A DNA stretch of 64,000 nucleotides, from contig OX597817.1 of assembly GCA_951406725.2 (NCBI GenBank), positions 159,464,001 through 159,528,000 on the forward strand, in the 5' to 3' direction. Both the position numbers and the translations under genes were made by a program. The first letter of the stretch is position 1. Every line of letters starts with the position of its first letter. The notes under the pieces are model-generated. The model was not told the origin of the DNA, made no database searches, and saw only the letters and a list, made by a program, of their open reading frames with translations. The stretch comes from Octopus vulgaris. Lineage: Eukaryota. Shown piece after piece: positions 1 to 64,000 of this stretch.

Positions 1-1281
1 CTCGCACACCTTTCCACAATCTGTACAGATACAAGGACCTCGAGAATGCCGGCGCTGCTCATGCAGTTTCAGGCTATAGTTTCGAGTAAATGAGGACCCA
101 CACGCAATACACATAAATGGCTTTTCCCCAAGATGAGAACGCTCATGACGAATTCTCATTGCTGATTTCGTAAATCGCTGACCACAGAAGCGGCAAGTAT
201 ATGGCCTAAATTTAGTATGTAATTGCTCATGCATTTGAAGCTGTTTCTGGGTATCAAACAGCTTGCCACACAAGCCGCATCGATGTTTGTTTATCATTTT
301 AGATACTCTTCGCTCAATTCTAAAAGCTGATGAATGGGAAGCTCCCTGAGTTGACTGTTGTAAACGTGAAGATTTATGAGGACGAGCTGACAAAGAGGTT
401 GCATCACCTTGCAACATTTGGTCCAAATGTGTTGAAGAATGGTTTTTGTATATACTGGTTTCTGAACCATCATTTTTTGGGACATCTGTCTCTGTTTTCT
501 CAATTCTAATCGTTCTAAGAGAATCACTCTCCAAATTTGAGTGTGATTCAACATTTCCTGCCTGATCATACCTAGGTGTAGATGTAATGACCGATTCGCC
601 ATTTACATCTTTGTTACTGCTACTGGATTGGGACGGAAAGTTTACCAATGGCTTTGAAGATTCCTGTTTATTACTGTCAGAATTTACATATGGGTTATTT
701 TCAGATGAACCTGTCCGTGGTGTTGAAGTCCTAACATACATATTGAGAAACTCAGAAGGTTCTTGTTTAACAAAGACACTTTCCAAATTGGCCTGGTCAA
801 ATGACCGTCTTCGATTTGTGACAGGCTGTTTTGAAAGTTCATCTTCAACTCCAGCACGACAAGAATCAGAAGCCGGACTAATTGAATTGGTGAGTGACGC
901 TGGGCTTTGTGATCCAATTGCATAAAACTTGTGATCAGTTGAAGCAGTTGCTCCATTATCAACAGGTTGTTCATTCTGTTCCACTAAACTACCAGCAGCA
1001 CGTAGAAGTGGACATCGCTTTTCGTGATAGCGTCTCGTTGTCGACCTGGTGAAAGATTTTCCACAGTAACAACATACCCGTGATTTTCGGGGAAAACTCT
1101 TTCGTGAATAATTATAAACACTGCCACTATAGCCATAATCGGGCATGGCAACACCACTGATTCCATAAGGAAAGGATTCACCACCATATGAGACTCGCTT
1201 CTGGACAGTTGGACTATCATCTGAAATCATGGAGGTGTTCAGGAAACTTTGGTGAAAGGCACTAGAACCTGGTAAATCCAT
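1..1281 (-). CDS. C2H2 zinc-finger transcription factor, first coding exon (3' end runs off the window)
   Basis: Manual minus-strand translation from ATG at 1281 is open for 427 codons to position 1: MDLPGSSAFHQSFLNTS...CCYCGKSFTRSTTRRYHEKRC...VKQEP...CGLCGKLFDTQKQLQMHEQLH-TKFRPY-TCRFCGQRFTKSAMRIRHERSH-LGEKPF-MCIACGSSFTRNYSLKLHEQRRH-SRGP-CICTDCGKVCE. It has tandem C2H2 fingers with a TGEKP-like linker and an in-frame TAG seven codons upstream of the ATG. Confidence 0.93.
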   Translation of the reverse strand, partial: MDLPGSSAFHQSFLNTSMISDDSPTVQKRVSYGGESFPYGISGVAMPDYGYSGSVYNYSRKSFPRKSRVCCYCGKSFTRSTTRRYHEKRCPLLRAAGSLVEQNEQPVDNGATASTDHKFYAIGSQSPASLTNSISPASDSCRAGVEDELSKQPVTNRRRSFDQANLESVFVKQEPSEFLNMYVRTSTPRTGSSENNPYVNSDSNKQESSKPLVNFPSQSSSSNKDVNGESVITSTPRYDQAGNVESHSNLESDSLRTIRIEKTETDVPKNDGSETSIYKNHSSTHLDQMLQGDATSLSARPHKSSRLQQSTQGASHSSAFRIERRVSKMINKHRCGLCGKLFDTQKQLQMHEQLHTKFRPYTCRFCGQRFTKSAMRIRHERSHLGEKPFMCIACGSSFTRNYSLKLHEQRRHSRGPCICTDCGKVCE

Positions 1282-1340
1282 TTCACAGGAGGATGACCCC
1301 TAGTCACAAGAACAATATTATCATAAGTAACCATTCAGTT

Positions 1341-1363
1341 CTGAAAAATACAGAAAAAAAAAA
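1341..1363 (-). other. Splice acceptor and polypyrimidine tract of the ZNF coding exon (exon starts at 1340, 59 nt of 5'UTR)
   Basis: Minus strand reads tttttttttttctgtatttttcAG|aactgaatgg, and base composition shifts sharply to AT-rich intron sequence above 1341. This implies one or more upstream non-coding exons further right. Confidence 0.8.
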
Positions 1364-2108
1364 ATGTAAAAGAAAATTAATTTCAACTTCAATGCATCAT
1401 ATAATAACAATTTATACATAAATATTTTCATTTTAGAGCATTAATAATGAAATCAATGTAAATGTTTTAAATCTTTGCCTTTTAATAATATTTCCATTAC
1501 AGGTGCAAATATTACACTTAGAAGCACTTACTTGCATTTCATCACATCTTTGTAGATCTAAATCTGCCTATGATGGTGATAATCATAAAAATTATATTAG
1601 TCTTTCTACAAAACAATGAGCTGGTAAAAAGGCACCAGTTTTTTTGTTTGATATACTTGCCAAATAGGCATTCTACCATGAATATTAGGGATTAGAAACT
1701 TTAGAATTTTACATTTGCAATCATCATAAGACAAATTTTTCTTACATCTTTATAAAACCTATACTTACACCTAGAGTCTTTTTAGTCAACACACATTAAA
1801 ATTAGCTTAGTCAACTGAAGGATTATTCCCACCTCAGATTATGAAGCTTCCCATATCATGAACTAAACAAATTAAAATTTTAAAAAAAAAAAAAACCCTG
1901 GTCCTTCTCACAAATATATTACAACACCATCTATTTCAATGACAAATTAACCACAAGAAACAGCACTAAATTCTGTTGATAATGCTACTATGGTATAGAA
2001 CAATATAAAAACAATGTTTTAGAGATGATTACATTTGTCAACTCCCCACAGCATCAAATCCTATGCACTGATTCCAAATCCTTTTACCAAAATTATATAT
2101 ACACTTAA

Positions 2109-2329
2109 CCCTTTTGTTACTGTATTTATTTTGAGATGCTCTGTGTTTCTCTCAATTACTTTAAATATAACAAAGAATTTAGTAAAATAACTTAGTCATC
2201 ATTCAGCTAGTGTTAGGAACATAAATTGTGACTAAGGTTTGGTGGAAGATTTTAATTCAGAACTTATGAAAACAAGACACTTGTACTACAGAACCATAGC
2301 CGGTTTCGGCCGGGTTAGTAACAAAAGGG
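2109..2329. mobile_element. TTAA-flanked MITE, family B (piggyBac-like ends)
   Basis: TTAA|cccttttgttact ... agtaacaaaaggg|TTAA, a perfect 13-bp TIR around 221 bp. Homologous copies lie at 21061 and 22468. Confidence 0.85.
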
Positions 2330-2715
2330 TTAAGGTAGTGAGCTGGCAGAATTGTTAACACACCGGGCAAAATGCTTAGCAACATTTCATGTCATTACTA
2401 TCTAGTTTCCCTTCACCTGAAATTGCTGACCTTGTGCCAAAATTACATGAACTCTTTGTAATATCAGATTGATCTTAGCCAAGTCAAAGATAGGCTGAAT
2501 GGGTAAAGTATTATTCTACCAACTGATAAGTTGTGACTTCAAATCTACTACAAGTACATTGCCACAATTCATCCAGTTGTTTGGAAATAGATACCAGGTC
2601 CCGAGAATATTCTTTGTGACCAGCATCCTATCCATTCTATAAGCACTTCAAGAAGTACCTATCAATATTTGTCAGTGAACAATAGCACAATTGTGATACT
2701 CAGTTTTAGGTTATA

Positions 2716-2992
2716 CTAGCAGTATCGCCCGGCGTTGCTCAGGTTTGTAAGGGAAATAACTATAAAGCATTTTTAGAGAGTTATAGCAAAAAAATGGAAA
2801 AAAATGATGGTAAATTTTTTTATTGAGATTTAAAAAAGTGGAGTTGCGTCCCCTAGACAGTTTGTGGTTCGTGTTTCTGATTCTCGACCAAGTTTCATCA
2901 GAATCGGTTGAAAGCCATGGTCAGGGTGAGGGTACAAGCAAACAGACACACAGAAACACGCACAGACAAACTGCCGTTTATATATAGAGAGA
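2716..2992 (-). mobile_element. Non-autonomous Helitron-type element
   Basis: On the minus strand it starts A|TC and ends CTAG|T, with a GC-rich subterminal hairpin remnant (cccggcgttgctcagg on +). The internal aagtttcatcagaatcggttgaa block and acagac microsatellite are typical of Lep1/DINE-like elements. Confidence 0.65.
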
Positions 2993-3999
2993 TATCCAAT
3001 ACACAAGCAATTCCCATTTAAGTTGGAATAAGTCTATTATAATCAAAGGAGGAATGCTGGTGAAACAGGATAGACAGAAGCTCCTTTGTCCATCATTGGA
3101 TCCATGGTCAATTCTTTCCTGGTCTGTTCGCAAAAAGGAAGAGGTCACAGTTGAATGACACTAACGTTAATAAATTGTTAATACTTGAAAGAATGTCTGT
3201 CTCACCCCCATCAAACAAACTCCGCTAGTATGGGGTGAAACTACCATTGACATTTCTTAAACTATTAAATATTATTGATTTAGTTTTGTCTCTGCAGATA
3301 TGACATGGCACAACACTTTGGTGGTAATTATCTCACTAGTAATGAATTGTTGATTACTAATTATTGTTTCCATCAAGACAAATCATGCAACATTAAACAC
3401 AGATCTAACAAGAATCATAAACTAGGGTCAATTTGGCTTTCTTAGCATTCATCACTACATTAACCTGAGCTCTAAAAGTTGAAACACTACTACTATCATC
3501 ATTATCATCATCTTCCATGCTACCATGGGAGGGAGTTTCACAAGAGCCGGCCAAGCAGAAACCTGCACCAGACTTCTGTGATTGTTTTGGCAAGACTTTT
3601 ACAGCTGGATGCCTTTCACAACACCAAAGAAACAAGGGTCTTGCTGTAGAGGAAGTATGTTTGGAGTAAATGAAATTGAACAGTGGTTTTAGTACTGCGC
3701 AAGTTGACATCAATGTCGAACTTTAGCAGTTTGTATTCTTTATAGTCTCTGTGATAATGTATGTGGTCATAGTAATGATGTTTGAACATCTGATTAAGTG
3801 TGTAGTCAGCAATCAAAACCTATAAAACCTCAGTAACTATTAAATAGTTGTTGTACTGTATTCTATCAATTGACAAGCAGTTCAATACAGAGATCAGGCC
3901 TGTTACGAGATGTTAATTGAAATTCCCTAAATTTAGAAAAGGTTTGGAAGTAGCCTGGACAGATATATGCTTAACTCTTTAGTATTCAAATTATAATAC

Positions 4000-4652
4000 T
4001 TACTACCTCCGCCTTAGTGAAGGTGGAGGTATTGTTTTTATATGTTTTTGTTTGTGAACAAGATATCTCAAGAATCACTGGATCACCATCATCGTTTAGT
4101 GTCTGCTTTCCATGCTAGCATGGGCTGGACGGTTCAACTGGGGTCTGGGAAGCCAGAAAGCTGCACTAGGCCCAGTCTGATCTGGCAATGTTTCTATGGT
4201 TTGATGCCCTTCCTAACGCCAACCACTCCGTGAGTGTAGTGGGTGCTTTTACGTGCCAGACGAGGTTGGCAAACGGCCACGATCGGATGGTGCTTTTTAC
4301 GTGCCGCCGGCACAGGGGTCAGGCGAGACTGACAGCGATCACGATTGGAGGGTGCTTTTTACGTGCCACCAACACGAGGCAGATTTGGATAAAACTTTCA
4401 GGGATGTTTGGCCTCATGACTGGCATGAACTGATTAGATTTTGGGATCAATCCACACAAGGATTCTGGATTATTTTCCCTGTTCTTTTCACTTAATTTTT
4501 GAAAGCGGTTAGGTTCATTTTTAGTATTCTCATTTGTGAGAGCAGTTGAGTCTATTTCAGATATTCCCATTTTAAAAATCATCTCTGGCTAATCGTTGAG
4601 AGGACGTTGGTGTTGCCTTGGTGGAGGTTTGCACTCTCTGAGTGCTCTAGTT
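4000..4652 (+). mobile_element. Helentron-associated (HINE/DINE-like) non-autonomous element
   Basis: The 5' end ttactacctccgcc...aggtggaggta is an inverted repeat. The 3' end has the subterminal repeat ggtggaggt, then the hairpin gcactc-tct-gagtgc and ctagtt. TT context at both ends. Confidence 0.7.
4085..4380 (-). mobile_element. RTE-clade LINE 3'UTR fragment inserted in the HINE
   Basis: Reverse complement of the 3'UTR of the RTE at 32057-32950 (catcatcgttta...ccatgctagcatgg...gatgcccttcctaacgccaaccactccg). Confidence 0.8.
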
Positions 4653-6831
4653 TACATTGTTTTGAATTAATCCAGCATTTTCTTGTACCTTCATGAGTTT
4701 GATGATGTGTTAATTTATTCTTAGAATGACATTGTAGAGTAGGTATGAGGGGCCAGATCTGACTAGTTTGAACATAAAGCAGGAAGAATACTTCGGCTGG
4801 ACATTGCCAGTTTAAATGTTAATGGGCTAAACTATATAACTGCCATGTCATAACACTACACAGCTTTAACATTTTTTATTTATTTAAACAAAACAAAACA
4901 TACAAACAATACTTGTGGGGAAAATTTAGCAGCATAAATTTCATTTATATACTCTATCAGTATGTGCACATATTTGTCAAGCTGTCCACTACACAGAGAA
5001 AGCTATTTTCTTTATTGATTGTACTAATGTTAGTTGGAATCACAAACCTACTCATAAACAACTAGTTACTTGCCATCGCTTGATGACCTTACAAGCTAGT
5101 AGAATTGGGTGACCAGGTAGGAGCAGTGCATTTCTTGTAATTAGGAAACATCAAATCCATTGGACTTACTGAACCTACAGTTCAAGTAAGCACTGGTTAG
5201 CACTGACAACTAATTTCTAACTTAATTAGCCAGTAACTATTGAATCCAAAATGAAACAAGGGTCATAGAATTGATAATCCAAATCTGAGAGGTAGAGGAC
5301 ATATTAAAACCTAATTTGACAATATTCATTTGATTCTTGTAATTACTAAACTTGTAGTTCACTGAAGGCAATTATTACCCTTTGGTGCTTATGGTTATAC
5401 CACAAATAAAATTCACCAGATAAATGACCATGAAATTTGATAATACAACCTATTTAAGAAAAACAGTTGTTCTGGTTTTAAAACAAAAAGTAGTGTTAGC
5501 TATTTAAATTCCATCTTTACTTTCAACAGCACTATTTAATTATCATGTAATTGACAAACTTAGATTTCAGCCAATATTATCCAAAGACACCATTAGATAC
5601 TATTAACTTAGCCCAAACCTTGTCTAATTCATTAGTGTCACTGTAAAACATCCTGATTAGGAACTAATAAATAAATTCTAATGCTTTTGTTTGAAGATTT
5701 AAAACATAATATTGTCAATCAACTAAGAAATATATCCACAGAAGAGTAGTTACAAAAAATAAATACAGGACCTGCTCTTCTAGTTATGGCATTTGGTAGG
5801 CCCTGTTTTGCAGTCTTTATCCTTCCTATTGTCTAGCACAGTGGTGGCATTTAAAAATTTTATACAAGTACTTTACTTTTAATTGCTGTGTAGTGGAACA
5901 GAACCCAAACCTGTATGGTTGCAAAGCGAGTTTTTTTAACCACACAGCAATGCCTGTGCCATGTAAATTATTTTTAAATATTATATGCTGTTTCACTTAG
6001 TTTACATACAAATAAGACTTAATATTAGAAAATGCATGAGCACTTGTTTGGGAGTGACTATAGCCATATTGAATTCTATTGGTTGATATTTTAAGTTATT
6101 GCTTTCATTTCTGATGTACAAAGTTTACTACAGCAAATTACAATTTGGAAAAACAAGTTAATTATGCTGCTCATGAAGATCATTAATCATTAACATAACC
6201 ATATGTACCTTTATTTTTAAGTATTCTTTCTACTTTTAAACCCTACTCTATATAGTATTTCACATGAGATAAGTAGAATGCAAGAAATTGTTGAGGTGCA
6301 GTTAAAGCCACTTAGCTAAAAACTCTCACCAAAATGTCCCACAACCTAAATACCAAAGAAGAGAAGAGAGGGTGTTAACGAAAATAACTTTCAGTTGTTG
6401 CCATGCATCATGTCAGTAGCTTCATTTTCTAACAGATATCAGAGCCCAAAGGGCAAATTATTATCTATTAATACAGAATATAGAGATTTGGTGCATAATG
6501 AAAAGAACTGAAATGCTGAAGGAAGAAAATGGAAAATAATGATGTATTTATGATTTCCAAGACCAATGAATTAACACTGGGACATAAACTCAGCTCAAAG
6601 AGAAAATCATTACAGATTCCTAGACAGACATAAGTTTGATTGTAGTTTTATAGTTAAGATTTCTCCAGGAATTTTTAATAATTTTTAGGATGTCAGACGT
6701 CCAACTGCTCTATAAGTCAAATTCCATATGTTAATGGTGATTAAAAGAATCATGTGTTGCTGGTACTGAAGTAGCTATATATTTCCAAAAGACAACATAG
6801 TGCTCCAGCATGGCAAAAGCAAACCAAAATG

Positions 6832-6863
<32 letters not shown>

Positions 6864-7334
6864 CGAATTAAAAGCTCTGAACTCAATCTTTAGCCCAAAG
6901 CCCAACCTTGATCAGTATTTCCTAAATACCAAATTATCATGATACATTTTTCGACAGTGTATTTGGGAGATAGAAAGAGGGAGCGAAAGCATACAAGCAC
7001 TATTATAAAATTATAGAATTATAAAATATCAAGCTTACTATATTCCAAGGATCTCAACACCAACCTTTTAAGAAATTATGGATATGACCTTCAGTTTTTT
7101 GTTTTAATATTTCTTGCCAATTTCATTCTAGGAAGAAAGTACAATCTACATTGCCTTTAATGGTTTTGAATATTTCAATCCATTACCAATGTCTTGTGAA
7201 TTAGCATCAAGTATTGGTACTATGATCATAAATAAAAGCTTTGGCTAGTGATCTTCATAGCAAAATAAAGTAATGAATGAAATAGTACTGAGTAACTAGT
7301 ATGAACTCAAATGAAGGGTAGGCATTTTGTTTAA

Positions 7335-7559
7335 CCCTGTAGCATTCAGATTACTTTGTCAAATGTAATGCTTATCTATCACATTTTTTGAATTAATCAT
7401 GCTTTGAATTAATCTTGTTGCTTTGAGATTTTACTGATGGAATTTGTTTATTTTTAGAATTACATTGTAGGGTAGGTGTGAGAGGCTGGATCTGGCTAGT
7501 CTGAACACAAAACAGGTGAGACATTTAGGCCAGATATGGTTAGTTTAAATGCTAAAAGA
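7335..7559. mobile_element. Family A TTAA MITE (degenerate ends)
   Basis: ttaa-ccctgtagcattcagattac ... gtttaaatgctaaaaga-ttaa, colinear with 33208-33428. Confidence 0.75.
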
Positions 7560-7712
7560 TTAAGCATACAAAGGGATAATATGAATTTGTCAAAATACCA
7601 AATACATGGACTACTGTGATAGCTTACTTGAAAAGCTAATGATTAACAGACCTAAAGTTTTTGTCACTCAACAATGAAAAAGTGCTTACAGGGAAACCTA
7701 TGTAAAGTTATT

Positions 7713-8314
7713 TCTTTACTGCCCACAGGGTGCTATACATAGAGGGGACATACAAAGAGATTAAGTCAATTACATCGACCCCAGTGCGTAACTGGTACTT
7801 AATTTATAGACCCCGAAAGAATGAAAGGCAAAGTCAACCTCAGCAGAATTACCTGTGCTAGCACGGAAAACGGACGTTAAACGATGATGGTGATGAACAT
7901 AAAGACGAAATACCAATTTCTTTACTACCCACAAGGGGCTAAACAAGGACAGACATAGGTATTAAGTCTATTACATCGACCCCAGTGCGTAACTGGTACT
8001 TAATTTATCGACCCCGAAAGGATGAAAGGCAAAGTCGACCTCGGTGGAATTTGAACTCACAACGTAACGCAGACGAAATACTTATTTCTTTATTACCCAC
8101 AAGGGGCTAAACACAGAGGGGACAAACAAGGACAGACATAGGTATTAAGTCTATTACATCGACCCCAGTGCGTAACTGGTACTTAATTTATCGACCCCGA
8201 AAGGATGAAAGGCAAAGTCGACCTCGGTGGAATTTGAACTCACAACGTAACGCAGACGAAATACCGCTAAGCATATCGCCTGGCATGCGGACGTTTCTGC
8301 CAGCTCACCGCCTT
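7713..8314 (-). mobile_element. SINE with three tandem copies of its body (~170-180 bp unit) and a 14-bp TSD
   Basis: The head ggcggtgagctggcagaa is at about 8312. The body ctttgcctttcatcctttcggggtcgataaattaagtaccagttacgcactggggtcgatgtaat occurs three times. tatgtaaagttatt flanks both sides (7699-7712 and 8315-8328). Confidence 0.8.
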
Positions 8315-9254
8315 TATGTAAAGTTATTATATCTAACAACAGCATAAAATATTAAATTAATCTTCTAGATATCATCTGCATCTAAAATCATTCCAAGCTC
8401 CAAATAACCAACCCATCTGAAACTACCCATCACAATGTTTATATCAAAATGGAAAATCAAATTACGTAAAACAATGCAAAAAATTTCATGCTTTTATTTA
8501 AGAATTTCTGAAATTACGTTCCAATAAATAAAAAAAATTTACAACTATTCTACTTAATCTCACTAAATAATTTTTTAATTACAAAGAAAAAAAAAAAAGA
8601 AAAGAAAAAAAAAGAAAATTAAATAATTCTATATTATCAAATGTGAAGAGATAGCAAATTTATATACTCTCCTACATAATAACTGCTTAATTACCTTCAG
8701 TCTTGTTGCAGTTTAGTGAACTTAGAAATATAACCATGTGAAACTGCACAAAACTTGTAATTTAAAGTAAGGTAGGAAACGAGCATTGCATATGTCAATA
8801 GAACACTAGTATAGAGCAACACACAGCCAGCAGTTCACTTATCATAGCTAATTTCTACCTTCCATCTCGCTGACGAATGTAGGTAGGAGAGGGGTAGAAA
8901 ACAAGCACAAGCTATCTTTATCCTTCAGTACTACAAATGAAAGAACACTGTACTTATGCTTGGATATTACTAATCTAGCATGCACCAACAGTACTTATGC
9001 AGTCAAAAATAGCTATCAGAAAAGTGACACATTCTCTAAGCCATTGCATTAATTCACTCTAATATTCTACTTTCATCTTCTCAATTGCTCTGCTACTCTC
9101 TCTCTCTCTCCAACCAAAGTAGAATGGAGCACTTATTTTGCTTTTATGAGCTAAGCAAGCCATTAAGAATTAGCCAGTAATTCAGTAATAACCAAGCTAG
9201 TGAAATTAATCACCAAGTAAAATATTATTGTTATCACTAATGTATATATATATC

Positions 9255-9285
<31 letters not shown>

Positions 9286-10409
9286 AAGAGAGAGGCATAT
9301 GATTATTAAGATACTAAGTAAAAGTATTGAGTCAAATTACATAAATTTTGCTCAATGAAAATCAGAAATGAGAAGCTTACTCAGATAGGGCAATCAATCA
9401 TTCAACAAAACTGATTAAAAACAATAAATCAATAATAATTTGAAGTAGCTTTTATTTGGCCAAATGAAAATGGCAAGAGGATGGAAAACACACACTTCCA
9501 GAAATTAAGTATCTTTTCTGCTAATTTAACTTACCACATTGATAGAGCAATTTCTCTTTCAAAGAACAGGTTTAATGTTTAATAGTTAGGAAAGAAAAAA
9601 ACTATCAAGGTTATTGAGTGTAGCAAACCTTGGCTTAAAATAGCCATGTGGATAAGAGGGTGGGGCAGGGGGGGTAAAGGGATAACTTAGCTGCTTCTAA
9701 TTATATATTGTGGAAAATGCTGTTTAAAATGGACAGATGAGATTGCTCTATTTTCATCCATTTACATGGCCTTTGGTTTACCAAGAGTTGGTTTGAATTT
9801 ATCTTAAGATGCAAAACTATTATGTTAAATAATGTTTTTACTAAGTGTAATTAGAAGCAAATAGTAAGAAGCAGAAAGACAGTAGGGGGTCAGACTCCCT
9901 AAAAATTAGTATATTTAGAGAGGATCCAACAACTTCCACAGTTACTATGCAGGTTATGGCTTTATAGCCACCAATTCACTCTAGAAACAACAACATAGAT
10001 CGCGATATAAGAAGGTTCAATTTTTGTTCTTTGAGCACAACAAAGACTTTTAAATATTGTTTCACACACGTACACACACCATTGCTAAAATTGGAAGGAC
10101 AAGAATAAGAACCACTCAAACGTGAAGCTAGAAGTCAGCCAGCCATAAAGCTAAGGTATACTACTTCCCAACAACTTTCGCCTATAACTCAATTTGTGAA
10201 CATGTTCAATCTATGTTAACAAATATAAATAGAAACTGTTCAAATTCACCATAAAAACAAATCATGAGACAAACATTTTAATGTCAGTTATATCTATATA
10301 CAAAATTCTACAAAGTTCTGCTTTCTGATTCCCGCAATAAGATGATTTCTTAAAATGTATGTTAACAATAAATGTCAATCCATTAGAACAGCTATTTTGC
10401 CATCTTACA

Positions 10410-10790
10410 CATTACTTGTTTTTGGTCATTGGACTGCGGCCATGCTGGGGCACTGCCTTGAAGGGTTCCAATAAATAGAACCTAAACCAAACTCTAACCC
10501 ACTACTTAATTCTTTATCAAACCTCATACTTATTCTATTGATCTCTTTGCCAAGTTGCTTAGTTATGGGGACATAAACAAACCAACACTGGTTGTCAAGT
10601 GACAGCAGGGGACAAGCAGATGCAAAGACACACCCATATCTCCAATACACGATATGCATACACACACACACACACAAAAACAGGCCTCCACATTCATCTA
10701 CAAGGCACTAGTCAGCTTGGGTGTGGTGTACAGTAAGGCTGAACCCAAAACTACATGCTTGCAAAGTGAGCTTCTTAACCACACAACATT
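10410..10790 (-). mobile_element. Degenerate tRNA-derived SINE (same family as 35047-35445)
   Basis: Contains gtcattggactgcggccatgctggggcactgcc, acttattctattgatctctttgcc, a (CA)n tract and cttcttaaccacaca, matching the reverse complement of the intact copy. Confidence 0.7.
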
Positions 10791-11371
10791 GTTTAGAACA
10801 GAAAAAAATATGATCTTAAAAATAAAGAAAAACATACAGTAGAATATATTTTGCATACCTTTAAAGCTAAAGTGCCAGTCTCTCAAGAATATCATTCAAG
10901 TTATAGCGTATTCACCACCAGCTGTAGTTAGTTAATAAAGCTTAGTTATGAAAACTAGTAGTTCATATTCATATTTTATGTCTCATTGCAATACTTATTT
11001 TTAAAGTATCTTAAAGTATATATTACTTGCAAATAAGTCTCTTCTGGGAGAGTATCCACTTACAAAACAAAACCGTTTGTATGAAATTAAGCAGATAAAC
11101 CAAACCATTTAGTTTTAATGATTGTTACTTCTCATTCTGTAGAGCCAAAATTTAAGGCCTTCACATATGAAAAAAGGAGAATTGTGATGGTGCAACAACT
11201 TCCCCAAAGCAATGGAGTTTTGTTTCTTATTGTACCTCACAGAAATTATTACACTATGGTGGAGTTTGTCACACAATACAAGCTGGTTCTTTTATTAATG
11301 AAAGGCAGTGTTTTCCAAAGAGGGTTCCTTGAGAAAATTCTGAAATAAGATGGCGTTTGATTTATTTTATA

Positions 11372-11735
11372 AACTTCAGGAGCTTGCTTGGCAACCCCAT
11401 GGTTTTGTGTTCAGTTCCACAGTGCATCACATTAGGCATCTTTTACTATAACTCTGGGCTGACCAATGCTTTGTGAGTGAATTTGGTAGATGAAAACTAT
11501 GTGGAAGCCCACTATATGTATGTGTGAGTCTTTGTGTCATCCCCACCACCCCACAGTTTGACAACAGGTGTTAGTCTGTTTACATCCTTTTAACTTAGCA
11601 GTTCAGAAAAAGAGGCTGATAGAATACAAAGCAGACTTAAATATACATATTGGGGTCGATTTGTTCAAATAAACCTTTCAAGGTGGTAGCCCAACATGGC
11701 TGCAGTCAAATGATGAAGAAAGTAAACGATAAAAT
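11372..11735 (+). mobile_element. Degenerate tRNA-derived SINE (same family as 35047-35445)
   Basis: gaccaatgctttgtgagtgaatttggtagatgaaaact ... ggggtcgatttgttc ... catggctgcagtcaaatga. Confidence 0.7.
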
Positions 11736-12384
11736 ATTTACCCTTTTTTTTTTGCCAAATGAACACACACACACACTATATATATATTTGTTCTTCACTT
11801 GTTTGTTATTGCTTTTATTTTAACTCATGTCCACTGCCCGGAAATCTTTCAGCACACATCTGTGACCTCTTCGGCAACACTTTCTGACCTCATGTGTGCT
11901 CCTGCTCTGCTTAGTCCATTCTGTTCTATGATCATAAAAGAACAGAATGGACTAAGTAGAGCAGGCGTACACACGAGGACGAAAAGTGTCGCAGAGGAAG
12001 CCAAAGATGTGATGAAATGAGAACAGTAATAAATGAGTGAAGAATTAATATGTAGTACATATGTGTTTATTGTGGGTAGGGGCTCCCAAAATATAACAAT
12101 ATCTGTTTCAACTCAGAGTTTCACATCAAGAGTCTTGCAACACAAATTCATAAAATATTTACCATTTTCAGAATATTACAAGACAAAATAAGTTTGGAAG
12201 TAAAGCTATTAGTATGGAGGTTTTTAAAAATTTTACTGCTTCTATATCGATTAGGTTTTGGCACTTTGTTTCCATCCTATTATATCATAGAGGTATGGTC
12301 TCCAATTAGATCTGCTGACTACAATTAAGATTCTTACAAAAAAAGCCATTTTCATTTCCTACCCCTCAAATGATGTTTAAACTA

Positions 12385-12558
12385 ATTAGCATTTAAATTG
12401 GCCACCTCCAGCCAAATCTGGCTTCACATACCTACTATACAATGTCATTCTAAAAATAAACAATCACATCATCAAAATCTAGAAGCTACGAAATAATGCA
12501 CGATCAATTTAAAACAATGTGAATGAATATTAAATAAGGTAATCTGAATGCTAAAGGG
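12385..12558. mobile_element. Family A MITE, internally deleted
   Basis: ttagcatttaaattggcca ... aatctgaatgctaaaggg-ttaa. Confidence 0.65.
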
Positions 12559-13947
12559 TTAAAACTTAGTAACTCTATGCATTAAAAATTTTTTCATCTT
12601 TATATAATTATTGCCAAAACCAGGTTTTCAGCAGATAAATGATTAAATATTTTGTTACCATATTTCTGTTGAATACAAATAGTCATTACTAAGCTAGTGT
12701 TTGGAACATCAATTAACATGAAATTTTGGCATTAGACTTTAATTTCGATCACGTTAAAACCAGGTTGTATCATAGAACCAGGAGCAGTCTCAAACAGGTT
12801 AGTATCAAAAAGGTTAAAGTCATGTTGGCAACAGCCATACTTTTGACATTCAAAGTGTTTAGGATTTAGTTTGTTATGGATTTATTAATATTTACACTTC
12901 CTCACCTGTGTTTTACTGAATGATATATTTACGAATAGGGTTGTGTGATTGGAAAAATTGCTTAACAAGCAGCAAATTTATAGGTTGTATTTCACTACAT
13001 TGCCTACAATTTTTATGAATACTAATCAGCCAACTGAAGGAGCTTCTTATATGGTAACTTGATATTTTCAGATAAAAGCCAGCTCTCTGACTCTCTCTCT
13101 CTCTCAAATCATCTGCTTTATAAAATGGAAAGACATACTGGACAATGTAAACTGGATAGTTAAGATGATTATGGCTGACCTTGGACTAAACATCAACAAG
13201 TCATCACAAAATTCAAATCTTTTTAAAATCAATGTGAAAATTTCCTTTGTAGCAATTTTTTTTTTAAAACAAATATTTTCCAGAGATGTATAGGTACAGG
13301 TGTAGTTGTGTGGTTAAGAAGCTTACTTCCCAACCATGTGGTCTTGGGTTCATTCCTCTCTATGTCTAGCCATGGGAAAATATTACCGTGCTTAGAACCA
13401 AGGCATTCAGCTGTAGAAAATCTGACCCATGCAAGTATGGAAAAGTGTACGTTAAATGATGATGTTTGTCTAAGTGTTTTGAGGCAACCAAACATACCAG
13501 TTCACCAAAAGAATGGAGCATTTAATTTTAGTGCAGGATTTGTAGAACGCATATGGAATATTCCACCAGCGGTGATAGAAAGATACAAATTACCTGGCAG
13601 ATAGAGAAATATGTTTAGGTGTTCAAAGAGAAAATTTAATTAATCAACAGTCTATGATGGTTTTATATAAATAGCACAACTCCAGCATTATTTATCATAC
13701 ATTGATAGCCACACACAACCTTCATGAATAAATATATCAAAGCATACACTGCTACACTGCATCAACTCAGAAATAGCACACAACTTAAAACCATATTAAC
13801 TAGTCTATTATCAGCTTTCACTTGTAGTTTAAAACAAAAATGGCACACTTTGGACAAGACTTGCTCTGCAAGACCAGAAAATCTATTTAGTCTCAGGAAT
13901 AAATAATATACTCAATCTAGGGTATAGATATACTCCACATCAGGGTT

Positions 13948-14150
13948 ATCATCATCATCATCATTTAATGTCCATTTTCCATGCTAGCATAGATTGGACG
14001 GTTTAACAGGGTTTTTACAGCTGGAGGCCCTTCCTAACACCAACCACCTTAAAGAGTGAACTGAGTGCTTTTTACATGGCACCAACACTGGCAATGTGTT
14101 TTTAGTATGGTTTTCACAGCTAGATGCCATTCCAAATGCCAACCATTTTA
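13948..14150 (-). mobile_element. RTE 3'UTR fragment
   Basis: (cat)n tail followed by ttaatgtccattttccatgctagcat ... cagctggaggcccttcctaacaccaacc. Confidence 0.7.
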
Positions 14151-14941
14151 CAATGTCGTCCTGTGTATATATACACACATACCTTCTGGACTATTTCTTC
14201 AATAGTTATCAATCAATACTCAACCTCAAACACACTTTGGCTGCAACTACCGTGTCTTACACTGCCCCTCTAAACTTGCCAACTCTGTACTTTACTTAAT
14301 TCCTCTTCTACTATAATACCTGTATAAGCAATTTTTAATCAGGGTTTTCAACTATAGCCCTGAACCAGCCAAAAACTTTTTGAGTAGATTTAGTAGACAG
14401 AAAGTGAAATAAACCTTGTCTTGACTTAAGCAGTGTCCATGCCCAATCTTCAATAAAAAAGAAAAAGTCTGGTCATGGAAAAATATTACTTCACTTGGAA
14501 GCAAGTGAGGGTTCGTGACAAGAAAATCTTCAAATTGTTTGACCCTTGTAAGCATCTAAAAGTGGACTTTAATGATGATGATGTTCACATACTAATAGAT
14601 ATTAGTATGCTTAGTTATTCCATAGTTGTCTGAATGGCTGTCTTAAGGTTTTTGTTTTATTATTGGATTGCTCTTGAAGAAGGGTTTGTGCCAATACCTT
14701 GTGCAGGGTTTCCAAATCAAGCCAGCACAAAGCTGTTAACATTCTGCTTGAACTGCTGCAGGAAAAATGTGCAAAGAGAAAATTCGAGGTGGATGATGAT
14801 CTGGGAAAGGAGGATTTAATATAATGGCAAATATGAGGGTCTGAAAAGGAGTAGATAGATAGTGGTTGGTGAGAGGGAGACCTTGAGTAAAGGCAGCACT
14901 AAACTAGCCATATCTGGGGAGTAAAAACAATTGAAGTAATA

Positions 14942-15363
14942 CAGGTCATCATCGACTTACGACCGATCGATTTTATGTCAATTGCCATGCCAGCTCCCGG
15001 CAGCAATAATAAATAGTCCAGTTGAAATTTAATGGGAACCCGTCTATGGATGATGTCAGCTAACAAATGCTTTCCCTATGTTTGGTTATTGATCGCCACT
15101 CTGTTGGATGGCTATCCTGTCACAGAGACATCGAGGCAACCTTGTATTTGTTTATAAGATGACTGTTTGAGACTCCAAATTTTTTTACTAATACCAGTAT
15201 AATAGTATAATACAAAATGCGGTGTGACTATTAACTGAGAATGTACCTGAAGAATGTACAAATATAAAACAAAGCTACATAGGCCTAGAGGCCAACTTAT
15301 GACCAAATTGACTTACGACCAGTCAGTCGGAACCAGTTGTGGTCTTAAGTTGACGACGACTTG
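14942..15363. mobile_element. Tc1/mariner (pogo/Tigger-like) MITE
   Basis: TA|caggtcatcatcgacttacgacc ... ggtcttaagttgacgacgacttg|TA gives imperfect ~23-bp TIRs and a TA TSD. An extra internal gacttacgacc copy lies near the right end, as in Tigger-type elements. Confidence 0.75.
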
Positions 15364-18341
15364 TAATCCAAATTTACAAAAACTATTCCTAGAATAAATA
15401 TATAAAGTCATCCACATGTTTATTTACATCACATGTGATCCTACTTTTGAGAAACTCTAAAATGATGAAAGACGGGTATACTTCAATGTTTCATCATTCT
15501 ATTTTATTTTTTCTTTGCAATATAAACAATGCAAGACCGTGTGGCCAAGAAGTTGTAGTTGCATGGTCCCAGCAGCCCCTTGGGAAGGCATCTCCTACAA
15601 TAAGCTTGAGATCAACCAATACCTCATGAGTGAATCTGGTAATGAAAACTGTTCAGAAACCCAATATATCATCATTTAACATCCATGCTCCAAGCTGACA
15701 TGGGCTTGATGGTTTGATAGAATCTGACTGGCCAGAGGACTGCATTGAGCCCCAATGGCATATGTGTGTGTGTGTGTATGCACACATATATATATGTGTA
15801 TGTATACACACATGCATACGTACATACATACAAGTGTAAGTTTAGCTTATGTAACTATAAATTTGCATTTTGGTGCTTCAATAAGTGCCAGACTTAGAAA
15901 ATATATATTGAGGTTGAACTGAATTTCTAAGAAACCCTTCAAGGTGGTGACCCAGAATGGCTGCAGTCCAATGACTGAAACAAAGAATATATCACATATA
16001 TTTGTATGTGAATGAAGGAATTTAATTATAGACAATCCTTGCCTATAAATAATATTATAAAAATAGCATAAAACACTATAGTAAACTTTAGTAAAATGGC
16101 TTCATTCCCCTTAAAACGGCAAAATGTGAAGCAAAACAAAAATTTTATGATTATTTTCATTAATAACTAAAGTGTTAATGTTGGTTAATAATAAAAGCCA
16201 AATTATATACCTGCTTGCACAAATACTAGTGAGCTATTTTTGAAATGCTGTATTTCTGGTGAAGATTAATAAAAAAAAAAGAAGAAAGAAGAAGAAGAAA
16301 TGCTTCCTCTCTTCTGTATGTGTGGTAAACGTGCATGCACACGTGTGTGTAAACTGAGTTGCTGCCAAAAAAACAACTCCTTCCTACTGCAAAAAAAAAG
16401 AAGTTTGTGTTATATTCATAGAATGTGATTCTTGTATTTGGAAGGGCACCATTAGGGATGTGATTCATTATCAGCTGGCTCTACAAAACAGCAGCAGCAG
16501 CAGCAGTAGCAGCAACTATCTGAAATCAAGCTTTCTTTCTAGTCATGCTGCTGGCTTCGTTATTACACAACTATACCATACCGTGCCATACCATACCATA
16601 CAAGTTAACATGTAAAGGGCAACACTGCAGTAATTTCGCACCCAGCCATGGTATTATTGTAAATGTGGATACAATAAAAAACTGGGTAGCAAAGAACACA
16701 CCACTTAGGCACAAATGAAAGAATCATTATTGACAATGAGTGAAATTATCTCTGAAATATTTGATATTTTATTATTACTGGAATTAGATCCTTTTAAACT
16801 CATTTGTTGCCATATTTCTGCCTTTGTTTCAGTAAGTTTTGAAAACAATGAATTTACTGAAATAACTTTGTTGTTATTAATCTGATGTTTGGAAAATAAA
16901 ATTATAACATGTAATTTTAATTGGATCACTTTAAAATAGGGAATTTGTACCGCAGAACTTGGGGCAATCTTAGATGGGCTGGTACTGAAAGATTAACTCT
17001 CTTATTACTGACTAATCCCAAGTAATAAAGTAGAACTGAAAGAAACTAGTGATGTTCCGCCTCAGCAAAAAGCAATACAAAATAGTTCAAACAGTGGAAT
17101 ATCATTTATACATAATGAGAGGCTTTCATGTTTTGGATATTTATCTTTTTTTGGAGAGGGAGAAAAAAATGAAGGTTTTTGATGTTGAGGAATGAAAAGG
17201 AGAGAGAGAGGGATCAAACTGGTGTAAGTAGTAGAGGAGATATGAGAACATGTGGAAATTGTACGATGTGATCAAAATAGTAGCAGATAGATACAGATTA
17301 ATTAAAATGGTAAGGACCAGCTAAATGAGGTGGGAGATGAAGAACAAAAGGACATATACATTGATTACCAATAATCCTAACCTGTAAAGAGAGGAGAGTA
17401 GCTGACAAGAATGGTTAAAACAATGAACTGATAACAGAATTGGTAAAAGAATTAAGTAGTTGGTGGGCTGTAGGAAGTGAAATTGTTAGATGTTGTCAGA
17501 ATTGTTTGAAAACAAAATTACACAGAAAAGTTTAGCAGTCTATAATAAGAGCTAGCAGAGTGGAGAAAGGGTTGCAGGTGTAAAAATAGAACAGTTAGAC
17601 AGTGCAATATCAACAACACAAACACACACACACATTATACAGGTACACCGCTAATTTTTTAGCACTCTTGGTTTCAGAACCTTTGTCGGATTATCTGTTT
17701 TGCAGGATTCAAAGAAAGCGGGTAGTAGAAGTAGTGGTAATTCAGAGTAAATTCCTAGCAGGTTGCTTTCACATTAAGAATTTTTTGCTAGAAACACTTT
17801 TCCAGCCCTTCAACTATAAGGTGAAGGTGTAAATGTTTCAAACCAAATCTAATGCCTCTCTTCAAACATAACTAAAAGGCATAGATTTACCTTTTCCTCT
17901 TTCTTGCTTAGAAAGTTATCAAATAATTTGCTCTTCACTAAAAGAGGAGATCCTAAAAGGATTAGATCATATTAGATTTAGTTTTAAAATTTCGCCTCTT
18001 CATACTATTATAGTCAGATGTAGGGAGGGTGCTTCTGGTCCATGATATGTCACTAGTGATTAAAGAAATGTGTGTCAAGAAGACTTGGCGGTGAAAAAAC
18101 TAATTGGTTGCTGGAAATTTAAGTGTCCTCACATAGTTATGTCAGAATTAAAAGAGGTATCGTATCATATCATCATCATCAGCTAGAAAGCAGGAAGTCG
18201 ACCTGTGTGTGTGTGTGTGTGTGTGTGCATGCATGTGTAACATGTAGACATATCTGCATTTCTTTAGACTTACTGTGAAAAATATAAAATACATTTGAAT
18301 GTAGTTTTTGTACAGAGAAAAATTATTAGGATTATCTTTAA

Positions 18342-18552
18342 CCTTTCTGCATTTAAACTGGCCATATCAGCTCCAAATATTCTATTTTATGTTCAAACCG
18401 ACAAGCTCTCATCTCTCACACTTACCCTACAATGTCATTCTAAAAATACACAATCACATCATCTTGAAGCTTTGAGATAAAGCATGATTAATTCAAAAAC
18501 AATGTGAATAAATAAGCATTACATGTGACAGAGTAATCTGAATGCTAAAGGG
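18342..18552. mobile_element. Family A TTAA MITE
   Basis: ttaa-cctttctgcatttaaactggccatatc ... gtaatctgaatgctaaaggg. Confidence 0.75.
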
Positions 18553-18875
18553 TTAGGAATTTTCAGAGATGTGCAAGATTGTGTGTTGAAAGTAACTGAA
18601 ATGGAACTGTAGCAGCAACCATGCTACAGTGAGTGGAAAAAAAGGTTTTTTGTGTGCCTTTGAATGGCTAATATGTATCTTCATACTGTAATTGCTTGCA
18701 AGATTATTTAACCAATTATCAGAAGACTAATTCTCATGGTAGACAAAACATCAGGATATGTCCCTACTGGTGATCAGTTAAACAACTATGAAATAACTCA
18801 TAAAAACAATCAAGTGGAGAGAACATTCAAATGTAGTTACATTGTTTACCTTTTCACAGTGCAAGTTTGGGAAAA

Positions 18876-19170
18876 GGAGTGGCTGTGTGGTAAGTAGTTT
18901 GCTTCCAAACCACATGGTTCTGAGTTCAGTCTCTTCTGGTACAGCCTCGGGACAACCAAAGACTTGTGAGGGAATTTGGTAGACAGAAACTGAAAGCCCA
19001 TTGTGCGTGTTTGTGTGTGTGTGTGTTTACACCCCCATAACTTAGTGGTTTGGCGAAGGAGACCTATAGATAGGCTTACAAAGAATAAGTTCTGGGGTCA
19101 ATTTGTTCAACTAAAAAGGCAGTACTCCAGTATGGCTGCAGTCAAATGACAAACTAATAAAAGAATAAAA
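18876..19170 (+). mobile_element. tRNA-derived SINE, internally deleted (family of 35047-35445)
   Basis: ggagtggctgtgtggtaagtag ... ggttctgagttcagtc ... tatggctgcagtcaaatgac. Confidence 0.75.
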
Positions 19171-19699
19171 TATCTACTGTATATATGCTATGTTGATGTG
19201 TAAGTATTTGTTATTTAAATATGCACACATACAGACATGCACATAAACTACATACATCCTGAAACAACCTTCCAATTTCTTAATGAATTTTGACCAAAAT
19301 TATTGGAGGAAGAGGAGGAGATATATAAAAAGGACTGGAATATCTCTCAGACAATATCTGTACATTTTGTAATAAGTATGCATAGCTGGACACGCCCACA
19401 TAGTGACACATATACCTTTGAGTTCAATAAATTGTCATAACAGCAATATCAAATAGTTTATACACATAATTACATATAAACTGCCTTTCTCTTTTAGGTT
19501 TTCAACAAACATTTCATTACGAATAACATTCACTTTCTGCCATTAAATACTAAAATCGAAATTTAGGGGCCAATTATATGCATACTCTTGATGATGAAAA
19601 GAGGTGTAGTAAACAGAATGGAAGCATTTGAAGGTGCTTGGTTACGTCATACAAGAGAAGCTAATGTTTTAAAGGTTACACATGTCCCTTTTAAAGGAG

Positions 19700-20930
19700 A
19701 GGATTAGCAAAGATAATGATAGTAAGAGGGTCCAGAGGAAAGGAAATGACAGTTGCAGAGGCAAGTGTAGACATGTAAAAAGCTGTAGAAAAGTAAACTC
19801 CTTAAGATAAAACAGTTTCTGTTAAGAACCTGAAAACTTGCTGAAGATTTGAGTTCACTAATGATAACGGGGTAACCTAATGCAAGGAAAATATGGTGCA
19901 TTTCTTTAGACATGAAAAGAAAATCTGAGTTTTTACAACAAAGCCAAAGGAGTCATAGAAATTGGGACAAAAAGGACAGTGGTCCTTGTGTGAGAAGGAT
20001 GAAAGAAATAAAAGTCAAGGGAGGAGTGTGAATCAGTATTTTTATGGGGAACAAAAGTAGAAATGTGAAGACCATCAATAGTGACAAAGATATCAATGAA
20101 AAGAACAAAAGTATTGGAAATGGTAGAGGTAAAATTATAAAGATGGATGGAAATAGTTGATGAAACGAATGAAGGCAAAGGTTTTGTTTCTGGCTGAAGG
20201 AAAAGTGCCAATACAGTCACTACTCAACAAGTGTAGAATTCAAGGGCAGATCCAATAGAATGAACAAAGATCTAAACCTCAAAAAGGTTGGTGTAATTAG
20301 AGTATGTTAATCTCCATGGCCACCCCTGGTAGTTTGTTGTTAATGCTTATCAGAGAAAAGTGGAACTGGGCCCAAGTAAAGGGTAGAGGAAAAGAAATAC
20401 TTAAGAGCTCTTTATCATGGGGGATGAAAGTGTACAAGGATTTTACATCTATGGCGAATAAGAGTTGCACAGGTCTAGTAGGGAAGAAAGAGGTGTTACA
20501 AAAGTTAAGGGCATGATTGGTATACTTGGTGAGAGCAAAGGTTGATATGAGTTTATCACTATAGAAAGAAGAAAGTTCAGTGGGACACTTAACTATAGGC
20601 AGAGATGAAGTAACCTGGATGGTTGGTTTGTGCAACTTAGGGGAGAAAATAGATTGTAGAAGTATGACTTACATTGATGGTAAGGGTTAGCTACAGTGGA
20701 AGGGAATGCAGAGAAAGAGATCACACACATCAAAACCAGTACTTTTACAAGATAGCAGTTTCTGGGTTTTGAAGTGTGTGATCTTTAGGTAATCTATATT
20801 GCTAAGCTGACAAGATATTCTCCTGGTAAAGGGCAGTCTGATAAGCAACTACAACACTACCATTGTTGGCTAGTTTGACTGTGAGGTCACTATGGATTTG
20901 AAGCTATTGAAGCATGTGGAGTTTATCGAC
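19700..20930 (-). mobile_element. Decayed Penelope-like retroelement (reverse transcriptase region)
   Basis: Colinear frameshifted pieces resemble Penelope RT motifs: VKLANNGSVVV (cf. IKPADKGGAVVV), LPIV..CPTE, LLFAIDVKSLYTFIPHD, GVAM, FTSTIS...FIDI...HKNTDSHSSLDF...HPSH and EMHHIFLALGYP. Confidence 0.75.
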
Positions 20931-21060
20931 AGTGATACTAAGTCATTTTAAAAGTTTTTTATAAAGAATTAAATACATCCAAATTGTAACACTGCTACAG
21001 ACACAAGTCAAAGTTGAACTTTGTTTAAGTCATGAGACCATGTAGAGCAGCAATATTTAA

Positions 21061-21281
21061 CCCTTTCGATACCAACCTGCCTGAAACCGCCTCTGGCTCT
21101 GTAATACAAATGTCTTGTTTTCAAAATTTCTGAATAAAAATCTTCCACCAAACCTTAGTCACAATTTATGTGCCTAATACTAGCTTAATGATAACCAAGT
21201 TATTTTACTAACTTCTTTGTTACATTTAAAATTAATTGAAAAAACACAGAGCATTTAAGTGGAAATATGGTAACAAGAGGG
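21061..21281. mobile_element. Family B TTAA MITE
   Basis: TTAA|ccctttcgatacc ... ggtaacaagaggg|TTAA, 221 bp, reverse orientation relative to 2109-2329. Confidence 0.85.
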
Positions 21282-22467
21282 TTAAGCCAACACTGTATTG
21301 TTTGACTAAGGACAGCACATGGTATGAAAATGTAGATCAAACTTAGTTTGTTGGTAAGTAAAGATTAGAACCTTTGCCTAGAAGGGAACATTCAGAACCC
21401 ACAAGAGTAAATTATCCCAATTCTTACATTGGCAACTATGCTATTAGAAAATCCACCTCCTCTGTTAACTAGGTCACTTATGTAATAAAGAGCTATCAAA
21501 TGAGAGCCTTCTGGAGGAATTTATTTCACATGTACTTGCACTGCTAATCACTTGAGATCCTACTTCACATCTTCTGTATTCATGGAAGACCTTTTGACTC
21601 TAGATATTGATTTAGCTGTAAGAACTAGGTCAGCACTTTCAAGTAGTTCTGACAGACAGCTAGTCTGAAACTTCTGTTATGGCCTGGAGGAATGTAATAA
21701 GAGGGGTGAGAACCAAACTCTGACCTGCACAAAACTGTATGCTAAATTCTTAGTTGAACTCATTTTTAATTCTAATTTTGATTGTGGCATCTATGCACAT
21801 GGTTTGCATGGCTTTCTTAAACCAGTTACCAAGGTAAGAATTAAGTGGAAAAAAATTCAGGGAGATGTTACCTCTGCTGGCAACAAAAGATTTTTCTCTC
21901 AGAGTGAAAAGAAGATTGTGTGTGTACTAAGAGCAATTCTGCATGGTAGCAGAATGTGGACCTTCAGTAATATGTGACTGCTTGAAAAAAACAAGCTGAC
22001 CGGTTCTGCTGGATGCATAATATTACTATGTATGATTGCCAGAGCACAAATGAACAGAGAGAAAAACTGGATGCAAGAGGAGTCAGATGTAATGTACATA
22101 AAAAGACTTGTTCAGGCATGTGATATATATGAAAGATGTCAGTTATAAAAAGTACTGAGAATTTCAAGAGGATGGAACATGTAGAAGATGAAGAACCAGG
22201 AAGACATAGGAAATAACAAAATGTCATCATTTCTGTGTATTTAAAAATAAACATTTGACCTAAGGTATCTTTGGAAGAATTAAAACAGAATATAGGAAAT
22301 ATAAATTCAATATGGATGAAATAACTTACATAGAGGAAAGTAGTCAGAAATGTGAATGTAGGAGAAGGTAGTCATTTGTAGAATGTGAGGAATTATATAA
22401 TTGACAAAGAAAAGTTTTTGCTCAGAATCTTGGCACTTAAAACTTCAAAAATTTCTTTGAAGTTTAA

Positions 22468-22684
22468 CCCTTTCGTTACCAACCCGGCTGAAACCGGCTC
22501 TGGTTCTGTAGTACATCTTGTTTTCATAAGTTTTGAATTAAAATCTTCCACGAAACCTTAGTCAGAATTTATGTTCCTGATACTAGCTTAATGATAACTA
22601 AGATATTTTTCTAAATTCTTTGTTATATTTAAAGTAATTGAAAGAAACACAGAGCATCTCAACAGAAATATGGTAACAAAAGGG
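22468..22684. mobile_element. Family B TTAA MITE
   Basis: TTAA|ccctttcgttacca ... tggtaacaaaaggg|TTAA. Confidence 0.85.
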
Positions 22685-24459
22685 TTAAGAAGTGAACCCC
22701 ATATTTGTGGGTTATTGTTGTTGAAATATTTAAATAAATATAAAAGAGGTAAGAAAAATATTTTTGTGGGATGGTGTGGGAACCTGTTGGTATATGTATT
22801 TAAGCCTTACCTTTACTATATAAATACATTCCTTAAACACAATAGCAATAACTAATCTAAATGGCCAAGGATATTTTAATTATGAAAAAAAAATGCAGCT
22901 ACTTTAAATTATGGGACAATTTTAAAACTGTTATATATTGATAAACATGTATTGTAAATAAGGAGTTAATTTTTTGCATGTGACACATCTGAAGTATTAG
23001 CTTCGGGTTTCTTTTATTAAAGATTATAACAGATTGCACTAGTGTTTATAGAATCATTGCAGCGAAATGTTATTGCTGAAAAGAACAATACTTGGTGTAG
23101 TCCTTGCGATGCCATCATTCATACAAAGGCTAATGCTACAAATGTTCTGTTCAATTCACAATACTTGCAGTGACTGCAAGCATGTTTGCACCTTTCTAGC
23201 TGGTTTAAAATGATCTGTTATAGCAAATCAAAACACCAGCTAGCAAAAAAGGAATCTGTCAACCAGAAATCACTACCACAGCTGTGGGTTACTCCTTTCA
23301 AACCTTCTGAAGTTCCTACTGTGCAAAAAGAGAATCTGACCCTGGTGATGATGTTTGGAGCTATTGAGAGCAATAAGCATGTGAAGCCACCTCATTTCAC
23401 CCCAGGAGTTTTTCACATCAATACAACTGAGTACTTGAACATTTTTGATTAAAGTTTTAAGCTATGGATTACCAAACAGTCTGAATGAGATTGTTTTTCG
23501 AAGACTCTGCACTAGCACAGGTTTCAAAGCCCGAGCGGAATAATTTGGGGAAAAAAAAAAATTCCAGTTTGTTTCCAAGGAGGTCTGGCCTTTTAGCTTA
23601 CAAGATCTGAAATCATGTGACTTTTGAATGTGTGTGAGTGGGTGGGTGGGTGGGGTTCACTGAGGACAAGCCCAATATAACACCACACCGCAGCACAGGT
23701 ACTCTGAAGAGTGCCTTTAGGAGAGGCATTCAGATCTAACAATCTGGATGAGGTAATGAGGGTATGTCCCAGCCTTCTGCCATCTGTAATCGATTATAGC
23801 TGCTGGTGGTAGACGTATTGAGTAACATCTTTCCTTATGTTATGATAAATAAGCAAAGTTTCATGCTTCTATTTTTCCATTTACCTTAGTTATGGGCTTT
23901 GAAACAACTAAACACAGTCTTAAGTTATACACACACACATGTATACTGAGCAATGCCAGGCAAATGCAATAGTATACTTATGCGTTTCTATCGCTTTTCA
24001 CCCATCCAGAACTATTTCCCTTACTCCATATCCCATCTTTCTTTCAACATGCACACACACAGAAATTTAAATGCTAACTTTTGCACAAGAGATTTGGATT
24101 TGTTTTTTTTGTCATTTGCAGCTCTAAAAACATTGAAATTTCCCTTTTACCTCTTGTGAGGTATGAACGAAAAAGACTTAGATCATACAAGAAAAGGTCA
24201 GTTAATTATTACTGCTGTTGCTACAAATTAATTCACTTCATACTTAACATTACTTAACTATGATTACTAACTCTCTCTAAGAACCAGTACAGCATCTAGT
24301 AATTGAGTTGATTATAATTGCACATTTATTATTATTAATTATCGTATATAATTAGCTTCACAATAATGTCCTGGTAGTGTTACTGTTTTCATTAATTAAC
24401 CATATTTGTTATTCACATATTTTTGGTAACACTAAGCTTCATTTTATCATGTTTAAAAT

Positions 24460-24680
24460 CCCATAGCATTAAGATTAATCTGTCAAATGTAATGGTTATT
24501 AATTCACATCATTTTGGATTAGTCACACATCACCTTATAACTGAGATTTTGATGATGTGATTTTTATTTTTAGAATGGCATTGTATGATAAGTATGAGAG
24601 GCTGGATCTGGATGATTTGAACAAAAAAAAAAACAGGTAGAACATTTTGGCCAGATATGGTCAGTTTAAATGCTAAATGG
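24460..24680. mobile_element. Family A MITE (degenerate)
   Basis: cccatagcattaagattaatctgtcaaatgtaatg ... cagtttaaatgctaaatgg-ttaa. Confidence 0.65.
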
Positions 24681-25120
24681 TTAATATCCTTTAAACAGAA
24701 TCTATTCTCTTTTAGCAATACTATACAGAAGGTAACCTGTTTATGAGGGCAAACTAGAAATTCATACAAAAATTTAGAGTCTGCCAGTCATAATGAAGGA
24801 AACCCTGTACTCGAAAATCAGTAACTCTTAAAACTGACAGGTAACACTTTAGTCTGGACAAATGGTGTCATGATGAAATATCAGAGTGAATTGAGATCTG
24901 GTTTGTGGAACAAAATACATTATTTAAAAACATCTTTAGCTAAACTCACTAAATGTTAGAACAAGAAAATGATATGGCTTAAACCACCATGCAGCATGAA
25001 TATGGATACAAATGCAGTTAGGTGTTTCTTTGTCTCAATAAAAACTTACTTCCTGCATTTCACAGACATAAAATCTATAATAAGAGTTCTGTTGATGTTA
25101 TGGTTGTTTACATAATATAT

Positions 25121-25307
25121 ATTTCTTTACTATCCACAAGGGGCTAAACAAGGACAGACAAGCGGATTAAGTCGATTACATCAACCCCAGTGCGTAACTG
25201 GTACTTAATTTATCGACCCCGAAAGGATGAAAGGCAAAGTCCACCTCGGCGGAATTTGAACCCAGAACGTAACAGCAGATGAAATACAGCTACGCATTTC
25301 ACCGCCT
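25121..25307 (-). mobile_element. SINE, monomeric copy of the 7713-8314 family
   Basis: Same body (gaccccgaaaggatgaaaggcaaagtc), flanked by the direct repeat tttacataatata. Confidence 0.75.
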
Positions 25308-25801
25308 TATTTTTTACATAATATAAGGGCCAAGATATTCAATTACAATAAAGTAGCTAGAAATATTAGACCAAATATCAGCAAGATTGCAACTGTAGAA
25401 ACAAGCAATTGTTTCCTTAACTATAACTGGCTTGAGTGGGATCCGATTTATAGAGTAAATGTTTCAGACATGAATAATAACACAGCACATATTGGCTTTA
25501 GCAAAAACTCATTCAAGATCCAATTGATCTCGACTATTGAACAACAGTGAATGAACACAATAACTAGTGGTGGAGATAATTCATTACCAAAACTTCTGAC
25601 ATGGTTATTAGCATTTCATATAAACAGCCATATTCAGCTATCAGCAGGTTACTGATAATTATAAATGTGTGTGTTTGAATGTATGCACACACACACACAA
25701 TTGGTTTTGCCCCCTTCAAAATGTTCCAATCCGCAAAAAAATAAGCTCAAAGCTATCAAAGTTTATATAAAATTTGGCATTTTTAAAAGGTGAAGAATAC
25801 A

Positions 25802-26191
25802 TACTCTTTTACTTGTTTCAGTCATTTGACTGCGGCCATGCTGCAGCACCGCCTTTTAGTCGAGCAAATCGACCCCGGGACTTATTCTTTGTAAGCCCAG
25901 TACTTATTCTATCGGTCTCTTTTTGCCGAACCGCTAAGTGACGGGGACGTAAACACACCAGCATCGGTTGTCAAGCAATGCTAGGGGGACAAACACAGAC
26001 ACACATACATATATATATATGTATATGTACATATATACGACAGGCTTCTTTCAGTTTCCGTCTACCAAATCCACTCACAAGGCATTGGTCGGCCTGGGGC
26101 TATAGCAGAAGACACTTGCCCAAGATGCCACGCAGAGGGACTGAGCCCGGAACCATGTGGTTGGTTAGCAAGCTACTTACCACACAGCCAC
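25802..26191 (-). mobile_element. tRNA-derived SINE, near full length
   Basis: Reverse complement of the 35047-35445 family, with A-box-like tggctgtgtggt, B-box-like gggctcagtccc, a central (TA/TG)n tract and the tail aagtaaaagagta. Confidence 0.85.
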
Positions 26192-26525
26192 ACATCATTT
26201 ACTTTACAACATTTCTCTATATTGTTGCATCATCTTAATAGGTAATTTATTGCATCATGTTATGACAACAGAATACAAGCAAGCAACAATATTTTTCTAA
26301 CAAGTTCTAAGTGCATAAAAAATAAGATGCAGTTTTATCTGATCTATACCAAAAGTAACTGCCAGGTATACTGTAAACTGTTGCTACACAATTATTAAGT
26401 AATCTACATTTTCATATTAACCAATAATAAATGTTATATAGAGACATTACAAAATCCACTCAATAGGTAAATGTATTACATCATAAAGAAAATTTAGTTT
26501 AAAGGGGTCGATTAACAATTAGTTT

Positions 26526-26889
26526 TGGCTATGTGGTAAGTAGCTTGCTTACCAACCACATGGTTCCAGGTTCAGTCCCACTGCATAGCACCTTGGGCAA
26601 GTGTTTTCTACTATAGCCTCAGGCCGACCAAAGTCTTCTGAGTGGATTTGATAGAGGGAAACTGAAAGAAGCCTGTCATATATATGTGTGTATGTTTGTG
26701 TTTGTCACCCCAACATCGCTTGACAACTGATGCTGGTGTTTACGTCCCCATAACTTAGTGGTTTGGCAAAAGAGACCGATAGAATAAGTACTAGGCTTAC
26801 AAAGAAAAAGTCCTGGGGTCAATTTGCTCGACTAAAGGTGGTGCTCCAGCATGGTCACAGTCAAATGACTGAAACAAGTAAAAGAGTAA
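26526..26889 (+). mobile_element. tRNA-derived SINE
   Basis: tggctatgtggtaagtagcttgcttaccaaccacatggttccaggttcagtccc ... gactgaaacaagtaaaagagtaa. Confidence 0.85.
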
Positions 26890-28417
26890 GGGAAAAATCT
26901 ATGAAAGACAGGAGATTTGACATCAAGCAATAGACCTGAAAACCACTAGACTTTGTAACAAAGACTACTAAGTAGATGGATTCTTGGAGAAAAATCATAT
27001 TACTTGGAAGGGACAGGGAAGATTGTATTGCTGCAGAAACAACATTGTAAAATTTAGCAGTTTTTTTTCTTCCCCTGTGACCTATTTTATCAAGCCATCC
27101 CTTTTGTGGATTTCCTTATCTTTTCACTCCTGTCATTGGTTACCATTCCATGATGATTTTTAACCAACAATTAATCTACTGTTCTAAATGATGTGGCTGC
27201 TCACGTCCCATTTTCTTTTATTTACAGCAATAAAAATACCAGTCAATATGCCAACCCAAAAAGATTTTCCTTTTGGGATAGACTGAGAGGTTTGACTTTG
27301 TAACTCTGCTGTACTTGTTCTGGCAATAATCTCTTCTCTTCATGTCTTTTTCTGTTATTGCTCACTTCGCACTTATTCTTTTATATAAGTTATTTTCTAC
27401 TAATTCTATTACTTCTTTTTTTCATTATTTGTATCTTCAGTCTGGAAGTCTTCCTTGCATTACACAATTCTCTTTCTCAGCATTTTCTGTCTCTTCTTGA
27501 CTATCTTGTTATCTATATAATGTCTTCAGTAAATCTGAGATAATGTACATTGTTTCTGCTGATATTTCTTGAATCTTCTATCCTGGTAGTATGAATATGA
27601 TTTCCAGTCATATTGTGAAATGCGTAGATGGTATGGTGTCTTCTGTATTGTCCAGTAATATTTGCACTATTCATGCAGATTATCCTCCACCAGGCAGAGG
27701 TATTTCCTTTTTTTTTTTGTTATGCATAGATGGGATCTTGAGAAATTAAACAAGAAATAGCTTACAAACTACAGAATTTTCTAAAGAACACCAAGAGAAA
27801 AATATGTTTTATGTAACACATTCTACCAGTATACGAAGTTTAAAAGTGTTTAGTTACAAAGAAATTATTTTTAAAATCTGCCGGTCAAAGTGAAAAGATC
27901 CCATAGATCTTCCAACAAATTCTGCACAATGATAGATTTTTAACCTCTGATAATCTTTGATCAGATGATTGACATTATGTACGTGGTTCTTAATGGTGAC
28001 ATCTAAAACATATATGTCAATAATTGTCCCTTGCCTACCAGCAGAAACCAGTGTCCCTTTACCAATTGACTCTTTAAATTTTGAAATTATTCCCCCTGCC
28101 TTTTTGCATGTTACTAACAAATATCATTAGCCTTATTTCCTTTTGTAAGCTTAGAAAAACATCAATAAATTAAGTATTTCATACACAACTCAGCATATTG
28201 CACTTGACTACTACTTTTGAGTTATTTCCCCACTTAGCTCTTTAATTTAATTATACAAATTTTCCTTATAGAAAAAAATTATGTACATTTCTTTGCTATG
28301 TAAAAACTACTAAAGAGCAGGTTCAACTAGTTAGGTTTCAGTTTGTTTGACCTCACCAGCCTTGTACTATGTCCATATTTTCTCTTGCCCACAAAGATCA
28401 GACAGCCCTTTCCTTAA

Positions 28418-28634
28418 CCCTTTAGCATTTAAACCAGCCATATCTGGCCAGAAGTATTCTGCCTATTTTATGTTCAAACTGGCCAGATCTTGTCTCTCAC
28501 ACCTACCCTACAATATCGTTTTAAAAATTAACAGCTACCTCATCATAATCTCATAACTACAAGATAATGCATGATTAGTTCAAAGCAATGTGGATAAAAA
28601 AGGATTTTGGCAGAATAATGCGAACACTAAAGGG
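28418..28634. mobile_element. Family A TTAA MITE
   Basis: TTAA|ccctttagcattt ... gaacactaaaggg|TTAA, 217 bp. Confidence 0.85.
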
Positions 28635-29056
28635 TTAAAGCATGAAGATAAACTTAAATACTTAATTTTGGTCAATTATTTCCCCTTCTCTTTGAGCATA
28701 CTAACACCTACCACTGGATTGCAAACAATTATCAATTCATAACAAAATTTCGGTAAATTAAGAATTTATTGCCTACAACATCTAGTAATGCACATGGATA
28801 TGATAAGTATATGTATACATCTTCTGTATATATGTCTGTATTTGCCTACACTCGTGAGCACACATGCAGATGTGTGTGCATCAATGTGCATATAGTACAT
28901 GCATCTGAATATTTCTTCTTGATGCCTAATTCCTTGAGAGTTACCTCCCCTCCCACAACTTGGAGGTCCCCAAACATGAACACCCAGGCTGACAAATGAC
29001 AAAGAATGCTACCTTATAACAACCATTAGTTTTGTATAGATTTGTATACTCCAATA

Positions 29057-29440
29057 GTGGAGGCGCAATGGCCCAGTGGTTAGGGCAGCGGACTCGCGGT
29101 CATAGGATTGCGGTTTCGATTCCCAGACCGAGCGTTTTGAGTGTTTATTGAGCGAAAACACCTAAAGCTTCATGAGGCTCTGGCAGGGGATGGTGGTGAT
29201 CCCTGCTGTACTCTTTCACCACAACTTTCTCTCACTCTTACTTCCTGTTTCTGTTGTACCTGTATTTCAAAGGGCCGGCCTTGTCACTCTCTGTGTCATG
29301 CTGAATATCCCCGAGAACTACGTTAAGGGTACACGTGTCTGTGGAGTGCTCAGCCACTTACACGTTAATTTCACGAGCAGGCTGTTCTGTTGATTCGGAT
29401 CAACCGGAACCCTCGTCGTCGTAACCGACGGAGTGCTTCC
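29057..29440 (+). mobile_element. Young tRNA-derived SINE (third family) with 11-bp TSD
   Basis: tRNA-like head with A box tggcccagtgg and B box ggtttcgattcc. TSD atactccaata at 29046-29056 and 29441-29451. Confidence 0.9.
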
Positions 29441-29805
29441 ATACTCCAATAATACTGGCTACATGATGAAGCCGAGTTTCAGTTGACTGCGTTAAATCAT
29501 ACACACAAGCATAGACATAAACGACCTAAACCCCATACTACACAAATTAGAACTGCGACTGGGGTAAGGTTACTGGACACACAGACATGTGACATAGTAG
29601 TGGATTGGTACAGTAGCTGGAGCCATAACAGTGAAGAGACAGGTCTGGAAAGATTAGAGGGAACAATAAATAATATCAGAAGTGAAGCTGTTAGGTATAT
29701 GAAACATAGAAAGAAGCTGAAGGTAAGCAATATTCTTTAGTGGCAAGATCAGACGTACTTATGATTGCAAAGCTGTGTGTCAACATGATCACGAGTAGCT
29801 CACTT

Positions 29806-30173
29806 GGAAGCACTCCCGTCGGTTACGACGACGAGGGTTCCGGTTGGAACAGCCTGCTCGTGAAATTAACGTGTAAGTGGCTGAGCACTCCACAGACACG
29901 TGTACCCTTAACGTAGTTCTCGGAGATATTCAGCGTGACACAGAGAGTGACATGGCCGGCCCTTTGAAATACAGGTACAACAGAAACAGGAAGTAAGAGT
30001 GAGAGAAAGTTGTGGTGAAAGAGTACAGCAGGGATCACCACCATCCCCTGCCGGAGCCTCGTGGAGCTTTAGGTGTTTTCGCTCAATAAACACAACGCCT
30101 GGTCTGGGAATCGAAACCGCGATCCTATGACCGTGAGTCCGTTGCCCTAACCTCTGGGCCATTGCGCCTCCAC
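29806..30173 (-). mobile_element. Young tRNA-derived SINE (same family as 29057-29440) with 12-bp TSD
   Basis: Reverse-complement copy. TSD agtagctcactt at 29794-29805 and 30174-30185. Confidence 0.9.
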
Positions 30174-30315
30174 AGTAGCTCACTTATCCTCACTAACACA
30201 AGAAAATGCTTGGAAATAGTATTATGAGAGGTTCCTGAAAGTGGAGAATGCATGGGAGAAAGGAACTACACCAAGGGACAATTCCTAATAAATGCATACT
30301 TGAAAACATGATTAA

Positions 30316-30493
30316 TCCTTTAACATTCAAACTGGCCATATCCAGCCCCTCACATTTAACCTACAATGTCATTCTAAAATTGAACAATCACATTATCAAA
30401 ATCTTGAAACCTTGAGATAATGCTTGATTAATTCAAAACAACATGAATAAATATAAGCATTACATTTGACAAGGTAATCTGAATGCTAAAGGG
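30316..30493. mobile_element. Family A MITE, internally deleted
   Basis: ttaa-tcctttaacattcaaactggccatatc ... aatctgaatgctaaaggg. Confidence 0.7.
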
Positions 30494-31364
30494 TTGAAGA
30501 TATGATGGCCTGACAAGCAGCTGGACATCAGAAATAATTACTGAGATGGTGAAAATATCTGAAGTAGAGGACAACTAAGTCACCTGCATAAGCAACAAGG
30601 ACGTACTAGCATAGCAGTGTCATCATTAACACATGACAAGTACAAAGGCACTGCTCTAGAAAGCAGTTACTACAGAATCATCAAGCTAATGGACCAAGGA
30701 AGGAACAGAAAAAGTTGTCTTGGTACTCATTCCCACCTGTTTATTATAGTTCTCTAGGGCATAAAAGAAGAGTAGAAAATCAGATAATGTAAGCTCATTT
30801 CCAAGTTATCATGGCTGAATTTGTCTCGGACACAGAGAAGAAATACCCAACATGGAAATAAAACTTAGGTTTGAGAGGTCCAATAGTAAACCTAAGAAAA
30901 ACATTTTAAGTTTGTGTCCAGTTGTACACCAATCTTTGGTAAAAGTGAGAGCTAGGAAGCGACCCAGTTCATCAACATTAACGTTGTTGGACATCACATT
31001 ACTATCACAAAACTCCACACATTTTCTCTGAAGCAAAAGTCTATCTTGTGGATGGATGTAGCAATATTAAATCCATGCTACTTATGACATAATGAGAGCA
31101 CGTGTGTGGATGTATTCGTAGATCCTGTTGAGTAAATTAATTTGAGAGGAAGAGAGACAGAATTCTATAGCCATGTCAGAAAGACATGCCCAATAATCAA
31201 GAAAACAGTAGGTAAGAATTCTGTTCATGCACACAAGTAAACCATCGGTGCACAGGAGTGAAATGACAGGATAAAGACATCCCTTCCTATGTGAGTAATC
31301 AACAACAATAGTTAGCAGTCGGAGCATCCACAAAGTTCTTGTAAAGTTTTAGAAGGTGCCAAAG

Positions 31365-31945
31365 ATGTTACTTGGGTAACCTTGTTAATAGTGAAGGTAG
31401 GTGTTCTGAAATCTCGGTAGCAACAGTAAGAATAGGATGGGAAAAGTTTAGGGAGTTATTAGCTGTTGACTGCAAAGGGATTCTCTCACCAAGACTATAT
31501 TGTCTGACATTTGTCTATGAAGTGATGTTGCATGGTAATAAGACACTTAATGTGGAAAGGAGACACAAAACCTGGAAATAAATGTAGCAAGCATGCTCCA
31601 CATGATACGTAAGTGTAGCAAGCATGCTCCACATGATACGTGAGTGTGCATGAACTATAGAGCACAAATGAAGTAAGAGAAAAAATGGTGTAAGAGGAAT
31701 CAAATAAGGTATACAAGAGAGATGGTTGCACTGGTATAGATATATGAGGCACACAGATGATGAAATCTGGGCAAATAGTACAGGTGGAAGGTATGAAGAC
31801 ATTGACAAGTGATTAAAGCTGATCTTAGGATGCAGAATTTCATGGAGATGGTAAGTGACCATGTTAAGTGGCAAGATATTGTGCTGGAGGGGAGACCCGT
31901 TTAACTCATATGGGCATAGAAAACCAGATATAAAGGTGATAATGT
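31365..31945 (+). mobile_element. Old, decayed RTE LINE 3' region containing a 31-bp tandem duplication (31583-31644)
   Basis: LGNLVNSEGRCSEISVATVRIGWEKFRELL resembles the RTE post-RT segment. Downstream remnants match the RRLRWYGH motif, and the region ends in a degenerate (tga)n-type tail. Confidence 0.6.
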
Positions 31946-32056
31946 TATTAAAGGTTCATGAAAATCTAAAGAAATATTCTTAAGCTAACAAAAAATGTCT
32001 ATTTTAATTAGCTTAATTAGAGAAAATAAAGTCATATAAGAATGTAAATAGAAAAA

Positions 32057-32950
32057 CATGGGCCATGACTGCTGAGGACATGCGTAAGCTTGCAATGAAT
32101 GAAGCCAGTATGCTCTGATGGGTGTGTAATGTCAGTGTGCATATTGGACAGATTGTAAGTACCTTGAGAGAAAAGCTGGACCTAAGAAGCATCAGATGTG
32201 GTGTGCAAGAGAGACGACTGCGCCGGTATGGCCATGTGGCGAGAATGGATGAGGATAGCTGTGTGAAAAAGTGCCACACCCTAGCGGTTGAGGGAACCTG
32301 TGGAAGAGGTAGACCCAGGAAGACCTGGGATGAGGTAGTGAAGCACAACCTTTGATCAGTAGGCCTCACCGAGGCAATGACTAGTGACCAAGACCTTTGG
32401 AAATATGCAGTGCCTGAGAAGACCTGGCAAGCCAAGTGAGACCATAACCCGTGGCCTATGCCAGGGGTGTAACCAGCCCACTTATACGTATCTTTCCTTC
32501 ATTGGGCACTAAACTCTGCTTGCGAAGACCTGTTGAGGCAATCGAAATCAAATCAAATTCACAAATTTGATGACTGGCACGTAAAAAGCACCATTCAAAC
32601 ATGATCATTACCAGCATTGCCTTACTGGCACTTGTGCCGGTGCATGTGAAAAACATTCGAGTGAGGTGACTGCCAGTGCCACTGGACTGGCTCCTGCACA
32701 GGTGGCACGTAAAAAACATCACTTGAGCATGGCTGTTGCCAGTACCGCCTGACTGGCCCTCGTGCCGGTGGCACATAAAAGCACCTACTACACTCTCGGA
32801 GTGGTTGGCGTTAGGAAGGGCATCCAGCTATAGAAACTTTGCCAGATCAGATTGGAGCCTGGTGCAGCCATCTGGTTCGCCAGTCCTCAGTCTAATCGTT
32901 CAACCCATGCTAGCATGGAAAGTGGACGTTAAACAATGATGATGATGATG
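32057..32950 (+). mobile_element. 5'-truncated RTE-clade LINE (ORF C-terminus, 3'UTR and (TGA)n tail)
   Basis: Peptide ...LREKLDLRSIRCGVQERRLRRYGHVARMDEDSCVKKC...GRGRPRKTWDEVV carries the RTE C-terminal signature. It ends ggacgttaaacaatgatgatgatgatg. Confidence 0.88.
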
Positions 32951-33052
32951 AAAAGAAAAAACCCAACTCTTCAAGCTGCAAATAATTGGAATATTCACTG
33001 AATTGATAAAATTGCTTAATTTACAGGTGAAAGAAAGTTAAATATTCAAAGT

Positions 33053-33630
33053 TAGTGGGTCTCAACCACTTTTTATCTATGGATCCTTTTGATTACTCTT
33101 TTACTCTGGTGGGCATCTCTGCCTCACCCCCACAAGCCATTTGATGTTTAAAAACAAGTTTAATAGATACTTCTTTCAAAATTCCTATTTTGTGTATCAC
33201 ACATTAACCCTTTAGTGTTCGCATTATTCTGCCAAAACTAATGCTTTTTTGTCCTCATTGTTTTGAACTAATCATGCATTATCTTGTAGTTATGAGATTT
33301 TGATGAGGTAGCTGTTAATTTTTAAAATGATATTGTAAGGTTGGTGTGAGAGACCAGATCTGGCCAGTTTGACCATAAAACAGGCAGAATACTTTTGGCC
33401 GGATAAGGCCGGTTTAAATGCTAAAGGGTTAACTTGCATAGACTGAACTATGTAAATGGTCAGAGAAAGAAACCTAGTTGTTTCTTGCAATAAATATTCA
33501 TATAAATAAAGCAAAATTTGTTCCTGAACCCATAAAATACTACTGTGAATCCAATTTACTATTTTGCTTATGTGGACCCACTAAATCTTATATACAAGGG
33601 GGTCACATGGAGCCAAGTTGAGAATCAGTG
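33053..33630. mobile_element. hAT-like non-autonomous element, interrupted by a family A MITE
   Basis: Degenerate TIRs tagtgggtctcaac ... gttgagaatcagtg resemble the CAGTGGTTCTCAA ends of hAT/Charlie elements. No clear 8-bp TSD. Confidence 0.55.
33208..33428. mobile_element. Family A TTAA MITE
   Basis: TTAA|ccctttagtgttc ... aaatgctaaaggg|TTAA, 221 bp, opposite orientation to and closely similar to 28418-28634. Confidence 0.87.
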
Positions 33631-34463
33631 TTCTAAGTGAAAGACTACCTAATTCATAAAAAGTGTTTAAAAAAAATGAATTTATATTTACCAGGTGTAT
33701 TAGTTATGTAACAATCCAAAGGAACCAGCCATTGGAGATGATTTTGCTTATGTGGACCCACTAAATCTTATATACAAGAGCGTCACATGGAGCCAAGTTG
33801 AGAATCAGTGTTCTAAGTGAAAGACTACCTAATTCATAAAAAGTGTTTAAGAAAAATGAATTTATATTTACCAGGTGTATTAGTTATGTAACAATCCAAA
33901 GGAACCAGCCATTGGAGATGATTTTGCTTATGTGGACCCACTAAATCCTATATACAAGAGCGTCACATGGAGCCAAGTTGAGAATCAGTGTTCTAAGTGA
34001 AAGACTACCTAATTCATAAAAAGTGTTTAAGAAAAATGAATTTATATTTACCAGGTGTATTAGTTATGTAACAATCCAAAGGAACCAGCCATTGGAGATG
34101 ATTTTGCTTATGTGGACCCACTAAATCTTATATACAAGAGCGTCACATGGAGCCAAGTTGAGAATCAGTGTTCTAAGTGAAAGACTACCTAATTCATAAA
34201 AAGTGTTTAAGAAAAATGAATTTATATTTACCAGGTGTATTAGTTATGTAACAATCCAAAGGAACCAGCCATTGGAGATGATTTTGCTTATGTGGACCCA
34301 CTAAATCTTATATACAAGAGCGTCACATGGAGCCAAGTTGAGAATCAGTGTTCTAAGTGAAAGACTACCTAATTCATAAAAAGTGTTTAAGAAAAATGAA
34401 TTTATATTTACCAGGTGTATTAGTTATGTAACAATCCAAAGGAACCAGCCATTGGAGATGATT
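33561..34463. repeat. Tandem array, 5 x 180 bp
   Basis: The unit start attttgcttatgtggaccca recurs at 33561, 33741, 33921, 34101 and 34281. Units differ by only a few bases. Confidence 0.97.
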
Positions 34464-35046
34464 GAGAAATATCCAACATGAGCTGTGGACCATTTTCAGC
34501 TAAAAGACAAAAGAGAGAGAAAGTGTAAAAAGAAAATTTAGAAATATTACAAACTGTGATGATAAAATTAGTAAAACATTAATGAAATAATCAAGTCAAA
34601 TTTGGGATAATTAGTTTAGGACTGAAAAAAAAAAAAACAACATTTTAATGAGTTTATGGGTATGCTGGTATTTTGAAAATCTCATGGAGTGATGACCATG
34701 CTCTGCATAGTCACATGTTACCCTTTGGCAAGGCATGGCACCCATTGAGCCACCCTGCCAGGGATATGGCAAAGTTATGGGACTGCAACATGAGAGATTG
34801 TAAAGAGACAGCAGAAGAGTTAAACTGAGCTCCCAATTCAAATTCATATTAATGAATTGAATAGGATGACAATATAGAATCACATATAGAAGCCATGCAA
34901 GCAATGCAGCCAGAAGATGAATTTGTGTAGTTTCCCTCGTCAGCTCCAATCCTGCAAAACTTTAATGAAATGTATGTAGCCTGTCCATAATCACATCAAT
35001 CTGCTTTCCATACTCAGTGTAAAAAAAAAAAAAAAGAACCACGCAA

Positions 35047-35445
35047 GAGTGGCTGTGTGGTAAGTAGCTTGCTAACCAACCACATGGTTCCGGGTTCAGT
35101 CCCACTGCGTGGCATCTTGGGCAAGTATCTTCTGCTATAGCCCTGGGCTGACCAATGCCTTGTGAGTGGATTTGGTAGACGGAAACTGAAAGAAGCCTGT
35201 TGTATATATGTACATATGTATATATATGTATGTGTGTGTGTGTTTGTGTGTGTGTTTGTCCCCCTAGCATTGCTTTACAACTGATGCTGGTGTGTTTACG
35301 TCCCTGTCACTTAGCGGTTCGGCAAAAGAGACCGATAGAATAAGTACTGGGCTTACAAAGAATAAGTCCCGGGGTCAATTTGCTCGACTAAAGGCGGTGC
35401 TCCAGCATGGCCGCAGTCAAATGACTGAAACAAGTAAAAGAGTAA
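35047..35445 (+). mobile_element. tRNA-derived SINE, full length
   Basis: gagtggctgtgtggtaagtagcttgctaaccaaccacatggttccgggttcagtccc ... (TA/TG)n ... gactgaaacaagtaaaagagtaa. Many homologous copies occur in the window. Confidence 0.88.
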
Positions 35446-35496
35446 TTACCAAATGTGCTGATATGTAGTCCATTGTATGTAATTCAACTATGTAAT

Positions 35497-36102
35497 ATGG
35501 TTTATTTCTATTTCTTTTATTCCAGTTTACATGAATATAAATTACATGAACTCCCTCATGCCACAACTATCTAGGAGAGCACTAACTCTGAATGAAATAG
35601 GACATAGAGTAGTAGAGACTCATTAGTGCTGCAGCAAGACAACATTCCTAGTGTTCCTGACATAAGAATCTATGCTGTAAAGTGGTTGGTGTAAAGCTTT
35701 GGGCTGCGTTCCCAAGCAACCCAACTCTCGGGCCGATGAACACCGCCGATCGCCGCCGGCTCCGAATGGGCCTGGCACCCGCTCTGGGCAGCCCCGATCG
35801 AGGGGACTCCGAACCTAGCCGGGCGAAACGATCGACCGTGTACGACCCTTGCGCCACAGCTCTCGACGACCGGCGCTGGGCTTCTCCCGGTTCACTCGCC
35901 GTTACATGGTTTATTTCTATTTCTTTTATTCCACAGTTTACATGAATATAAATTACATGAACTCCCTCATGCCACAACTATCTAGGAGAGCACTAACTCT
36001 GAATGAAATAGGACATAGAGTAGTAGAGACTCATTAGTGCTGCAGCAAGACAACATTCCTAGTGTTCCTGACATAAGAATCTATGCTGTAAAGTGGTTGG
36101 TG
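35497..36102. repeat. ~197-bp direct duplication (35497-35691 and 35906-36102) flanking a 214-bp GC-rich insert
   Basis: atggtttatttctatttc ... gctgtaaagtggttggtg occurs twice, and the first copy lacks 2 bp. Confidence 0.95.
35696..35905 (-). pseudogene. 28S: 28S rRNA fragment (5' / D1 region)
   Basis: Minus strand reads GTAACGGCGAGTGAACCGGGAGAAGCCCAGCGCC ... GAGTTGGGTTGCTTGGGAACGCAGCCCAAAGC. Both ends match the conserved eukaryotic LSU blocks flanking D1 (AGTAACGGCGAGTGAA..GAGCCCAGCGCCG and GAGTCGGGTTGCTTGGGAATGCAGCCCAAAGC). Confidence 0.92.
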
Positions 36103-36339
36103 ATATAGAGAGCATCCATCAGGTTGAATGCATATTTGAGCGCATGTATGTAACAGGTGGTTTTGTACTGAGCCCAACAAGTGGTAAGATACTGAGACAA
36201 CCCACCCAACACATATCAGCAGGGAAAAGGGATTGAGCAATAGACATTTTCTTTATTTCTTTGGTTTATTTTGATACAAACATAAGTAACTAACTTTACA
36301 GGATAAATAACAAATTGTTTATTAATTAGTAATTTGAGC

Positions 36340-36556
36340 GTAGCTGTTGTCAGTACCGCCTAACTGGCCCTCATGCCGGTGGCACATAAAAGCACCCACT
36401 ACACTCTCAGAGTGGTTGGCATTAGAAAGGGCATCCAGCTGTAGAAACTCTGCCAGATCAAGATTGGAGCCTGGTGCAGACATCTGGTTTGCCAGTCCTC
36501 AGTCAAACCGTCCAACCCATGCTAACATGGAAAGCGGACGTTAAATGATGATGATG
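36340..36556 (+). mobile_element. RTE 3'UTR fragment
   Basis: Matches 32730-32950 and ends gcggacgttaaatgatgatgatg. Confidence 0.85.
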
Positions 36557-36737
36557 AAAGAAAGCCAGGAAAATAAATTAGAATGTAACTCATGTTTAGA
36601 TAAAGTTATATTAGAGATCCCTCAGTAATACTATGCACATTGAGAGTAATCAAAGATATCCAGAACACTAATCTTCATAAAATAGAAATATAGTTCTGAC
36701 CAGAATGTGGGCCCATTAAAAATGGTCCTGCTGCTTA

Positions 36738-36947
36738 ACTCTTGTATTGAGATTACTGTCAAATTTAATGCTTACTTATGCATATTGCTTCGAATTAATC
36801 ATGCATTATCAAGATTTTGATGATGTAGTATTGTTTCTCTTCAGAATGACATCATAGAGTAGATGTGAGAGGCTGGATCTGGCCAGTTTGAATACAAAAC
36901 AAGTGAAATGTTTTGTGTCAGATATGGCCAGTTCAAATGCTAAAGGT
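36738..36947. mobile_element. Family A MITE (degenerate)
   Basis: ttaa-ctcttgtattgagattactgtcaaa ... cagttcaaatgctaaagg-ttaa. Confidence 0.7.
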
Positions 36948-37034
36948 TAAACACTTTCAGCATATAGTGATAAAGAAGCTGATACTTAAAAACTATGAAA
37001 TGCATGGAAATAAAGACAAAATATACATGCCCGT

Positions 37035-37068
<34 letters not shown>

Positions 37069-40000
37069 ATATATGTATATATATATATATACACACACAC
37101 ACCAAAAAAGAGATGAATATATTCTTTTAATTGGCATAAAAAATAAAAATGACTGAAAGAGCAAGAGTCATTTTCGTAAGTTTATTTTGCTATTGACTCC
37201 AACATATATTCGTGCACACATTGGACTCTCCAGAAAATATTGTCAAATAATTGTCTCAGCTACTCAAGTAAATGACTCAGTCATTTAAATTTAAAAACTT
37301 TCAAAGACTCCTGTACACACACATTATATAAATTTGTATACTGGTATGGTATCTACTTATCCACATTTTTCTAAAACACTTGAATCAAAGACAGCAGTAG
37401 AATATACCTTGCAATGGGATCAAACTTGGATCTCATAACCACATATACACACAAATATTCCTTCACTCAACATGTTCCCCCCCCCCCAATGTTAGCAAAA
37501 GCCCTGCATGTGTGTATCCATGAGTGGTTAAGTGGCATGCATAAAACTACCAACCCTTGTGTCACTTTGTATTTTCTGCTGATTAAAAATAAATATATAA
37601 TACTCATGTACTGAGCTCTATTTATCCTGTTTGTTCTACCAAGCCCACATGCATAGTTGTTTTACCTCCACTTTGAATGTGTTGCATGGAATCTGTGAAG
37701 AGCTGCCAGTGCGTACACACACACATAGGCATGGTGATGCAAACAAGAAAAATAGAACTCAAAATATGAATATATGTACATTTTATTAATATTCTGCAGA
37801 AGCAACAAAGTGATTCAAGGCCCAAGAGTTTCGTGCACTGGCACTTATCAAAGTTATAAGTGCTAATGCATGAAATTCTTGGACCACAAGTCACTTTGTT
37901 GCCTCTGCTAAATATTAACAAATATATATACATATACATACATATATAAATACACACACACAATAAGCTTCCACATTCAATTACAAGGCTTTGGTCTGCC
38001 TGGGGCTGTAATAGAAGGCTCAAGGTGTCATGCATTCACAACATGGCACCTTGACCAAGAATCCAAAACCATGTGTTTGGAAATCAATTTAACTGCACAG
38101 CCATGCCTGTACCTAAAGAGGTAAAGAAGTTTCTACCTAGTCTCTTTACCACTGAATAATGGTAGACTGGGTCTCAACATCTGTAGAGAAATCTAATGCC
38201 CTGTTTCTTGGCATTAGCCCATTCTTCTTGGACTTAATGAACCACATCCTCTTTTGCATTGACAGGAGTTTGCCAAATCTGAACAAGGTGGTTCCAGACA
38301 AAAAGTACGAATGAAAGAATGGGATGCTATTTTGCTAACATCAAAATTAGATTGTTAAAAAACAACTGTAATAATCAACAGGTGAATGCTTTATATTATC
38401 CACACATGTGGTGTTGATTTGTAACACTGACAATTTATTGAACGGTTACAAATTATGAAAAAAGTGCCATTGAGATTGTGTACCGATATCTATGCTTCAT
38501 GCAAATGCCGTTGGAATTACAATAACTTTTGACTTGCATCTTCTGATTGTTTCCTCCTAACTCTCAATAAAATACATATTTTTAAACGAAAATTTACAAA
38601 AGCTTGGTTTTTGAGAGTGCAGATTATGTAATACCGATGATTCAGAAATATAAATCTAAAGAAAAAAAGCAAAAAGTGCTTAGATTAACGAAATAGGGAG
38701 AGGGAGTTGGGACGAATTATCCGAAAGTCCCCTCACCACCACCAAAAAAACAGTTTCCTTTTTCTATAAATTTCATAGGCATAATCAAAAATCTACACCC
38801 GCTCTGCAAAATTTTATTTAAAAATTACGTATTTTTTTTCTTCAATAAGTTATGAGAAAACGAACTAGTGGGAGGCACCAATCTGTAGTTATGCTGAAAT
38901 TACATGAACTTTCCCTGCCATTTTAAATGCCAGTTGTTTTCGAAAGCACTTGCAGATCCACAGAATAATGAAACGATCATTTATCTCAATGAATAATCTG
39001 TTGGGGAGCCAGTCGGTTTTAGCTCCTACCAAAAGGACCAGATGGTACGACATTGCGCCCGAGAAGTAGGGGGCGCTTTCTACTCTAGGATGTCACTGTG
39101 GTAGATTCTTTTGCTTGTTGCACGCCAAGTCGGTGTTGTTCTAATGAGATCAGTAAAACAAATAAACACTTCTAAACTATCAGTATTATCTACTAATCGT
39201 ACTTTTTAACCACTGGCATTTACAGCCCTTTGCTTTATTTTTGATATTAAATTTATTCAAACAAGAGTGGATAGCGAGAAAGCACGCATGGCTTCATTGA
39301 GGACTATGCTAGCCATTACTGCAATGTCCACCTCTCGTCTCCGCTACTCTAGTTTTATATATTTTAAAACCATCTACATATTTTATATATGAGTTGTCTA
39401 TATGTAACAATTAAGTATATAAAGATATTGTGGACAATTCGACAATGTAATAGTAAGCTGCTATGAGATTCCCAGTGGAATGTGGATGACGCTACACGTT
39501 GATGATGTAGAATATAGTTGATAAAGCAATTTTATAATAAACTGAGAATTCAACGAAAAACAATCGTTTTAGAAAAATACACTGATTCTGTAAGTAAAAT
39601 TGCCGTACTTGCGCCTGTAATATAGAATACACGCTACCATACGACTACACACTCACACAAAAGAGATATTAAAATTCATTTGTTAAAACTAAATTTTAAT
39701 TTAGAAAATTGATTGAAAAAGAAAAAAGAGAAAACTCTCGAGGATTGCTGTTGAAAAAGTTGTCATATATTTCTGATTTAAAGAAGAAAAAAAAAAGTGA
39801 TACAACCCAAATGACCAAATTAGATTTGCAGTATCAGTTAACACTAGTTCAAGCAGTAATAACTGCTGACTAAGAGACTTTATTTATCTCCCTTAAGCTA
39901 CATCCCTACATACTTATATTACCATGCAAGAATGTCTGTCTATTATATTACTGGGAACTGGTAGGGCCTGAAATTTTGGGGAAAAAATGATATTACAAGA

Positions 40001-42469
40001 CTTATTAAAACTGTTGAATCAAACTTAAGATGAATTTAGTATAATTAAACCGTGGCTGTTTGTATATAAATGTTATTGGTATTTGCTCTTAATTAGCTCA
40101 CAGAGTCACAGACATAATGAATAGTGATAAATATTAAGATAATAATACCATAGAGATTATTTAAAAAAAAATTAAACATATATTATATCTTTATATAATT
40201 AAAATGTAAGGATACTGAAAAGAAAAAAAAACATGGCATAAAATGGAGTTATTTCCCTTAGATTAAAATAAGTTTTATATTGACAATTCACGGGACGAGC
40301 ACACACACACACACACACAGGACGCAATAATATTCTTCTGTACTTGACGAAACAGCATTAAATGGTTTGGTGTTATTTTTTATAAATGAACAAGTTAATG
40401 GTTCTATTAAACGTAGTTATATACATGCACGTCTACCATTAAATATCACCTGAAGAATGACTATAACCCGAAATTTTAAGAACTGGACAGCCATGAAACG
40501 ATCGTAGTGTTATACTAATCATCTTTTTTTTAATAATTTTGATATATATTTAAAATAATATAAATTAATTAATCTTATGTATTGGCTTGAGTTTTTCATT
40601 GTATGATTTGCCTAATAGTGGTTTTATCTCTAATTTAATATAATATAATATAATATATATATATATATAACAAATTACAAAGTAATTACTAAAGAACTAA
40701 CGACACAAGCTTTAAAAAAATGTTAAACATAAAACGTTTAGAAGGAACTTAGAAATATATTGAATTTCTTGACGACTAAACAAACTAGAACATGATCGAT
40801 AATGTTAGAATGATAAACTATTGGTAATGAATGAATGAATGTAGGTACATCGAAAAGTGGTATGTAAGGTAACTGTTTTAATAAGGAAAAACAAAAGAAG
40901 AGGGGGAGGAAAAAAAGGGGCCCCCCTAAAGGACTAGGAGTGATGATGATTGAAGGGAAGCAGTTTGAGGGGGGGGGTATGTATTGAGTTTAAATTGTTG
41001 CTCTACGAAGTAGCGGTATCAACATCGGAGAGGCTGTGAGTGAATGAGGGAATGCCACGATGACGTAATCACCATGTGGTCTGTGACGTTGAGAGGTTAT
41101 ATAAATACTTTATGCACATGTCCAAACATAACGCACGTGCTTTACATTCAACAGGTTCGAGACTCTGTTCTAACCAACATGTTGGACACAAAACTGCGGA
41201 AAGGGAGGGTGATAGGCGAGGAGCCGAAGGTTGCATTTTTTTAACAGTTATTTCCAGTTTAGACGATTACAGTACAAAAAAAAAAAAAAAGTTTTCAACA
41301 ACAAAAGTTGTAAGTGATGTTAGATCAGAAAGTTTAAACAATGATGTAATTTTAAGATTAAAAATTTTAATTTTTCATAACAATTGGATAAATAAGCAAT
41401 AATGATGAGCACATTTCACTCAGTTCACTGAAAATGATAAATACAAAACGAGAAAAAAAAGCAACACCAAAGCGCTAAAGTTTAGTGCACATTCAAGAAA
41501 GCAAAAACAGCAAAGTTTTGCCTGGACAAAGAATTAGATTTAAAAGTTCAAAATATTAATACCATTCATAAACTATTTACTTTATCACTTGCATATTACT
41601 AAAAGATTTAAGCTGGGATTTTTTTTCATAAATTTATACATGATGTTATCTGTTAATGGACTGAGAATCAAACAGGCCCTCGAGAAACGGAAATGTATAA
41701 TTAATTACTCTAATTATAACCAATTAAAAAAAAAATTATTGAGTAAGGTAAAGATAGGCATACGTGTATCACGGTAGAAATTGGTCTGATTGAAGCGAAT
41801 CAAACATTAATGGATAAACATGGTGCCAGCCATACTTGTAAGTCAGTACAGCGGTTGTAAAAAGTTGTTTAGCGAAGGGTGCTTTAATAGACGAAACAGC
41901 TGGAAAATTGCCGCAATTATGATGAAGAAATGAAAAATTGGGATTAAAAAAAAGCAAACCTAAGACATTACCTACCTCAGATGAAGTTTTGTTTAGAATT
42001 AAGACCAGAATTTTTAATCATTTGCATGTATTTAGTCAGTAAAAGTACACTGGATCGCTAAACATTTTTTTAGCCTGCTACGTACACAAGACTCTCCTAC
42101 CCTCACTCTATCTCTGGCACACACACATTCACACCCCAATGTTGTTTTTAACCGTTACTCAGCTCTCTACCTCTGTGCAAGAATGAAGACCCACATGGAA
42201 GGTATATATATTAATAAAACTAAAATAATAAAAATTATCACAAACTTACTTTATCGAAATTACTGTGTTTTCGCATTTTTCAACACGTTGGGCTTAACTC
42301 CTGTTCAGGTAAGTCTTGTATGATGTAGGTTTCAGAATACATGAATATTCATTACATACCATATATATATGTGTATATAAATATATATACATATATAAGT
42401 ATATATACATATATATTTATATATACATATAATATATATATGTATGTATGTATATTGAAAAAAAACAAA

Positions 42470-43630
42470 CAATAAGCTAACCAGCGCTTTTGTGGTGTTA
42501 GTTCCGCTGCTTTGCACTGGTTCGACTAATGTGATCAGGCGGTTGGGTTTTAGCGACTGCAAGTTATAAATCCGTCGTTAGTGGCTAAATTAAATATAAT
42601 AGCGCGTAGTATGCCAGCTGTCCGAGAGTAATTCGTCCTGCTACAAGCATTGGCTGGAATCGTAGCCCGAAAACCTGCAGCCATGCTGCACAGGGCGGGC
42701 AGTTGAGAAGAAGGTTACTACTACTACTACTACTACTAGAACTACAACAACGACGACCACCACCACCACTACTACGACGACTACTACTACTACCGACTAC
42801 TACTACTACCGAGTTGGCCAGCTTACTTTACTTACAAGCAAGTTTCCGCAGCTCACTGAATGAAGTTCTCGAACTACGGTACTATTTACTTACAAGCTAC
42901 GTACACTCGCACTTGCTAGGTGGCCGAGAAGCAGCGAATTTTGAAGAGAAATAGTTTCAACAAGACGCAAACCACTTCTACAACTTTACCAACTGGAGCA
43001 TTGTGATGTGATTAAGAATAAATCATTACTACTTCCTCCTCTACTTGATTAACATACTCGCAGCCAGAGCCGCCGGGGAGAAGAAGCACAAAACTACAGA
43101 AATACAGCGCATGCACGCAGTAAGGCGGACAACCGTTATTCTACTACTGCCGGCACCACCACTTGGACGTGCATCAGTTAAACAGTGAGGGTGGGGGGAG
43201 AGAAAGGAAGGAAGGAAGAAATAAAGAAAGGATGGATGGAGGCCGGTGAGGGAGAGAGAGGTGGGGTCGAACAGAGGCAGTCAGTGAAGCGAAGAGTACC
43301 AACAGCACGCAATAACAACATTCGAAATACAGGACGTTATTGCTAGGAGAAACGCAAGGCCTTGGTTGGTATCTCGCAACATCAAGAGAGAGAGAGAGAA
43401 TAAAATACACGATGCACAGCTGGTGGATTGATCGGGCAAAATGCCGAGCTGTCAACTTGCAAATTTGCTACACAATCTGTGTTGTTGTTGTGTGCTTACA
43501 AGCGATTATTTCGCATTTAATTGTCGTGGTCCCGGTTTTGCACACGCGAACAGACGTAGGTACTCGATACTCGAGATCCTACGAGGTGACTTGCGCATGC
43601 GCAGTGCAGAATTCGCGCGTGCGCGTTAAA
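42470..43630. promoter_or_regulatory. CpG-rich promoter-like region with NRF1 site (left copy)
   Basis: TE-free and CpG-dense relative to the AT-rich background. It has a perfect TGCGCATGCGCA (NRF1 consensus) at 43592-43603, a second gcgcatgc near 43107, purine-rich tracts and a (CTA)n microsatellite. Direction and TSS cannot be determined. Confidence 0.55.
42716..42810. repeat. Compound (CTA/CGA/CCA)n microsatellite
   Basis: Direct reading. The mirrored copy at about 47106-47194 has a shorter CCA run. Confidence 0.9.
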
Positions 43631-43984
43631 CCCCCCCCCCTAAAAAAAAAGGTGTTGGATTTCACTAAAAATATATGTGTGTGTGTGTGTGTATATATAA
43701 CATTTTCAATTTTACACAAAAAAATTACATAGTCGCTTTCCTCGCGGATTTACAGAGAAATGAATTAATTACTATTTTACAGAATAAAATTAATGAATTA
43801 ATTATATAAATTAAATAATTCTTGAAAATTAATTAATATTAATAATATTTTTTGAACAAAGTAAATAATTTATAAAACTTGGTTAATAATTTTTTTTACA
43901 CAAACGCGAACGTATATAATTTGTGAAACTTTTTTTTTTTTACAGACGTATATAATTTGGTAAACTTAATGAATTAATTTCTTC

Positions 43985-44404
43985 TCATCATCATCATCGT
44001 TTAACGTCCGTTCTCCATGCCAGCATGGGTTGGACGGTTCGACCGGGGATCTGGGAAGCCAGAAGGCTGCACCAGACTCCAGTCTTATCTGGCAATGTTT
44101 CTACAGCTGGATGCCCTTCCTAACGCCAACCACTCCGAGAGTGTAGTGGGTGCTTTTTACATGCCACCCGCACAGGTGCCAGGCGAGGCTGGCAACGGCC
44201 ACGGTCGGATTGGTGCCAGTCGAGGCGGCTCTGGCATCGGCCACGATTCGGATAGTGCTTTTTACGTACCACCAGTCCAGGGGTCCTGGCATTTGCCGGG
44301 TGCCACACTTGCCCCAACATGTCTTCGCAAGCAAAGGGGGTTGGCATGGGTGCCTGTCGTGGGATGAGGTTCGATATCAACTTCGCTTGCCTCAACAGGT
44401 CTTT
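43985..44404 (-). mobile_element. RTE 3'UTR fragment near the palindrome centre
   Basis: tcatcatcatcatcgtttaacgtccg ... gcctcaacaggtctt, homologous to the 3'UTR in 32520-32950. Confidence 0.85.
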
Positions 44405-44785
44405 GTGTATAAATGTATAAATTTTTCGCACTAAATTCTTTCCGTAGAATTTATAAAAAAACGCGCAAAATTATTCCGTAGACTTTATCAAATTAAAAAA
44501 CGCAAAATTAATATATTTTTTGAAATTGCAAATTATTTAGAATATAAAACAAATTAAGTTAAATTTTAAAAATAAATGTCATATACTTATACTCTGTAAG
44601 GTGCTGTGTTCACACTTCAATTTACTATTTTCTAGAAATGTTGCTTTTCTAATTGAAACAATTTTTCTCAATCTCCATTTAAAAGTCCATAATGCCTCTT
44701 GAGCCATATCAAAATGAACAACTTTGAATTACCCGGTGGTGGTGGTGTGAGGTTCTAATTTTTTTTCTGATCTCTCTTTGCCCCC

Positions 44786-44851
44786 CCTAGATGGAGGTGT
44801 GGTGGGGAGACAGATGAAAGATGTTTCATTCTCTACTATATATGTATATAT

Positions 44852-44882
<31 letters not shown>

Positions 44883-45093
44883 TATATATATATATTTCTT
44901 AAACCTACACGATATAGTCTATAAATTTGGGATGTTTTTGAAAGATAATATATTTTGTCATCAGAATATATATACTTTCTCACACTACAATTAAGATATA
45001 TTTATTTTAAATCGTTCATCTTTTCCCGCGACAACAAAAATTGGGCGCGAAAATTTTTCTAAATATTAGCTGAATGAACAACTGAGATAAAGA
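44786..45093. other. Unique 308-bp spacer (loop) of the giant palindrome
   Basis: Arm complementarity ends at ...ctctttgccccc (44785) and gggggcaaagag (45094). The spacer contains a (TA)n tract at about 44847-44895 and E2F-type motifs at 45022-45029 and 45045-45052. Confidence 0.92.
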
Positions 45094-45474
45094 GGGGGCA
45101 AAGAGAGATCAGAAAAAAAATTAGAACCTCACACCACCACCACCGGGTAATTCAAAGTTGTTCATTTTGATATGGCTCAAGAGGCATTATGGACTTTTAA
45201 ATGGAGATTGAGAAAAATTGTTTCAATTAGAAAAGCAACATTTCTAGAAAATAGTAAATTGAAGTGTGAACACAGCACCTTACAGAGTATAAGTATATGA
45301 CATTTATTTTTAAAATTTAACTTAATTTGTTTTATATTCTAAATAATTTGCAATTTCAAAAAATATATTAATTTTGCGTTTTTTAATTTGATAAAGTCTA
45401 CGGAATAATTTTGCGCGTTTTTTTATAAATTCTACGGAAAGAATTTAGTGCGAAAAATTTATACATTTATACAC

Positions 45475-45894
45475 AAAGACCTGTTGAGGCAAGCGAAGTT
45501 GATATCGAACCTCATCCCACGACAGGCACCCATGCCAACCCCCTTTGCTTGCGAAGACATGTTGGGGCAAGTGTGGCACCCGGCAAATGCCAGGACCCCT
45601 GGACTGGTGGTACGTAAAAAGCACTATCCGAATCGTGGCCGATGCCAGAGCCGCCTCGACTGGCACCAATCCGACCGTGGCCGTTGCCAGCCTCGCCTGG
45701 CACCTGTGCGGGTGGCATGTAAAAAGCACCCACTACACTCTCGGAGTGGTTGGCGTTAGGAAGGGCATCCAGCTGTAGAAACATTGCCAGATAAGACTGG
45801 AGTCTGGTGCAGCCTTCTGGCTTCCCAGATCCCCGGTCGAACCGTCCAACCCATGCTGGCATGGAGAACGGACGTTAAACGATGATGATGATGA
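45475..45894 (+). mobile_element. RTE 3'UTR fragment (mirror of 43985-44404)
   Basis: Ends cggacgttaaacgatgatgatgatga. Confidence 0.85.
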
Positions 45895-46249
45895 GAAGAA
45901 ATTAATTCATTAAGTTTACCAAATTATATACGTCTGTAAAAAAAAAAAAGTTTCACAAATTATATACGTTCGCGTTTGTGTAAAAAAAATTATTAACCAA
46001 GTTTTATAAATTATTTACTTTGTTCAAAAAATATTATTAATATTAATTAATTTTCAAGAATTATTTAATTTATATAATTAATTCATTAATTTTATTCTGT
46101 AAAATAGTAATTAATTCATTTCTCTGTAAATCCGCGAGGAAAGCGACTATGTAATTTTTTTGTGTAAAATTGAAAATGTTATATATACACACACACACAC
46201 ACATATATTTTTAGTGAAATCCAACACCTTTTTTTTTAGGGGGGGGGGT

Positions 46250-47440
46250 TTAACGCGCACGCGCGAATTCTGCACTGCGCATGCGCAAGTCACCTCGTAG
46301 GATCTCGAGTATCGAGTACCTACGTCTGGCGCGCGCGCGCGAATTCGCGTGTGCAAAACCGGGACCACGACAATTGACAAGTACCGGGTATGTGTATTAA
46401 ATGCGAAATAATGCTTGTAAGCACACAACAACAACACAGATTGTGTAGCAAATTTGCAAGTTGACAGCTCGGCATTTTGCCCGATCAATCCACCAGCTGT
46501 GCATCGTGTATTTTATTCTCTCTCTCTCTCTTGATGTTGCGAGATACCAACCAAGGCCTTGCGTTTCTCCTAGCAATAACGTCCTGTATTTCGAATGTTG
46601 TTATTGCGTGCTGTTGGTACTCTTCGCTTCACTGACTGCCTCTGTTCGACCCCACCTCTCTCTCCCTCACCGGCCTCCATCCATCCTTTCTTTATTTCTT
46701 CCTTCCTTCCTTTCTCTCCCCCCACCCTCACTGTTTAACTGATGCACGTCCAAGTGGTGGTGCCGGCAGTAGTAGAATAACGGTTGTCCGCCTTACTGCG
46801 TGCATGCGCTGTATTTCTGTAGTTTTGTGCTTCTTCTCCCCGGCGGCTCTGGCTGCGAGTATGTTAATCAAGTAGAGGAGGAAGTAGTAATGATTTATTC
46901 TTAATCACATCACAATGCTCCAGTTGGTAAAGTTGTAGAAGTGGTTTGCGTCTTGTTGAAACTATTTCTCTTCAAAATTCGCTGCTTCTCGGCCACCTAG
47001 CAAGTGCGAGTGTACGTAGCTTGTAAGTAAATAGTACCGTAGTTCGAGAACTTCATTCAGTGAGCTGCGGAAACTTGCTTGTAAGTAAAGTAAGCTGGCC
47101 AACTCGGTAGTAGTAGTAGTCGGTAGTAGTAGTAGTCGTCGTAGTAGTGGTGGTCGTCGTTGTTGTAGTTCTAGTAGTAGTAGTAGTAGTAGTAATCTTC
47201 TTCTCAACTGCCCGCCCTGTGCAGCATGGCTGCAGGTTTTCGGGCTACGATTCCAGCCAATGCTTGTAGCAGGACGAATTACTCTCGGACAGCTGGCATA
47301 CTACGCGCTATTATATTTAATTTAGCCACTAACGACGGATTTATAACTTGCAGTCGCTAAAACCCAACCGCCTGATCACATTAGTCGAACCAGTGCAAAG
47401 CAGCGGAACTAACACCACAAAAGCGCTGGTTAGCTTATTG
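46250..47440. promoter_or_regulatory. CpG-rich promoter-like region with NRF1 site (right copy)
   Basis: Mirror of 42470-43630 with TGCGCATGCGCA at 46276-46287. It carries two extra segments absent from the left copy. Confidence 0.55.
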
Positions 47441-50400
47441 TTTGTTTTTTTCAATATACATACATACATATATATATTATATGTATATATAAATATATAT
47501 GTATATATACTTATATATGTATATATATTTATATACACATATATATATGGTATGTAATGAATATTCATGTATTCTGAAACCTACATCATACAAGACTTAC
47601 CTGAACAGGAGTTAAGCCCAACGTGTTGAAAAATGCGAAAACACAGTAATTTCGATAAAGTAAGTTTGTGATAATTTTTATTATTTTAGTTTTATTAATA
47701 TATATACCTTCCATGTGGGTCTTCATTCTTGCACAGAGGTAGAGAGCTGAGTAACGGTTAAAAACAACATTGGGGTGTGAATGTGTGTGTGCCAGAGATA
47801 GAGTGAGGGTAGGAGAGTCTTGTGTACGTAGCAGGCTAAAAAAATGTTTAGCGATCCAGTGTACTTTTACTGACTAAATACATGCAAATGATTAAAAATT
47901 CTGGTCTTAATTCTAAACAAAACTTCATCTGAGGTAGGTAATGTCTTAGGTTTGCTTTTTTTTAATCCCAATTTTTCATTTCTTCATCATAATTGCGGCA
48001 ATTTTCCAGCTGTTTCGTCTATTAAAGCACCCTTCGCTAAACAACTTTTTACAACCGCTGTACTGACTTACAAGTATGGCTGGCACCATGTTTATCCATT
48101 AATGTTTGATTCGCTTCAATCAGACCAATTTCTACCGTGATACACGTATGCCTATCTTTACCTTACTCAATAATTTTTTTTTTAATTGGTTATAATTAGA
48201 GTAATTAATTATACATTTCCGTTTCTCGAGGGCCTGTTTGATTCTCAGTCCATTAACAGATAACATCATGTATAAATTTATGAAAAAAAAACCCAGCTTA
48301 AATCTTTTAGTAATATGCAAGTGATAAAGTAATAGTTTATGAATGGTATTAATATTTTGAACTTTTAAATCTAATTCTTTGTCCAGGCAAAACTTTGCTA
48401 TTTTTGCTTTCTTGAATGTGCACTAAACTTTAGCGCTTTGGTGTTGCTTTATTTTTTCGTTTTGTATTTATCATTTTCAGTGACTGAGTGAAATGTGCTC
48501 ATCATTATTGCTTATTTATCCAATTGTTATGAAAAATTAAAATTTTTAATCTTAAAATTACATCATTGTTTAAACTTTCTGATCTAACATCACTTACAAC
48601 TTTTGTTGTTGAAAACTTTTTTTTGCTTTGTACTGTAATCGTCTAAACTGGAAATAACTGTTAAAAAAATGCAACCTTCGGCTCCTCGCCTATCACCCTC
48701 CCTTTCCGCAGTTTTGTGTCCAACATGTTGGTTAGAACAGAGTCTCGAACCTGTTGAATGTAAAGCACGTGCGTTATGTTTGGACATGTGCATAAAGTAT
48801 TTATATAACCTCTCAACGTCACAGACCACATGGTGATTACGTCATCGTGGCATTCCCTCATTCACTCACAGCCTCTCCGATGTTGATACCGCTACTTCGT
48901 AGAGCAACAATTTAAACTCAATACATACCCCCCCCTCAAACTGCTTCCCTTCAATCATCATCACTCCTAGTCCTTTAGGGGGCCCCTTTTTTTCCTCCCC
49001 CTCTTCTTTTGTTTTTCCTTATTAAAACAGTTACCTTACATACCACTTTTCGATGTACCTACATTCATTCATTCATTACCAATAGTTTATCATTCTAACA
49101 TTATCGATCATGTTCTAGTTTGTTTAGTCGTCAAGAAATTCAATATATTTCTAAGTTCCTTCTAAACGTTTTATGTTTAACATTTTTTTAAAGCTTGTGT
49201 CGTTAGTTCTTTAGTAATTACTTTGTAATTTGTTATATATATATATATTATATTATATTATATTAAATTAGAGATAAAACCACTATTAGGCAAATCATAC
49301 AATGAAAAACTCAAGCCAATACATAAGATTAATTAATTTATATTATTTTAAATATATATCAAAATTATTAAAAAAAAGATGATTAGTATAACACTACGAT
49401 CGTTTCATGGCTGTCCAGTTCTTAAAATTTCGGGTTACAGTCATTCTTCAGGTGATATTTAATGGTAGACGTGCATGTATATAACTACGTTTAATAGAAC
49501 CATTAACTTGTTCATTTATAAAAAATAACACCAAACCATTTAATGCTGTTTCGTCAAGTACAGAAGAATATTATTGCGTCCTGTGTGTGTGTGTGTGTGT
49601 GCTCGTCCCGTGAATTGTCAATATAAAACTTATTTTAATCTAAGGGAAATAACTCCATTTTATGCCATGTTTTTTTTCTTTTCAGTATCCTTACATTTTA
49701 ATTATATAAAGATATAATATATGTTTAATTTTTTTTTAAATAATCTCTATGGTATTATTATCTTAATATTTATCACTATTCATTATGTCTGTGACTCTGT
49801 GAGCTAATTAAGAGCAAATACCAATAACATTTATATACAAACAGCCACGGTTTAATTATACTAAATTCATCTTAAGTTTGATTCAACAGTTTTAATAAGT
49901 CTTGTAATATCATTTTTTCCCCAAATTTCAGGCCCTACCAGTTCCCAGTAATATAATAGACAGACATTCTTGCATGGTAATATAAGTATGTAGGGATGTA
50001 GCTTAAGGAGATAAATAAAGTCTCTTAGTCAGCAGTTATTACTGCTTGAACTAGTGTTAACTGATACTGCAAATCTAATTTGGTCATTTGGGTTGTATCA
50101 CTTTTTTTTTCTTCTTTAAATCAGAAATATATGACAACTTTTTCAACAGCAATCCTCGAGAGTTTTCTCTTTTTTCTTTTTCAATCAATTTTCTAAATTA
50201 AAATTTAGTTTTAACAAATGAATTTTAATATCTCTTTTGTGTGAGTGTGTAGTCGTATGGTAGCGTGTATTCTATATTACAGGCGCAAGTACGGCAATGT
50301 TTAATTACTCAGAATCAGTGTATTTTTCTAAAACGATTGTTTTTCGTTGAATTCTCAGTTTATTATAAAATTGCTTTATCAACTATATTCTACATCATCG

Positions 50401-52828
50401 TGTAGCGTCATCCACATTCCACTGGGAATTTCATAGCAGCTTACTATTACATTGTCGAATTGTCCACAATATCTTTATATACTTAATTGTTACATATAGA
50501 CAACTCATATATAAAATATGTAGATGGTTTTAAAATATATAAAACTAGAGTAGCGGAGACGAGAGGTGGACATTGCAGTAATGGCTAGCATAGTCCTCAA
50601 TGAAGCCATGCGTGCTTTCTCGCTATCCACTCTTGTTTGAATAAATTTAATATCAAAAATAAAGCAAAGGGCTGTAAATGCCAGTGGTTAAAAAGTACGA
50701 TTAGTAGATAATACTGATAGTTTAGAAGTGTTTATTTGTTTTACTGATCTCATTAGAACAACACCGACTTGGCGTGCAACAAGCAAAAGAATCTACCACA
50801 GTGACATCCTAGAGTAGAAAGCGCCCCCTACTTCTCGGGCGCAATGTCGTACCATCTGGTCCTTTTGGTAGGAGCTAAAACCGACTGGCTCCCCAACAGA
50901 TTATTCATTGAGATAAATGATCGTTTCATTATTCTGTGGATCTGCAAGTGCTTTCGAAAACAACTGGCATTTAAAATGGCAGGGAAAGTTCATGTAATTT
51001 CAGCATAACTACAGATTGGTGCCTCCCACTAGTTCGTTTTCTCATAACTTATTGAAGAAAAAAAATACGTAATTTTTAAATAAAATTTTGCAGAGCGGGT
51101 GTAGATTTTTGATTATGCCTATGAAATTTATAGAAAAAGGAAACTGTTTTTTTGGTGGTGGTGAGGGGACTTTCGGATAATTCGTCCCAACTCCCTCTCC
51201 CTATTTCGTTAATCTAAGCACTTTTTGCTTTTTTTCTTTAGATTTATATTTCTGAATCATCGGTATTACATAATCTGCACTCTCAAAACCAAGCTTTTGT
51301 AAATTTTCGTTTAAAAATATGTATTTTATTGAGAGTTAGGAGGAAACAATCAGAAGATGCAAGTCAAAAGTTATTGTAATTCCAACGGCATTTGCATGAA
51401 GCATAGATATCGGTACACACTCTCAATGGCACTTTTTTCATAATTTGTAACCATTCAATAAATTGTCAGTGTTACAAATCAACACCACATGTGTGGATAA
51501 TATAAAGCATTCACCTGTTGATTATTACAGTTGTTTTTTAACAATCTAATTTTGATGTTAGCAAAATAGCATCCCATTCTTTCATTCGTACTTTTTGTCT
51601 GAAACCACCTTGTTCAGATTTGGCAAACTCCTGTCAATGCAAAAGAGGATGTGGTTCATTAAGTCCAAGAAGAATGGGCTAATGCCAAGAAACAGGGCAT
51701 TAGATTTCTCTACAGATGTTGAGACCCAGTCTACCATTATTCAGTGGTAAAGAGACAAGGTAGAAACTTCTTTACCTCTTTAGGTACAGGCATGGCTGTG
51801 CAGTTAAATTGATTTCCAAACACATGGTTTTGGATTCTTGGTCAAGGTGCCATGTTGTGTCTGCATGACACCTTGAGCCTTCTATTACAGCCCCAGGCAG
51901 ACCAAAGCCTTGTAATTGAATGTGGAAGCTTATTGTGTGTGTGTATTTATATATGTATGTATATGTATATATATTTGTTAATATTTAGCAGAGGCAACAA
52001 AGTGACTTGTGGTCCAAGAATTTCATGCATTAGCACTTATAACTTTGATAAGTGCCAGTGCACGAAACTCTTGGGCCTTGAATCACTTTGTTGCTTCTGC
52101 AGAATATTAATAAAATGTACATATATTCATATTTTGAGTTCTATTTTTCTTGTTTGCATCACCATGCCTATGTGTGTGTGTACGCACTGGCAGCTCTTCA
52201 CAGATTCCATGCAACACATTCAAAGTGGAGGTAAAACAACTATGCATGTGGGCTTGGTAGAACAAACAGGATAAATAGAGCTCAGTACATGAGTATTATA
52301 TATTTATTTTTAATCAGCAGAAAATACAAAGTGACACAAGGGTTGGTAGTTTTATGCATGCCACTTAACCACTCATGGATACACACATGCAGGGCTTTTG
52401 CTAACATTGGGGGGGGGGAACATGTTGAGTGAAGGAATATTTGTGTGTATATGTGGTTATGAGATCCAAGTTTGATCCCATTGCAAGGTATATTCTACTG
52501 CTGTCTTTGATTCAAGTGTTTTAGAAAAATGTGGATAAGTAGATACCATACCAGTATACAAATTTATATAATGTGTGTGTACAGGAGTCTTTGAAAGTTT
52601 TTAAATTTAAATGACTGAGTCATTTACTTGAGTAGCTGAGACAATTATTTGACAATATTTTCTGGAGAGTCCAATGTGTGCACGAATATATGTTGGAGTC
52701 AATAGCAAAATAAACTTACGAAAATGACTCTTGCTCTTTCAGTCATTTTTATTTTTTATGCCAATTAAAAGAATATATTCATCTCTTTTTTGGTGTGTGT
52801 GTGTATATATATATATATACATGCCCGT

Positions 52829-52864
<36 letters not shown>

Positions 52865-53342
52865 ACGGGCATGTATATTTTGTCTTTATTTCCATGCATT
52901 TCATAGTTTTTAAGTATCAGCTTCTTTATCACTATATGCTGAAAGTGTTTAACCTTTAGCATTTGAACTGGCCATATCTGACACAAAACATTTCACTTGT
53001 TTTGTATTCAAACTGGCCAGATCCAGCCTCTCACATCTACTCTATGATGTCATTCTGAAGAGAAACAATACTACATCATCAAAATCTTGATAATGCATGA
53101 TTAATTCGAAGCAATATGCATAAGTAAGCATTAAATTTGACAGTAATCTCAATACAAGAGTTAAGCAGCAGGACCATTTTTAATGGGCCCACATTCTGGT
53201 CAGAACTATATTTCTATTTTATGAAGATTAGTGTTCTGGATATCTTTGATTACTCTCAATGTGCATAGTATTACTGAGGGATCTCTAATATAACTTTATC
53301 TAAACATGAGTTACATTCTAATTTATTTTCCTGGCTTTCTTT

Positions 53343-53559
53343 CATCATCATCATTTAACGTCCGCTTTCCATGTTAGCATGGGTTGGACGGTTTGACTGA
53401 GGACTGGCAAACCAGATGTCTGCACCAGGCTCCAATCTTGATCTGGCAGAGTTTCTACAGCTGGATGCCCTTTCTAATGCCAACCACTCTGAGAGTGTAG
53501 TGGGTGCTTTTATGTGCCACCGGCATGAGGGCCAGTTAGGCGGTACTGACAACAGCTAC
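53343..53559 (-). mobile_element. RTE 3'UTR fragment (mirror of 36340-36556)
   Basis: catcatcatcatttaacgtccgc... reverse complement of the left-arm copy. Confidence 0.85.
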
Positions 53560-53796
53560 GCTCAAATTACTAATTAATAAACAATTTGTTATTTATCCTG
53601 TAAAGTTAGTTACTTATGTTTGTATCAAAATAAACCAAAGAAATAAAGAAAATGTCTATTGCTCAATCCCTTTTCCCTGCTGATATGTGTTGGGTGGGTT
53701 GTCTCAGTATCTTACCACTTGTTGGGCTCAGTACAAAACCACCTGTTACATACATGCGCTCAAATATGCATTCAACCTGATGGATGCTCTCTATAT

Positions 53797-54405
53797 CACC
53801 AACCACTTTACAGCATAGATTCTTATGTCAGGAACACTAGGAATGTTGTCTTGCTGCAGCACTAATGAGTCTCTACTACTCTATGTCCTATTTCATTCAG
53901 AGTTAGTGCTCTCCTAGATAGTTGTGGCATGAGGGAGTTCATGTAATTTATATTCATGTAAACTGTGGAATAAAAGAAATAGAAATAAACCATGTAACGG
54001 CGAGTGAACCGGGGAGAAGCCCAGCGCCGGTCGTCGAGAGCTGTGGCGCAAGGGTCGTACACGGTCGATCGTTTCGCCCGGCTAGGTTCGGAGTCCCCTC
54101 GATCGGGGCTGCCCAGAGCGGGTGCCAGGCCCATTCGGAGCCGGCGGCGATCGGCGGTGTTCATCGGCCCGAGAGTTGGGTTGCTTGGGAACGCAGCCCA
54201 AAGCTTTACACCAACCACTTTACAGCATAGATTCTTATGTCAGGAACACTAGGAATGTTGTCTTGCTGCAGCACTAATGAGTCTCTACTACTCTATGTCC
54301 TATTTCATTCAGAGTTAGTGCTCTCCTAGATAGTTGTGGCATGAGGGAGTTCATGTAATTTATATTCATGTAAACTGTGGAATAAAAGAAATAGAAATAA
54401 ACCAT
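53797..54405. repeat. 197-bp direct duplication (53797-53993 and 54209-54405) flanking the 28S insert
   Basis: caccaaccactttacagc ... gaaataaaccat occurs twice, and both copies are 197 bp. Confidence 0.95.
53994..54204 (+). pseudogene. 28S: 28S rRNA fragment (D1 region), mirror copy
   Basis: gtaacggcgagtgaaccggggagaagcccagcgcc ... gagttgggttgcttgggaacgcagcccaaagc. Confidence 0.92.
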
Positions 54406-54456
54406 ATTACATAGTTGAATTACATACAATGGACTACATATCAGCACATTTGGTAA

Positions 54457-54857
54457 TTACTCTTTTACTTGTTTCAGTCATTTGACTGCGGCCATGCTGG
54501 AGCACCGCCTTTAGTCGAGCAAATTGACCCCGGGACTTATTCTTTGTAAGCCCAGTACTTATTCTATCGGTCTCTTTTGCCGAACCGCTAAGTGACAGGG
54601 ACGTAAACACACCAGCATCAGTTGTAAAGCAATGCTAGGGGGACAAACACAGACACACAAACACACACACACATACATATATATACATATGTACATATAT
54701 ACAACAGGCTTCTTTCAGTTTCCGTCTACCAAATCCACTCACAAGGCATTGGTCAGCCCAGGGCTATAGCAGAAGATACTTGCCCAAGATGCCACGCAGT
54801 GGGACTGAACCCGGAACCATGTGGTTGGTTAGCAAGCTACTTACCACACAGCCACTC
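54457..54857 (-). mobile_element. tRNA-derived SINE (mirror of 35047-35445)
   Basis: Reverse complement of the left-arm copy. Confidence 0.87.
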
Positions 54858-55438
54858 TTGCGTGGTTCTTTTTTTTTTTTTTTTACACTGAGTATGGAAA
54901 GCAGATTGATGTGATTATGGACAGGCTACATACATTTCATTAAAGTTTTGCAGGATTGGAGCTGACGAGGGAAACTACACAAATTCATCTTCTGGCTGCA
55001 TTGCTTGCATGGCTTCTATATGTGATTCTATATTGTCATCCTATTCAATTCATTAATATGAATTTGAATTGGGAGCTCAGTTTAACTCTTCTGCTGTCTC
55101 TTTACAATCTCTCATGTTGCAGTCCCATAACTTTGCCATATCCCTGGCAGGGTGGCTCAATGGGTGCCATGCCTTGCCAAAGGGTAACATGTGACTATGC
55201 AGAGCACGATCATCACTCCATGAGATTTTCAAAATACCAGCATACCCATAAACTCATTAAAATGTTTTTTTTTTTTTTCAGTCCTAAACTAATTATCCCA
55301 AATTTGACTTGATTATTTCATTAATGTTTTACTAATTTTATCATCACAGTTTGTAATATTTCTAAATTTTCTTTTTACACTTTCTCTCTCTTTTGTCTTT
55401 TAGCTGAAAATGGTCCACAGCTCATGTTGGATATTTCT

Positions 55439-56342
55439 CAATCATCTCCAATGGCTGGTTCCTTTGGATTGTTACATAACTAATACACCTGGTAAATATA
55501 AATTCATTTTTCTTAAACACTTTTTATGAATTAGGTAGTCTTTCACTTAGAACACTGATTCTCAACTTGGCTCCATGTGACGCTCTTGTATATAAGATTT
55601 AGTGGGTCCACATAAGCAAAATCATCTCCAATGGCTGGTTCCTTTGGATTGTTACATAACTAATACACCTGGTAAATATAAATTCATTTTTCTTAAACAC
55701 TTTTTATGAATTAGGTAGTCTTTCACTTAGAACACTGATTCTCAACTTGGCTCCATGTGACGCTCTTGTATATAAGATTTAGTGGGTCCACATAAGCAAA
55801 ATCATCTCCAATGGCTGGTTCCTTTGGATTGTTACATAACTAATACACCTGGTAAATATAAATTCATTTTTCTTAAACACTTTTTATGAATTAGGTAGTC
55901 TTTCACTTAGAACACTGATTCTCAACTTGGCTCCATGTGACGCTCTTGTATATAGGATTTAGTGGGTCCACATAAGCAAAATCATCTCCAATGGCTGGTT
56001 CCTTTGGATTGTTACATAACTAATACACCTGGTAAATATAAATTCATTTTTCTTAAACACTTTTTATGAATTAGGTAGTCTTTCACTTAGAACACTGATT
56101 CTCAACTTGGCTCCATGTGACGCTCTTGTATATAAGATTTAGTGGGTCCACATAAGCAAAATCATCTCCAATGGCTGGTTCCTTTGGATTGTTACATAAC
56201 TAATACACCTGGTAAATATAAATTCATTTTTCTTAAACACTTTTTATGAATTAGGTAGTCTTTCACTTAGAACACTGATTCTCAACTTGGCTCCATGTGA
56301 CCCCCTTGTATATAAGATTTAGTGGGTCCACATAAGCAAAAT
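55439..56342. repeat. Tandem array, 5 x 180 bp (mirror)
   Basis: atcatctccaatggctggtt recurs at 55441, 55621, 55801, 55981 and 56161. Confidence 0.97.
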
Positions 56343-56474
56343 AGTAAATTGGATTCACAGTAGTATTTTATGGGTTCAGGAACAAATTTTGCTTTATTTA
56401 TATGAATATTTATTGCAAGAAACAACTAGGTTTCTTTCTCTGACCATTTACATAGTTCAGTCTATGCAAGTTAA

Positions 56475-56696
56475 CCCTTTAGCATTTAAACCGGCCTTAT
56501 CCGGCCAAAAAGTATTCTGCCTGTTTTATGGTCAAACTGGCCAGATCTGGTCTCTCACACCAACCTTACAATATCATTTTAAAAATTAACAGCTACCTCA
56601 TCAAAATCTCATAACTACAAGATAATGCATGATTAGTTCAAAACAATGAGGACAAAAAAGCATTAGTTTTGGCAGAATAATGCGAACACTAAAGGG
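56475..56696. mobile_element. Family A TTAA MITE (mirror of 33208-33428)
   Basis: TTAA|ccctttagc ... cactaaaggg|TTAA. Confidence 0.85.
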
Positions 56697-56952
56697 TTAA
56701 TGTGTGATACACAAAATAGGAATTTTGAAAGAAGTATCTATTAAACTTGTTTTTAAACATCAAATGGCTTGTGGGGGTGAGGCAGAGATGCCCACCAGAG
56801 TAAAAGAGTAATCAAAAGGATCCATAGATAAAAAGTGGTTGAGACCCACTAACTTTGAATATTTAACTTTCTTTCACCTGTAAATTAAGCAATTTTATCA
56901 ATTCAGTGAATATTCCAATTATTTGCAGCTTGAAGAGTTGGGTTTTTCTTTT

Positions 56953-57849
56953 CATCATCATCATCATCATTGTTTAACGTCCACTTTCCATGCTAGCATG
57001 GGTTGAACGATTAGACTGAGGACTGGCGAACCAGATGGCTGCACCAGGCTCCAATCTGATCTGGCAAAGTTTCTATAGCTGGATGCCCTTCCTAACGCCA
57101 ACCACTCCGAGAGTGTAGTAGGTGCTTTTATGTGCCACCGGCACGAGGGCCAGTCAGGCGGTACTGGCAACAGCCATGCTCAAGTGATGTTTTTTACGTG
57201 CCACCTGTGCAGGAGCCAGTCCAGTGGCACTGGCAGTCACCTCACTCAAATGTTTTTCACATGCACCGGCACAAGTGCCAGTAAGGCAATGCTGGTAATG
57301 ATCATGTTTGAATGGTGCTTTTTACGTGCCAGTCATCAAATTTGTGAATTTGATTTGATTTCGATTGCCTCAACAGGTCTTCGCAAGCAGAGTTTAGTGC
57401 CCAATGAAGGAAAGATACGTATAAGTGGGCTGGTTACACCCCTGGCATAGGCCACGGGTTATGGTCTCACTTGGCTTGCCAGGTCTTCTCAGGCACTGCA
57501 TATTTCCAAAGGTCTTGGTCACTAGTCATTGCCTCGGTGAGGCCTACTGATCAAAGGTTGTGCTTCACCACCTCATCCCAGGTCTTCCTGGGTCTACCTC
57601 TTCCACAGGTTCCCTCAACCGCTAGGGTGTGGCACTTTTTCACACAGCTATCCTCATCCATTCTCGCCACATGGCCATACCGGCGCAGTCGTCTCTCTTG
57701 CACACCACATCTGATGCTTCTTAGGTCCAGCTTTTCTCTCAAGGTACTTACAATCTGTCCAATATGCACACTGACATTACACACCCATCAGAGCATACTG
57801 GCTTCATTCATTGCAAGCTTACGCATGTCCTCAGCAGTCATGGCCCATG
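56953..57849 (-). mobile_element. 5'-truncated RTE LINE (mirror of 32057-32950)
   Basis: ORF 57551..57784 encodes the same RRLRRYGHVARM...GRGRPRKTW peptide. Confidence 0.88.
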
Positions 57850-59732
57850 TTTTTCTATTTACATTCTTATATGACTTTATTTTCTCTAATTAAGCTAATT
57901 AAAATAGACATTTTTTGTTAGCTTAAGAATATTTCTTTAGATTTTCATGAACCTTTAATAACATTATCACCTTTATATCTGGTTTTCTATGCCCATATGA
58001 GTTAAACGGGTCTCCCCTCCAGCACAATATCTTGCCACTTAACATGGTCACTTACCATCTCCATGAAATTCTGCATCCTAAGATCAGCTTTAATCACTTG
58101 TCAATGTCTTCATACCTTCCACCTGTACTATTTGCCCAGATTTCATCATCTGTGTGCCTCATATATCTATACCAGTGCAACCATCTCTCTTGTATACCTT
58201 ATTTGATTCCTCTTACACCATTTTTTCTCTTACTTCATTTGTGCTCTATAGTTCATGCACACTCACGTATCATGTGGAGCATGCTTGCTACACTTACGTA
58301 TCATGTGGAGCATGCTTGCTACATTTATTTCCAGGTTTTGTGTCTCCTTTCCACATTAAGTGTCTTATTACCATGCAACATCACTTCATAGACAAATGTC
58401 AGACAATATAGTCTTGGTGAGAGAATCCCTTTGCAGTCAACAGCTAATAACTCCCTAAACTTTTCCCATCCTATTCTTACTGTTGCTACCGAGATTTCAG
58501 AACACCTACCTTCACTATTAACAAGGTTACCCAAGTAACATCTTTGGCACCTTCTAAAACTTTACAAGAACTTTGTGGATGCTCCGACTGCTAACTATTG
58601 TTGTTGATTACTCACATAGGAAGGGATGTCTTTATCCTGTCATTTCACTCCTGTGCACCGATGGTTTACTTGTGTGCATGAACAGAATTCTTACCTACTG
58701 TTTTCTTGATTATTGGGCATGTCTTTCTGACATGGCTATAGAATTCTGTCTCTCTTCCTCTCAAATTAATTTACTCAACAGGATCTACGAATACATCCAC
58801 ACACGTGCTCTCATTATGTCATAAGTAGCATGGATTTAATATTGCTACATCCATCCACAAGATAGACTTTTGCTTCAGAGAAAATGTGTGGAGTTTTGTG
58901 ATAGTAATGTGATGTCCAACAACGTTAATGTTGATGAACTGGGTCGCTTCCTAGCTCTCACTTTTACCAAAGATTGGTGTACAACTGGACACAAACTTAA
59001 AATGTTTTTCTTAGGTTTACTATTGGACCTCTCAAACCTAAGTTTTATTTCCATGTTGGGTATTTCTTCTCTGTGTCCGAGACAAATTCAGCCATGATAA
59101 CTTGGAAATGAGCTTACATTATCTGATTTTCTACTCTTCTTTTATGCCCTAGAGAACTATAATAAACAGGTGGGAATGAGTACCAAGACAACTTTTTCTG
59201 TTCCTTCCTTGGTCCATTAGCTTGATGATTCTGTAGTAACTGCTTTCTAGAGCAGTGCCTTTGTACTTGTCATGTGTTAATGATGACACTGCTATGCTAG
59301 TACGTCCTTGTTGCTTATGCAGGTGACTTAGTTGTCCTCTACTTCAGATATTTTCACCATCTCAGTAATTATTTCTGATGTCCAGCTGCTTGTCAGGCCA
59401 TCATATCTTCAACCCTTTAGCATTCAGATTACCTTGTCAAATGTAATGCTTATATTTATTCATGTTGTTTTGAATTAATCAAGCATTATCTCAAGGTTTC
59501 AAGATTTTGATAATGTGATTGTTCAATTTTAGAATGACATTGTAGGTTAAATGTGAGGGGCTGGATATGGCCAGTTTGAATGTTAAAGGATTAATCATGT
59601 TTTCAAGTATGCATTTATTAGGAATTGTCCCTTGGTGTAGTTCCTTTCTCCCATGCATTCTCCACTTTCAGGAACCTCTCATAATACTATTTCCAAGCAT
59701 TTTCTTGTGTTAGTGAGGATAAGTGAGCTACT

Positions 59733-60100
59733 GTGGAGGCGCAATGGCCCAGAGGTTAGGGCAACGGACTCACGGTCATAGGATCGCGGTTTCGATTCCC
59801 AGACCAGGCGTTGTGTTTATTGAGCGAAAACACCTAAAGCTCCACGAGGCTCCGGCAGGGGATGGTGGTGATCCCTGCTGTACTCTTTCACCACAACTTT
59901 CTCTCACTCTTACTTCCTGTTTCTGTTGTACCTGTATTTCAAAGGGCCGGCCATGTCACTCTCTGTGTCACGCTGAATATCTCCGAGAACTACGTTAAGG
60001 GTACACGTGTCTGTGGAGTGCTCAGCCACTTACACGTTAATTTCACGAGCAGGCTGTTCCAACCGGAACCCTCGTCGTCGTAACCGACGGGAGTGCTTCC
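59733..60100 (+). mobile_element. Young tRNA-derived SINE (mirror of 29806-30173)
   Basis: TSD aagtgagctact on both sides. Confidence 0.9.
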
Positions 60101-60465
60101 AAGTGAGCTACTCGTGATCATGTTGACACACAGCTTTGCAATCATAAGTACGTCTGATCTTGCCACTAAAGAATATTGCTTACCTTCAGCTTCTTTCTAT
60201 GTTTCATATACCTAACAGCTTCACTTCTGATATTATTTATTGTTCCCTCTAATCTTTCCAGACCTGTCTCTTCACTGTTATGGCTCCAGCTACTGTACCA
60301 ATCCACTACTATGTCACATGTCTGTGTGTCCAGTAACCTTACCCCAGTCGCAGTTCTAATTTGTGTAGTATGGGGTTTAGGTCGTTTATGTCTATGCTTG
60401 TGTGTATGATTTAACGCAGTCAACTGAAACTCGGCTTCATCATGTAGCCAGTATTATTGGAGTAT

Positions 60466-60849
60466 GGAAGCACTCCGTCGGTTACGACGACGAGGGTTCC
60501 GGTTGATCCGAATCAACAGAACAGCCTGCTCGTGAAATTAACGTGTAAGTGGCTGAGCACTCCACAGACACGTGTACCCTTAACGTAGTTCTCGGGGGTA
60601 TTCAGCATGACACAGAGAGTGACAAGGCCGGCCCTTTGAAATACAGGTACAACAGAAACAGGAAGTAAGAGTGAGAGAAAGTTGTGGTGAAAGAGTACAG
60701 CAGGGATCACCACCATCCCCTGCCAGAGCCTCATGAAGCTTTAGGTGTTTTCGCTCAATAAACACTCAAAACGCTCGGTCTGGGAATCGAAACCGCAATC
60801 CTATGACCGCGAGTCCGCTGCCCTAACCACTGGGCCATTGCGCCTCCAC
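60466..60849 (-). mobile_element. Young tRNA-derived SINE (mirror of 29057-29440)
   Basis: TSD tattggagtat on both sides. Confidence 0.9.
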
Positions 60850-61271
60850 TATTGGAGTATACAAATCTATACAAAACTAATGGTTGTTATAAGGTAGCAT
60901 TCTTTGTCATTTGTCAGCCTGGGTGTTCATGTTTGGGGACCTCCAAGTTGTGGGAGGGGAGGTAACTCTCAAGGAATTAGGCATCAAGAAGAAATATTCA
61001 GATGCATGTACTATATGCACATTGATGCACACACATCTGCATGTGTGCTCACGAGTGTAGGCAAATACAGACATATATACAGAAGATGTATACATATACT
61101 TATCATATCCATGTGCATTACTAGATGTTGTAGGCAATAAATTCTTAATTTACCGAAATTTTGTTATGAATTGATAATTGTTTGCAATCCAGTGGTAGGT
61201 GTTAGTATGCTCAAAGAGAAGGGGAAATAATTGACCAAAATTAAGTATTTAAGTTTATCTTCATGCTTTAA

Positions 61272-61488
61272 CCCTTTAGTGTTCGCATTATTCTGCCAAA
61301 ATCCTTTTTTATCCACATTGCTTTGAACTAATCATGCATTATCTTGTAGTTATGAGATTATGATGAGGTAGCTGTTAATTTTTAAAACGATATTGTAGGG
61401 TAGGTGTGAGAGACAAGATCTGGCCAGTTTGAACATAAAATAGGCAGAATACTTCTGGCCAGATATGGCTGGTTTAAATGCTAAAGGG
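61272..61488. mobile_element. Family A TTAA MITE (mirror of 28418-28634)
   Basis: TTAA|ccctttagtg ... gctaaaggg|TTAA. Confidence 0.85.
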
Positions 61489-63016
61489 TTAAGGAAAGGG
61501 CTGTCTGATCTTTGTGGGCAAGAGAAAATATGGACATAGTACAAGGCTGGTGAGGTCAAACAAACTGAAACCTAACTAGTTGAACCTGCTCTTTAGTAGT
61601 TTTTACATAGCAAAGAAATGTACATAATTTTTTTCTATAAGGAAAATTTGTATAATTAAATTAAAGAGCTAAGTGGGGAAATAACTCAAAAGTAGTCAAG
61701 TGCAATATGCTGAGTTGTGTATGAAATACTTAATTTATTGATGTTTTTCTAAGCTTACAAAAGGAAATAAGGCTAATGATATTTGTTAGTAACATGCAAA
61801 AAGGCAGGGGGAATAATTTCAAAATTTAAAGAGTCAATTGGTAAAGGGACACTGGTTTCTGCTGGTAGGCAAGGGACAATTATTGACATATATGTTTTAG
61901 ATGTCACCATTAAGAACCACGTACATAATGTCAATCATCTGATCAAAGATTATCAGAGGTTAAAAATCTATCATTGTGCAGAATTTGTTGGAAGATCTAT
62001 GGGATCTTTTCACTTTGACCGGCAGATTTTAAAAATAATTTCTTTGTAACTAAACACTTTTAAACTTCGTATACTGGTAGAATGTGTTACATAAAACATA
62101 TTTTTCTCTTGGTGTTCTTTAGAAAATTCTGTAGTTTGTAAGCTATTTCTTGTTTAATTTCTCAAGATCCCATCTATGCATAACAAAAAAAAAAAAAAGG
62201 AAATACCTCTGCCTGGTGGAGGATAATCTGCATGAATAGTGCAAATATTACTGGACAATACAGAAGACACCATACCATCTACGCATTTCACAATATGACT
62301 GGAAATCATATTCATACTACCAGGATAGAAGATTCAAGAAATATCAGCAGAAACAATGTACATTATCTCAGATTTACTGAAGACATTATATAGATAACAA
62401 GATAGTCAAGAAGAGACAGAAAATGCTGAGAAAGAGAATTGTGTAATGCAAGGAAGACTTCCAGACTGAAGATACAAATAATGAAAAAAAGAAGTAATAG
62501 AATTAGTAGAAAATAACTTATATAAAAGAATAAGTGCGAAGTGAGCAATAACAGAAAAAGACATGAAGAGAAGAGATTATTGCCAGAACAAGTACAGCAG
62601 AGTTACAAAGTCAAACCTCTCAGTCTATCCCAAAAGGAAAATCTTTTTGGGTTGGCATATTGACTGGTATTTTTATTGCTGTAAATAAAAGAAAATGGGA
62701 CGTGAGCAGCCACATCATTTAGAACAGTAGATTAATTGTTGGTTAAAAATCATCATGGAATGGTAACCAATGACAGGAGTGAAAAGATAAGGAAATCCAC
62801 AAAAGGGATGGCTTGATAAAATAGGTCACAGGGGAAGAAAAAAAACTGCTAAATTTTACAATGTTGTTTCTGCAGCAATACAATCTTCCCTGTCCCTTCC
62901 AAGTAATATGATTTTTCTCCAAGAATCCATCTACTTAGTAGTCTTTGTTACAAAGTCTAGTGGTTTTCAGGTCTATTGCTTGATGTCAAATCTCCTGTCT
63001 TTCATAGATTTTTCCC

Positions 63017-63380
63017 TTACTCTTTTACTTGTTTCAGTCATTTGACTGTGACCATGCTGGAGCACCACCTTTAGTCGAGCAAATTGACCCCAGGACTTTT
63101 TCTTTGTAAGCCTAGTACTTATTCTATCGGTCTCTTTTGCCAAACCACTAAGTTATGGGGACGTAAACACCAGCATCAGTTGTCAAGCGATGTTGGGGTG
63201 ACAAACACAAACATACACACATATATATGACAGGCTTCTTTCAGTTTCCCTCTATCAAATCCACTCAGAAGACTTTGGTCGGCCTGAGGCTATAGTAGAA
63301 AACACTTGCCCAAGGTGCTATGCAGTGGGACTGAACCTGGAACCATGTGGTTGGTAAGCAAGCTACTTACCACATAGCCA
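63017..63380 (-). mobile_element. tRNA-derived SINE (mirror of 26526-26889)
   Basis: Reverse complement of the left-arm copy. Confidence 0.85.
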
Positions 63381-63714
63381 AAACTAATTGTTAATCGACC
63401 CCTTTAAACTAAATTTTCTTTATGATGTAATACATTTACCTATTGAGTGGATTTTGTAATGTCTCTATATAACATTTATTATTGGTTAATATGAAAATGT
63501 AGATTACTTAATAATTGTGTAGCAACAGTTTACAGTATACCTGGCAGTTACTTTTGGTATAGATCAGATAAAACTGCATCTTATTTTTTATGCACTTAGA
63601 ACTTGTTAGAAAAATATTGTTGCTTGCTTGTATTCTGTTGTCATAACATGATGCAATAAATTACCTATTAAGATGATGCAACAATATAGAGAAATGTTGT
63701 AAAGTAAATGATGT

Positions 63715-64000
63715 GTGGCTGTGTGGTAAGTAGCTTGCTAACCAACCACATGGTTCCGGGCTCAGTCCCTCTGCGTGGCATCTTGGGCAAGTGTCTTCTG
63801 CTATAGCCCCAGGCCGACCAATGCCTTGTGAGTGGATTTGGTAGACGGAAACTGAAAGAAGCCTGTCGTATATATGTACATATACATATATATATATGTA
63901 TGTGTGTCTGTGTTTGTCCCCCTAGCATTGCTTGACAACCGATGCTGGTGTGTTTACGTCCCCGTCACTTAGCGGTTCGGCAAAAAGAGACCGATAGAAT
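63715..64000 (+). mobile_element. tRNA-derived SINE (mirror of 25802-26191), cut by the window end
   Basis: gtggctgtgtggtaagtagcttgctaaccaacc... to the window end. Confidence 0.85.

Follow-up and report, generated by a model that had tools for sequence, protein, structure and literature searches.

The window analysed here, a 64,000-nucleotide stretch of Octopus vulgaris DNA at positions 159464001-159528000 of C4 in a 2.8-Gb assembly, holds part of a zinc-finger gene and part of a large palindrome turning on a transposon, the arms of which were measured after adding 40 kb of neighbouring sequence on the left and 60 kb on the right. The features are given below in window coordinates, with the analysis on which each rests in brackets.

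1..1299, minus strand: single-exon C2H2 zinc-finger gene (934 aa), 5' portion of the coding exon, outside the palindrome (ORF, protein matches)
15277..44785, plus strand: left arm, comprising 28.2 kb of flank and the left terminal inverted repeat, with no coding exon found (sequence comparison, ORF/Pfam scan)
33561..34463, no strand: tandem array of five 180-bp units, a passive passenger in the arm, with its mirror at 55440-56342 (repeat scan)
39001..43500, no strand: stretch rich in CpG (observed/expected 0.75-1.2; in other parts mostly 0.1-0.4), with the element at its edge (composition)
43519..46385, no strand: non-autonomous, foldback-shaped, Merlin-derived transposon of ~2.9 kb, one of more than 80 copies (genome search)
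43519..44785, plus strand: left terminal inverted repeat, with deletions (comparison with other copies)
44786..45093, no strand: spacer of the element, 308 bp, of which 44873-45042 matches DNA adjoining the starts of Merlin transposase ORFs at 87-96% (sequence comparison)
45094..46385, minus strand: intact terminal inverted repeat on the right side, 1,292 bp, starting with 5'-GG (comparison with other copies)
45663..45901, no strand: fragment of a common interspersed repeat, presumably SINE-like, captured within the terminal repeat, with its mirror near 43978-44216 (genome matches)
45094..64000, minus strand: right arm, which beyond the window runs to 74642 and stops at a 100-N gap (self-BLAST, neighbouring stretches)

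Self-BLAST of the window aligns 25906-44788 with 64000-45091 in inverted orientation over 18,940 columns at 99.39% identity, with 28 mismatches and 40 gap openings, and thereby reproduces the palindrome with a 308-bp spacer (44786-45093) described in an earlier note on this DNA. The left limit at 25906 is only a reflection of the window edge. That note had guessed that the true arms are longer, and comparison past 64 kb bears this out, with arms at 15277-44785 and 45094-74642 that are 99.33% identical over 29,610 columns in a palindrome spanning 59 kb overall in the assembly. The last base of the right arm, 74642, directly abuts the 100-N assembly gap (74643-74742), and the assembly contains no outer junction of this arm to unique DNA; at the mirror position of the gap edge on the left, the sequence runs on as ordinary DNA past 15277. 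The palindrome in the assembly is not a product of chance: in 34 control stretches of 10 kb each, the longest inverted match at 98% identity or more was 220 bp. The assembly holds only two copies of the inner flank, both in the arms.

The 934-aa C2H2 protein matches an Argonauta hians protein at 90% and has matches in many molluscs, covering ~90% of the query. Its exon, the only ZNF coding exon found, sits 14 kb beyond the outer end of the arm. We saw no C2H2 motif in the arm itself, and a Pfam scan of 112 ORFs (non-repeat ORFs of at least 55 residues over most of 1400-43480, a scope in which shorter exons could be missed) yielded no match over the cut-off there, the sole exception in the scan being a LINE ORF beyond the gap; Rfam returned 0 matches on 1-34900. 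The CpG-rich stretch is likely to be a promoter region, to judge from its composition, and the arms probably hold the promoter and first intron of the C2H2 gene. The proposal that the palindrome is a route of ZNF amplification accordingly receives no support at this locus, with the exon outside the arm and the arm free of detected C2H2 motifs.

The foldback element and its relatives

The earlier description of the centre was right about the 308-bp spacer and overlooked that the inner 2.9 kb is a dispersed transposon, the left end of which is short of 23 bp and 15 bp present at the right end. A transposon at the centre accounts for both the spacer and the point of turning, whether the palindrome is real or a product of assembly. 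The left and right terminal repeats are identical over 43551-44785. A genome search with 43600-45200 gave, among the matches listed, at least 30 near-full-query matches at 93-100% on many chromosomes, while the exact 27-base element end occurs 107 times in the genome and a looser 20-base end 190 times. At 67 loci the element is ~2.9 kb long, with 1,292-bp terminal repeats flanking the same spacer. Target duplications are present in 52 of 57 two-ended copies (9 bp in 33, 8 bp in 18 and 10 bp, in a microsatellite, in one) and in 13 of the 16 two-ended copies among 19 further loci; these counts refer to copies elsewhere, as the window's own copy has mirrored flanks. The resulting 86 loci include two same-insertion pairs (L039/L040 and L058/L059).

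The window copy is distinguished by its left end, which lacks 23 bp (10 bp of element and 13 bp of flank) between 3-bp microhomologies, and by the loss of a 15-bp GC tract from the left terminal repeat. Neither deletion was seen at any of 108 other scored ends, where the GC tract is kept in some length. Compared with 42 full-length copies, for which the median is 4, the window copy has zero isolated substitutions against 4 of them, and for this reason we place it among the youngest of its family. CpG content is higher near insertion sites than far from them (3.06% versus 2.18%, n=48, p=6e-6), and C2H2 zinc-finger ORFs adjoin the element at 11 of 60 sites.

With respect to the superfamily, a MULE/Mutator foldback origin was suspected first, given the 9-bp duplications and long repeats, and was rejected: none of 18 MULE stretches, from 66 matches, shares the element end. 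A classical Foldback (FB) element was likewise rejected, as the terminal repeat is not built of tandem modules; self-BLAST detected no internal repeats in it, and only one 34-bp x 2 unit was recorded.

A search of the genome for Merlin transposases produced 150 matches, one of which, L174 on C11, coincides with an element end. This locus (L174/L193) has one element end, in which ~400 bp match the terminal repeat at 84%. It also has a 298-aa open frame matching PF12762 (DDE_Tnp_IS1595; E 1.4e-19), the start of which adjoins 78 bp of sequence 96% identical to the spacer. The same transposase is found at two more places (L179/L182 and L183/L185) with spacer sequence at 87-90%. A second element end was not found at L174/L193 within the 10 kb examined, nor was a complete two-ended autonomous Merlin with these ends among 14 related transposase loci and L193. 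The L174-type protein is a candidate transposase for the element, and the element itself is probably a Merlin deletion derivative, one end of which has become a long repeat.

Merlin elements, which PMC8101967 reports as abundant in the genome of Octopus bimaculoides, have GG ends, 8-9-bp duplications and terminal repeats 24-462 bp long. The present family shares with them terminal inverted repeats starting with 5'-GG and target duplications of 8-9 bp, with the transposase in the partner locus only. Its terminal repeat of 1,292 bp exceeds the described range, and we therefore file the element as a Merlin-derived variant. The Octopus vulgaris repeat annotation reported in PMC13282606 includes two Merlin families with recent activity, which account for 11 insertions and 28,998 bp. 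Among the papers listed on cephalopod foldback DNA transposons, octopus Mutator terminal inverted repeats and octopus Merlin, none dealt with the present family.

Differences between the arms

Counted outside the element, over 28.2 kb of flank, the arms differ by 43 substitutions (26 transitions, 4 of them at CpG, and 17 transversions) and by about 54-55 indels, of which 33 are homopolymer changes; indels of 23, 15 and 6 bp also distinguish the arms. The differences listed earlier (32337, 32658, 34696/34698, 38443, 39498-39500, 39589-39598 and 40463) are all present. Isolated substitutions number 32 (0.11%) and are clumped, with p=0.014, 0.046 and 0.092 for bins of 2, 3 and 4 kb, respectively; the 7.6-kb block 21713-29307 contains none of the 32 yet 10 of 54 indels (p=0.011, for a block chosen post hoc). 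The homopolymer differences are polarised: inside 37,300 the right arm is the shorter in 12 of 12 cases, and outside it the left arm is the shorter in 17 of 21, one-sided blocks for which a split this good arose in 0 of 2000 permutations, and a pattern to be expected of consensus errors.

The pair L039/L040 on C9 offers a yardstick. Here the contig stops in the second arm of the element, and the 12 kb leading up to the break reappear beyond the gap; the 9,982 bp aligned (2 kb lie outside the comparison) show 2 mismatches and 16 gaps. We interpret this repeat as an overlap left unmerged. At 55 in 28.2 kb, arm indels are as frequent as in this pair (p=0.59), whereas arm substitutions are above its level (p=0.005). 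Hence most of the arm indels look like consensus error, and the substitutions, together with the indels of 23, 15 and 6 bp, resemble allelic differences or true divergence. The excess of substitutions further implies that an assembly fold-back would need two haplotypes. Thus, the earlier assessment of the differences as real variation stands for the substitutions and the three longer indels and fails for 33 of the 54 indels, which are homopolymer changes, one-sided in blocks.

Origin of the palindrome

We propose, with a probability of roughly 0.68, that the palindrome is an assembly fold-back in the identical repeats of the element, the returning arm of which probably belongs to the other haplotype. 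Under this proposal, the flank would be present a single time on the chromosome, and the assembler would have passed out of the element by way of its second, identical arm and back into the same flank. Reads would degrade or stop in the second arm, an overlap in the 1.3-kb repeat would join a reverse read of the same flank, and the path would retrace 28 kb of flank, probably with reads of the other haplotype, whereas the true far flank would be lost into the gap.

Several lines of evidence point in this direction. The right arm is a near-identical copy that ends at a contig break, as false duplications in assemblies do. Past the gap, no match to arm sequence of at least 500 bp was detected in the first 49 kb, and none longer than 150 bp at more than 95% was among the 60 longest matches over 109 kb; since a real distal junction should assemble from its unique side, this counts for an artefact. 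Moreover, mirrored flanks were seen at none of the 86 other loci, where the flanks compared, 0.3-3.5 kb or longer and 8.5 kb at five loci, contain no near-identical inverted match reaching far past the element; in 73 two-ended copies, the 300-bp flanks agree in mirror at 54-120 positions. A search for the flank pattern in metagenome contigs found nothing and is uninformative.

The element as such appears to be troublesome for assembly. The contig ends inside an arm in 3 of 86 copies (L039, L055 and L196). Of six gaps, three fall within 210 kb of element and three within 952 kb of flanks plus controls, an enrichment that is suggestive only (p=0.077 for 86 loci; p=0.087 for the first 67). A variant count that omits two neighbouring gaps gives p=0.02 and is not relied on. 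In PMC7229812, nanopore reads are reported to drop in quality and to miss bases once they enter the second arm of an inverted duplicate, an effect that would apply here if the assembly drew on such reads, and foldback reads, according to PMC12870357, may tangle assembly graphs. The gap at the arm end and the polarised homopolymers favour the mis-joining of haplotypes, which the earlier note had offered as its main alternative, over its lead reading of a recent or homogenised inverted duplication, for which the 0 of 86 mirrored loci also lower the odds.

An actual inverted duplication primed by the element, with its second junction hidden in the gap and arms that subsequently diverged under patchy conversion, is on this evidence less likely. 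Such a duplication could have started from a break beyond the element or from opposite-arm exchange between sister chromatids, with the terminal repeats folding back and the flank copied in reverse. The centre, a 1.3-kb inverted repeat with a short spacer, is a substrate for homology-mediated fold-back, and inverted Alu pairs do likewise in tumours, as described in PMC3834830. The far-side junction expected of a normal insertion has 0 matches in the assembly, an absence that a real palindrome predicts and that speaks against an artefact; the left-end deletions with microhomology, unique to this copy, could be a repair scar, and poor consensus is to be expected in a real palindrome too. The 43 substitutions and the 23-, 15- and 6-bp indels also agree with divergence of real arms, for which the youth of the element leaves room after insertion (P=0.20), so that dating by element divergence does not separate the two readings. 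Nevertheless, the second junction would have to sit exactly in the gap, with no arm sequence found in the 109 kb past it and not even a short flank mirror at the other loci; in addition, the homopolymer differences are polarised, and indels remain where substitutions vanish, which conversion alone would not achieve.

That a palindrome preceded the element, which later landed at or replaced its centre, is highly improbable: the arms do differ by 0.11% isolated substitutions and the element by none against 4 of 42 copies, but an insertion should leave a direct 8-9-bp target duplication, whereas here the flanks mirror each other and the left end is deleted, and a chance landing on the exact centre of 59 kb is not to be expected.

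If the palindrome is an assembly fold-back, as we favour, this chromosome as assembled contains 29 kb of false duplication and has lost a flank, and the transposon family concerned is one at which the assembly tends to break. If it is real, a transposon would have primed an inverted duplication in the germline of a cephalopod, a case that would be dated and resolved to the nucleotide. On this less likely view, a fresh, still-spreading Merlin foldback would have primed the heritable inverted copying of a promoter region of 28 kb, and the family, with its preference for CpG-rich DNA and its C2H2 zinc-finger ORFs alongside, would be a set of dispersed primers of palindromes through which octopus zinc-finger clusters could be rearranged even now. 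Solid and new under either reading is a very young Merlin-derived foldback family that prefers CpG-rich sites, has terminal repeats of the unusual length of 1.3 kb and comes with a candidate transposase.

Comparison with known systems

The locus resembles long-read false duplications and fold-back errors in its near-identical copy ending at a contig break and in its indel-rich differences, and further parallels are the tangling of graphs by foldback reads (PMC12870357) and the loss of bases in second arms (PMC7229812). In what these two papers describe, the subject is reads, in contrast to the transposon-centred contig considered here, and a foldback read formed at random would not reverse at a spacer that is part of the genome.

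Fold-back capping, breakage-fusion-bridge cycles (BFB) and ODIRA likewise generate large arms with a central asymmetry at a pre-existing inverted repeat (PMC3834830; for ODIRA, PMC7229812). Such events are somatic or arise under selection and involve a second junction or additional cycles, which are not seen here.

With the Merlin superfamily (IS1016/IS1595-related), the element has in common the GG ends and 8-9-bp duplications given in PMC8101967, and a PF12762 locus shares its end and spacer; it departs from Merlin in its 1,292-bp repeats and in being an element without transposase for which no complete two-ended partner was found. Very long terminal repeats around a short loop are also characteristic of Tm1/Phantom (Mutator) and Galileo (P), and Tm1 further shares the 9-bp target duplications (PMC3169594). 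Unlike these, the present element is linked to Merlin rather than to MULE and has repeats without tandem modules, in keeping with the account in PMC3169594 that the foldback shape arose with different transposases.

Zinc-finger frames near copies of the foldback element

A multi-finger C2H2 open reading frame was found within the 10-kb stretch at 11 of the 60 loci carrying the Merlin-derived foldback element (L044-L049, L053, L061, L087, L088 and L092) and at none of the 34 control loci (p=0.006), the controls not being matched by chromosome and several element loci being clustered on chromosomes C28-C30. The copy in L092 is located between two inverted C2H2 frames (10-1537 and 7135-8664) that are 80% identical to each other, a pair that is far older than the element copy it encloses.

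Duplicated segments and neighboring frames

At C9:55057750-55081781 (L112, L039, L040), a 12-kb direct repeat spans an assembly gap that lies inside the second arm of an element, and is likely to be a false duplication. On C16, L058 and L059, 265 kb apart, carry one insertion, with an identical target copy, in two segments that are 97-99% identical and represent a segmental or haplotype duplication. Two other frames lie around the window:
L018:8564-10000 and L017:1-1383 (+), a long open frame about 30 kb to the left, which resembles an insulin receptor substrate exon
L120:7457-9235 (-), past the gap at the end of the right arm, a LINE endonuclease/reverse-transcriptase frame

Transposase, derivative forms and terminal-repeat motif

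A candidate source of the element's activity is the following frame:
L174:1432-2325 (-), an open 298-aa Merlin transposase frame adjoining one element end

The genome also contains asymmetric derivatives of 1.2-1.6 kb, which combine a single long arm with a short end and retain target duplications, together with mini-elements of about 82 bp (L043, L048, L091, L195, L207, L208, L210, L211; L093, L212). The terminal repeat itself includes a GC-rich palindromic motif (window 43587-43602), which presumably resembles an NRF1/Ewg site.
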